NCBI GenBank assembly: GCA_965240325.2
Contig: OZ251236.1
Coordinates: 496,001 to 560,000, forward strand
From: Rebecca billardiae RCC1528
Taxonomy: Eukaryota > Protista > Haptophyta
Reading direction: 5' to 3'
Length of the DNA: 64,000 nucleotides
The notes beneath the pieces are model-generated. The model searched no databases. It was given only the letters and a program-made list of their open reading frames with translations, and was not told where the DNA came from. Positions 1-64,000 of this stretch are shown here, piece after piece. How positions within the stretch are numbered: the first letter of the stretch is position 1; every line of letters begins with the position of its first letter. The position numbers and the translations under genes are program-made.

Positions 1-284
1 AGGTCGCTGGCTGTCTGTGTGGCCCGGCTCCCCGCCTGATCGTTCGGCGGCGCGACGACATCATCTACTGTCTTCGCCGCGTCGCCCCTCATGCAATATG
101 GTCTCTTGCTCTCGCCGCTGTCGCGTCAACCCGCACGCTTCATCGTTCTGCTCGCCGCGCGTCGCGATCGATCGTATATATATAGTGTTAGCATCAGTGA
201 CGATCGACGAATCATCGTCATATACGTACATCGACATCGTCGCTGCTGATGACATCGCGCGTCGCCAATATAAATATATGTGTA

Positions 285-2242
285 AACTTTTCTGAGGATA
301 GCGCACCAGCAAAATCCCTTGACCGCCATCCGGATTTTACGGAGGCCGCGTTTGGACGCAGAAACGCGCGATGGCGAGGCCCGCCCTCGCACCACCGCTC
401 TCGCGAGATCGCGACCGTGCGACCTGCGGCGTTGCGCTCGAGACGCTCTTTCTGCTCGGAGGCCGCGAGGTCTCCCAGGTGCGCCAGCTCGCGAGCGCGC
501 ACCTTCCTCCTCGCCGCGCTCGCCGAGCACGAGCCGATCTGCAGCAGATGTGCAAGGAGCCGCATGTGGCCTTCCTCGCGCGCGCGGCACGGCTGCACAC
601 GAAAATCGTTAGAGGGCACTTCTCCGCGCATTCTACATTTTGGGGAAAGAACGCCTGAACTGCACAAAAAGTGCCCTCTAACGCTTCCGCTCCTCGCCGT
701 TGCGTGCACGCGCAAAGGAGCACTGCAAAGGGTGCGACTGGGAGCATTCCTTCTCCCGGGCGGCCACCACGGCCTCGGAGGTGGTGAGGATCGCGTCGGC
801 GACCACGGCGTGGACCACCTCCGTCGCGCCGGACACTCCGGTCGCCCCTCGCCGGACTCCATCCTCGCTGCGCGCTGACCGTTTGCCGAGCGGGCTGCCC
901 CCGCCGCCTGCCCGGCGTGTGCCCGCGTGGTGACACAAGATGGTCGAAGGCGTGGCAGCGCGGTGGTGCGTGCGATCGGGGGACCCCACCTGAGCTACGA
1001 CACGGGCGCGCGCGCTCATCCGTGCTCATCACGGTGGTGCACGCGCGCGTCGCGCGCTCGCCGGCTGTCGCGCGCTGACGGCTGGGCTGCTTTGGGGTGT
1101 CGGCGGCGGCCACAGCTCGCTGGTACGGGCGCGATGGTGGCTGCGAGTGGTACGCGGCGTTGCACCAGGTCCATGTGCGTCACGCACGACGCTCGGCCGG
1201 CTCGCCCTCGGACCATTGGCTGAGTTCTACTCGCCGCGCGCGCCGCGCGCGGGAGCAGCTCGGCAGCTGCTCGAGGCGCAAAGTGCGCCCCGCGCGCTGA
1301 ACGTGGGCACGACGAGGTGGTGCGGCGAGCGTGCGCGGGTGTGTGTGCGTGATGGGCACCCCCATTGCGCTACTTGCCATGCACATCTGCCTCTCGCCAA
1401 GCCTTCGACACGATTGCTGCAAGCGCTGCTCGGAGGCGCGCTCGCGGGCTCGCGCGCGTTTGAATCTGGGCTCGGCGGCGATCGCGTGGACGAGGGGCAG
1501 CGCGGTGCACGGTGGCGGAGCGCGTGCGGAGCGCAGCCTCCACCTCATACACGCTCCATCCAGACACATCGCGCATGCTCGCGCGACCTCCTCGGTCCAT
1601 CACGCGCGCGTGCGCGCGCGAGCAGGTGTGCATTCGCCGGGCGCGTTCACGGCGCGCCGCGTTGGCGCGCGCGCACCGATACCCGTGCGCAGCTCGACGA
1701 GCGAGCGCGGTGTGTTTCGATGCGTATGGGGAGGCTCGAATTTACGCGCGCGCACGCGCCGGCCCTCGCCGCCCCTTCGCTCGCCCACGCCTCATCTGCG
1801 CGCTCGGCGTTTGCAGGCAGCTGCGCATTCTTTCCGACACGTGCGCAAACGAGCAGATGGCGCTGGGCGAGGTCGATTGGTGCGTCAGATATTCGGCAAC
1901 GATCAGGCCCGCGCGTGTGCCGCCACTCGTGCTACTCTCGGCGACCACCTCTGGCTCGGTCGCGCGCACGAGGCTGCTCGCGGCCGAATCGTGCCGTGTA
2001 CCGTCAAGCTGTACCGTGCGCGGCGAGGCGCACTCAGACGTCGGCGTGGGCTGGCATGCGAGGGCCCGGCAGTGCGACGCGTCGATGGAGCATGCTCCGG
2101 ATACGCTTCGGCGCACTTCCCGACGCGCACGAGCCGCTCGAAGGCGCGGAAGGGCGCCCAAACGGGGCAACCGCCATTTTGCGCCACTTCGGCCCGGATG
2201 GCGGTCAAGGGAAATTGCTGGTGCGCTATCCTCAGAAAAGTT
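285..2242. mobile_element. Non-autonomous TIR DNA transposon (Tc1/mariner-type TA target duplication), ~1.96 kb
   Basis: ~49-bp terminal inverted repeats: AACTTTTCTGAGGATAGCGCACCAGC...GACCGCCATCCGG (285-333) and its reverse complement at ~2194-2242 with 2 mismatches. Flanked by TA (283-284, 2243-2244) in TA-rich DNA. No recognisable DDE transposase inside. Confidence 0.8.
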
Positions 2243-2411
2243 TAATCATATATATATATATAAACTCGGCGATGGAGTGATGGGCGACTATGAGGGGGGG
2301 GACGACGGCGAGGAGCGCTGATCCTGGTGTTTGTCTCTGCTGCTCGATCTGCTGCTACAGCTTGCTGACTCTGACGCCTGCCCGTTGCATACCACGTCGT
2401 TAATATATATA

Positions 2412-4055
2412 AACTCTGCCCTGGCGGGCGGGGGGGTCGGCGGGCCGTGCCAGTGCTGTCGCAATATTTCCCCAGCGGGTTCGCGTCTTTTAGCGGATTG
2501 ACGGGCAGGATGACGAATAATAACAATGCGACATACAGATGATGGTGAGCTACCCGACGGCACTGACGAATAATAACGCGACAGATGACTCTGGTGCGAG
2601 CTCACCGACAGTGTGATTGCGCGTGTATTTACGTGCACCCACTGCGCTACTCGTCATCGTGCCGAGCCTTCGACTGCGCGCACGCACTGCCAACTGATTG
2701 CCGTGCGACGGCGGCGTGCTCATGTACGCCTGACGGTGACGGTTTGTTCTTGGAGCTAAACACGAAAACAGTTCAAGTTGTGGCGGAGTGTGATGTCATG
2801 ATTCATTTGTTCAGGTCGTCCGGAAGTTAGTGCATCCTACCGAATTCTGTCTGTCTCTCTGTCTCTCTATGTTGATTTAGCTGAGATCGTGTGTCGCCAG
2901 GATGCCAATGTCCGCACCGGGCACGCGCTCGTCGGCGCTCGCCGCTCCGCGCGCCAGGTCCGGCACTCGCACGTTCGGCGGTATCAGGAGCTCTCGGTGG
3001 TGCGCGCGCGCGCAGTGCGAGAGCGTGTGCCACTCGCGATCGAGGGTGGGCACGAGCTGCTCGAGCAGGCACATGAAGCGCAGCGCATGTGCCACTGGCT
3101 TCACGACGTCGGCCTCGTCCCGCAGCGCCCGTGCCATGGTGGAGGATGGCGCGGCGATCTTGCACGCGCGACGTTGCATCTCTTTGCGAGTGAGCGCCCT
3201 GGAACGGTTGTATCGCGCTGTCGCCTCAGTCGTCGACTCGCGAAGACGCGATTCCTGCCACGGCGGCAGACCCAGCAGGTGCGTGCGGTGCGCCTCGTAC
3301 GCCGCTTTGCGCTGCGCCTCCGTCGCATTGGCCACCGTCGACGCAATGCAGGCCGGACGTGGGTTGAGCGATCTTTGGCCGCGATCGCGAAAGATGATCG
3401 CTACCGGGTCTTGTACGCAAACGGATTTGCATGCGCCCGTTCCTTGAGAAGTTGTGGCACGCGACAGTCCGGTGCGCGGATTCCGGCGATCGAGTTCAGA
3501 AGGCCGCGCCAAATCTTGCGTCGCGTGCGATGGCGCTTCCCGCCCGCGAGACGCCTCGTGATGAGGGCTTTCTCGCACCGAGCCCGACGCGCGACGGTGG
3601 TTCACGCGAGGTGGCTGTCATGCGCAGCGCTTGCTACTATGGCCGGTGCGAGCGCTCGACGTGCAAGTCAGGCGAGGACCGCCCCAGGTCGCACGATCGT
3701 GTCGACGCGCCGAGCGTACCGCTCCAAACGCGTCGATTTCGCCCCCGTTCGACCTGCACGCGAGACGACGAGGGCAGCAATCGCAAATCGGGCGAAAACC
3801 CCCCTCGGGAGTCCTCTCACGATGTCCGCGCCGGCGTTGGATTTGGCGCGCGCCGCCCATGCGCTCCGCGCCATGACGCAACTCTTTTTCGGCCGAGCGT
3901 CCCCAGTGGGAGCTGCGAGGGCGCCCGGTAGTGAGCGAAGCGACCCGGCAGTGAGCGAGGCGATTTTCTTTTCTTTGCGAGGCGATTTTCTTTTTTCTTT
4001 TTCTTTTTCTTATCTTTTTCCCGGGCACTACAAGGGGCGGACCTACGGCCCGCCA
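2412..4055 (-). mobile_element. Helitron2/Helentron-like non-autonomous element, copy 1 (carries ~290 bp unrelated sequence at ~2585-2878)
   Basis: Reverse-complement homologue of 16081-17607 and 17614-19259 with the same termini (5' TGGCGGGCCGTAGGTCCGCC; 3' ACGGCCCGCC...GCCCGCCAGGGCAGAGTT). Flanked by TA runs. Confidence 0.75.
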
Positions 4056-4466
4056 TTATATTCCGATATTATTATTGTCATACTAGTGTCTGCGTCAGCG
4101 CACGTGGACCCGTTAAAGTATTAAGCCGTGAGTCCCTCAACTGAATACAGCTGCTATTGTGTGCTGACGATATATTAGACGACGATATGATGATATAGAT
4201 ATATATATATATATATACTGTTGAATAAGTCATCTGCTTATTATTCAACAGACGACGACGAGTGACTAGCAGCTGACGAGGTTTATTGTCACTCTGACCC
4301 CGCTGCCGTGGCGAACCCGGGCCCGGTCTCCGCGGACAGAGGCATCGATCATGATCAGGCAGCGCGCGCATTCTATAGGTCGCCGGATGCGATCAATCAG
4401 TAGCATATATAGCACTCGCGGTGCCTGAGCTCCCGACATGGCCCTCGGTGCCTGTTCGCACAGCCG

Positions 4467-4543
4467 AGCAACGGCGCTTGGTTCATCGAGCGACAGCCAT
4501 CCACAGCGGTGGTGTGGGCTGCCACTGTCACGGGGCCGCTGCC
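4467..4543 (-). promoter_or_regulatory. SECIS element in the 3' UTR of the DsbA-like selenoprotein
   Basis: On the minus strand: helix I GGCAGCGGC/GCCGUUGCU; core GUGAC...CGAU (non-Watson-Crick quartet); 10-bp helix II AGUGGCAGCC/GGCUGUCGCU; apical mini-stem CCAC-CGCU-GUGG. Lies ~90 nt after the stop codon. Confidence 0.8.
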
Positions 4544-4635
4544 TGGCGCGAAGGGCACGCTGCGTGGTCGCCGCGGGGCGGCTCGTGCTGGCGTGTGCTC
4601 GTGGCCTCTCGGTGCGGATCAGCTGGACGCGGGCG

Positions 4636-5295
4636 CTACGTGCTGCCCGCGGCCTCCTCCAGGATCTCCGCCCACGCATCCGGCGGCTGCGCGCCGGAGA
4701 AGACAGACTTGCCGCCTTCGACGATGAAGTGCGGCACGCCGCGCACGCCGCGGCCAAACTTGCGCATCTGCTCGGTCGTCTCCTCGGCGCACGCGTCCTT
4801 GTTGTCGATCACACTCTGAGCGTCTGGCACGCCGGCGCGCTCCGCGGCGGCGAGGAGGGCCTCGCGAGACGCAGGGTTCTTCTCGCGCGTGAAGTAGTCG
4901 ATCATCAGCTCGTCCGAAAGCTTGCACTGCAGCTCGGAGCCGCCCACCTTCTCGGCGTGTGTGAGCAGCCGGTGGCCGTCCCACGTGTTGCCTGTGTCGC
5001 CCTCGAAGGAGAGCTCGCAGCCAACCTCGCGGAAGCGCTGGCGGATCGGGTTGGTGTCCGACATGATCTGCGCGGCGCGATCGGGGCCAAACTTTTGGCG
5101 GTAGTACTCGCGCTTGTTGATCTCAGGCGGCGTGCTCGGGTTGAGCTGGTAGGGCCTGAATGTCAACTGCACGCGCACGCCCGACTCCTCAGCAGCGCGC
5201 TCAAGGTAGCGCTTGCCGAGGAAGCACCAGGGTCAGACGATGTCGGAGACGACGTCGACCTTGACCACACGCGCAGACGCGAGCGTCGAAGCCAT
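4636..5295 (-). CDS. DsbA/FrnE-family thioredoxin-fold selenoprotein (219 aa; Sec at codon 21, UGA at 5233-5235)
   Basis: MASTLASARVVKVDVVSDIV-TGA-PWCFLGKRYLERA continues in frame into ORF 4636..5178 (PYQLNP...GNTWDGHRL...GVRGVPHF...FSGAQP). The FrnE CPWC motif has its first Cys codon replaced by TGA. Downstream SECIS present. Confidence 0.92.
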
Positions 5296-5639
5296 CACGG
5301 CGAAAGTGCGCTGGCGGATGGTGTCGAGGGGAGAGGGGTGCTGCGACGACCGGCGCCCGCTCACCGCCCGACCGCCGATCCAGCGTCGTCGTCGTCGGCA
5401 GGACCGGACGAAAACGAAAATCTGCGCGCCTCGGCTGACGGCTGAGCAATCTCGAAATCTTCTGGTCATCATGCGCCCATTTATTGGATGCTCCACCGTC
5501 CTCCTCTGATGCTCACCAGTGACGACCAGTTCCCGCTATATATACTTAGTACTTGCCCGCCCGGGCTGAAGGGGTCCCTTGCGCGCTCTGATGACACCAC
5601 ACCGACAGGTCGAGGTGCACTTAATTTGCGCGCGCCGGC

Positions 5640-6650
5640 TTAAGTTGCTGCGGGAGTGGCGGTGCCGGCACCGGGCGGCCCCGCCGGCCCGTCCAAGGCG
5701 AAGGCGCCGCCGGTGACGCGCTGGATGCCACCATCATTTGCCAGCCGCTCGTTGCAGAACGGGCAGCGACGCGTGGCTGACGCGAGCAGGTGCGCGTGGC
5801 ACAGCTCACATACCTGATGCCGATCCTCGGTGGGCCGGTCTGCATGGAGGAGCACGATCGTCCGCGGCCGCTCGAAGCAGATGGCGCACAGATCGTCCTC
5901 AGCCTCTGCGATGCCGTGCTCGACAGCTGCCTGTAGCGCGCTCAGCGTGGCGCGCATGCGCTCGAGGACCTCGCGCTGTACGCGCTTGCGGTCCGGCGGG
6001 CATGCGCCACACCGGCGCCCGATATGCATCCGTGCACCAACCTTTCGTGCCTGGATGGCGCACCACTTGGTGACGCGACGCTTTGCCTGCGCTGTGCTGT
6101 TCGCCGCACTGCCCTCGACGCGTGCCAATCGGAGGCTGCCATGCTCGAGCCAGCCGAGCTCGCTCGATCGGGCGCACAACAGCCTGCGCACGTCGGTCTC
6201 CGAGTAGCCAACCTCGGCAAGCTGCTCCACGGCTGAGTGACACTGTTGAAGCAGCGTCTCGCCGAGCGCGATGACGTGGCGGTTGGCGAGCTTGTACTGG
6301 CGAGTGATCGCATCGCACAACACTTGACGTCCGTCGTCAAGCTCCAGGCCGGCTGCGTGCTGCACGAGGACGAGTGAGGCGGCAAGCTCGTCGATGAGCT
6401 CAGATGACGGCGTCTTCTGCCGCACCAGGCTGAGCTCGGGCTGCACCGGCCGAGCGGACGGCGCAGCGACCGGTTCAGCTGCGCGCGTCGACGTCGACAC
6501 CGCTTCGCGCGTCGATGATGCCCGGGGCGGCGGTTGGTCGGGTCTAACAGGTACGTGCGACGACCCAAACCAGCTCAAGAGCGTCGAGACGAGGCCAAAC
6601 GCGCGGACTAGGAGCGTCAGGGCCACCGTGCAGCCCAATGCCAGCCACAT
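5640..6650 (-). CDS. Membrane-anchored RING-HC-like zinc-finger protein (putative E3 ligase)
   Basis: N-terminal hydrophobic segment (MWLALGCTVALTLLVRAFGLV) and C-terminal CAICFERPRTIVLLH...HQVCELC...RCPFC. Start codon uncertain. Confidence 0.75.
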   Translation of the reverse strand: MWLALGCTVALTLLVRAFGLVSTLLSWFGSSHVPVRPDQPPPRASSTREAVSTSTRAAEPVAAPSARPVQPELSLVRQKTPSSELIDELAASLVLVQHAAGLELDDGRQVLCDAITRQYKLANRHVIALGETLLQQCHSAVEQLAEVGYSETDVRRLLCARSSELGWLEHGSLRLARVEGSAANSTAQAKRRVTKWCAIQARKVGARMHIGRRCGACPPDRKRVQREVLERMRATLSALQAAVEHGIAEAEDDLCAICFERPRTIVLLHADRPTEDRHQVCELCHAHLLASATRRCPFCNERLANDGGIQRVTGGAFALDGPAGPPGAGTATPAAT

Positions 6651-7111
6651 CGTCGCGCCGCCGTCCACCTCGCCGCCAGGCTACCGAATGATGAGCAGCG
6701 GTTGCGGCACCACTCCAGAGCTGACTGCATTTTCATCATGGCTGCACAGCGTCAATGCCCCAGATCTAGAACGGGAGGACTGATCAACATCCGTCCGCTA
6801 ACTCGGAGCCCTTCTACCGCAACAAAGCCGTGCCTTCCCGTTCTACCCACCGCCGACTTGAGGTAGGTATCTACTGCAGTCGCGCTTTTGAGATTGAGCT
6901 GCGCTCAGCCGGCCACTCTTGATCAACTCTGGTGGACAGCTCGGGCCAGTGGCAGGGGAGGCGCCCCACACCATCAAGGCTGCGCCCGCTTGCTCCGAGC
7001 CCTGACGCGCGGGCTCGACACGGGCAGTGGGCACTTGCACGCGGCTGGGTCGGCTGTGCGCACCCGGCTGGACGTCTTCAGCCCCGCCCCTGAGCGGTGC
7101 TCACCCCGAAT

Positions 7112-10100
7112 ATGTCGAGTCGGGGTCTGGTCGCGAACGTGTTCACCTCGCTCACAGGCGAGGGGTTGGAGGAGGCGCAGTCGGCTGCTGACCGCTCCGA
7201 GAAGCAGGGCGCGGTGGAGCGCACGCACAGGCGCAAGCGCCTGAAGCACTTCCGCGTCTTCCTCTTCGTCCTCACAAACTTCGTGCTGCACATCGTCACC
7301 TTTGCGCGCGGCGATCGCACGTTTGTGCTCAATGGCAACATGTTCACGAGCATCGGCATGCTGGGCTTGAGCTTCGTGATCGCGAGTGCGGTGTGGTGGA
7401 CGATGGCGCTGCCGGCGATCATCGTCCCCGGTGGCTTCATCGCGGGCCTCGCCGACAGCATGCGTGCGCAGCGTGCCGCGCGCCGGGCTGGCGACGACGT
7501 CTCGTCGGGCGGCAGCTCTGGTCGGCAGCAGGCGGAGGACGACCTGCGCAGCCGCGTGCGTGAGGCGGCGGAGAAGCAGCGCGCGGCCTTGCGCAGCGCG
7601 TCTGGCGCGTCGGCGACAGCCTCGGCCATGAAGGGCACGGTGCGCGTGATGCAGATCATCTTCCGGCTGTACGACCGCGCCGAGTTTTGGGTGGCGCGTC
7701 TGATGCGCGTCACCTTCTACTGCCTCGCGTACATCGCGTCCACGTACTACATGATCGAGCGCTCGCCGGCGACGGGGCGGTGGGAGTTCGGCAACGTGCC
7801 GACGGGGTACATCCTCGTCAACTTCATCTCGCTCTGGACCACCTTCTTCGACTACACGCTCGAGGTGCTCTCGGGCGGCTGGGGCTTTGTGACGACCGTG
7901 GGCTCACTGGTCGAGCTCGCGACGCAGCCGCCGATCATCCTGCTCATCACGCTGCTCATCCAGGGGCTGTCGCGGCTGCCGCGCGAGGCGATCATCCCCG
8001 ACGTGCCGGAGGGGGAGGACTACGCCGTCGCCGCGACGGTCGGCGAGATGTGGCAGCTCGAGCGCATCAACGCCGACCCTGCGTTCTACCTGCTGCAGTT
8101 TGGCTGGCTGCGCTTCCTCTCGCTGTACCGCGTGAACGCGCTCACGCTGCCGCGCCTCAACGTGCGCTCGATCCGCGTGCGCGTGGCGTCGCTCGGGCTG
8201 GCGGTGCTGTGCATCTTCCTGATCATCGCCGGCGCGATGTTCACGCTCGAGGCGCGGCTCAACGGCGACGACACCTTCGTCAACTACTTCGACTTCTTCT
8301 ACTTTGGTGCGCGCGCCAATACGCGCCGAGCGCGCCGCGCGCGGCGCGCGAATCGTCGCGCGCGTGACGTTGACCGCGCGCCGCGCGCGCGCGCGCGCGC
8401 GCAGCCGTCGTGACGGGCTCGACGGTGGGCTACGGCGACTTCTCGCCGTCCACGCCGCTCTCGCGTCTGATCTGCATCATCGCGATCATGCTCACGCTCA
8501 CGTGGATCCCGGAGGAGATCTCGCAGCTGCAGCAGGCGTTTGCGGCCAAGCCGATCACGTACGGCATCGCGCCTCGGAGGGGCGAGCCGTACGTGCTGCT
8601 GTGCGGCTCGGTGACGCCGTGGCAGCTGCGCATCTTCCTGCGCAACTTCGAGCGCCTCTGGCGCGACTCGTTCTACGTGCCGCCGCAGAAGATCGTCGTG
8701 CTCTCCGAGCTGGGCATCAAGGCGTACGACGTGCACTCGCTCGGCCGCTCGGTGCTGCGCCGGCTGTACGTGCACGAGGGCGACGTGCTGAGCACGCTCG
8801 AGCTGGGCACGGAGGAGACGCCGTTCCAGCTGAGCGACGCGATGCACGTCTTCGTGTACGGCGACTCGGGCGACTCGCTCGCCGAGGACGACTCGCGCGC
8901 CGTGCTGCGCGTGCTCGCGCTGCTCAACTTCACGAAGAAGTGGTCGATCACGTGCATGCTCGGCTCCGCGACCAACCTCACGATGGTCATGAACATGGGC
9001 GTGCACAACGTGCTGTGCATCAACGACCTCACGATGCGCTGGATCGGCAAGACGATCACCGACACGCCGGGCATCGTCTGCCTCATGGCCAACCTGCTCT
9101 CCTCCTCCTCCGAGTGGGGCAAGGCCGACCGCGACTCGGCGCTCGCGCTGTTCGACCTGAGCGACTCGAGCGACGACGAGAGCCTCGAGTACGAGAGCGC
9201 GCCGCCCTCGGTCGAGGCGACGCCCGCGCCGACGCCGCCCGCCACGCCGGGCAGCCGGCGCGCGGCGATGCGCAAGGCGACCACCGCGTCGTCCGAGTCG
9301 CACTCGCGCAAGCTCGGCGGCGCCGGCGCGGGCGCCGGCGGCCGCGCGCGCGCGCCGAAGCGCGACGACCGCAGCGAGTACCTGCACGGCGCGCAGTCGC
9401 AGCTGCTCGTGCACCCGCTGCCGCACTGGGCGCTGCGCCCGCCGCAGCGCGCGTCGTGGCTGTACGAGCAGATGGTGAGCGTGGACGGGATCCAGCTGCT
9501 CGCGCTGCGCGACCGCGACAACATGCACATCTGGCGGTGGGACGACGAGCTGAGGCTGCACGAGCACATGACGGGCGTGTGGATGGCGCGCTCCGAGCGG
9601 CAGCTCGCCGCCTTTTTGCGCTCGCCGCGCCCGCCGCGCCCGTCGCCCGCCGGCGCGCCCGGCGCGGCTAGCTCGCGGCTCGCGTCGGCCGCGCAGGCGG
9701 CCTCGGCGGTCGCGCGCTCCGCGCCGCTCTCGCTCGGCCAGCCGCAGCACGGCGCGCGCGGCGGCGGCGGCGCGCGCGCGCGCTCGATGACGAGCGTGAG
9801 CACGGACGAGCTCGAGGTCGACGTGACGCACGGCGGCGGCGGCGGCGGCGGCGCGCTCGCGCACGGCGACCGCATCGTCGTGTGCGGCTGGCCGCCCGAC
9901 ATCGAGAAGCTGCTCACGATCCTGCTCGAGGGGCCGCACGCGAGCGCGAACGACATCAAGGTGACGCACATCGCGACGTGTCCGTACGCGTCCACGGACG
10001 ACGTCGGCCCGGCGATGCGCCACTTCACCGAGCACCGCGACATCCGGCTGCGCTACCAGCGCGTCGAGGCGAACGCGCTCGACCGCGACGTGCTCAAGGC

Positions 10101-11656
10101 GCACGTGCTGCCGCCCGGGCTGCACTCGGTCGTGATCTTCCCGCACAACCTGCGGCCGAGCGGCGACCCGATGGACGCGATCGTGTGCGCGGCCAAGGTC
10201 GAGTCGATGCTGATGCCGCGCCACTCGGTGCGCGTGGTGGTGGCGCTCTCGTCCACCTCGCACATGCGCTTCGTTGAGCGCTCGAGCTGGTGGCCCGCGG
10301 ACGACGACGTGGTGGTCGGCCACCTCACCTCGCCCACCTTCGCCGCGGGCAACGTGATCGCCGACGAGATGCTCTTCCCGCTGATGATGGGCTGGTCGAA
10401 GGAGGGGCTGATGGAGTTCTGCACGCGGCTGACCGACGAGACGCTCGACCCGGTGCAGCTCAAGCTCTTCGACCTGCCGCCAGACCTCGCCGCGCGCGCG
10501 AGCGCGAGCGCGCCGAGCGGCGCCGAGCGCGGCGGCGGCGGCGGCGGCGGCGCGCCGTCGTCGGCGTCCAAGGGCGCCGGCCGGCACGGCTCGCTGTGCA
10601 ACGGCGCGGCGGCGGCGACGCAGCTCACGCGGTACGCGGCGACGGCGACGCGCGGCCGGCGCGGCACCGCGCACGCGCGCTCGTACCTGACGTACGAGGA
10701 GCTGAGCCGGGAGCTGCTCGCGCTCGGGCTGCTGCCGATGGGGCTGCTGCGCCAGCGGCAGCAGCTCACGGACCGCGCGCTGCGCAGCCTGCCGTACGTG
10801 TACACCAACCCGCCCAACTCGCTGCGCATCCGCAGCACCGACCGCGTCTTTGCGCTCATCAAGAAGAAGGGCATGATCGAGAACACGTCGGTAAGCGCAG
10901 CGCGCGCGGCGCGCGGCGGCCGCGCGCCGATGCCGCCGCCGCGCGCGCTCACCCGCCCGGCGTGCGCGCGCGCGCGCGCGCCCTCCCGCCGGACGGCAGT
11001 CGCGCAAGGTGGTGAGCGCGGCCAAGAACATCCAGCAGGCGTGGCGCGAGCTGCAGTACGCGCGCTGGGAGCACAAGCGGCGCTGGCCGGACACCGCGCC
11101 GTCCGACCACTCGATCAAGCGCGAGAACGACTCGTTTGACGACGCGGCCGGCGGCGCGGTCACCGGCGCGCAGCTCGAGGACGCCCTGGACCGGAAGCTC
11201 GACCAGCGGATGGGGCCGCTCGAGGACCGAGTGCGCGCGATGCACGACGAGCTCGCGCGCCTCTCGGAGCGGCTGCTCGTCGCGGCCGCGGTCTCGCCAC
11301 GCTCGGCGAAGGGCGGCGCCGCGGTCGCCACGCCCGCGCTCGCGCCGCCCGGGCTCAGCGCCGCCGAGCGCGAGCAGTGGCGCCGCTCGGCGCGCGCCGA
11401 AGCGGGCGCGGACCCGTACGACGCGGACAGCGGCAGCGCGCGCGACGGCGCCGCGTCGAGGCGCAGCGCCGCAGGCTCAGCCTCGGCCGCCGTCTCGTCG
11501 AGTGGGCGCGGCGCCAGCCTCAGTGCGCTCATGGGCGGCAGTGCCGCCGCAGGCGCGTCCAGCAACGCCACGCCGCCGCGCCACGCAGTGTCAGCATCCG
11601 GCTCCGCGGCCCTGGCGGCGGCAGCAGGCGACTCAGCGGACTCACGGTGGCGGTGA
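7112..11656 (+). CDS. Slo/BK-like calcium-activated potassium channel (exons 7112-8306, 8405-10890, 11000-11656; 1445 aa)
   Basis: Multiple TM helices; spliced pore FDFFYFAVVTGSTVGYGDFSP; two RCK-like domains (YVLLCG..., RIVVCGWP...); C-terminal LPYVYTNPP...IRSTDRVFAL typical of Slo channels. GT-AG introns 8307-8404 and 10891-10999 restore the frame. Confidence 0.9.
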
Positions 11657-12053
11657 GGCGCTAGACGATATCTATGCTCGCGCCGACCCGCGGTGATCAA
11701 CACCGACGAGATCGTTGTCGACGTTGAGGCGGAGTCTACAGTCTGTCACTTGTGACCCGACGATCCGTGACCGCGCGCGGTCGGGGCAACTGAGTAGCTA
11801 TAGCTTACTACTGTCGAACCTCCACTGTTCACCACTGCAGCCGCTGTACAGTCTACTCAGAATAAGAGACGCACACAGCTCAGGCGGGCGAGATCGACGC
11901 CCGCCAACTGTCACCGCCCATGAAGCCGTCGCCGATGGTAGCGCCGCCGGAAAATTCGTTCAGTAGTTTCTCGTCAGTATCCATACTGGTCACTAGTTGG
12001 TTACCACTGGTAGCATGCATGCGCATTTTCATCATCACGCGGCGGCGGTCATC

Positions 12054-23637: not shown

Positions 23638-24540
23638 GCGCTTGGCGCGCGCGCGGCGCGGCGCGCTGCGGCCGTCGAGTTGCCGTGCGAAGGCGGCGCG
23701 TTGCGTGCGTGGCATCGGAACGCTACCGTGTTCCGCACTGCGCCCCGCAGCTCGCTCCTCGTCGACTTCGCCGCGCCTACGATCAGCGCGCATGCGAGCG
23801 TCGCCTCGGAATGAGCAGCCCGCGCCGGCCTCAGCCGTGAGCGCCCGCCTGGCGCGCGATGCGATCAACTCGGAGCACGAGCTGCGGCTGGGCGAGGAAG
23901 CATGTGCCTGCGCGCAAGCCTCGCCGCCTTGAGACACCGATCGTGAGCAGGGCATGCACCTTGCACGCAACTATTCTTCTTGCCCTTGCGAATGTCGCGG
24001 TGCCCTTGAAAAGACTCCTCATCAGAGCAACTACTCAAGCATGTCATGACAGCAGCCACGCGCGCAGGCGATGCATACAGATGTACACAAGCCGCTGCGC
24101 GCACACGCAACCCGAAGACTCCTATCCATCACTTCAGGGCGCTCGCGGTCTGTTGTTTAATCTCCACTGCATGCAAGGCTTGTGCAGGCTGATCGGCATT
24201 CGTCGACAGCCGTCTGAAGCTGCATCAACGCTCACGATCGGTGTCTCAAGGCGGCGAGGCTTGCGCGCAGGCACATGCTTCCTCGCCCAGCCGCAGCTCG
24301 TGCTCCGAGTTGATCGCATCGCGCGCCAGGCGGGCGCTCACGGCTGAGGCCGGCGCGGGCTGCTCATTCCGAGGCGACGCTCGCATGCGCGCTGATCGTA
24401 GGCGCGGCGAAGTCGACGAGGAGCGAGCTGCGGGGCGCAGTGCGGAACACGGTAGCGTTCCGATGCCACGCACGCAACGCGCCGCCTTCGCACGGCAACT
24501 CGACGGCCGCAGCGCGCCGCGCCGCGCGCGCGCCAAGCGC
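23638..24540. repeat. Long inverted repeat / fold-back element (311-bp arms 23638-23948 and 24230-24540; 281-bp spacer)
   Basis: The arms read as exact reverse complements. CCA on both outer flanks. Diverged partial arm copy at ~27811-27951. Confidence 0.9.
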
Positions 24541-24719
24541 CCATTGAGGCCAGCGCGCCTCGCGAAGCGCGCTTTCATTTTCCCGCGCTTTGTTTTCGCG
24601 CGTGAGTTTTTATTGGCGTATGACCGGCGTGGGGAACGCCCCTGATTCTCATGAGCAGCCCTCGAGAGACCTTGAACCAAGTTGCCAGGCTCCCGAGCTG
24701 CCGAGCAGGAGGCTCTTTC

Positions 24720-26255
24720 ATGTCGTCGGGCGGCGCCCGCGCGGGCGGGCCCGTGCGCATGGGCGTGCGCGGCACGGGCGCGGGACCAGCGCGCGCTCCC
24801 GCTGCCGCGGGCATGGCTAGGCGCACGGCTGAAGCTGGCCCTCGCAGCGCCGGCACTGGCGCAGCCGCGGCAGCCGCGCTTCGACGCGCGAGCGCGCCGA
24901 CGCTGGCGACATCCGGCGCCGCTGAGCAGCGCGAGGCAGGCCTGCCGCCCGTCCGGCGCGCGTCGGCCTCGCGGCCACGGCCACCGCGCGCGCCGGCTGC
25001 GTTCTCGCCACCGGCACGGAATCCGGCGCCGATCCGCACCGCCGCAGCTGCACCCCCCGCCCCCAGCGCGGGCAGACCGTCGTCAGTTGCAGCGGACGCG
25101 CGACGCCATGCCGAGCTCGAGCGGGCGCGCACGATGGGCCTCCGCCGGCTGCAGAAGGCGGAGGAGCGCCGGAGCGCGGTGGCGAGCACGATCAGCGCGA
25201 GTGACGAGACGCCCGCGCCTCCCGCCGTCGCCACGCACGAGCCGCCGCGGGCACGTGCCGCAGCTGAGCCGGAGCCCTCCGAGCCACTGCCCACCGCCGC
25301 CATGCGGAGCCCAAGGCTGCGCGCAGCGGCATCTGAGCGCGCAGCTGCGCCGCAGCAGGCGCCACGGCTTGCGCCGGCCCAGGCCGGCCCAACGGCAGCG
25401 CCCTTGCCAGCGCGGCGCGTGCCATCGCGCGAGCACGCGTCGCCGCGCTCGCTGTCGTCGGCGTCATCACGCGCCTCGCCCTCGCCCTCGCCGCGCGGGC
25501 TGGCGAGCGCGACAAGCGCCCCGCTGCCGCTCCGCGCGGCGGCACTGCCCGCGGTCCGGCGGCCCTTTGCGCCCAGCGCAGGTGACCCTGCCGCGCGCGC
25601 GGAGGCTGGCCCACACCCGCCGCGCTCGACTGCGCCCTTCATGCTGCACGGCGAGCGCGCTCTCCGCGCTGAAGCTGCCGAGCGCGCCGGCGCCGGCCAG
25701 GTCGCACACGAGTCGGCCAGGCTCGCCCTCGAGCTCGAGCTCGCGCTGCGGATGGAGTGGCTGCACGCGCACATGATCGCGCAGGCGCGCGAGCGCGAGG
25801 AGAGTGAGGTCCAGCTGGCCATCGCGATGTCTCGCTCGATGGCCGATGGCGGTGGCGCGCCCCGCGCGCGCGGCCCGCAGCCAGGGGCGCAGCCAGGGGC
25901 GCAGTGGCTCGCGACCGCAACAGCCGGCGCGCGACACGATGTGGCGGGCGCGGCCGGAGAGGACATGTCGTACGAGCGACTCTCTGCGCTCGAGGACGTA
26001 CGAGTCGGCGTGCCGCACGAGGTGCTCGAACGAGCGTGCCCGGAGCTGCGCTTCGCCGACGCCGCAGCGTTCCGCGCGGCAGCGTCCGTGGACGGCGTGA
26101 GCGACGCCGGCGACTGCGCAGTGTGCCTGTGCGAGCTTGAGGCGGACGACGGCGTGCGGCTGCTCAGCTGCTTGCATGTCTTCCACACGAGCTGCATCGA
26201 CGAGTGGCTCGAGCGCTCGAAGCTCTGCCCGACTTGCAAGACCGAGCTCTGCTAG
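24720..26255 (+). CDS. RING-H2 E3 ubiquitin ligase with UIM and low-complexity N-terminus
   Basis: UIM-like EESEVQLAIAMSRS; DMSYERLSALEDV; CAVCLCELEADDGVRLLSCLHVFHTSCIDEWLERSKLCPTCK. Confidence 0.88.
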   Translation: MSSGGARAGGPVRMGVRGTGAGPARAPAAAGMARRTAEAGPRSAGTGAAAAAALRRASAPTLATSGAAEQREAGLPPVRRASASRPRPPRAPAAFSPPARNPAPIRTAAAAPPAPSAGRPSSVAADARRHAELERARTMGLRRLQKAEERRSAVASTISASDETPAPPAVATHEPPRARAAAEPEPSEPLPTAAMRSPRLRAAASERAAAPQQAPRLAPAQAGPTAAPLPARRVPSREHASPRSLSSASSRASPSPSPRGLASATSAPLPLRAAALPAVRRPFAPSAGDPAARAEAGPHPPRSTAPFMLHGERALRAEAAERAGAGQVAHESARLALELELALRMEWLHAHMIAQAREREESEVQLAIAMSRSMADGGGAPRARGPQPGAQPGAQWLATATAGARHDVAGAAGEDMSYERLSALEDVRVGVPHEVLERACPELRFADAAAFRAAASVDGVSDAGDCAVCLCELEADDGVRLLSCLHVFHTSCIDEWLERSKLCPTCKTELC

Positions 26256-26657
26256 CGGCCTGCTAGCACGGCGGTACGGACTCGGTCCACCACCGGCACC
26301 GGCCCAGTCCGGTCACTGCTGGAGCGTTACATCTTGATCATCAGCGACACGGAAACGGGAAATCGTCAAATCGATCGGCGGGGTCGCCGCCTCTGAGATG
26401 ACAATCGATCTACAATAATATAGCAGCGCGCTCCTAGCAGACCACCCTGCCGTCCGACTCCGCCGAGGCAGGCCGCCCTACGGCCTTAACCGTTTACTAG
26501 CAGTATACCGTAGCTACCCCGGCCGCCGGCGGGCCGGCGAGCGGGCGCGGCTGGCTGCTACCATCAATAATAAACGTATACGCACCTGCTGATTTTAATA
26601 ACCGCGCCTCAGTCGTAGGTCCGAACACTGAAACACTCCGAACCCGCCGTAGTAGCA

Positions 26658-26840
26658 GTAGAGAGAGAGAGAGAGAGAGCAGAGAGTCAGAGAGAGCCAG
26701 AGAGAGACGAGAGAGAGATCCGATCGAGAGTCAAGATCGTCTGATCGATTGAGAGAGCAGAGACGGCGGCGGAGAGATTAGAGAGAGTAGTACTAATTAC
26801 TATATATATATATATATATAATAAATATAATATATAATAA
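26658..26840. repeat. (AG)n-rich and (TA)n microsatellite tract
   Basis: GAGAGAGA... followed by TATATATA... runs. Confidence 0.85.
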
Positions 26841-27376
26841 GCTGCTAGTACTACTGCTACTATAATAACAGTCGTACTACTGCTTCTGGCACAACGACGC
26901 GAGGCCGGGCCGCGGTCACGGACACAGTGAGGGTGATTCATGGCGCATCCGCTGCGCACCGCCATGGGCATGCTGCACAGCGCGAGTGATTCCCGCCGAC
27001 GCACCAGCTTCTACGCCTCGCAGCGGAGGCTCGGAGCGCCGCCATGCACGAAGCCCCGGGGCCGGGGCTTCCCCACCGGCACCAACGAGCTAGCAGGGCG
27101 TTGCAGGTGCGACCAGCGCGCCGCTGCCACTGCGCGCTCGCCAACATGAACGGTTGAGGGAGTCGCGATTGCGGCCGTTCGTCCCGCCGACTAGTCCGCC
27201 CTGTGTGCTATCGCCGTGACCCCGCAGTGCTGTTGGTCGACCGACGACGGCGTGAATGCGGTGACGATGCGGGGCGGGCCGCCAAGTGCGGAGTGGCGGC
27301 GGCGATCGTCGATCTAATCGCGGGCCGAGATGTCTGAGAGTGCCAGACGAAGATCTCATCGCGCGTGCCGCCAGTG

Positions 27377-27727
27377 TCAGCGCTGCTTCGGCACGGGACG
27401 GGGCACAAGACCGTGGTCTTTCGGGCGAACGTCGATCGGGCCGTCTGCCAATATAGCCTTCATGAGCTCCGAGCCCGGAGGTGCGATGCTTGCCTCGGCA
27501 CCTTGCGACATGCTTGAGCTCGTCTGACGTGGTGGTGGTGTTGACTGCTGCTCAGCACCCTCAGCAAGAGCGGGGGGAATGGTGGCGACGGCGACCAGAG
27601 AGCTCGTAGCGGAGATGAATGCTGATCGTGTGAATTCAGGCACGGACACGCGCGAACAGTTGCCACGAGCAAGCAGCCCGAGGACCCAAAGGAAGAGAGC
27701 TGCCATGGATGTGGGCGTCATCGCCAT
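27377..27727 (-). CDS. Small protein with putative signal peptide and thylakoid-lumen-like targeting segment
   Basis: MAALFLWVLGLLARG (signal-like), then TRSAFISATSSLVAVATIPPALA (Tat-like with an AxA cleavage site), then a short mature peptide. Confidence 0.5.
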   Translation of the reverse strand: MAMTPTSMAALFLWVLGLLARGNCSRVSVPEFTRSAFISATSSLVAVATIPPALAEGAEQQSTPPPRQTSSSMSQGAEASIAPPGSELMKAILADGPIDVRPKDHGLVPRPVPKQR

Positions 27728-28767
27728 CGATAGCTTTTGCCTTTTTGTTACACACGAAAATACCGCGGCCCGTCGGTTGTACGATGGCGTCGATGCCGGC
27801 TCACGGCTGACGCTGCGGCCGTCGTGTTGCCATGCGAAGGCGGCGCGTTGCGCGTGCGTGGAATCGGAACGCTACCGCGATACGCTCTGCGCCGCGCAGC
27901 TTGCTCCGCCTCGTCGACTTTGCCGCGCCTACGATCTGAGCGCGCATGCGAGTGTTGCGCTGCCTCAGACCGGCTCGGAGTCTGACTCAGTCTCAGACTC
28001 CGACAGACTGAGATAGCTCAGAGTCAGAGTCAGAATGAGAATCGTATCGTACTACTGTCTACTGTCTACCGTTGATGATCCATAGTTAAGTTACTACTAC
28101 TCAGCAGTGCCGACGACGATGCATGAATGGCACAGATTAATGAGACTTGATCGTTGATTCAGACTCTTGGCCGAGTGGCCCGAGGCCCCGACTCCGAGAC
28201 TGCCGCAGCACCGAGCCAGCCAGTCGGAGCTGCACACTTGCTTCGTCACCGCCATCCGCATCAGTCATTATTATCCCGATCACGCTACCGATGAATGCGG
28301 GCCGATGCGCATGATGATTATCCGCGCGCGCGACCGACTACCGCATCAGGCGTACGGCCCGGTAGCCCGAGCGAGCACGCGGCCACCACGACGATTGCCG
28401 GGTGGGCGGGGCGGTCATTTTCGTGAATTCTCCAACGAGAGAACGATCGTCGAGTGCAGTACCCACATAGACAAACGAACGTACAGCCGTGCAAAACACA
28501 CCGCACACGCAGATGCCCGTTCTTCGACAAATAAGACATGGGTGATGGGGAGCCGAGCGTTCGTATACTTATTACTTCGTTGCCCGCGGGCGGCACGGGT
28601 TCTGAGGCAAATTATTATATTATTGGAAACACCGAAAGACGGGCAGACGCCCGCGAAGGGCTGCGCATCACTCAGCAGTACTCACTCTTGGCATGGCACA
28701 CTCATCACTGATCAATCATATATATATTCAGATGCTGAATCTGATAACGTACTACGTAACGTCTTAA

Positions 28768-30120
28768 CCCCTATTGTGGAACGATTTTCGGGTTTTCCGC
28801 CCCTAGGGCGAGGTAGTGCGGCTCGGCGAGCGATCTTAAGGTGTCAGGTACTGGCCATGGGTCCTACCGAAGGGACCATACACCTCTGAGGGTGCGGAGC
28901 TCGGAACTCGCCCGCGCGCGCGCGCGCGCGCGCGCGCGCCCGCGGGGTGCGTCGACGGGTCGACTGACCCCTATTGTGGAACGATTTTGGTTCCTCGCTC
29001 AGGACGGTGCCACTGCTGGCTCCTGAGCGTTCGCAGTCGGCCCACTGGCGCTCGCCGGCGCGCTGGTGGTGTGGGCACCCGCCCTCGACCCCGCAGCCGC
29101 CGGGGGGCACGTCTTGCCCGCGCGAACCCTCTCCACAATGAGTGATGCGGTCGACGAGCGTGTCCGTCATGGACGCTCGCTCGCCTTCGCGTGGCGCCTG
29201 AGCCGCCGCCGACACCACCGCTTCCAGGGCATGCTGGAGAGCGTCGAGAAGGGCGCGCCGCTACGCAGGAAGAGAAGCGCCGCATCGATGCAGACCTGCC
29301 GCGTGGTCGGCGCGAAGCCGAGTAGCGCTATCTCCGCGACCCAGTTGGTGTGCATCTGCTCGACCGTCACAGCCGCTCAGCCGCGGCTGCAGCCCCAGCG
29401 GCCTCGACGGGCTGGTCGGGTCCTTCACCATCCGACAGAGCGTGGCCCGTTGTCACGGCGTATGAGCCGAAGTCGGCGACAGCTGTGCCCTCACGCCAGC
29501 TCCCCGCTCTAGACACAGTCCCTGATGGCTGCATCCGGCGGGTCGTAGTCCACTCGCGCCCAGCCGCTTCGTGCGGCGCGGCTCTCGCGCGGTCGGCAGG
29601 CGATGAAGCTGCTTTGCGGGGTTGGGCGTCGCCTGACGGTCCGGCACCTTCGGCTACGCGTTCGTCATCGCCACCAGTCAGCTCGCGCCGCCGCACCGCC
29701 CCCCGCCGCGGCGGGGCGTCCTCGACCCTCCAAACCAGGAATCAGCCATGCTGACCTGACCCAATTCGTGTCACTCGCGCTCCATCCACGAGTGCGGCAG
29801 CGGCAAGCCGGCTTGATTCCCTGCCCGGGCTGCTTTCGGGGAGCTCCCAAAAATACCGTGCGCGCCCTCCCGGCCGAAGCTTCGGCCTACAGAAGCCGAA
29901 AACCATTTTTTCACACCAGATTCTCAGCTCTGACTCCAGCAAACGATCGACTGCGGACGGCGCTGGGGCGGGGCTATGACGACGTTCTTGGGCTCATTGG
30001 ACGCGCCTTGGTCAGGCGCACACGGCGGTAGCCGCCGATCTCATCGCCTCCGCGACATCCGAGCTCTACATAGGAAAAACTGGCACCGTTCCACAATAGG
30101 GGTCCGTTCCACAATAGGGG
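28768..30120. mobile_element. Non-autonomous piggyBac-like DNA transposon (1353 bp)
   Basis: TTAA on both sides (28764-28767, 30121-30124). TIR CCCCTATTGTGGAACG / CGTTCCACAATAGGGG. A second, asymmetrically placed internal copy of the TIR at ~28966-28983 and ~30087-30104. Confidence 0.85.
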
Positions 30121-30275
30121 TTAAGAGTAAGACGCTAGTGATGATGACGATGCTGCTGCTGTCGTCATGCCATCATAACGCCCCACTCTGCCTCAGTGCC
30201 CTAGCAGTCCATGACTTGCACCTGAGTCCGCCGCGGCGCAGGACCGGACTAGCTGCGTGCAAGAGTCTGACGAAG

Positions 30276-32368
30276 TCAGACTCGACGATGCGCGAGCTGC
30301 TGAGAGTGGTGACGCGACTGCCGAGCTCGGCCCTGATTCGAGCGGCGGCCATGAGCATGGGTCCCTGCATGGGCGTCCCCCATGGTGGCTGCGCGCGTCC
30401 GCGGGAGTGATGGTGACGAAGCCTGCTGAGACGGATGATGATGGAGCGCGGAGTCGCACGACGCCAGCAGCTGCAGCGTCACGCAGGTGCGAACAGCCGA
30501 GGCACCGAGCGAGTGGTTGTGACGCGCGGCGACGACGCGACATTGGGCGCAACGGTTCGTGAGGGAGCGGGGCGGGGTGGAATGCACGTGTGACGTGAGC
30601 GTGGGGGTGGCGCAGCCGTGCGCACGATGGGGCAGCCCACATGGGCGAGGGGGCGCATCGTCGCGTTGCGCGCGTACCTGCGCGATTCGATCGTCGAGCG
30701 CGGCGAAGCGATCCCCTGGGCCGCTGCCACGCGCCTGATCGATGGCAGTCGCAACCGGGGCGGTGTGAGCCTGTCCGGACGTGCGACACGTGACCCGACG
30801 GCCGAGGGCGCCGAGGCCCGGCGTGTGCGCGCCATCTCCTCCCGATCGAGCGTGCACTGCTGAGTGTGCACCTGCGGCCGCGGCCGTGTACAGCGCGCGG
30901 CGCGCACCGGTACGCTGGGCGGGCGCGGCCGGGCGGCCGCTGGCCGGAGCCGAGCTCACTGGGCGCGATGCGAGCAGCGCCACCTCGGCGCCATCCTGCT
31001 GATAATGCTCGGATGAGCCAAGGCCGTGCGCTGGCGGTGAGCGCTGCGCGTGTGATGCGCTGATGGCCGCGAGCGACGCGACTGCAGAGCGCTCCGCCTC
31101 TCCCAGCGCGGTCGAGCCCGCGCTGCCGCACGCACCCGCGCTTCGCGCGGCGGGCACGGCGGAGAAGTGGCCGAAGGCGAGGTCATCCACACTCCAGTCG
31201 CCTCCCCGCATCTCGCCGCCGTCCGCGCCTCCGCTGCCGAGCGAGTCGCGCGCGGCCGGGCTGTGCGGCAGCACCATCGACGTGGGCCCAAACGCAAACG
31301 AGCGCGCGGACGTGCCCGCACGGGCGGCGGGCGAGGGCGCCTTCTCGTCGTCAGGCATCGACCATGCTGGCTGCACACCGCACGAGGCGGGCAGCGGGAA
31401 GTCGCCCAGCACGTTGTCGGCGAGATCGCGACGCGCCGCCGCCTTTGCCGCAGCGAGCGTGTCGCGCGGCGCATCCGCGCTGGCAGCCGCGCGCGTCCCC
31501 ATCCGTCGCACTCGCGCGAGGTGCGGCGAGACGCGAGACGGCGTGGAGGAAGGTGAGCGGCAACGCGCGAGTGCCGCCTTTGCGCGTGCTTTCTTCGTGC
31601 GCTCGTGGGCGGCTCCGCCGCCAGACGCCGGCGGTGCTGGCCGTGGCGCAGCCGTTGACGCATGCTCCGCCGTGCCCGCCGCCTTCCCCGGCGCGACCGA
31701 CGCCTTGGCCTCGGACCGCTTCGGCGTGCGTGGGTGCGGCACCACGCGATGAGGTGGAGGCTGGACGTGCACGTCCGAGCACTCGATGCGGCCGTGCAGC
31801 ACGGGAAGCGGCCTGTGCGCCGCAGCCACACGCGCGCGCGCGCGGGTGAGAGGCGGAGCACAGCCGTCGGTGTGCGGTGCGCGCTCGCGGCCTTGCAATA
31901 AGACGGAGAGGGCCACGCGCGAATGAGAAGGCGCGCCTTGAGCTCAAGGAACGCACGCGCGCACCATGCACTCGCGATCTTGGCCACCGGATGCTCACAG
32001 CAGTCGAGCCGCCGCGCGAACGGCCCAGTGGAAACGTGAGCGCCCACGCGCGGCACGTCAACGCACAGCCGTCCGAGGCAGACGCGCACGGGGTGGGCGT
32101 GGCGGGCCCACGGCCAGTCCTGAAATACGGCCACATTGACCTGGCTGCGCGCCCCGCCCGATTCGGCGGCGGGCACGCCCGTCCACAGCAGCTGCGTGAA
32201 CACATCCACAAAAATGCGCCGGCTGTGCTGCGAGACCGCAAAGTCGTCGGTCGCCTGCACCTCGCCGTTGAACGCGGCCTCGAGGCAGACAACCGACTGC
32301 GCGATGTACTCGTCGACGATGGGCACGATGCCCTCGACGCGCTCCACGTGCAGCAGGACGAGCGACAT
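30276..32368 (-). CDS. Protein with N-terminal CEP120-like (DUF3668-type) C2 domain and disordered tail
   Basis: MSLVLLHVERVEG...VCLEAAFNGEVQATDDF...FTQLLW resembles the first C2 domain of CEP120. Intron 31813-31964 joins ...SAW|PLPVLHGRI. A probable second intron starts at 30677. Confidence 0.55.
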
Positions 32369-32501
32369 CAGCGGCGGTCAGTCGCCCGCTGTAAGTGTGG
32401 GGCGGGTTTAAAACTGTACGCACCTTATTTTTCCGGACCGCCGCCCACCCGGACGCCGCCCGCTCGAACGGCGGGTGCCGGGTGGGGGGGGGCGCACTCG
32501 A

Positions 32502-35500
32502 ATGGCGCGCGTCGAGCTGCCGGCGCGCGTGACGTGCAGGCGCGTGGACGACAGCCCGTCGGACGTTCTTGGTGCGGGCGCGCTCGTGCTCAATCGCACA
32601 CGCGTCCTCGCTGCGAACTACCGCCAGCCGCTGCAGCACACGCCTGGCGCGGCCGTGGACGTGCTGCTCCGCGGCGGCGCGCGGGTCGAGCGGCGCAGCT
32701 CGGCACCCGAATGGGTGCCGCCCGAGAGCCATCCGTACGGCCCGAGGGCGCGTCGCGCGCGCGAGACGATGGAGCGCCTACGCGATGCGCGGGCGCGCGA
32801 GCGCGCGCGGCGCACTCTCGTCGAGGTGCCGCCAGCGCCCAGACGCGGCCACGCGGCACGCAGCCGCAGCACGGCGCGCGGGCGGCTTTCAAAGCACGCG
32901 CCATCGACGCGGCACTCGACGTCGGAGGCGGCGCAGCGCAGCTCAGCGGCCAGCACGCGGCTCTCCGATGAGGCCAAGGAGCTCGCCGCGCTCCCGCTGG
33001 AGGAGCTGCTCGCGAGGAGCGCGTCCAGGCGCGCAGCGCTGCTGCCAGCTGCTGCACACAGCGGCGACGAGGACGCTACAGCCGGCCCGGTGGCGGAGCG
33101 TGCGCAGTCGGCGCCGGCGGTGGAGCTCAGCGGCTGGACGACGATCACGGGCTCGCAAGCCATGCTATCGGACGTGCCAACCCCGTCGTCGCGCCCCGCG
33201 GAGGCGGGCGTCGACGCACCGCCGTCGCAGCCCGCTGCCGGGCGGGCGACGTCGCCGCTGTGCGCGGGCTCGGCGTGCTGCGCGCTCTCGGCTGCGGCCG
33301 GCTCGCAGCGGGTCTCGCTGGAGCCACGGCGGCCGCTCGCCGCCGTGCCGCCGGCGCCCGCACGCGCACTCTCGCAGACCCTCCTGGCGATCGAGCGAGC
33401 TGCCGAGCGCGACCGCACCGTGGCGAATCGGCGCTCGTCAGCGCGGCAGAGCAGCTTGGGCATGGCGGCTGGTGGCGCGCCGCGCGAGAGTGGCGCGGGC
33501 TCCGCGAGGGCGCCGGCACGGCAGGCGTGTGCTCGCATCTCCGAGGCGGCCACGGCGGCCAACCAGCGCGCGTCAGCCGCCAGCGAGCCGGCCAAACCCT
33601 TGCCGCGCTCGAGTGGTGATGCAGTGCGGCCGGGTGCACACGTGCCGCGCCGCGCCAGCCAGCCGGAGCCGGCGGCCGCACCCGCGCGCTCGGCAGTGGG
33701 CAAGGCGCCTCGATCCCGCGCGGCGCTCCGAACGCACGCCGCGCCATGGCATGTGCATGCCACGCGCGCCTCCTCCTCGTCTGCGCGCAGCGCTGGCAAG
33801 AAGGCGCCGCGCACGGCGGCCTCGCGGCGCAGGCGCCTTGGCGAGCGCGCTGGGGGTGGCAGCGCGAGCGCTCCAATGTCGGTCCCGCTGTCGCAGCAGC
33901 TCGCGCTCCCGCTCCCAGCGCGCGACAGCGGCGCATTCGTGGGCTTCTCGGTGGCGGCGGCGGCAAAGCCAGCAGCGCACACCACGGCCTCGCCTGCGGC
34001 GGAAGAGCCCGAGAGCGCGCCATCTGCGGCGCAGGCTGGCCCCACCCGGGCCGGTGCGAGTGCAGTGGCATCCGTGGTGGGCCTCCCCAGCAAGCCACAG
34101 GTGCCAGCAGTGGCCAGTTCGGCCAACCCCGGCGCTGAGCGACCTTGGCGGCCGCCGCCCCCGCCGGCCGTGCGGCCACCGCCGCAGGCGCCAGCTGCGG
34201 GCGGGTCGCGCCTCGAGCTCGAGGCTTCGAGGGCGAGGCAGCTCCAGGCCAGCCGCCGGCTGTCCGTGGAGCAGCGCGCCGCGGCCGTGCAGTTCATGCG
34301 CGAGAAGCACCGGCAGCGCCGCGAGCTGGACGCCGAGGCGCGGGAGAGGCGCGAGCAGGAGCAACGGAATCGCCGAGCCGCCCTGGAGCAATTGAGGCGT
34401 TTCCACGCAGCCCGGAAGACGGGGATGCGCGCCGCGGTCCACTCGGAGCACGTCGGAGGCGCGCCTGCGACACGATCCACGACGACACCCGCAGCGCCGG
34501 CTGGCCCCGCCCCTCCTGCGCCCCCGCACGCCGATGGCCAGAAGCCGCCCCTCGCGCCACAGCGCGATGGCCTGCCTACGATGCGCGTGCCGCCAGCCGC
34601 ATCGCGCACGACGATGGGCAGTGGCAGCTCGGGCGAAAGCGCTGCCATCGCCGAGCCGCCGACGTGCCACGCGCCGAAAGACGGCTCGCAGGTCGCATCG
34701 ACCGCGGCGAGCCGATCATCACTGGGTGCGGCACCGCATACGGTGCAGCCCGCGCATGCCGGCACCGACGCGCCAGCAGACTCGCTGCAAGCCCGCATCG
34801 ACGCCAGCGTTGCTGTGGCGATGCAGCGCCTCGGCGCCTGCGCAAGCTCGGGGCCACGAATGGCTTCGCCCAGCGCCACCCGAGCAGGTGCCGATGCGAC
34901 GCCTGTGGCGCCAACGTTCGGCACGCACGGGGCCGCCGTCCTCAACGCGTCTGCTTTTCCGCGTCTCACGGGCCTCAGCCCACATGCTGACCACGTCGAC
35001 GCCCTGGCGACGTGTGTGCTCGATTCACTCATGCGGGGCGCGCTGCGCACGCTGGGCATGGGGGCTTCAACCGCTGCTGTGGGGCCGCCGCCGCATGCAC
35101 GCATTCCATTCCCCGCAGAGAGGACACAGTGCGTGGTCGCTGCTGCCCACTCTACAACGGCAGACCCGACGCTCGCAGAGCCGCGGCGGGACAGCGGCGT
35201 GTCGACCACGTCGACCGCACAGCACGATACGATCGCCTCGACTCCGTCCAGCATGCGCACCACGGACGATCCTGAGGTCTCGGCGGTGGCACCGACTCCA
35301 ACCTCGCCCCATCGTGCACCGCCGCCGTCCGCACGCCCGACTTCGCCGCCGCCCCACAACATCCCCAGCCCGCCGATTTCGCCCACCGTCGTGCCGACGC
35401 TGACCCCGTCTTTTCTGGCGCGGCGCCGTGAGGCCGAGCAGTCTGGTCACGCTGCCGCCACCTCGCCGGCTGCGTCGTCGCGCTTGCCCACCGCACGTCT

Positions 35501-36487
35501 CAGCCCGACCAGCCACGCAACAGCAGCGCCCTCGGGGCTGTGCAGAGTTGCGTCGCCGTCCTCACCGCCATCGCCAGGCTCACCGTGGCGGTCTGAGCTG
35601 CACCACTCGCCGTCGGTGCCAGCTGGCACCGACATGAACGCGAAAGGCGCCCTGATCGCGATGATGCCATCCCCTGGCACCGTCGCCCGCGACCAGCTGC
35701 GCCACGACGCCTCGGGGAGCGTTGAGCCTGCGAGCAACCAGGGGGACCCGCACCCAGGCCCAAACATACCATGGGCCACTCCCAACCTCGCCACACTGGC
35801 CTCGATCACGCCTGAGGGCCCGCGCGGCGGTGGCTCAGCGAAGGTGAGCTGCGCTGACGCATGCACCGCACGCACGAGCGCGCGCGCTCGGAAAGCCATG
35901 GCTTACCGCCGGCGCGCGCGTGATGTGCCATATCGATGTGCCCGCAGATGCTTCTTGCCGCATTGCACGACTTGAATGTGAACAGCAAGAGGAGCGCAAG
36001 CTCCGCCCCTTCTGCAGTCAGCCGACTGCTTGCAGATGCTGTGCAGGAGTTTGCTGCCGAGCTGGCGGCGAAAGCCACCAAGACCTCGCACGAGGTGGCC
36101 GGGGCACTGCGACGCGCTCTGGAACAGGTGCACGTTGGCGCATCGGACGTCGACGGGGGCGGCAAGGTGCGTCGGACGTCCCAGCGAATCGTCGTCGACG
36201 CTGCGTCTCCGTTTGCGTGCCCCACCAGCTCCTCACGCAAGCATTTTGGCCTTTGCCCGCCACTTGCCTCCCCGCGCTTGCAGGCAACAAGCGCAGTTGC
36301 AGCCACCCTCGGAGTGGCCCGCGGCTCAGATCAGGACCGTCTTGAACGCGATGCTGCGGAGATCGAGCGCGACTTGTTCACGCTGGACGGCGACCTCGTG
36401 CACTGCCTGGATGCTGTCAAAGAAGCCCTCGTGGACGACCTTGTTTCCGAAGTCGTCATGGATCTCGCAGCAGGGCGCCGTTCTTAG
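32502..36487 (+). CDS. Large disordered/coiled-coil protein with C-terminal DUF4378/CEP350-TRM-like motif
   Basis: Long ORF with a coiled coil (QFMREKHRQRRELDAEARERREQEQR). Intron 35844-35947 (GTGAGC...CCCGCAG). Ends ...IERDLF...DAVKEALVDDLVSEVVMDL. Confidence 0.6.
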
Positions 36488-36495
36488 TTGACCAT

Positions 36496-36728
36496 TGGTA
36501 AGATGACGAAGCTTTATACCGCTGCGCCACCAGCGCCACCAGAGTCGACTCTGGTGGCGCAGCGGTAAAACGCTTCGTCATCTTACGACTCTGGTGGCGC
36601 AGCGGTAGACCGCGTCGTCATCTTACCATGGTAAGATGACGAAGCGTTTTACCGCTGCGCCAAAGCGTTTTACCGCTGCGCCACCAGAGTCGACTCTGGT
36701 GGCGCAGCGGTAAAACGCTTCGTCATCT
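36496..36728. repeat. Fold-back concatemer of a 42-bp half-unit (84-bp palindrome centred on GTCGAC)
   Basis: TGGTAAGATGACGAAGCGTTTTACCGCTGCGCCACCAGAGTC|GACTCTGGTGGCGCAGCGGTAAAACGCTTCGTCATCTTACCA; about five half-units with internal slippage duplications. Confidence 0.88.
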
Positions 36729-37520
36729 CAGCCGCGCGCGATGCCAATTTGCCTGAGCCACACCCCCTGGGTGTGGGGCCGGTCGCCTGCCGGGTACGGT
36801 TTGTTCTCGCGGTTGGCTTCGCGTCCCATGCCCCTCTGGCGGGGCCCCCTGGGAGGAAATCCGGGGAGAGCCGACCCTGGGAGCCGCCCGGGGGCCTTCC
36901 GCGGAATCCCCGCTCGTGGGCGACCCTACTGCGAGACACGAATGCCGCAGCGGCTGGTGCGAAAGGTCGAAAGAAGCGCACCGCATATCTTACCAATCGT
37001 GCCTTCGAAATCGATTGTGCGTTGGCCCGTGTGTTGCAGTCCAGCCCCTGCCTGGGTGGGGCTGGCTGTGCGCTGAGACCCAGCCGTGGCTCGGTCCTGT
37101 CGCCTGCTCGCATGGGTGTGCTGGGCCCCAGTTCGCAGCGAATGCGATGTCCGGGTTCTTTACTGCGGGCCGCGCGGCTGTATCACCAGCAATACGATAC
37201 AAACCTCGGCCCCCATCGGAACGGAACCTAGGGACGATACCGGTACTGCCACGAACCAAGCTAGCTGCGGCGACGCCTGGAACTGTGTGACTCAGTAGGT
37301 AGCCATCGTCATCTTCAGTCGTCGGCGCAGTCCGCCTGCTTTTAGCTTCCTCGCCAGCCAGCCAACTAGCAGTTCCGAGTAAGAGAGACCAGGGATGCGC
37401 GCCGCCGAGCAGGGCACAGACAGGCTGGCCGAGCTGCTACTGTTGTAAGAGTGGCTGACGCGGCAGTAGCCCAAGCCAATCGCGATGTTGATGGCGCAGC
37501 TTTGCCATTTGATGTCGCAG

Positions 37521-37607
37521 TGGTAAGATGGCGAAGCGTTTCACCGCTGCGCCTCCAGATTCGACTCTGGTGGCGCAGCGGTAGTGAAACGCTTCGTCAT
37601 CTTACCA
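37521..37607. repeat. Second, slightly diverged copy of the 84-bp palindrome
   Basis: TGGTAAGATGGCGAAGCG...GATTCGACTCTGG...CGCTTCGTCATCTTACCA. Confidence 0.85.
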
Positions 37608-37873
37608 CCGGGTAGCGCCGAGTGTCGTCAAAGAGATAGTGAACCGGAGGGGGTCGGGGCAAGGGGTCTTACAAATAACCCACGTCGGGGACCGGGGCGG
37701 AGGATTCACTCAGCAGTCTCAGCACTCTATCGCTCCTTTTGCGCGCGGCGGACCTCAGCATCACTCGGCACTAAGACGTAACGTAGCTCTTAGTTATAAC
37801 CACTGCGCGCTGATCTGATGCCCGCCCGCTCTGCCTAACGAGTCTCCAGGTACGGGCGCGCAAGCAACGTGAG

Positions 37874-40800
37874 TCATGTTTGCTGCGGTACGCTGATCAC
37901 GCTGCACATGCCGCACAGATCACCAAGTATGCGTGCGGGTCGGCGCAGCTGGTGCAAGAACGGCTCGACAAACACCTCGAGCAGCCAGTCGCGCCACGGC
38001 TCGGGCAGGTAATGCCGCACCGTGTACTCGAGTGTCACCTGTATCATCACGATGAGCGGCTCGATCAGGCCGATCTTGAACAGCGTTTCGAGCGCCCATG
38101 CGCCCAAGATAGCTTCGCGCCACTGCGCAGGGTCGCGCACACCACCCGCCCCCGCACTGCCAAGCAGTGAAAATGCGAGGAGGAGCGTGCTGAGCGAAGT
38201 CATGAGCGCGATGTTGATGCCCCACACGAGCTGGCGCTTCCAGCGCTTGGGCTTGTTTGCCCACCAGGTCGCCTCCTCGAGCTCGTGCCGTGTCAGCCGC
38301 ACCCGCGCAAGCACTTGGCGCTGGCGCCCGCCCGCCGCGCCATGCATCAACTCGTGTCGAGCCACTGCGGCTGCCGCGCGTGCGGACGAGCGGCCCGACG
38401 AGCTGGGGGCTGCACTGGAAGCTCGCGTTGTCACGTGCGCGTCGTCCTGCTCACGCGCGCATTGGAGAGATTTGAGCGCCTCGCGCGCCGCCACGTCGGG
38501 CGCGGCGACCACGTGCGCAGGCTGCACGCGTGTGCCATGCGTGTAGGGTGAGACGGTGTACGTGACGCACACCATCTTGATTCGAGGGCCACCCCGGGCG
38601 CGCGGCGCTGCTCCGTACACGGTCTCAACCTCCTCGCGAGCGAGAGGCGGCGCGCGGCGCACGAGCTCGGCCTGCACGAAGCGCACGTGGGAGTGCAAGG
38701 GAAGCAGCTGGGTGCCAACAGGGGTCGTCGGACTGAGCAGCTCGGCGGGGCGTGTGGCGAGCGACTGCAACACCGAGCGCGCGTTGTGGCCTGGCTCGCC
38801 TTGCAGCCCCAGACGGCCGCCACCCGGCGGGTAGTAGAAATCAGTCTGCTGAGGCTGCTCTGGGTCGGCGCCGCCGCTGGCCGTTGTATGCCGCTGCCAC
38901 ACCTCGCACGCGACCAAGAAGCCAACCAGTTGCCCCGCCTCCAGCGTGATTGCAATCAGTGCCTGCTCGGGCATCTCGACAGCCAGCTCGTCCTCCGAGG
39001 CCATGGAGTCTCCTGACGTGAAGCCGCCCGCCGGCTGCGGCGGCACCATCTGAAGTTGAGCCGGTGCAGGGGCGGGGGCTGGGTCGATGACGCGGACGAG
39101 GTCGGGGCGCACGTATCGCAGGCGCCCCAGCTTGCCGCCCTTGCCCACGTCCTCGTCTTGAGCAGCCGTGCTCGTCATGGAAGTTCGTCGTGTCCGTGTG
39201 GAGACAACTGTGCTCCGCGCCAGCGGCTCGCGATGGAGCGATCCACCCGTCACCGCGGAGGGGTGGCGCAGCGAGGAGCTGCCACCGCCATTGGCAGGCA
39301 CACCGACAGGCAGCGCGTACAGCGGCGAAGGTGGAGCGCCACCCCCTACCCTGAGAGCGCGCTGCAGCGCGGCTTCGTCGCGCGCCTGCCCTCTTCGCTC
39401 CTCGAAGAGCCCGCGCCGCCGCGATGCCCACAGCCACAGGTTCTCCAGCAGCAGCACCTCGTACGGGAAGCCCGCCACGAGCCCGATGGCGACGGCGAGA
39501 ACGAGCTGCGTGGCGTTACTGTCACTCGATCGACCGAGGTACAGCGCCACCACAAACAGCTCCATGAGCGTCACGTTGAACAGCACTGCAACGCGCTGCT
39601 TGGCGCTGATCGGCTCGCCAGGCAGCCGCGTCAGCCAGGAGGTGAGCGTCGAGCGCCTGAGAATGTTCGCACAGACGCGCCACGCGAGCGACGTTTTCGC
39701 GCGGCGCTGCCAGACAGGAACGACGGGCCTGGTCTCCAGCGCGACATCGATGTGGTACGCCACTGCCCCCAGCGCGCCAAAGAGGCCGAGCATGAGCGCC
39801 AACACGACCACGCCCCAGTAGTTCGCCTCAAGCCGCGCGCCCAGTGCGAGCACGACCTGATCCGCCGGAGCGCTTCCACCCAGGTCGGCCTCGAGCTCCT
39901 CTGCGTCCACGGGCGTATTCACCTGCACCCCGCCGCCGTCGCCACTGGTGAGCGTCTCGATCGCGACGGCGAGTGCGGCAAAGTCTGTGAGGTGGTCGCA
40001 CGCGCATACGAGCGCGCCTGGGCGGTCGGTGCGCGTCCCAGTCGTGCACCCGTCCGCCGACCACGCTTCGCTCGTCGCGTTCCAGAAGTGGCAGAGCACC
40101 AGCTCGTCGCACGTGGCACCGGCGAACGCAGGGCTGCACTCGCACACGCCTGCGCTGGCGTTGCACCTGCCGCGCTCGCTGTCGCCGGGTGGCGCGCACA
40201 GCGCGCCAGAGGCGCACGTGTCGAGGCTGTCCACGTCAGCGGCAGGGTCGCCGAGCGTGGGCAGCTTCGACAGCTCGAGCAGTGGGACGGCGATCTCAAC
40301 GGGTTCGACGAGCCCGACAATGCGGAAGGGCTCACGCTGAGCGGCGGGCAGCAGCCGCACACCAAAGATCGCCGACTGGAGCGCACGCTGCTCGCCCAGC
40401 CTGTACGTGCCCTCAGCGGCCGCGTCGGGCACGAGCGCAGCGTCAACTGCGTCGAGGTTGGATGGCGAGCCGCGCGGGTCAGCGTGGATGTTGCGCTGTA
40501 GCCGCACGAGCTGGACGTCGACGCCGGACTCGGTCGCTGCGGGGTCCACGCCGGCGAGCACGGCTGATGGTAGTGAGATCGCGCCGCTCCCACCCGGCCC
40601 GTCAAGCGTGCTGTTGGGCAGCGTGTTGGCGAATGCGCGGAGGGAGCGTATAGCAACGCGCACGCCCACCGCCTCACGCGCCGCCTCGCCCGGCAGAATG
40701 CCCTCGAGCAGTCCGCCCGCGAGCGTGGTCACCACACGATCGATCGCGGTGTCGACTGTCGTGACCGTCACCGGCTCGAGCTCGACGTCAGCGCCACTGC

Positions 40801-43800
40801 TGCCGAGCAGCGTGCTCTCGATTCCGCCGAGCGAGTTGGACGCTGTCGTGTCGTCCACACCCACCGCCGCGTCGCGCGAGCGTTCCAGCACGGCTGTGAT
40901 CTGGTCGAGACCTTCCGCCTGCGCGGAGGGCTCGACTCCACCTGTCGCCGCGAGCACGGTGGCGATGGCGCCGGTGAGCTGCGCCTCGCTGCCGTCGCTG
41001 TCGGACGAGCGCTTCACGGCAACAGAGGCCGTGATGGCGAGCAGCTCGCGCACCACCTCGCGACCCTCGTTCGAGTCCACAGCCGTGATGTCGGCGACAC
41101 TCGCGTCGGCGAGCGCAACGACTAGCTGAAGCGCGAGGTCGAGGTCTTCTGTGTCGACAGCGCGCTGTGCCTCGCCGATCACACCGCGCGTTGCGTTGGC
41201 GCTTGTGTCGGCAGGCTCGGGCGGCAGTACCAGGACACTCGCTGTTGCGCGTGACACGCCGTCGAACTGGTCGTACACATTGAGCGTGCACACGCGCGCA
41301 CCGACGGGCAGCACGGCGCTGGTCTGCGCCTCGAGAGTGCGCCTGGTCACGTACTGTTCCACGCTCGCGCCCACGCGATCAGTAGCCTGGTAGCCGAACC
41401 GGTACCGCAGCGGCAGATCGTCTGGATCGTCCGCCCACTCGAGCGCAGAGAGCGCGGCTGCTTGAAGATAGCGCAGCTCGGACGGCTCAGCAAGCAGCAC
41501 GCCGCCGTGCGGTGGGCGGTTCATCAAGACGGTCACGTCTACCGACGCCGTCTCCGCGCCGCCACTCACGTCCAGCTTGAGCACGTAAGTTGCGCCGGGC
41601 AGCGGCACACCGGAGCGGAAGACGAAGGTGGGCTTGCGGATGCCCGTGGTCGTGACTGTGTTCGCGTCCGCGAGGTCAAGGCTCGTTGGCACCGTTTGCC
41701 CGCCGATCAGCTCGGTGGCGCTCCAGCGGTAGGTGTAAGATATGTTACCTACCGCCTGCACGCGCACAGCACTTGACTCGAGCCCAACCGTCAGCCCGAC
41801 TGCCTCCGTCGGCGTGGTCCACACCGTGTTGTACTTGGCCTTGGAGAGCGGTGGCACGAGCAACTCGGGCACGTAGTCGTTCACCACGGTCAGCCACGCA
41901 CGTGTCGACGAGGTGCGGCCATCGGCGGCGGCAACGACGAGCACGGCGGAGTACTCGCCCACGCCGGCGAGGGCGGTGAGCGGCAGCGTGAGCGTTGAGC
42001 GGTTCACGGCAACGCCGCCCCGTGCGGCGTCAATCGGCGTGCTGGGCGCGCTGGGTGAGGCGCCTGCGCGCTCGACGGCCCATGAGTACGTGAGCTCCTC
42101 GCCGCGGCCAACGTTCGGGTCCGTCGAGGAGGAGCCGTCGATGACGGCCCTCGTCGCCGTGACCGAGACGACCTGCGTGCGCGGGGCAATCAGTGCGCGG
42201 ACAGGCTGTGACTCCACGACGAGCTGCACGCGCGCGCTCGCGACCGCACTTGGCTCCACCGCCATCGTCGCCGTCGCCTCGAGCGTGTACGTGTACTTCG
42301 CACGCAGCGCAGAAGGCTCGAGCTCGAGCGTGGCGAGCTGAGGTTCGGTGTCGCCGAAGATCGTCAGTGGCACCGCAGGGTCGGGCAGCGAGGCGTTGTT
42401 TGGCGAGGCACTGATCGCGCGCCATGAGAACTGGACGGCGCTCGAGCGCTCGCCGATGGGCCAGCACGCAGCCAAGCGCACACTTGCTCGCACGACGTTT
42501 CGAACGTCGGGCCTCACCCGGACCTGGGCTGGGCCCTCCACCGTAAGCATGGGCTCGAGACCGCTTGAGCGCACGACCTCGAAGGCCGCGATCTCGGAGC
42601 TGAGGCCGAGAAAGGAGGTCACGCGAAGCTTGAAGATGTACCGCGAACCGGGCGGCAGCAACAGGTCGAGAGTCGGCGCCGTCGCCGCCGCGACCTCCGC
42701 GGAAAGCGTCGTGGCGGCCTCCGGAGTGAGACCGACAGTCGCGTCGAGCGCCCAGGCGTACCGGAGTGCTGCAACCCCACCGCCGGTCGAGCCGGCCGAG
42801 GACAGCCTGAGCCGCTGGTCTGGGCATGCGGAGATGGACGTCGGGCCGACGATCCTCGCGACTGGTGTCAAGCAGCCTCCCGCGCATGCGACAGCAGGCT
42901 CCAGAGGGATGCGCTGCTCGGTGGCGGTCGCGCACAGCTCGTCGGGGCATGGGATGGCCGAGAGGCGTGGCCGCAGCACATCGCCGCGAAGCCCAAGCTC
43001 ATCGCCCGGCGCGACCGTCGTCTGCGAGTTGAGCTGCGCAACCAGTGTGCTGTCGTCCTCCCAGTAGCAGCCGGGCGCGCTCGACGCGCCGCCCTGAATG
43101 CGCGCGACCGTTGCGTCGTCGAGCACGACGGCGCATGGCCGCACGCCCGACATGCCCGCACGGTCGGTTGGCTGCTCGTCGAGCTGGAAGATGAGAGTGG
43201 TTGCCTCGGCGCCGAAGACGACGCTGAGAAGCGCGGGCGCGTGCAGGCCCTCCAGGTAGCTGAACGTCGTATTGGGAGCGCTCGCCGGTGAAGGCGCACC
43301 ATACTGCTGACCGTTGAGCGCGACGGTGACGACTGCGCTCGACTTGGGCGCGCCAAACGGCGAAAGCACCACGATTGCATCGTCGGACACGCGCACGGGT
43401 GGCGGCGCCGGCACGGCTCCGAAGCGCACGCGCAGCGCGGTGCTCGCGTCTGACGCATTGTGCGTACGGTTGGTTGCATTGAGCAGGCCGCCAAAGCCAC
43501 CGCCCGAAACCGTGACCGCGTTACCGCCGCGTGGGTCGCCCTTGTTAGGCGAAATCCACTGCACGCGCGGCGGCGCGTAGTACACAAACTGCAGGCCGGC
43601 GTTCGTCGTCATTCCGGAGACGCCCCCCACCGAGAGCTCGATGCTGTGGACGCCCTCGCTCGAGGCTGCTGGCAGGGCGCACGCTGCACGCACTGTGCTG
43701 GAGCCGGCCGAGCTGAGCAACAGGCTCGCGGGCGCTGCGCACGCGCCATCAAGCACGCAGCAAAGCCCATCCGAAGCGAGCGCACCGCCGAAACCCGCAC

Positions 43801-46800
43801 CACTAAGCGTGATGCGCGTGCCGCCGCCCACAGGCCCGCCGGCTGGATCAACACCGTCCAAGCGCACGCTGCCAATGTCGTACAGGTACATGCGTGCTCG
43901 CTGAAACACATCGAAGACGAGGTCGCGCCCGTCGCCGTTGAGGCTGAGCTGCACGTGGTACGAAGCGCCCGACACCGCTTCCTCCGGCTGGATCTGGAGA
44001 CACTCCGCCGTGCTGCTGTCCACGATCGTCGCCGGCCGAGCAAACGGCTCGGCGCCCGGACCGCCGTCACTGCGCGTGTAGAAGCACCGGGCTACGCCAA
44101 CGCCGAGATCGACGAAGCCCGCGCCCGTCAGTGTCACCGGCGTAGCGCTCGTGGCGGGCAGCGCAGATGGCTTGCACTCGCTCACCTCCGCCGTGTACAG
44201 GACGAGGGTCGCTGCCACGGGCGCAAATGTGACGTTATTGGCGGAGACCTCAACGCTGACCGTGTACGCGCCCACGCCGCTTGGAAGGCGCAGCAGCGGC
44301 AGCGCACAGCGCACATCGGCACCCGACTCGAGCACCGCCGGCACGACGGCCACGCCGCCAAAGCGGCACGACACGCCGCCATGATCGGCAAAGCCTGCGC
44401 CACGCACGAGCAACTCGCGGCCCTCGAGGCCCTCTGGCACGCCCGCAGGCTCAACTGCCGAGGGCGTGGCTGCTGCCGCGTCGTACCACACGAAGGTGCC
44501 TGTCGCAGGCAGCACCTCGCCGCCTGCGCGCAGCTCGACCACCACGGCCGATGCAACCAGCGGTGGTACGAGCTGCTCGCACACGACCGCGCTCGCCGTG
44601 ATGGCCGCCACGCCCACCTCGAGAATCGGCGCGCCGGTCGCATTGGGGTAGAAAACGCACGAAAGCGCCGCGCGCCGCGAGCCGAGGTGCCCGAGAAAGG
44701 AGCCGTGGAGGGTCACGTTCGTGGGCGTTTCGATAGCCGCACCGGTGGGGCTCGCGCCGCGCAGCGTGCTCTCCGACTCGAAGAAGGGCGATGGGGGCGT
44801 CGGCGGTGGTACGGGCGAGACCAGCGGCGGTGGCGACGAGCTCGGGGGCGGCGCCGGTGTCGTCGGCTGCGGGGAGTCGCAGCTGCCGTCGTCGATCGTC
44901 GCACTGGAGTCAAAGTTGGTCGCGTCCAGCCGGACGCAGCCCGGGAACACTTGCACAGGAAATGCGGCCACGTCGACCCCGAGAACGACAGAGAGCTGAG
45001 CAAGCGAGTAGCCGTTCAAATTGGCAACCACATCGATGCCCGCACCTGGGTCTGCGTGCTGGTACACCTCGACCAAGAGCACCGCAGAGCCGGCTGCGAG
45101 GCTGACGAGGCGCATTTGGTCCGAAGGGACGCCGGTGAGCAGCTCGATACCGGCAAAGATCTCGGCAATGACCGCGGGCGTAAGCTCGGACAAGTCACCG
45201 CTGACCTGCAACGAAAGGAGCGTGCGTGTGCCGGGCAACGGCGAAGGCGATGGTGACGGCGGAGGAGGCGACTTCATTGGTGGAACCGGTGGCACTTGGC
45301 TCGGCGGTGGCGACGGCGGCACTCGGCGCGGTGGTGGAGTTGTTGGTGGGCTCGACGGTGGGCTCAGCGGCGTGCTCGGTGGTGGTAGGCTCGGCGGTGG
45401 CGACGATGGCGGTAGGTCCGACGGCGGGGTCGGTGGTGGGCTCGGCGTTGGCGAAGGCGGCGGTGAAGGCGGCGGCGGGCTCGGCGGTAGCGAAGGCGGC
45501 GGCGAGGGCGGTGGCGAAGGTGGCAGCGGCGAGGGCGGTGGACTCGGAGGCGGCAGGCTCGGCGGCGGGCTCGGCGGCGGCGGGCTCGGAGGTGGCGACG
45601 GCGGCGGCGGCGATGGCGGAGGCGACGGCGGTGGTGATGACGGTGGCGGTGACGGTGGCGGATGCGGCGGCACGCTCGGCGGTGGCGACGGTGGTGGCGA
45701 CGGTGGTAGTGGCGATGGTGGCGGCGACGGCGGCGGTGACGGCGGTGGGCTCGGTGGCGATGACGGCGGAGGCGGCGGGCTCGGCGGCGGGCTCGGCGGC
45801 GGGCTCGGCGGGGGGCTCGGCGGCGGGCTCGGCGGGGGCGACGGTGGCTTGGGGCTCGGCGGCGGGCTCGGCGGTGGCGAAGGCGGCGGCGAGGGCGGTG
45901 ACGAAGGTGGCGGAGGCGAGGGCGGTGGGCTCGGAGGCGGCAGGCTCGGCGGCGGGCTCGGTGGCGGCGGGCTCGGAGGTGACGACGGCGGCGGCGGCGA
46001 TGGCGGAGGCGACGGCGGTGGTGATGACGGTGGCGGTGACGGTGGCGGATGCGGCGGCAGGCTCGGCGGTGGCGACGGTGGTGGTGACGGTGGCGGTGGC
46101 GCTGGTGGCGGCGACGGCGGCGGTGACGGCGGTGGGCTCGGTGGCGATGACGGCGGAGGCGGCGGGCTCGGCGGCGGGCTCGGCGGCGGGCTCGGCGGGG
46201 CGCTCGGCGGTGGCGACGGTGGCTTTGGGCTCGGCGGCGGGCTCGGCGGTGGCGAAGGCGGCGGCAAAGGCGGTGGCGAAGGTGGCGGCGGCGACGGCGG
46301 TGGGCTCGGAGGCGGCAGGCTCGGCGGCGGGCTCGGTGGTGGCGGGCTCGGAGGTGGCGACAGCGGCGGCGGCGATGGCGGAGGCGACGGTGGTGGTGAT
46401 GACGGTGGCGGTGACGGTGGTGGATTTGGTGGCAGGCTCGGCGGTGGCGACGGTGGTGGTGACGGTGGTGGTGGCGCTGGTGGCGGCGACGGCGGCGGTG
46501 ACGGCGGTGGGCTCGGTGGCGATGACGGCGGAGGCGGCGGGCTCGGCGGCGGGCTCGGCGGCGGGCTCGGCGGGGGGCTCGGCGGTTGCGACGGTGGCTT
46601 GGGGCTCGGTGGCGGGCTCGGCGGTGGCGAAGGCGGCGGCGAGGGCGGTGACGAAGGTGGCGGCGGTGACGGCGGTGCGCTCGGAGGCGGCAGGCTCGGC
46701 GGCGGGCTCGGTGGCGGCGGGCTCGGAGGTGGCGACGGCGGCGGCGGCGATGGCGGAGGCGACGGCGGTGGTGATGACGGTGGCGGTGACGGTGGTGGAT

Positions 46801-49800
46801 TTGGTGGCAGGCTCGGCGGTGGCGACGGTGGTGGTGACGGTGGTGGTGGCGCTGGTGGCGGCGACGGCGGCGGGCTCTGCGGCGGGCTCGGCGGTGGCGA
46901 CGGTGGCATGGGGCTCGGCGGCGGGCTCCGCGGTGGCGAAGGCGGCGGCGAGGGCGGTGACGAAGGTGGCGGAGGCGAGGGCGGTGGGCTCGGAGGCGGC
47001 AGGCTCGGCGGCGGGCTCGGTGGCGGCGGGCTCGGAGGTGGCGACGGCGGCGGCGGCGATGGCGGAGGCGACGGCGGTGGTGATGACGGTGGCGGTGACG
47101 GTGGTGGATTTGGTGGCAGGCTCGGCGGTGGCGACGGTGGTGGTGACGGTGGTGGTGGCGCTGGTGGCGGCGACGGCGGCGGTGACGGCGGTGGGCTCGG
47201 TGGCGATGACGGCGGAGGCGGCGGGCTCGGCGGCGGGCTCGGCGGCGGGCTCGGCGGGGGGCTCGGCGGTGGCGACGGTGGCTTGGGGCTCGGCGGCGGG
47301 CTCGGCGGTGGCGAAGGCGGCGGCGAGGGCGGTGACGAAGGTGGCGGCGGCGACGGCGGTGGGCTCGGAGGCGGCAGGCTCGGCGGCGGGCTCGGTGGCG
47401 GCGGGCTCGGAGGTGGCGACGACGGCGGCGGCGATGGCGGAGGCGACGGCGGTGGTGATGACGGTGGCGGTGACGGTGGTGGATTTGGTGGCAGGCTCGG
47501 CGGTGGCGACGGTGGTGGTGACGGTGGTGGTGGCGCTGGTGGCGGCGACGGCGGCGGTGACGGCGGCGGGCTCGGTGGTGGCGGTGACGGCGGAGGCGGT
47601 GGGCTCGGCGGGGGGCTCGGCGGCGGGCTCGGCGGGGGGCTCGGCGGTGGCGACGGTGGCTTTGGGCTCGGCGGCGGGCTCGGCGGTGGCGAAGGCGGCA
47701 GCGGCGAGGGCGGTGGGCTCGGAGGCGGCAGGCTCGGCGGCGGGCTCGGTGGCGGCGGGCGCGGAGGTGGCGACGGCGGCGGCGGCGATGGCGGAGGCGA
47801 CGGCGGTGGTGGTGACGGTGGCGGTGACGGTGGCGGATGCGGCGGCAGGCTCGGCGGTGGCGACGGTGGTGGTGACGGTGGTGGTGGCGCTGGTGGCGGC
47901 GACGGCGGCGGTGACGGCGGCGGGCTCGGTGGCGACGACGGCGGAGGCGGCGGGCTCGGCGGTGGCGAAGGCGGCGGCGAAGGCGGTGGCGAAGGCGGCA
48001 GCGGCGAGGGCGGTGGACTCGGAGGCGGCAGGCTCGGCGGCGGGCTCGGTGGCGGCGGGCTCGGAGGTGGCGACGGCGGCGGCGGCGATGGCGGAGGCGA
48101 CGGCAGTGGTGATGACGGTGGCGGTGACGGTGGTGGATTTGGTGGCAGGCTCGGCGGTGGCGACGGTGGTGGTGACGGTGGTGGTGGCGCTGGTGGCGGC
48201 GACGGCGGCGGTGACGGCGGCGGGCTCGGTGGTGGCGGTGACGGCGGAGGCGGTGGGCTCGGCGGGGGGCTCGGCGGCGGGCTCGGCGGGGGGCTCGGCG
48301 GTTGTGACGGTGGCTTTGGGCTCGGCGGCGGGCTCGGCGGTGGCGAAGGCGGCGGCGAAGGCGGTGGCGAAGGTGGCCGCGGCGAGGGCGGTGGGCTCGG
48401 TGGCGGCGGGCTCGGAGGTGGCGACGGCGGCGGCGGCGATGGCGGAGGCGACGGCGGTGGTGATGACGGTGGCGGTGACGGTGGTGGATTTGGTGGCAGG
48501 CTCGGCGGTGGCGACGGTGGTGGTGACGGTGGTGGTGGCGCTGGTGGCGGCGATGGCGGCGGTGACGGCGGCGGGCTCGGTGGTGGCGGTGACGGCGGAG
48601 GCGGTGGGCTCGGCGGGGGGCTCGGCGGTGGGCTCGGCGGGGGGCTCGGCGGCGGCGACGGTGGCTTTGGGCTCGGCGGCGGGCTCGGCGGTGGCGAAGG
48701 TGGCGGCGAGGGCGGTGGCGAAGGTGGCGGCAGCGAGGGCGGTGGGCTCGGAGGTGGCAGGCTCGGTGGCGGGCTCGGTGGCGGCGGGCGCGGAGGTGGC
48801 GACGGCGGCGGCGGCGATGGCGGAGGCGACGGCGGTGGTGGTGACGGAGGGGGTGAAAGCGATCGCGTGATGGTGAGGTTGCTCACGCGATTGGGCTCGT
48901 TGGGTTGCGTCATGCCGCTCCGGCTGAGCCCGCCTAGGTACACCCTCACATCCGAGAATGCAGCGCGCACGCCGCCGTTCGCGTATGTGTGCTCGCAAGC
49001 TGTCGACGTGCTGTTTGCGCTGTCCGAAAGCTCGACACGAATGGTGGATAGGGAGAGAGTGGCTGTGATGTGAATCGGCATGCCCGGCGCGGGAATGTCA
49101 AAGACGCCGCAGCCGTCGTTGCTTGCGCCGGAGTGGTCCGTTCTCACGTAGAGGCCGTCAGTGAACCCAAAGGCGACGTACAGCACACGGTCGCCATATG
49201 AGCAGCAGCCGCCGCCGGTGACGGTGAGGTGGAGAACGTCGCGCCACCCGCCGTCGTAAACGTTTGCAAGCGGCTCGAGCGACAGGCGAACGGTGAATTC
49301 CTCCGGCACGTCGATCGTGGCGATGTGGTTGTTCAATCCAGGCTGGACGGGCCCCGCGAGCTCGAGCAGCACGCCCGGCGTCAACGGCTGCGCCGGAGGG
49401 TCGACGAGCTCGCACACGTAGCCGTACGTATTCGTGCACGGGTGATTTGTGGCCCACTGCGTGCCGCCGCGAAGGGGCGGGTCAATCAGCCGCACGCAAT
49501 CGCCGACATGAGTGTTACGGTCTGGATACCACTCCGTGTACGCGAGCGCCTCGCCACTCACTGCGAGATAGTCGTCAGTTGAGGTGATGTCGAAGACGCC
49601 TATCCACGGCTGGCTCATCGAGATCAAGTCCAGGTGGTAGTACCAGTACTGGAGCTCGATTGCGCTCAGTGGTACGGCCAGTCTGCCGACCAGGCCAGCT
49701 GCGATGCCCAGCGCGACGCAAGCCTCCTGCGCCTGCGGGTGGCAGTCGTGGGGCATCCGCCATCGGCGGGCGCGCGCACGCGTGGCAGGCGGCGAGGGGG

Positions 49801-52800
49801 GATGCATATGAGCGTGGACACTTCTCGCGTACGAGATTATGACGGGGATGCATGGTGGTGGGGGAGGCGCAAGTCGTCGTGTCCATCTCACAGAAGGGGG
49901 TGCGCACGCGCGCGCACACACCGCAGTCCCTGAAAGTGATGCAGAGAAGCCCATGAAGCACTTCTCGACGGCGCCACCTGTCCACACGACGTTGCCGGCA
50001 GTGCCCGGTGTGCACGCGGTGCCCACGGGCGTGGACGGCGGCGGTGGCGGCGCGCTGGCCGACAGCTCGCAGATGTACGCCGCCAGGATGCTGAGGCATC
50101 CCCCATCACCCCACGTGTCGCCAAACCAGAAGATCCCGTCGAAGTAGGCGCAGTCCTGGTTGCCGCCGGAGTTGTTCGGCTGCCCAGTCCGCCATGGGTA
50201 GAAGCCGGCCAGCTTGGAGTCGCTGCCGCGCACAAACACGTTCTCCGCCTGCGAGTCGCTCGGCGCGACCCACGCGTTAGCCACACCCGTCAAGTTGAGG
50301 TGGTACAGCAAGTACTGCACCTCGCGCTCGCTGCCGGGCAGAAAGAGATGGCCCGACAGCCCGGCTGACGCGTTGCCCAACGCAGCACAGCCTGCAGCCG
50401 CCTGCGCGTGCGTCGCGCTGGTCTTGAAGCCAACGAAGCACTTGTCCACGGCGCCGCCCGTCCACACGGCAGCCCCCATGTCGCCAACGGAGCACGCGCG
50501 GCCCAGCGCAGTCGGCGATGGCGGCGGTGGTGGAGCGACGAGCTCGCACACGTAGCTGGACACCAGCGCGCACACATGATGCGTGTAAATGCCGTCGGAC
50601 GTGCGCATCTGCACGCAGTACGGCGTGCCAGACGCATCTGGATACCCGTTTTGGCGCGGGCCGGCCAGCCAGTTGTGCAGTCCCACTGGCTGACCATCGG
50701 CGCGCGCCCACTCGCCCCACGTAGACACAATGGGAGCTCCTTCCGTCTGGTCCTTCATGCCGATCCATGGGCCGTCGGCTGCCGCCATGCCGAGTGAGCT
50801 CGTGTTGAGCTGCGTGAGCGCGAACGCAATCTCGCCGACGCTCAGCGGCGTCAGAAGTCGTCCGATGTACGCGCCCTCCGTCGCAGTCCCCAGCGACTCG
50901 CACGCAGCTTGCGCCTGCGCGCGCGCGCGGGCGCAGCAGGCAGACGACGAGCGCGCGCGCGGCGCAACACGCCGAGGCGGGGCACGGAGCGCAGGGCGGT
51001 GAGCGCAGCGCAGGCGAGGAGCATTCGCAGGCATGCGTGCGCGCGTACCGCCGCCCACGTGGTCGTCAGATTCGAGGTGAAGCCCATGATGCACTTGTCG
51101 ACCACGCCTGAGGTCCAAATGGCGTTGCCAGCGTCGCCCTGCCAGCACGGCGGCACGAACTGGCCCGCCACTGCTGCGCTTGGCGCCGGGGGCGAGTGTG
51201 GCGGGCTCGGCGGCGGGCTCGGCGGTGGCGAAGGCGGCGGCGAGGGCGGTGGCGACGGTGGCGGCGGCGGGGCCGGTGGGCTCGGAGGTGGCAGGCTCGG
51301 CGGCGGGCTCGGTGGCGGCGGGCGCGGAGGTGGCGACGGCGGACGCGGCGGGCTCGGCGGCGGGCGCGGCGGTGGGCTCGGCGGGGGGCTCGGCGGTGAG
51401 CTCGGCGGGGGGCTCGGCGGAGGGGGTGAAAGCGATCGCGTGATGGTGAGGTTGCTCACGCGATTGGGCTCGTTGGGTTGCGTCATGCCGCTCCGGCTGA
51501 GCCCGCCTAGGTACACCCTCACATCCGAGAATGCAGCGCGCACGCCGCCGTTCGCGTATGTGTGCTCGCAAGCTGTCGACGTGCTGTTTGCGCTGTCCGA
51601 AAGCTCGACACGAATGGTGGATAGGGAGAGAGTGGCTGTGATGTGAATCGGCATGCCCGGCGCGGGAATGTCAAAGACGCCGCAGCCGTCGTCGCTTGCG
51701 CCGGAGTGGTCCGTTCTCACGTAGAGGCCGTCAGTGAACCCAAAGGCGACGTACAGCACACGGTCGCCATATGAGCAGCAGCCGCCGCCGGTGACGGTGA
51801 GGTGGAGAACGTCGCGCCACCCGCCGTCGTAAACGTTTGCAAGCGGCTCGAGCGACAGGCGAACGGTGAATTCCTCCGGCACGTCGATCGTGGCGATGTG
51901 GTTGTTCAATCCAGGCTGGACCGGCCCCGCGAGCTCGAGCAGCACGCCCGGCGTCAACGGCTGCGCCGGAGGGTCGACGAGCTCGCACACGTAGCCGTAC
52001 GTATTCGTGCACGGGTGATTTGTGGCCCACTGCGTGCCGCCGCGACGGGGCGGGTCAATCAGCCGCACGCAATCGCCGACATGAGTGTTACGGTTTGGAT
52101 ACCACTCCGTGTACGCGAGCGCCTCGCCACTCACTGCGAGATAGTCGTCAGTTGAGGTGATGTCGAAGACGCCTATCCACGGCTGGCTCATCGAGATCAA
52201 GTCCAGGTGGTAGTACCAGTACTGGAGCTCGATTGCGCTCAGTGGTACGGCCAGTCTGCCGACCAGGCCAGCTGCGATGCCCAGCGCGACGCAAGCCTCC
52301 TGCGCCTGCGGGTGGCAGTCGTGGGGCATCCGCCATCGGCGGGCGCGCGCACGCGTGGCAGGCGGCGAGGGGGGATGCATATGAGCGTGGACACTTCTCG
52401 CGTACGAGATTATGACGGGGATGCATGGTGGTGGGGGAGGCGCAAGTCGTCGTGTCCATCTCACAGAAGGGGGTGCGCACGCGCGCACACCGCAGTCCCT
52501 GAAAGTGATGCAGAGAAGCCCATGAAGCACTTCTCGACGGCGCCACCTGTCCACACGACGTTGCCGGCGGTGCCCGATGTGCACGCGGCGCCCACGGGCG
52601 TGGACGGCGGCGGTGGCGGCGCGCTGGCCGACAGCTCGCAGATGTACGCCGGCACGATGTTGAGGCATGGCCAATCACCCCACGTGTCGCCATACCAGAA
52701 GATCCCGTCGAAGCTGGCGCAGTCCTGGTTGCCTTGAAGGTTGTTCGGCTGCTCAATCCGCCACGGGTAGAAGCCGGCCAGCTTGGAGTCGCTGCCGCGC

Positions 52801-55800
52801 ACAAACACGTTCTCCGTCTGCGAGTCGCTCGGCGCGACCCACGCGTCAGCCACACCCGTCAAGTTGAGGTGGTACAGCAAGTACTGCACCTCGCGCTCGC
52901 TGCCGGGCAGAAAGAGATGGCCCGACAGCCCGGCTGACTCGTTGCCCAACGCAGCACAGCCTGCAGCCGCCTGCGCGTGCGTCGCGCTGGTCTTGAAGCC
53001 GACGAAGCACTTGTCCACGGCGCCGCCCGTCCACACGGCAGCCCCCATGTCGCCAACGGAGCACGCGCGGCCCAGCGCAGTCGGCGGTGGCGGCGGTGGT
53101 GGAGCGACGAGCTCGCACACGTAGCTGGACACCAGCGCGCACGCATGATGCGTGTAAATGCCGTCGGACGTGCGCATCTGCACGCAGTACGGCGTGCCAG
53201 ACGCATCTGGAAACCCGTTCTGGCGCGGGCCGGCCAGCCAGTTGTGCAGTCCCACTGGCTGACCATCGGCGCGCGCCCACTCGCCAAGCGTAAGCGCCGT
53301 GGGAGCTCCTTCCGTCTGGTCCTTCATGCCGATCCATGGGCCGTCGGCTGCCGCCATGCCGAGTGAGCTCGTGTTGAGCTGCGTGAGCGCGAACGCAATC
53401 TCGCCGACGCTCAGCGGCGTCAGAAGTCGTCCGATGTACGCGCCCTCCGTCGCAGTCCCCAGCGACTCGCACGCAGCTTGCGCCTGCGCGCGCGCGCGGG
53501 CGCAGCAGGCAGACGACGAGCGCGCGCGCGGCGCAACACGCCGAGGCGGGGCACGGAGCGCAGGGCGGTGAGCGCAGCGCAGGCGAGGAGCGTTCGCAGG
53601 CATGCGTGCGCGCGTACCGCCGCCCACGTGGTCGTCAGATTCGAGGTGAAGCCCATGATGCACTTGTCGACCACGCCTGAGGTCCAAATGGCGTTGCCAG
53701 CGTCGCCCTGCCAGCACGGCGGCACGAACTGGCCCGCCACTGCTGCGCTTGGCGCCGGGGGCGAGTGTGGCGGGCTCGGCGGCGGGCTCGGCGGTGGCGA
53801 AGGCGGCGGCGAGGGCGGTGGCGACGGTGGCGGCGGCGGGGCCGGTGGGCTCGGAGGTGGCAGGCTCGGCGGCGGGCTCGGTGGCGGCGGGCGCGGAGGT
53901 GGCGACGGCGGACGCGGCGGGCTCGGCGGCGGGCGCGGCGGTGGGCTCGGCGGGGGGCTCGGCGGTGAGCTCGGCGGGGGGCTCGGCGGAGGGGGTGAAA
54001 GCGATCGCGTGATGGTGAGGTTGCTCACGCGATTGGGCTCGTTGGGTTGCGTCATGCCGCTCCGGCTGAGCCCGCCTAGGTACACCCTCACATCCGAGAA
54101 TGCAGCGCGCACGCCGCCGTTCGCGTATGTGTGCTCGCAAGCTGTCGACGTGCTGTTTGCGCTGTCCGAAAGCTCGACACGAATGGTGGATAGGGAGAGA
54201 GTGGCTGTGATGTGAATCGGCATGCCCGGCGCGGGAATGTCAAAGACGCCGCAGCCGTCGTCGCTTGCGCCGGAGTGGTCCGTTCTCACGTAGAGGCCGT
54301 CAGTGAACCCAAAGGCGACGTACAGCACACGGTCGCCATATGAGCAGCAGCCGCCGCCGGTGACGGTGAGGTGGAGAACGTCGCGCCACCCGCCGTCGTA
54401 AACGTTTGCAAGCGGCTCGAGCGACAGGCGAACGGTGAATTCCTCCGGCACGTCGATCGTGGCGATGTGGTTGTTCAATCCAGGCTGGACCGGCCCCGCG
54501 AGCTCGAGCAGCACGCCCGGCGTCAACGGCTGCGCCGGAGGGTCGACGAGCTCGCACACGTAGCCGTACGTATTCGTGCACGGGTGATTTGTGGCCCACT
54601 GCGTGCCGCCGCGACGGGGCGGGTCAATCAGCCGCACGCAATCGCCGACATGAGTGTTACGGTTTGGATACCACTCCGTGTACGCGAGCGCCTCGCCACT
54701 CACTGCGAGATAGTCGTCAGTTGAGGTGATGTCGAAGACGCCTATCCACGGCTGGCTCATCGAGATCAAGTCCAGGTGGTAGTACCAGTACTGGAGCTCG
54801 ATTGCGCTCAGTGGTACGGCCAGTCTGCCGACCAGGCCAGCTGCGATGCCCAGCGCGACGCAAGCCTCCTGCGCCTGCGGGTGGCAGTCGTGGGGCATCC
54901 GCCATCGGCGGGCGCGCGCACGCGTGGCAGGCGGCGAGGGGGGATGCATATGAGCGTGGACACTTCTCGCGTACGAGATTATGACGGGGATGCATGGTGG
55001 TGGGGGAGGCGCAAGTCGTCGTGTCCATCTCACAGAAGGGGGTGCGCACGCGCGCACACCGCAGTCCCTGAAAGTGATGCAGAGAAGCCCATGAAGCACT
55101 TCTCGACGGCGCCACCTGTCCACACGACGTTGCCGGCGGTGCCCGATGTGCACGCGGCGCCCACGGGCGTGGACGGCGGCGGTGGCGGCGCGCTGGCCGA
55201 CAGCTCGCAGATGTACGCCGGCACGATGTTGAGGCATGGCCAATCACCCCACGTGTCGCCATACCAGAAGATCCCGTCGAAGCTGGCGCAGTCCTGGTTG
55301 CCTTGAAGGTTGTTCGGCTGCTCAATCCGCCACGGGTAGAAGCCGGCCAGCTTGGAGTCGCTGCCGCGCACAAACACGTTCTCCGTCTGCGAGTCGCTCG
55401 GCGCGACCCACGCGTCAGCCACACCCGTCAAGTTGAGGTGGTACAGCAAGTACTGCACCTCGCGCTCGCTGCCGGGCAGAAAGAGATGGCCCGACAGCCC
55501 GGCTGACGCGTTGCCCAACGCAGCACAGCCTGCAGCCGCCTGCGCGTGCGTCGCGCTGGTCTTGAAGCCGACGAAGCACTTGTCCACGGCGCCGCCCGTC
55601 CACACGGCAGCCCCCATGTCGCCAACGGAGCACGCGCGGCCCAGCGCAGTCGGCGGTGGCGGCGGTGGTGGAGCGACGAGCTCGCACACGTAGCTGGACA
55701 CCAGCGCGCACGCATGATGCGTGTAAATGCCGTCGGACGTGCGCATCTGCACGCAGTACGGCGTGCCAGACGCATCTGGAAACCCGTTCTGGCGCGGGCC

Positions 55801-58800
55801 GGCCAGCCAGTTGTGCAGTCCCACTGGCTGACCATCGGCGCGCGCCCACTCGCCAAGCGTAAGCGCCGTGGGAGCTCCTTCCGTCTGGTCCTTCATGCCG
55901 ATCCATGGGCCGTCGGCTGCCGCCATGCCGAGTGAGCTCGTGTTGAGCTGCGTGAGCGCGAACGCAATCTCGCCGACGCTCAGCGGCGTCAGAAGTCGTC
56001 CGATGTACGCGCCCTCCGTCGCAGTCCCCAGCGACTCGCACGCAGCTTGCGCCTGCGCGCGCGCGCGGGCGCAGCAGGCAGACGACGAGCGCGCGCGCGG
56101 CGCAACACGCCGAGGCGGGGCACGGAGCGCAGGGCGGTGAGCGCAGCGCAGGCGAGGAGCGTTCGCAGGCATGCGTGCGCGCGTACCGCCGCCCACGTGG
56201 TCGTCAGATTCGAGGTGAAGCCCATGATGCACTTGTCGACCACGCCTGAGGTCCAAATGGCGTTGCCAGCGTCGCCCTGCCAGCACGGCGGCACGAACTG
56301 GCCCGCCACTGCTGCGCTTGGCGCCGGGGGCGAGTGTGGCGGGCTCGGCGGCGGGCTCGGCGGTGGCGAAGGCGGCGGCGAGGGCGGTGGCGACGGTGGC
56401 GGCGGCGGGGCCGGTGGGCTCGGAGGTGGCAGGCTCGGCGGCGGGCTCGGTGGCGGCGGGCGCGGAGGTGGCGACGGCGGACGCGGCGGGCTCGGCGGCG
56501 GGCGCGGCGGTGGGCTCGGCGGGGGGCTCGGCGGTGAGCTCGGCGGGGGGCTCGGCGGAGGGGGTGAAAGCGATCGCGTGATGGTGAGGTTGCTCACGCG
56601 ATTGGGCTCGTTGGGTTGCGTCATGCCGCTCCGGCTGAGCCCGCCTAGGTACACCCTCACATCCGAGAATGCAGCGCGCACGCCGCCGTTCGCGTATGTG
56701 TGCTCGCAAGCTGTCGACGTGCTGTTTGCGCTGTCCGAAAGCTCGACACGAATGGTGGATAGGGAGAGAGTGGCTGTGATGTGAATCGGCATGCCCGGCG
56801 CGGGAATGTCAAAGACGCCGCAGCCGTCGTCGCTTGCGCCGGAGTGGTCCGTTCTCACGTAGAGGCCGTCAGTGAACCCAAAGGCGACGTACAGCACACG
56901 GTCGCCATATGAGCAGCAGCCGCCGCCGGTGACGGTGAGGTGGAGAACGTCGCGCCACCCGCCGTCGTAAACGTTTGCAAGCGGCTCGAGCGACAGGCGA
57001 ACGGTGAATTCCTCCGGCACGTCGATCGTGGCGATGTGGTTGTTCAATCCAGGCTGGACCGGCCCCGCGAGCTCGAGCAGCACGCCCGGCGTCAACGGCT
57101 GCGCCGGAGGGTCGACGAGCTCGCACACGTAGCCGTACGTATTCGTGCACGGGTGATTTGTGGCCCACTGCGTGCCGCCGCGACGGGGCGGGTCAATCAG
57201 CCGCACGCAATCGCCGACATGAGTGTTACGGTTTGGATACCACTCCGTGTACGCGAGCGCCTCGCCACTCACTGCGAGATAGTCGTCAGTTGAGGTGATG
57301 TCGAAGACGCCTATCCACGGCTGGCTCATCGAGATCAAGTCCAGGTGGTAGTACCAGTACTGGAGCTCGATTGCGCTCAGTGGTACGGCCAGTCTGCCGA
57401 CCAGGCCAGCAGCGATGCCCAGCGCGACGCAAGCCTCCTGCGCCTGCGGGTGGCAGTCGTGGGGCATCCGCCATCGGCGGGCGCGCGCACGCGTGGCAGG
57501 CGGCGAGGGGGGATGCATATGAGCGTGGACACTTCTCGCGTACGAGATGTTGAGGACGCATGGTGGTGGGGGAGGCGCAAGTCGTCGTGTCCATCTCACA
57601 GAAGGGGGTGCGCACGCGCGCACACCGCAGTCCCTGAAAGTGATGCAGAGAAGCCCATGAAGCACTTCTCGACGGCGCCACCTGTCCACACGACGTTGCC
57701 GGCGGTGCCCGATGTGCACGCGGCGCCCACGGGCGTGGACGGCGGCGGTGGCGGCGCGCTGGCCGACAGCTCGCAGATGTACGCCGGCACGATGTTGAGG
57801 CATGGCCAATCACCCCACGTGTCGCCATACCAGAAGATCCCGTCGAAGCTGGCGCAGTCCTGGTTGCCTTGAAGGTTGTTCGGCTGCTCAATCCGCCACG
57901 GGTAGAAGCCGGCCAGCTTGGAGTCGCTGCCGCGCACAAACACGTTCTCCGTCTGCGAGTCGCTCGGCGCGACCCACGCGTCAGCCACACCCGTCAAGTT
58001 GAGGTGGTACAGCAAGTACTGCACCTCGCGCTCGCTGCCGGGCAGAAAGAGATGGCCCGACAGCCCGGCTGACGCGTTGCCCAACGCAGCACAGCCTGCA
58101 GCCGCCTGCGCGTGCGTCGCGCTGGTCTTGAAGCCGACGAAGCACTTGTCCACGGCGCCGCCCGTCCACACGGCAGCCCCCATGTCGCCAACGGAGCACG
58201 CGCGGCCCAGCGCAGTCGGCGGTGGCGGCGGTGGTGGAGCGACGAGCTCGCACACGTAGCTGGACACCAGCGCGCACGCATGATGCGTGTAAATGCCGTC
58301 GGACGTGCGCATCTGCACGCAGTACGGCGTGCCAGACGCATCTGGAAACCCGTTCTGGCGCGGGCCGGCCAGCCAGTTGTGCAGTCCCACTGGCTGACCA
58401 TCGGCGCGCGCCCACTCGCCAAGCGTAAGCGCCGTGGGAGCTCCTTCCGTCTGGTCCTTCATGCCGATCCATGGGCCGTCGGCTGCCGCCATGCCGAGTG
58501 AGCTCGTGTTGAGCTGCGTGAGCGCGAACGCAATCTCGCCGACGCTCAGCGGCGTCAGAAGTCGTCCGATGTACGCGCCCTCCGTCGCAGTCCCCAGCGA
58601 CTCGCACGCAGCTTGCGCCTGCGCGCGCGCGCGGGCGCAGCAGGCAGACGACGAGCGCGCGCGCGGCGCAACACGCCGAGGCGGGGCACGGAGCGCAGGG
58701 CGGTGAGCGCAGCGCAGGCGAGGAGCGTTCGCAGGCATGCGTGCGCGCGTACCGCCGCCCACGTGGTCGTCAGATTCGAGGTGAAGCCCATGATGCACTT

Positions 58801-61800
58801 GTCGACCACGCCTGAGGTCCAAATGGCGTTGCCAGCGTCGCCCTGCCAGCACGGCGGCACGAACTGGCCCGCCACTGCTGCGCTTGGCGCCGGGGGCGAG
58901 TGTGGCGGGCTCGGCGGCGGGCTCGGCGGTGGCGAAGGCGGCGGCGAGGGCGGTGGCGACGGTGGCGGCGGCGGGGCCGGTGGGCTCGGAGGTGGCAGGC
59001 TCGGCGGCGGGCTCGGTGGCGGCGGGCGCGGAGGTGGCGACGGCGGACGCGGCGGGCTCGGCGGCGGGCGCGGCGGTGGGCTCGGCGGGGGGCTCGGCGG
59101 TGAGCTCGGCGGGGGGCTCGGCGGAGGGGGTGAAAGCGATCGCGTGATGGTGAGGTTGCTCACGCGATTGGGCTCGTTGGGTTGCGTCATGCCGCTCCGG
59201 CTGAGCCCGCCTAGGTACACCCTCACATCCGAGAATGCAGCGCGCACGCCGCCGTTCGCGTATGTGTGCTCGCAAGCTGTCGACGTGCTGTTTGCGCTGT
59301 CCGAAAGCTCGACACGAATGGTGGATAGGGAGAGAGTGGCTGTGATGTGAATCGGCATGCCCGGCGCGGGAATGTCAAAGACGCCGCAGCCGTCGTCGCT
59401 TGCGCCGGAGTGGTCCGTTCTCACGTAGAGGCCGTCAGTGAACCCAAAGGCGACGTACAGCACACGGTCGCCATATGAGCAGCAGCCGCCGCCGGTGACG
59501 GTGAGGTGGAGAACGTCGCGCCACCCGCCGTCGTAAACGTTTGCAAGCGGCTCGAGCGACAGGCGAACGGTGAATTCCTCCGGCACGTCGATCGTGGCGA
59601 TGTGGTTGTTCAATCCAGGCTGGACCGGCCCCGCGAGCTCGAGCAGCACGCCCGGCGTCAACGGCTGCGCCGGAGGGTCGACGAGCTCGCACACGTAGCC
59701 GTACGTATTCGTGCACGGGTGATTTGTGGCCCACTGCGTGCCGCCGCGACGGGGCGGGTCAATCAGCCGCACGCAATCGCCGACATGAGTGTTACGGTTT
59801 GGATACCACTCCGTGTACGCGAGCGCCTCGCCACTCACTGCGAGATAGTCGTCAGTTGAGGTGATGTCGAAGACGCCTATCCACGGCTGGCTCATCGAGA
59901 TCAAGTCCAGGTGGTAGTACCAGTACTGGAGCTCGATTGCGCTCAGTGGTACGGCCAGTCTGCCGACCAGGCCAGCAGCGATGCCCAGCGCGACGCAAGC
60001 CTCCTGCGCCTGCGGGTGGCAGTCGTGGGGCATCCGCCATCGGCGGGCGCGCGCACGCGTGGCAGGCGGCGAGGGGGGATGCATATGAGCGTGGACACTT
60101 CTCGCGTACGAGATGTTGAGGACGCATGGTGGTGGGGGAGGCGCAAGTCGTCGTGTCCATCTCACAGAAGGGGGTGCGCACGCGCGCACACCGCAGTCCC
60201 TGAAAGTGATGCAGAGAAGCCCATGAAGCACTTCTCGACGGCGCCACCTGTCCACACGACGTTGCCGGCGGTGCCCGATGTGCACGCGGCGCCCACGGGC
60301 GTGGACGGCGGCGGTGGCGGCGCGCTGGCCGACAGCTCGCAGATGTACGCCGGCACGATGTTGAGGCATGGCCAATCACCCCACGTGTCGCCATACCAGA
60401 AGATCCCGTCGAAGCTGGCGCAGTCCTGGTTGCCTTGAAGGTTGTTCGGCTGCTCAATCCGCCACGGGTAGAAGCCGGCCAGCTTGGAGTCGCTGCCGCG
60501 CACAAACACGTTCTCCGTCTGCGAGTCGCTCGGCGCGACCCACGCGTCAGCCACACCCGTCAAGTTGAGGTGGTACAGCAAGTACTGCACCTCGCGCTCG
60601 CTGCCGGGCAGAAAGAGATGGCCCGACAGCCCGGCTGACGCGTTGCCCAACGCAGCACAGCCTGCAGCCGCCTGCGCGTGCGTCGCGCTGGTCTTGAAGC
60701 CGACGAAGCACTTGTCCACGGCGCCGCCCGTCCACACGGCAGCCCCCATGTCGCCAACGGAGCACGCGCGGCCCAGCGCAGTCGGCGGTGGCGGCGGTGG
60801 TGGAGCGACGAGCTCGCACACGTAGCTGGACACCAGCGCGCACGCATGATGCGTGTAAATGCCGTCGGACGTGCGCATCTGCACGCAGTACGGCGTGCCA
60901 GACGCATCTGGAAACCCGTTCTGGCGCGGGCCGGCCAGCCAGTTGTGCAGTCCCACTGGCTGACCATCGGCGCGCGCCCACTCGCCAAGCGTAAGCGCCG
61001 TGGGAGCTCCTTCCGTCTGGTCCTTCATGCCGATCCATGGGCCGTCGGCTGCCGCCATGCCGAGTGAGCTCGTGTTGAGCTGCGTGAGCGCGAACGCAAT
61101 CTCGCCGACGCTCAGCGGCGTCAGAAGTCGTCCGATGTACGCGCCCTCCGTCGCAGTCCCCAGCGACTCGCACGCAGCTTGCGCCTGCGCGCGCGCGCGG
61201 GCGCAGCAGGCAGACGACGAGCGCGCGCGCGGCGCAACACGCCGAGGCGGGGCACGGAGCGCAGGGCGGTGAGCGCAGCGCAGGCGAGGAGCGTTCGCAG
61301 GCATGCGTGCGCGCGTACCGCCGCCCACGTGGTCGTCAGATTCGAGGTGAAGCCCATGATGCACTTGTCGACCACGCCTGAGGTCCAAATGGCGTTGCCA
61401 GCGTCGCCCTGCCAGCACGGCGGCACGAACTGGCCCGCCACTGCTGCGCTTGGCGCCGGGGGCGAGTGTGGCGGGCTCGGCGGCGGGCTCGGCGGTGGCG
61501 AAGGCGGCGGCGAGGGCGGTGGCGACGGTGGCGGCGGCGGGGCCGGTGGGCTCGGAGGTGGCAGGCTCGGCGGCGGGCTCGGTGGCGGCGGGCGCGGAGG
61601 TGGCGACGGCGGACGCGGCGGGCTCGGCGGCGGGCGCGGCGGTGGGCTCGGCGGGGGGCTCGGCGGTGAGCTCGGCGGGGGGCTCGGCGGAGGGGGTGAA
61701 AGCGATCGCGTGATGGTGAGGTTGCTCACGCGATTGGGCTCGTTGGGTTGCGTCATGCCGCTCCGGCTGAGCCCGCCTAGGTACACCCTCACATCCGAGA

Positions 61801-64000
61801 ATGCAGCGCGCACGCCGCCGTTCGCGTATGTGTGCTCGCAAGCTGTCGACGTGCTGTTTGCGCTGTCCGAAAGCTCGACACGAATGGTGGATAGGGAGAG
61901 AGTGGCTGTGATGTGAATCGGCATGCCCGGCGCGGGAATGTCAAAGACGCCGCAGCCGTCGTCGCTTGCGCCGGAGTGGTCCGTTCTCACGTAGAGGCCG
62001 TCAGTGAACCCAAAGGCGACGTACAGCACACGGTCGCCATATGAGCAGCAGCCGCCGCCGGTGACGGTGAGGTGGAGAACGTCGCGCCACCCGCCGTCGT
62101 AAACGTTTGCAAGCGGCTCGAGCGACAGGCGAACGGTGAATTCCTCCGGCACGTCGATCGTGGCGATGTGGTTGTTCAATCCAGGCTGGACCGGCCCCGC
62201 GAGCTCGAGCAGCACGCCCGGCGTCAACGGCTGCGCCGGAGGGTCGACGAGCTCGCACACGTAGCCGTACGTATTCGTGCACGGGTGATTTGTGGCCCAC
62301 TGCGTGCCGCCGCGACGGGGCGGGTCAATCAGCCGCACGCAATCGCCGACATGAGTGTTACGGTTTGGATACCACTCCGTGTACGCGAGCGCCTCGCCAC
62401 TCACTGCGAGATAGTCGTCAGTTGAGGTGATGTCGAAGACGCCTATCCACGGCTGGCTCATCGAGATCAAGTCCAGGTGGTAGTACCAGTACTGGAGCTC
62501 GATTGCGCTCAGTGGTACGGCCAGTCTGCCGACCAGGCCAGCTGCGATGCCCAGCGCGACGCAAGCCTCCTGCGCCTGCGGGTGGCAGTCGTGGGGCATC
62601 CGCCATCGGCGGGCGCGCGCACGCGTGGCAGGCGGCGAGGGGGGATGCATATGAGCGTGGACACTTCTCGCGTACGAGATTATGACGGGGATGCATGGTG
62701 GTGGGGGAGGCGCAAGTCGTCGTGTCCATCTCACAGAAGGGGGTGCGCACGCGCGCACACCGCAGTCCCTGAAAGTGATGCAGAGAAGCCCATGAAGCAC
62801 TTCTCGACGGCGCCACCTGTCCACACGACGTTGCCGGCGGTGCCCGATGTGCACGCGGCGCCCACGGGCGTGGACGGCGGCGGTGGCGGCGCGCTGGCCG
62901 ACAGCTCGCAGATGTACGCCGGCACGATGTTGAGGCATGGCCAATCACCCCACGTGTCGCCATACCAGAAGATCCCGTCGAAGCTGGCGCAGTCCTGGTT
63001 GCCTTGAAGGTTGTTCGGCTGCTCAATCCGCCACGGGTAGAAGCCGGCCAGCTTGGAGTCGCTGCCGCGCACAAACACGTTCTCCGTCTGCGAGTCGCTC
63101 GGCGCGACCCACGCGTCAGCCACACCCGTCAAGTTGAGGTGGTACAGCAAGTACTGCACCTCGCGCTCGCTGCCGGGCAGAAAGAGATGGCCCGACAGCC
63201 CGGCTGACGCGTTGCCCAACGCAGCACAGCCTGCAGCCGCCTGCGCGTGCGTCGCGCTGGTCTTGAAGCCGACGAAGCACTTGTCCACGGCGCCGCCCGT
63301 CCACACGGCAGCCCCCATGTCGCCAACGGAGCACGCGCGGCCCAGCGCAGTCGGCGGTGGCGGCGGTGGTGGAGCGACGAGCTCGCACACGTAGCTGGAC
63401 ACCAGCGCGCACGCATGATGCGTGTAAATGCCGTCGGACGTGCGCATCTGCACGCAGTACGGCGTGCCAGACGCATCTGGAAACCCGTTCTGGCGCGGGC
63501 CGGCCAGCCAGTTGTGCAGTCCCACTGGCTGACCATCGGCGCGCGCCCACTCGCCAAGCGTAAGCGCCGTGGGAGCTCCTTCCGTCTGGTCCTTCATGCC
63601 GATCCATGGGCCGTCGGCTGCCGCCATGCCGAGTGAGCTCGTGTTGAGCTGCGTGAGCGCGAACGCAATCTCGCCGACGCTCAGCGGCGTCAGAAGTCGT
63701 CCGATGTACGCGCCCTCCGTCGCAGTCCCCAGCGACTCGCACGCAGCTTGCGCCTGCGCGCGCGCGCGGGCGCAGCAGGCAGACGACGAGCGCGCGCGCG
63801 GCGCAACACGCCGAGGCGGGGCACGGAGCGCAGGGCGGTGAGCGCAGCGCAGGCGAGGAGCGTTCGCAGGCATGCGTGCGCGCGTACCGCCGCCCACGTG
63901 GTCGTCAGATTCGAGGTGAAGCCCATGATGCACTTGTCGACCACGCCTGAGGTCCAAATGGCGTTGCCAGCGTCGCCCTGCCAGCACGGCGGCACGAACT
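37874..64000 (-). CDS. Giant polycystin-1/REJ-like GPS receptor (>8,000 aa, 5'-incomplete): tandem C-type lectin/ConA-like units, Ser-Pro stalk, IPT/TIG repeats, REJ, EGF-like, GPS, ~5 TM
   Basis: GPS CHFWNATSEAWSADGC...CACDHL|TDFA (~39975-40095). REJ motifs (NRPPHGG...WADDPDDLPLRYRFGY). IPT repeats (DPAGGPVGGGTRITLSGAGF; ISPNKGDPRGGNAVTVSGGGF). PKD1-like TM motifs (ISAKQRVAVLF; FKIGLIEPL). Two GT-AG introns per repeat unit restore one continuous frame. Confidence 0.85.
45260..48855 (-). repeat. Coding extensin-like (SPPP)n/(PPSX)n repeat, ~1,200 aa, with higher-order sub-blocks
   Basis: In-frame Ser-Pro3-4 repeats with recurring SPKPP, SLPPNPPP and APPPP markers. Confidence 0.92.
48850..64000 (-). 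repeat. Intragenic tandem array of ~6 units of 2566-2573 bp
   Basis: Identical ORF patterns recur at 49158, 51731, 54300, 56869, 59435 and 62001. Each unit has a 134-nt intron plus a 182-189-nt intron and 2250 coding nt. Confidence 0.95.

What the first reader, a model, noticed from the sequence alone, without database searches (positions are those of the whole stretch)
4467..5295. Hidden selenoprotein: DsbA/FrnE with a UxxC motif and a non-canonical SECIS
Seen: ORFs 5233..5496 and 4636..5178 are one frame, interrupted by TGA exactly at the first Cys of the CPWC redox motif (SDIV-U-PWC). The 3' UTR folds into a two-helix SECIS with GUGA instead of AUGA, and its apical region (CACA + CCAC/GUGG mini-stem) lacks the usual AA. 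Known: Sec-containing DsbA-like proteins occur in marine algae and bacteria; GUGA and non-AA SECIS variants are known but uncommon. Automated annotation would truncate this gene, and standard SECIS models may miss the element.
Basis: partly seen in the sequence, partly recalled or inferred. Interest (0 to 1): 0.75.

Follow-up and report, generated by a model that had tools for sequence, protein, structure and literature searches.

The report
Selenocysteine DsbA/FrnE gene in an alga
This is a real but ordinary algal gene for a small redox enzyme (DsbA/FrnE type) whose mid-gene TGA "stop" is almost certainly read as selenocysteine, helped by an RNA hairpin just after the gene. Gene finders cut the gene short, but the selenium form of this family and this style of hairpin are already known in algae.

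Summary
Observation confirmed; interpretation supported; the novelty is low.

- **The gene.** It is a single exon on the minus strand, 5295..4636. It encodes a 219-residue FrnE-type DsbA oxidoreductase with TGA (5235..5233) at the first Cys of the CxxC motif (SDIV-U-PWC).
- **Comparative evidence.** Five other orthologues carry TGA at the same codon, with conserved, synonymously varying flanks: four metagenome or run-assembly sequences and Pavlovales sp. CCMP2436. More distant homologues (Gonium, bacteria, D. radiodurans FrnE) have Cys there.
- **The hairpin.** A two-helix, type-2 SECIS-like hairpin (4547..4463) lies 105 nt after the TAG stop. It has a GUGA/GA core, a 10-bp helix 2, a CACA bulge and a CCAC/GUGG mini-stem.
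- **Specificity.** It is the only hit of a SECIS descriptor in both strands of the window. It is also the top hit of a model built from nine other SECIS of this genome (E about 0.08).
- **Lineage habits.** GUGA cores (4 of 9) and apices without AA (2 of 9) recur in this genome's GPx, Rdx and Sep15/SelM genes.
- **Machinery.** The genome has tRNA-Sec, SepSecS, SPS and eEFSec. SBP2 was not tested.
- **Limits.** No sequencing run was listed, so expression was not checked.
- **Prior knowledge.** Sec-DsbA/FrnE and GUGA SECIS in algae are published. Other agents of this scan noted similar SECIS elsewhere in this genome.

The parts
5236..5295 (-). First 20 codons (MASTLASARVVKVDVVSDIV), from the likely start ATG 5295..5293 to the codon before the TGA
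   Evidence: GC3 of these 20 codons is 0.85, like the whole CDS (0.886). The in-frame stretch upstream of the ATG has GC3 0.70, nearer the 0.59-0.68 of the 3' UTR frames. V-x-[IV]-[DE]-[AV]-V-S-D-[IV]-V is conserved in the orthologues.
5233..5235 (-). In-frame TGA, read as selenocysteine (residue 21) in the U-P-W-C redox motif
   Evidence: TGA is invariant in six distinct orthologues while neighbouring codons vary synonymously. It aligns with Cys in Gonium and bacterial homologues and falls one residue before the aligned PWC (residues 23-25) of FrnE 5cnw.
4636..5232 (-). Remaining 198 codons of the DsbA/FrnE domain plus the TAG stop (4638..4636)
   Evidence: Pfam PF01323 E 1.1e-19. Nearest solved structure is FrnE 5cnw, E 1e-09, including the GVP (cis-Pro) and SGAQ stretches. 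Orthologues are 54-80% identical.
4463..4547 (-). Type-2 SECIS element in the 3' UTR: helix 1 4547-4535/4475-4463; core G4531 UGA 4530-4528 C4527 with C4488 GA 4487-4486 U4485; helix 2 4526-4517/4498-4489; bulge CACA 4516-4513; mini-stem 4512-4509/4504-4501
   Evidence: Only descriptor hit in the window. Top hit (17.4 bits, E 0.078) of model R1, which was built from nine other SECIS of this genome. Same architecture as those nine.
5640..6668 (-). Upstream neighbour: RING-finger (C3HC4) protein gene. Not part of the system; it marks the 5' limit of the DsbA gene region
   Evidence: Pfam zf-C3HC4_3, E 3.2e-06. The same neighbour is on the Logan contig L041.

Best explanation
An intron-less nuclear gene of a very GC-rich marine microalga (haptophyte or pelagophyte type) encodes a 219-residue FrnE-type DsbA-like thiol-disulfide oxidoreductase. 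The nucleophilic first cysteine of its CxxC motif is selenocysteine (U21-P-W-C24).

During translation, the UGA at 5235..5233 is decoded by Sec-tRNA(Sec). The tRNA is delivered by eEFSec, recruited through a type-2 SECIS hairpin in the 3' UTR (4547..4463). That hairpin lies about 700 nt downstream of the UGA and 105 nt after the true UAG stop.

The protein has no evident leader, so it probably acts in the cytosol. There it would be a selenenylsulfide/selenolate-thiol redox catalyst (disulfide reductase or isomerase, for oxidative-stress defence), like Cys-FrnE but more reactive.

- **Shown here:** gene structure, conservation of the TGA, Cys/Sec homologue pairs, hairpin anatomy, and presence of the machinery genes.
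- **Inferred:** actual Sec insertion, cellular location and substrate.
For: 1. The TGA lies in frame inside a complete DSBA domain.
2. The same codon is TGA in L005, L006, L042, L045 and L010 (Pavlovales sp. CCMP2436). Their flanks are conserved (SD[IV]V-U-P[WFY]C-xLGKRY), while Ser, Val and Pro codons vary synonymously.
3. Homologues at 41% identity or less carry Cys there: Gonium P0011; bacteria P0014, P0018, P0021. PWC aligns to FrnE residues 23-25.
4. A Logan run assembly (L041, ERR14847148) shows the identical TGA and hairpin.
5. The SECIS has a U.U/G.A/A.G core, a 10-bp helix 2, a mini-stem and a 12-pair helix 1. It is the only descriptor hit in 128 kb and rank 1 with the lineage model R1, which was built without it.
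6. Four orthologues have SECIS candidates 34-83 nt after their stops. Their helix-2 sequences differ but still pair: 39 of 40 cells across the five elements, window included. This count is partly circular, because the scan that found them required pairing.
7. Nine other selenoprotein genes of this genome (3 GPx, 2 Rdx, 4 Sep15/SelM) have the same SECIS design. Four have GUGA cores and two lack AA in the apex (ACA, CAGA).
8. Machinery genes are present:
   - tRNA-Sec: 72 bits, anticodon tca.
   - SepSecS: 357 bits.
   - SPS/SelD: matched in exons.
   - eEFSec: SelB-type GTPase at 147 bits, with euk_SelB_III at 72.8 bits next to it on C23.
Against: - There is no expression, read-level or protein evidence: no sequencing run was listed.
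- Rfam SECIS models give no hit, even at E<=10.
- The lineage model's E-value over the whole window is only 0.078.
- The hairpin's folding energy is not exceptional for this GC content (z -1.68).
- The apex lacks the AA motif that animal SECIS need.
- SBP2 was not looked for.
- The Pavlovales copy (L010) has a frame break downstream and no clean 3' GA partner in its hairpin. That copy may be decaying or misassembled.
Confidence: 0.9

Rival explanations
1. The TGA is a true stop. The gene is a recent nonsense pseudogene, or the cell makes only a truncated DsbA domain from a downstream start (as in database protein P0001), lacking the redox motif.
For: Gene callers produce exactly this 180-aa product, P0001, which starts at the codon listed as GTG. 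No expression data are available.
Against: Six distinct lineages keep the TGA at this codon, and the 8-10 codons upstream are conserved at the protein level with synonymous variation. A nonsense allele would not be shared, and an untranslated leader would not be conserved this way. A truncated product would lack the whole active site. A SECIS sits in the UTR of the window gene and of four orthologues.
Confidence: 0.03
2. The TGA is a sequencing or assembly error for TGC/TGT, and the protein is an ordinary Cys-DsbA.
For: Single-base errors occur, and I could not lay reads on the site.
Against: A separately assembled Logan contig has the same TGA (L041), though it may come from the same isolate. 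So do five orthologues from unrelated samples. A SECIS would have no purpose downstream of a Cys gene.
Confidence: 0.02
3. The UGA is read through without selenium: near-cognate Trp, Cys or Arg insertion, or programmed readthrough. The hairpin would be an unrelated UTR structure.
For: UGA followed by C is a leaky context. The hairpin lacks the AA motif and fails the Rfam models.
Against: The site is the catalytic Cys position of a thioredoxin-fold CxxC, the classic place for Sec. The genome has the full Sec pathway and at least nine other UGA-at-Sec-site genes with the same hairpin design. The hairpin has the exact kink-turn core at the right spacing.
Confidence: 0.04

Closest known systems
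Sec-containing DsbA / FrnE selenoproteins of algae, ascidians, amphioxus and marine bacteria (PMC2874816; PMC7539508; PMC6627142)
   Same: Same Pfam family (PF01323). Sec replaces the first Cys of the CxxC motif. A type-2 SECIS lies in the 3' UTR of the eukaryotic members. The gene is routinely mis-annotated by truncation at the TGA. DSBA is listed among the most widely distributed algal Sec proteins.
   Different: This copy comes from a GC-rich haptophyte/pelagophyte-type alga, not from the Mamiellophyceae, Ciona or bacteria named in those papers. I did not place it on a tree with the published sequences, so orthology to them is untested.
Deinococcus radiodurans FrnE (PDB 5cnw), a cytoplasmic Cys-type disulfide isomerase/reductase
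   Same: Nearest solved structure by sequence (E 1e-09 over 188 residues). The P-W-C after the active-site position, the GVP cis-Pro loop and the SGAQ stretch all align.
   Different: FrnE has Cys where this gene has UGA. It is 260 residues long and extends about 40-50 residues beyond the aligned region (ends at chain residue 212); this protein stops right after the domain.
GUGA-type SECIS elements of green algae and sponges (PMC3473315; PMC11227280)
   Same: G instead of A before the UGA of the kink-turn core, with the GA partner intact. In this genome, 4 of 9 other SECIS also have GUGA.
   Different: The published pattern is GUGA_AA. Here the apical bulge reads CACA with no AA, as in two other SECIS of this genome (ACA in L031, CAGA in L029).
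CC-type SECIS of vertebrate SelM/SelO (as cited in PMC2874816, PMC2375036, PMC3753652)
   Same: The apical adenines are replaced, yet the element is taken as functional. If the last helix-2 pair (C4517-G4498) opens, the bulge starts with CC at the distance allowed by the NTGA__CC__GA search pattern (PMC2375036).
   Different: In the predicted fold only one of those C residues is unpaired, and the bulge is C-A-C-A. Function is untested.

Membership tests
DsbA-like thioredoxin domain, FrnE subtype (Pfam PF01323) | Full-length match to the DSBA profile above the curated cut-off | tested here: met
   71.4 bits against a cut-off of 25.6 for the post-TGA piece. 81.2 bits over profile 2-190 when read across the TGA.
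DsbA-like thioredoxin domain, FrnE subtype (Pfam PF01323) | CxxC-type redox motif at the start of the first helix | tested here: met
   U-P-W-C, with TGA at the first position. It aligns to C-P-W-C of Gonium and bacterial homologues, and PWC aligns to FrnE residues 23-25.
DsbA-like thioredoxin domain, FrnE subtype (Pfam PF01323) | cis-Pro loop (G-V-P) facing the active site | tested here: met
   RGVPHF aligns with the GVPFF of FrnE 5cnw. This is sequence alignment only; no structure was predicted.
Eukaryotic selenoprotein gene | In-frame UGA aligned with Cys in homologues, and conserved as UGA in orthologues with conserved flanks | tested here: met
   Six orthologues with TGA. Cys in P0011, P0014, P0018, P0021 and P0029.
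Eukaryotic selenoprotein gene | SECIS element in the 3' UTR on the same strand | tested here: met
   Hairpin 4547..4463, 105 nt after the stop. Unique descriptor hit. Rank 1 with lineage model R1. The Rfam model is not matched.
Eukaryotic selenoprotein gene | Sec machinery in the genome: tRNA-Sec, SepSecS, SPS, eEFSec, SBP2 | tested here: inconclusive
   tRNA-Sec, SepSecS, SPS exons and eEFSec (GTPase plus euk_SelB_III on C23) were found. SBP2 was not searched because no specific profile was at hand.
Eukaryotic selenoprotein gene | Selenium actually present in the protein | not testable with these tools
   Needs 75Se labelling or mass spectrometry.
Canonical eukaryotic SECIS (Rfam RF00031; AUGA_AA_GA consensus) | Kink-turn core UGA-N / N-GA with helix 2 of about 9-12 pairs | tested here: met
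   U4530.U4485, G4529.A4486, A4528.G4487, C4527.C4488, then 10 pairs.
Canonical eukaryotic SECIS (Rfam RF00031; AUGA_AA_GA consensus) | A before the UGA, and unpaired AA in the apical bulge or loop | tested here: not met
   G4531 precedes the UGA. The apex CACACCACCGCUGUGGAU has no AA.
Canonical eukaryotic SECIS (Rfam RF00031; AUGA_AA_GA consensus) | Score against the Rfam covariance model | tested here: not met
   No Rfam hit in 4000-5600 at E<=10. Genome-wide, RF00031 gives one weak hit (27 bits) although many selenoprotein genes are present.

The most novel reading that the evidence does not exclude
This alga's Sec machinery routinely accepts SECIS elements with a GUGA core and no apical AA (ACA/CACA/CAGA bulges). 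The DsbA element is one clean, compact example. That would mean the apical-adenine requirement known from animals is relaxed or replaced in this lineage, and that AA/CC-pattern or Rfam-based selenoprotein surveys under-count its selenoproteome.
Probability: 0.5. Interest if true: 0.4.

Novelty: new member of a known kind. Interest (0 to 1): 0.3.

Why it matters
- **Annotation.** Public protein sets hold only N-terminally truncated, active-site-less versions of this gene and of all its close relatives (P0001-P0010, P0012). One of these is the NCBI 'thioredoxin-like protein, partial' of Pavlovales sp. CCMP2436. The correct product has a U-P-W-C redox centre.
- **Method.** Standard SECIS models miss this genome's elements. 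A lineage-trained model, or a descriptor that allows [AG]UGA and non-AA apices, is needed to count its selenoproteome.
- **Biology.** The finding adds a member to a known selenoprotein family and does not change what is known about Sec decoding.

Tried and rejected
- **Rfam.** The gathering scan of the whole window and the E<=10 scan of 4000-5600 found nothing. RF00031 over the genome gave one weak hit elsewhere.
- **Reads.** The look-up of sequencing runs listed none, so read laying could not be used. Expression, the mRNA 3' end and the read-level base at the TGA remain unchecked.
- **First SECIS scanner.** It missed even the window's element because of a trimming rule. I corrected it.
- **eEFSec hunt with the bacterial SelB profile TIGR00475.**
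  - I chased four candidates that turned out to be organellar EF-Tu (L046), HBS1-like (L049), LepA/EF4 (L050) and EF-1alpha-like (L051).
  - PF25461 (bacterial beta-barrel) gave nothing.
  - PF21208 (euk_SelB_III) then located the gene on C23, next to the 147-bit GTPase hit.
- **Pavlovales L010 hairpin.** It has AUGA and an 11-bp helix, but I could not find a proper 3' GA partner, and the gene has a frame break. I left it out of the SECIS comparison.
- **L043/L044 orthologue.** The upstream part is in another frame (intron or frameshift), so it was not used.
- **Folding energy.** It does not distinguish the element in this GC-rich sequence, so I rejected it as evidence.
- **Not run.** I judged structure prediction, complex prediction and the large representative search unnecessary for a clear family member.

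Full report
**1. What is in the sequence**

The feature lies on the minus strand.
- An ATG at 5295..5293 opens a frame that reads MASTLASARVVKVDVVSDIV. It then meets TGA at 5235..5233, continues PWCFLGKRYLERAAEE..., and ends at TAG 4638..4636.
- The whole reading is 660 nt, that is 220 codons with the stop, so the product has 219 residues with position 21 at the TGA.
- GC3 is 0.886 over the CDS and 0.85 over the 20 codons before the TGA. It is 0.70 in the in-frame stretch upstream of the ATG and 0.59-0.68 in the 3' UTR. This supports ATG 5295 as the start and shows that the short pre-TGA stretch has coding character.
- No N-terminal leader is evident.

**2. What protein it is**

- The post-TGA piece matches Pfam DSBA (PF01323) at E 1.1e-19, profile positions 11-190 of 191.
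- A six-frame genome search that reads through stops extends the match to profile 2-190 and raises the score to 81 bits, with '1 TGA' inside.
- The nearest solved structure is the FrnE protein of Deinococcus radiodurans (5cnw, E 1e-09). The query's P-W-C aligns to FrnE residues 23-25, so the TGA falls one residue earlier, where a CxxC motif would have its first Cys. The alignment starts at residue 23, so it does not show that residue. The GVP loop and the SGAQ stretch also align.
- More distant homologues carry Cys at this position. Examples are Gonium pectorale (SDTV-C-PWC) and several alphaproteobacterial DsbA-family oxidoreductases (SDAV-C-PWC).

**3. Comparative evidence that the TGA is a sense codon**

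All close relatives in the protein database (54-80% identity) are N-terminally truncated. They start at an internal Met or at a non-ATG start just after the motif.

I fetched the DNA for five of them. Each has TGA at the same codon and an open, conserved frame upstream:

| Locus | Source | Reading around the TGA |
|---|---|---|
| L005 | JGI metagenome | IDAVSDVV-TGA-PFCLLGKRYIE |
| L006 | Logan | IDAVSDIV-TGA-PFCLLGKRYIE |
| L042 | Logan | IDAVSDVV-TGA-PFCLLGKRYIE |
| L045 | Logan | IDAVSDVV-TGA-PFCHLGKRYIE |
| L010 | Pavlovales sp. CCMP2436, MU631375.1 | IEAVSDIV-TGA-PYCLLGKRYIE |

- Around the invariant TGA the neighbouring codons vary synonymously: Ser TCC/AGC/TCA, Val GTC/GTA/GTG, Pro CCC/CCA/CCG.
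- In the eight codons just upstream, third positions carry 39 of 74 pairwise differences.
- A shared nonsense mutation or an untranslated leader does not explain this pattern.
- A Logan contig from run ERR14847148 (L041) reproduces the window's RING neighbour gene and, over the translated stretch and the hairpin, its sequence exactly, with the same TGA and 3' hairpin. An error private to this assembly is therefore unlikely. The run may, however, come from the same isolate.

**4. The SECIS element**

- **Anatomy.** The element starts 105 nt after the TAG stop.
  - Helix 1: 4547-4535 paired with 4475-4463 (12 of 13 pairs).
  - Internal loop, then the core: G4531-U-G-A-C4527 opposite C4488-G-A-U4485. 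This gives the U.U, G.A, A.G quartet.
  - Helix 2: 4526-4517 paired with 4498-4489 (10 pairs).
  - Apex: bulge C-A-C-A, mini-stem CCAC/GUGG with loop CGCU, then AU on the return strand.
  - Both the MFE and the centroid folds show this shape.
- **Descriptor scan.** A descriptor built from the textbook consensus finds this site and no other on either strand of the 64-kb window. Dinucleotide shuffles give 0.3 hits per window at loose thresholds and 0.03 at this site's scores. I wrote the descriptor after seeing the site, so this is supportive, not blind.
- **Lineage model.** As a blind test I built covariance model R1 from nine SECIS candidates of other selenoprotein genes of the same genome, leaving the window out. 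With filters off, its best hit in the window is 4477-4539 on the minus strand, at 17.4 bits and E 0.078. That is rank 1 of 128 kb but weak on its own. Restricted to a 400-nt UTR on one strand, the same score would correspond to roughly 2e-4 (my scaling).
- **What gave no support.** Thermodynamics alone is not informative in this GC-rich DNA (z -1.68 and +0.70). Rfam's SECIS families give nothing, even at E<=10.

**5. The 'non-canonical' traits are lineage habits**

- Using Pfam profiles on the genome, I found in-frame TGA at the known Sec sites of three GPx, two Rdx (SelT/W/H-type) and four Sep15/SelM genes.
- Each has a type-2 SECIS candidate downstream with the same plan as the DsbA element.
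- Four of the nine have GUGA cores (L019, L020, L024, L028).
- Two lack AA in the bulge: L031 reads ACA and L029 reads CAGA.
- Published work already states that most SECIS of Chlamydomonas and Ostreococcus, and many of a sponge, are GUGA_AA (PMC3473315; also PMC11227280).
- Classic searches allow NTGA with AA or CC (PMC2375036). If the last helix-2 pair opens, the DsbA bulge begins with CC at an allowed distance, so it could also be read as a CC-type element.
- The orthologues' SECIS candidates all have AUGA cores and much longer apical arms. They lie 34-83 nt after their stops.
- Across the five elements, the first eight helix-2 positions pair in 39 of 40 cells with many two-sided changes. 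Those hairpins were selected by a scan that demanded pairing, so this count is partly circular.
- RF00031 finds only one weak hit in the whole genome.

**6. Machinery**

| Component | Evidence |
|---|---|
| tRNA-Sec | G000:C12:287885-287971; 72 bits in Rfam; ARAGORN anticodon tca |
| SepSecS | C22; 357 bits |
| SPS/SelD | Three exon matches on C23 |
| eEFSec | C23: SelB-type GTPase match of 147 bits at 743190-743987, with the eukaryote-specific euk_SelB_III domain (72.8 bits, cut-off 27) just downstream at 742646-742987 |
| SBP2 | Not searched |

The read and cDNA test could not be run because no run was listed.

**7. How it most likely works**

- **Shown:** a complete FrnE-type DsbA gene with UGA at the catalytic position, a conserved Sec/Cys pair pattern, a SECIS-type hairpin, and a Sec pathway in the genome.
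- **Inferred:**
  - eEFSec with Sec-tRNA(Sec), recruited through the SECIS (via an SBP2-like factor), recodes the UGA.
  - The protein uses a selenolate at U21 and a thiol at C24 as a selenenylsulfide couple.
  - With no leader it would act in the cytosol as a disulfide reductase or isomerase in oxidative-stress defence. Papers describe the same role for Cys-FrnE and propose it for Sec-FrnE in prasinophytes (PMC6627142).

**8. Comparison with what is known, and novelty**

- Sec-containing DsbA has been reported in marine bacteria, Micromonas, Ciona and amphioxus (PMC2874816).
- Sec-FrnE has been reported in Mamiellophyceae and Mesostigma (PMC6627142).
- DSBA is listed among the most widely distributed algal Sec proteins (PMC7539508).
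- This gene is therefore a new member of a known kind.
- The only mildly unusual part is the SECIS apex without AA. This genome shares that trait across several genes, and other agents of this scan have already noted it on other DNA of the same genome (s1-343787, s1-353048).

**9. Seen in passing**

- The genome has a second DsbA-like gene with an in-frame TGA at the same active-site position, but with Gly where the second Cys should be (VSDTM-U-PNG-FIGK). It lies on C36 (L027) and has an AUGA SECIS candidate 64 nt after its stop.
- It has 177 homologues, and 11 of the 12 sequences inspected begin at or after an internal Met that lies beyond the motif. Two metagenome contigs show the same '...SDTM*PNGFIGKRHL'.
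- I did not establish whether this UxxG family has been described.
- A third paralogue (L026) reads CPWV and has no stop.

Noticed in passing
L027 (G000:C36:580366-583935), minus strand; TGA at L027 2118..2116; post-TGA ORF L027:1405-2115: A second DsbA-like gene of this genome has an in-frame TGA at the CxxC first-Cys position, but the motif is U-P-N-G (Gly instead of the resolving Cys): VELVSDTM-U-PNGFIGKWHL. An AUGA SECIS candidate lies 64 nt after its stop. It has 177 homologues, including Haptolina brevifila and Nitzschia inconspicua; 11 of the 12 sequences inspected begin at or after an internal Met beyond the motif. Two metagenome contigs (L052, L054) show the same SDTM*PNGFIGKRHL; the stop codon there was seen only as '*'. 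I did not check whether this UxxG family is described in the literature.
   Followed up: partly
L026 (G000:C25:1415481-1419047), minus strand: A third DSBA-domain paralogue has a C-P-W-V motif (single Cys, no in-frame stop) and a long N-terminal extension.
   Followed up: no
L010 2263-2908 (Pavlovales sp. CCMP2436, MU631375.1): The orthologue keeps the TGA and its flanks, but it lacks about 18 codons and changes frame after KFGPER. Its AUGA hairpin has no clear 3' GA partner. It may be a decaying copy or an assembly or annotation problem. NCBI lists only a 135-aa 'thioredoxin-like protein, partial'.
   Followed up: partly
window about 48800-64000, plus strand: Model hits recur every ~2.57 kb (50885, 53454, 56023, 58589, 61155, 63724). 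The region has strong positive GC skew and up to 76% GC. This points to a tandem array of ~2.57-kb units running to the end of the window.
   Followed up: no
G000:C23:742646-743987, minus strand (L048, L055): Probable eEFSec gene: a SelB-type GTPase match (147 bits) followed by the eukaryote-specific euk_SelB_III domain (72.8 bits).
   Followed up: partly
L018-L020, L023, L024, L028-L031 (own genome): Nine other selenoprotein genes (3 GPx, 2 Rdx, 4 Sep15/SelM) have TGA at the Sec site and type-2 SECIS candidates. Rfam RF00031 detects none of them above threshold, and genome-wide it gives one 27-bit hit.
   Followed up: partly
window 4200-4215 and about 4405-4415: Short (TA)n tracts flank the 3' end of the DsbA gene region in otherwise 65-70% GC DNA.
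   Followed up: no

What the first reader, a model, noticed from the sequence alone, without database searches (positions are those of the whole stretch)
37874..64000. Giant lectin-array / extensin-stalk / REJ-GPS surface receptor (>8,000 aa), hidden by introns
Seen: the ORF track shows many fragments, but removing two GT-AG introns per 2.57-kb unit (e.g. 50915-51048 = 134 nt; 52306-52490 = 185 nt) leaves exactly 2250 nt = 750 codons. All units therefore splice in frame into the C-terminal ORF. N to C: at least 6 x [3 C-type lectin domains + ConA/LamG-like beta domain + Pro linker], ~1,200-aa SPPP stalk, IPT/TIG repeats, REJ, EGF-like, intact GPS (HL|T), about 5 TM helices. No PLAT domain or 6-TM channel module is recognisable. 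Known: sea-urchin REJ and polycystin-1 combine C-type lectin, REJ and GPS; Chlamydomonas sexual agglutinins display heads on PPSPX hydroxyproline-rich shafts. Inference: a chimera of both designs, a long multivalent glycan-sensing or adhesion antenna (mate, prey, virus or scale/flagellar recognition) that may be cleaved at the GPS and partner a separate PKD2-like channel.
Basis: partly seen in the sequence, partly recalled or inferred. Interest (0 to 1): 0.9.

Follow-up and report, generated by a model that had tools for sequence, protein, structure and literature searches.

The report
Giant stalked lectin-array polycystin-1-like receptor
A very GC-rich alga has one gene, interrupted by twelve short introns, for a surface protein of more than 8,000 residues: at least 18 lectin-fold domains on a proline rod about 0.4 micrometre long, anchored by the front half of a polycystin-1-type receptor with no ion-channel half. 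The reading is by sequence and predicted fold only.

Summary
All 12 introns sit between codons (phase 0).

Pfam confirms three C-type lectin domains per 750-residue unit, plus TIG, REJ and GPS. The fourth domain of each unit has no Pfam match. A low-confidence model of it matches only ConA-like jelly rolls (Z 10-12).

The stalk is 1,211 residues, 70% Pro and 23% Ser. The GPS motif is complete (C, W, W, C, CxC, HL|T).

The five-helix membrane part has no Pfam match. Its model matches polycystin-1 residues 3072-3610 (TM1-TM5) at Z 16.9, with the next hit at 6.1. There is no PLAT domain and no channel domain.

Five units are 99.7-100% identical in DNA, introns included, so the copy number needs long reads.

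Sugar binding is uncertain. Only the middle lectin domain keeps part of the calcium/sugar site (QPN, Q, WGD).

The scan has already reported the same stalk-and-base family at many other loci of this genome, with RCC1, FG-GAP or LRR heads. The lectin-array head and its introns are what is new here.

No transcript or protein evidence was available.

The parts
37874..64000 (-). Whole gene as far as the window shows it: 13 exons, 8,070 codons. The 5' end, with the start codon and signal peptide, lies beyond 64000.
   Evidence: Spliced frame open from 63998 to the stop at 37874-37876.
61430..63998 (-). Unit 0: CTLD1-CTLD2-CTLD3, ConA-like domain, Pro-rich linker (750 aa, 2569 nt).
   Evidence: DNA identical to unit 3.
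58864..61429 (-). Unit 1 (750 aa, 2566 nt).
   Evidence: DNA identical to unit 2.
56298..58863 (-). Unit 2 (750 aa, 2566 nt).
53729..56297 (-). Unit 3 (750 aa, 2569 nt).
51160..53728 (-). Unit 4 (750 aa, 2569 nt). It differs from unit 0 at 2 nt, giving one residue change, A219E.
   Evidence: Pfam Lectin_C on both exons.
48863..51159 (-). Unit 5, nearest the stalk: folded part only. It has 25 residue differences from the other units, about half of them in the loops of CTLD2.
63754..63887 (-). Intron A of unit 0 (134 nt, GT..AG, phase 0).
62576..62760 (-). Intron B of unit 0 (185 nt).
61185..61318 (-). Intron A of unit 1 (134 nt).
60010..60191 (-). Intron B of unit 1 (182 nt).
58619..58752 (-). 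Intron A of unit 2 (134 nt).
57444..57625 (-). Intron B of unit 2 (182 nt).
56053..56186 (-). Intron A of unit 3 (134 nt).
54875..55059 (-). Intron B of unit 3 (185 nt).
53484..53617 (-). Intron A of unit 4 (134 nt).
   Evidence: Read directly.
52306..52490 (-). Intron B of unit 4 (185 nt).
   Evidence: Read directly.
50915..51048 (-). Intron A of unit 5 (134 nt).
49733..49921 (-). Intron B of unit 5 (189 nt). A 4-nt insertion makes it open in frame, so the raw ORF reads through it.
51406..51978 (-). ConA-like beta-sandwich domain of unit 4, as the example; it occupies the same place in every unit.
   Evidence: No Pfam or PDB sequence match. The model is all-beta. The VIA top 50 are all ConA-like folds, Z 10.3-12.3 with 129-171 residues aligned.
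52614..53063 (-). CTLD2 of unit 4, the only lectin domain with part of the calcium/sugar site (QPN ... NQDC ... WGD).
   Evidence: Aligns with collectin-11 at 4.8e-6.
45230..48862 (-). Ser-Pro3/4 stalk of 1,211 aa, built from higher-order repeats of about 375 nt (125 aa).
44786..45229 (-). Small module after the stalk, plus a Cys-loop motif (C..A.N[FY]D..A..DDGSC). No Pfam match. The same module begins P0017 from another assembly.
43250..44785 (-). IPT/TIG region. Three stretches pass Pfam, and there is room for about five domains.
41114..43249 (-). REJ module. The Pfam REJ match covers 41114-42349.
   Evidence: E 1e-34.
40103..40198 (-). EGF-like six-Cys module (weak).
   Evidence: 17-19 bits, below the curated cut-offs. 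The CxCx5Gx2C pattern is read.
39971..40096 (-). GPS motif. The predicted cleavage HL|T lies between 39989 and 39988.
   Evidence: Pfam GPS 3.6e-9. Alignment with the ADGRG3 GAIN domain keeps all motif residues.
39731..39820 (-). TM1.
39530..39604 (-). TM2.
39422..39514 (-). TM3.
38246..39421 (-). Cytoplasmic loop of about 390 aa: mostly disordered, with a conserved small beta-rich module of unknown fold.
   Evidence: pLDDT 80-92 at model residues 335-372 and 436-478. Conserved in homologues. No EF-hand by Pfam.
38162..38245 (-). TM4.
38009..38131 (-). TM5, followed by a C-terminal helix and the stop.

Best explanation
This is one real nuclear gene of a very GC-rich, haptophyte-type alga. It encodes a giant surface protein with its N-terminus outside the cell.

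From the far end to the membrane:
1. At least six near-identical 750-residue cassettes. Each holds three long-form C-type-lectin-fold domains, one ConA-like beta-sandwich and a Pro-rich linker of about 95 residues.
2. A Ser-Pro3/4 rod of 1,211 residues, about 0.37 micrometre as a polyproline-II helix at 3.1 A per residue. By analogy with algal hydroxyproline-rich glycoproteins it is probably hydroxylated and glycosylated.
3. A small module of unknown kind after the stalk, then TIG domains, a REJ module, an EGF-like module and a GAIN/GPS autoproteolysis site.
4. A five-helix membrane bundle predicted to fold like TM1-TM5 of polycystin-1. It has neither the PLAT domain nor the TM6-TM11 channel half.

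Shown here: the gene structure, the domains and the fold assignments.

Inferred:
- The cassettes form a multivalent binding brush, held far from the cell or flagellar surface, that catches a repeated ligand such as a glycan or another surface polymer.
- Pull on the rod is passed to the REJ/GAIN junction. That junction is cleaved at HL|T and can let go or expose its tethered strand, as in polycystin-1 and adhesion GPCRs.
- The five-helix bundle with its large cytoplasmic loop anchors the protein and may pass the signal on.

The gene is one member of a family that shares rod and base and swaps heads. Because every intron is phase 0, cassettes could be added, lost or skipped without breaking the frame.

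The confidence of 0.55 is for the whole statement. I put the gene structure and domain order at about 0.9, and the binding-and-signalling role at about 0.45.
For: Gene structure:
- 12 GT-AG phase-0 introns, and an 8,070-codon frame after splicing.
- The two intron classes sit at homologous positions, and their removal restores the lectin-domain consensus.
- 8 of the 10 variable columns among units 0-4 fall in the introns, which make up 12% of the unit.
- GC3 of the exons is 0.80-0.82 throughout.

Domains:
- Lectin_C x3 per unit, TIG, REJ 1e-34 and GPS 3.6e-9.
- CTLD2 aligns with collectin-11.
- The fourth domain matches ConA-like folds only, Z 10-12.3.
- The GPS aligns with the ADGRG3 GAIN domain with all motif residues kept.

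Base:
- An AF2 model built from an 18-sequence alignment has pLDDT 69.9 and pTM 0.67.
- Its best match is the PC1 chain of 8z6b: Z 16.9, rmsd 3.2 A, 179 residues aligned, PC1 3072-3610. The next hit is Z 6.1, and no PKD2/TRP channel is in the top 50.
- The layout TM1 / loop / TM2-TM3 / long cytoplasmic loop / TM4-TM5 is that of PC1.

Family:
- A paralogue with TIG-REJ-GPS and the same base (40-45% identity) lies on short-read contigs from the same organism.
- Another assembly has an SPPP frame followed by the post-stalk module, TIG, REJ and GPS.

Precedent: Chlamydomonas MST3 puts its N-terminus at the far end of a poly-hydroxyproline rod anchored by a polycystin-type membrane domain. Relatives carry CTL, LRR, SRCR or SEA heads (PMC11015965).
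Against: - No transcript, protein or read-depth evidence was available.
- The 5' end and the signal peptide lie outside the window.
- Five cassettes are 99.7-100% identical in DNA, so their number could be an assembly estimate.
- The lectin domains lack a canonical calcium/sugar site. CTLD2 has QPN, Q and WGD; CTLD1 and CTLD3 have none of it.
- The model of the head domain is of low confidence (pLDDT 44.6).
- Foldseek found nothing for the base, and a sequence profile of the base does not find PC1. The PC1 link of the membrane part therefore rests on one predicted model and one aligner.
- Hydroxylation, glycosylation and GPS cleavage are all untested.
- No relatives of the head were found.
Confidence: 0.55

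Rival explanations
1. Structural hair rather than receptor. The protein would be the core or whole of a passive surface or flagellar fibre: a mastigoneme-like hair or a glycocalyx bristle. The polycystin-like base would be only an anchor, and the lectin-fold cassettes would bundle fibres or hold scales or mucilage, with no signalling.
For: Chlamydomonas MST3 is such a rod, with a polycystin-type anchor and CTL and Ig-like domains (PMC11015965). The rod here is 1,211 residues of Ser-Pro3/4. The lectin domains lack a canonical sugar site. No EF-hand or other signalling domain was found in the cytoplasmic part. From general knowledge, not tested here: pavlovophyte flagella carry fine hairs and knob scales.
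Against: A complete GPS motif and a REJ module are kept. The large cytoplasmic loop holds a folded module that is conserved in homologues. Both suggest more than an anchor. The anchor type also differs from MST3: it resembles PC1 TM1-TM5, not PKD2 S2-S6.
Confidence: 0.3
2. Array inflated or garbled by assembly. The gene would be real but hold fewer, or a different number of, cassettes; the six near-identical copies would be an assembler's solution for a collapsed or expanded repeat.
For: Units 0 and 3 are identical, units 1 and 2 are identical, and unit 4 differs from unit 0 by 2 nt over 2.57 kb. The array runs off the window end. Public short-read assemblies of the same organism break at such repeats.
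Against: Two unit types (2569 and 2566 nt) alternate in a definite order, A-B-B-A-A', followed by a diverged sixth unit. That pattern is what a resolved long-read assembly gives, not a collapsed repeat. The frame is intact through all junctions.
Confidence: 0.15
3. Decaying or silent gene. The array would be a recent amplification that is not expressed as one protein, or the segments called introns would be retained, giving truncated products.
For: There are no expression data. Between the proximal unit and the others pN/pS is about 1.45 on few changes. Intron A has no stop in any frame.
Against: 24 kb stay open after splicing, with not one stop or frameshift. Codon bias is uniform. Indels between units lie only in intron B. 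Retaining intron A, or intron B in five of the six units, would shift the frame.
Confidence: 0.07
4. Channel subunit like MST3. The five helices would be an incomplete PKD2-like channel domain (S2-S6), completed by a small SIP-like protein and built into a polycystin channel.
For: MST3 and seven other Chlamydomonas proteins with poly-Pro rods have exactly five helices of this kind (PMC11015965).
Against: The model matches PC1 3072-3610, which is TM1-TM5, at Z 16.9. No PKD2, PKD2L1 or TRP chain appears in the top 50. TM4 and TM5 are joined by about 10-20 residues, which leaves no room for pore helices. There is no Pfam PKD_channel hit at E<=1.
Confidence: 0.03

Closest known systems
Polycystin-1 (PKD1) and PKD1-like/PKDREJ proteins of animals
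   Same: C-type lectin domain(s) in the ectodomain, Ig-like repeats, a REJ module, GAIN/GPS with HL|T, and a first membrane bundle of five helices with a long TM3-TM4 cytoplasmic loop. The model matches PC1 3072-3610 at Z 16.9.
   Different: No PLAT domain in the first loop. No TM6-TM11 channel-like half or TOP domain, and no C-terminal coiled coil was found. TIG domains replace the PKD repeats. There are 18 or more lectin domains instead of one. The 1,211-residue Ser-Pro rod has no counterpart in PC1. Sequence similarity in the membrane part is undetectable.
[quoted passage not shown]
   Same: C-type lectin domains, an EGF-like module, a REJ module and a GPS in one sperm-surface glycoprotein that binds a glycan ligand. 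This is general knowledge; the REJ link is cited in PMC9672506.
   Different: suREJ1 has two lectin domains and a single TM helix, and no proline rod. Here there are five TM helices of PC1 type and a repeated cassette head.
Chlamydomonas MST3 (mastigoneme core) and its seven SIP-dependent relatives (PMC11015965)
   Same: A giant N-out protein with a binding-type head (CTL, LRR, SRCR or SEA), a long poly-(hydroxy)proline rod and a polycystin-family membrane anchor of five helices. This is the same design principle in another algal lineage.
   Different: MST3's anchor is a PKD2-like channel domain lacking S1, completed by SIP, and it has no REJ or GAIN. Here the anchor is REJ-GAIN plus a PC1 TM1-TM5-like bundle with no pore. 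MST3 copolymerises with MST1; nothing is known on that point here.
Hydroxyproline-rich glycoproteins: extensins and Chlamydomonas sexual agglutinins
   Same: Ser-Pro3/4 repeats over more than 1,000 residues, with a globular head on a shaft.
   Different: Agglutinins and extensins are wall or flagellar-surface proteins without a REJ/GAIN/multi-pass base. Hydroxylation and arabinosylation are untested here.
Adhesion GPCRs
   Same: A GAIN/GPS autoproteolysis motif next to the membrane; it aligns with ADGRG3. A long adhesive ectodomain.
   Different: Adhesion GPCRs have a seven-helix secretin-like bundle. Here there are five helices, and the best GPCR matches reach only Z about 5.5.

Membership tests
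Polycystin-1 family | REJ module | tested here: met
   Pfam PF02010, E 1e-34, profile positions 36-452 of 452.
Polycystin-1 family | GAIN/GPS with HL|T next to the first TM helix | tested here: met
   Pfam GPS 3.6e-9. C, W, W, C, CxC and HLT are all kept against ADGRG3. Cleavage itself was not tested.
Polycystin-1 family | N-terminal membrane bundle TM1-TM5 | tested here: met
   VIA-align Z 16.9, rmsd 3.2 A, 179 residues aligned, to PC1 3072-3610 of 8z6b; next hit Z 6.1. This rests on a predicted model. Foldseek found nothing.
Polycystin-1 family | PLAT domain in the first cytoplasmic loop | tested here: not met
   No Pfam hit at E<=1. The TM1-TM2 loop is only about 45-55 residues.
Polycystin-1 family | Channel-like TM6-TM11 with a TOP domain (11 TM in all) | tested here: not met
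   Only five TM helices, and the stop comes about 45 residues after TM5. No PKD_channel hit. The structural match ends at PC1 3610.
C-type lectins that bind sugar through calcium | CTLD fold | tested here: met
   Pfam Lectin_C for all three domains of a unit. PDB hits are collectin-11, tetranectin and mincle.
C-type lectins that bind sugar through calcium | Calcium site 2: EPN or QPD, then E, then WND | tested here: inconclusive
   CTLD2 has QPN, Q and WGD where collectin-11 has EPN, E and WND. CTLD1 and CTLD3 have none of it.
ConA-like lectin/glucanase fold (LamG, legume lectin, GH16, galectin) | Curved two-sheet jelly roll of about 170-230 residues | tested here: inconclusive
   All 50 top VIA matches have this fold, Z 10.3-12.3. 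But the model is single-sequence with pLDDT 44.6, and there is no Pfam or PDB sequence match.
MST3-type proteins (partial PKD2-like domain completed by SIP) | PKD2-like S2-S6 with a pore domain | tested here: not met
   No PKD2/TRP chain among the top matches. The TM4-TM5 link is too short for pore helices.
MST3-type proteins (partial PKD2-like domain completed by SIP) | Long poly-(hydroxy)proline rod between head and anchor | tested here: met
   1,211 residues, 70% Pro and 23% Ser. Hydroxylation is not testable here.
Adhesion GPCR | Seven-helix secretin-like bundle after the GAIN domain | tested here: not met
   Five helices. GPCR matches reach only Z 4.5-5.5.
Extensin-type hydroxyproline-rich glycoprotein | Ser-Hyp3-4 repeats carrying arabinose and galactose | not testable with these tools
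   SPPP/SPPPP repeats are present. The modifications need chemistry.

The most novel reading that the evidence does not exclude
REJ-GAIN plus the five-helix bundle would be a free-standing, ancient receptor module that works without any channel half. In that case animal polycystin-1 is a fusion of this module with a PKD2-like channel, while Chlamydomonas MST3 keeps only the other half. In this alga the module would serve as a universal socket for micrometre-scale rods with interchangeable heads. The lectin-cassette head, with all of its introns in phase 0, would let the cell set the number of binding cassettes by exon skipping or unequal recombination, giving a tunable multivalent sensor of prey, mates, viruses or surfaces.
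Probability: 0.2. Interest if true: 0.85.

Novelty: new variant of a known kind. Interest (0 to 1): 0.6.

Why it matters
If expressed as read, this is one of the largest lectin-type surface proteins known. It is also a natural example of the sensory half of polycystin-1 working without the channel half.

Three consequences follow:
- It bears on how polycystin-1 arose and on what its first five helices do by themselves, which is still unclear in kidney-disease research.
- Together with the Chlamydomonas mastigoneme protein MST3, it suggests that [quoted passage not shown] is a widespread protist design for reaching about a micrometre into the water.
- It shows that gene predictions for such genomes can miss giant genes that are split by short, very GC-rich introns.

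The family itself has already been met repeatedly by this scan in the same genome. The added value here is the lectin head, the cassette and intron structure, and the test that separates a PC1-front-half anchor from an MST3-type anchor.

Tried and rejected
Searches that gave nothing:
- Word-seeded protein search with exon 2 (CTLD3 plus the ConA-like domain): no hit among candidates of 230-733 aa.
- The same search with the REJ-GPS-TM region against proteins of 2,500-8,000 aa: no hit.
- phmmer of the ConA-like domain against PDB sequences: nothing.
- Pfam on the post-stalk module and on the 705 residues after the GPS, at E<=1: nothing.
- Foldseek of the base model against the PDB: nothing below E=1. 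The PC1 match came only from the exhaustive aligner.
- Profile of the base family against PDB sequences: only chance GPCR and SCAP rows, no PC1.
- The base profile does not detect the membrane parts of the EF-hand-bearing relatives P0009 and P0017, so I do not claim they share this base.
- Paper searches for the run accessions and for pavlovophyte hairs and scales: nothing usable.

Weak result: the single-sequence AF2 model of the head piece was poor (pLDDT 44.6).

Readings considered and rejected:
- Separate genes, one per unit. No stops remain after splicing, and every junction is in frame.
- An MST3-type partial channel (see the rival explanations).
- A sixth TM helix at spliced residues 7709-7727. 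The model makes this stretch beta strands.
- Positive selection on the proximal unit's loops. Synonymous changes are raised in the same patch, and the counts are small.
- Introner-like mobile introns. Both intron sequences occur only in this array within the window.

Full report
**What is there**

The feature lies on the minus strand. The mechanical ORF list shows one ORF of 4,565 aa (37874-51571). Upstream of it is a ladder of overlapping ORFs of 607 and 559 aa that repeats about every 2,569 nt.

The repeat finder gives six copies at spacings of 2573, 2569, 2569, 2566 and 2566 nt, with 99-100% identity for five of them. The region is 66-80% G+C. The strong G excess on the plus strand at 45-49 kb is the CCN-rich proline stalk read from the other strand.

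**Introns**

I read one unit base by base.

A pattern search finds the same sites in every unit. There are six class-A introns of 134 nt. There are six class-B introns of 185, 182, 182, 185, 185 and 189 nt.

All 12 lie between codons. The exons between them are 993 and 1257 nt. Joining the exons gives 8,070 codons with no stop, from the window end to TGA at 37874-37876.

In the last unit a 4-nt insertion makes intron B 189 nt and open in frame. That explains why the raw ORF reads through it with 63 extra residues.

Four independent signs mark these as introns rather than damage:
- Both classes sit at the same column of the lectin-domain alignment, in CTLD1 and in CTLD3. Removing them restores the consensus that CTLD2 carries without interruption.
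- All indels between units, and 8 of the 10 variable columns among units 0-4, lie in the introns, which make up 12% of the unit.
- Third-position G+C is 0.80-0.82 in all exons.
- Keeping either intron would shift the frame, except in the last unit.

**The head**

Each cassette has 750 residues. Pfam finds Lectin_C in all three positions. The domains are of the long form, with the extra N-terminal Cys pair.

The fourth domain, about 170 residues, has no Pfam or PDB sequence match. A single-sequence AlphaFold model is weak (pLDDT 44.6) but all-beta. An exhaustive structural comparison returns only ConA-like jelly rolls in its top 50: a phage Dit carbohydrate-binding module, GH16 glucanases, legume-lectin-like domains, ERGIC-53/VIP36, galectins and the thrombospondin C-terminal domain. 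Z is 10.3-12.3 over 129-171 residues. I take the fold as likely and the family as open.

Sugar binding is not assured. Against collectin-11, CTLD2 has QPN for EPN, Q for E and WGD for WND. CTLD1 and CTLD3 have nothing comparable.

Cassettes 0-3 are identical in protein, and cassette 4 has one change. The cassette next to the stalk has 25 changes in its folded part, about half of them in the CTLD2 loops. Synonymous changes are raised in the same patch, and pN/pS of 1.45 rests on few sites. I read this as a patch that escaped homogenisation, not as proven selection.

At the DNA level, units 0 and 3 are identical and units 1 and 2 are identical.

**Rod and membrane-proximal part**

The stalk has 1,211 residues: 852 Pro and 278 Ser. 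It is built from higher-order repeats of about 375 nt. As a polyproline-II helix at 3.1 A per residue it would span about 0.37 micrometre; this figure is an inference.

After the stalk come, in order:
- a module of about 150 residues without a Pfam match, ending in a Cys-loop motif
- TIG domains (5.6e-24)
- REJ (1e-34)
- a six-Cys EGF-like stretch that stays below the Pfam cut-offs
- GPS (3.6e-9)

The GPS aligns with the GAIN domain of ADGRG3 with every motif residue kept, including HL|T.

**The base**

The 705 residues after HL|T have no Pfam match, even at E<=1. An exhaustive HMMER search of 1.84 billion representatives found 131 relatives of the last 1,200 residues. Most of them match only the GPS or the REJ part. 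Seventeen cover the membrane part.

With those I built an alignment (A1) and a model with pLDDT 69.9 and pTM 0.67. The model shows five long membrane helices: TM1; TM2 and TM3 as a pair; a loop of about 390 residues with a small, confident beta-rich module; then TM4 and TM5 as a pair.

Foldseek found nothing. The exhaustive aligner put the polycystin-1 chain of the PC1/PC2 complex (8z6b_A) first: Z 16.9, rmsd 3.2 A, 179 residues, 18% identity, PC1 residues 3072-3610. The next hit was at Z 6.1, and no PKD2 or TRP channel was in the list. That range is the TM1-TM5 part of PC1, before its channel-like half.

The base is therefore the front half of a polycystin-1 membrane domain, without PLAT and without the channel half.

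This settles a question that the literature raises. Chlamydomonas MST3 and seven relatives also have proline rods and five helices, but theirs are an incomplete PKD2-like channel domain completed by the small protein SIP (PMC11015965). This protein is not of that kind.

**Relatives**

The window's GT47 gene is 100% identical to short genomic contigs from two public runs, ERR14847148 and ERR14847151. The same runs carry a paralogue with TIG-REJ-GPS followed by the same kind of base, at 40-45% identity. That paralogue has an intron exactly at the GPS.

A contig from another run (SRR30664515, 66% G+C) has an open SPPP frame followed by the same post-stalk module, TIG, REJ and GPS. The rod-plus-REJ/GPS design is therefore not peculiar to this locus. 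Whether that contig shares this five-helix base is not shown.

No relative of the lectin cassette was found. One distant relative of the base comes from a transcriptome collection (P0073). That shows only that the wider family is expressed somewhere.

Earlier notes of this scan report the same rod and base at many other loci of this genome, with RCC1, FG-GAP or LRR heads. None has a lectin array. I used those notes as leads only.

**How it probably works**

Shown: one gene and its domain order, an intact GPS motif, a PC1-type five-helix base and no channel.

Inferred: the cassettes form a multivalent binding brush at the end of a stiff, probably glycosylated rod. Force or ligand capture acts on the cleaved REJ/GAIN junction. 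The base anchors the protein and perhaps signals through its cytoplasmic loop.

A purely structural role, as a hair like a mastigoneme, is the main rival. The idea of a PKD2 partner is weak, because the part of PC1 that joins the channel is missing, and no channel gene is nearby.

**Limits**

- There are no expression data.
- The 5' end is outside the window.
- The cassette number needs long reads.
- Both fold assignments rest on predicted models.

Noticed in passing
window 36520-36760 and 37540-37610: The 3' flank of the gene drops to about 62% G+C. It holds several copies of a palindromic unit of about 40 nt (GGTAAGATGACGAAGCGTTTTACCGCTGCGCCACCAGAGTCGA and its complement), arranged as foldbacks. 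It looks like a small MITE-like element.
   Followed up: no
window 11997-13751 (+): Exostosin/GT47 glycosyltransferase gene (Pfam 7.6e-11). It is 100% identical to Logan contigs of runs ERR14847148 and ERR14847151, which therefore come from the same organism. GT47 includes extensin arabinosyltransferases, but any link to the stalk is only a thought.
   Followed up: partly
window 8410-11139 (+): An ORF with an Ion_trans_2 pore fragment and a Slowpoke C-terminal-like domain. It is probably part of a larger, intron-split BK-type potassium channel gene.
   Followed up: no
window 24651-26255 (+): An ORF ending in a RING-H2 zinc finger (Pfam 1e-12).
   Followed up: no
L001:5100-5240: The paralogue in the same organism has an intron placed exactly after the HLT of its GPS motif ('CACNHLT' ... 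'TDFAAIAVAI'). ORF callers therefore split the gene into P0003 and P0002.
   Followed up: partly
window 49733-49921: In the stalk-proximal unit a 4-nt GC/GT microsatellite slip makes intron B 189 nt and stop-free in frame. If retained, it would insert 63 residues into CTLD3 rather than truncate the protein.
   Followed up: yes
window 44786-45229; also the first ~120 residues of P0017 (encoded in L003 from position 1730): A conserved module of about 110 residues follows the stalk, then a motif C..A.N[FY]D..A..DD[GA]SC. It has no Pfam match and recurs in relatives from another assembly. It may mark the rod-to-base junction.
   Followed up: partly
P0009 and P0017 (Logan contigs): Some TIG-REJ-GPS relatives carry EF-hands after the GPS. 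Their membrane parts are not detected by the profile of this gene's base, so there appear to be at least two types of base.
   Followed up: partly
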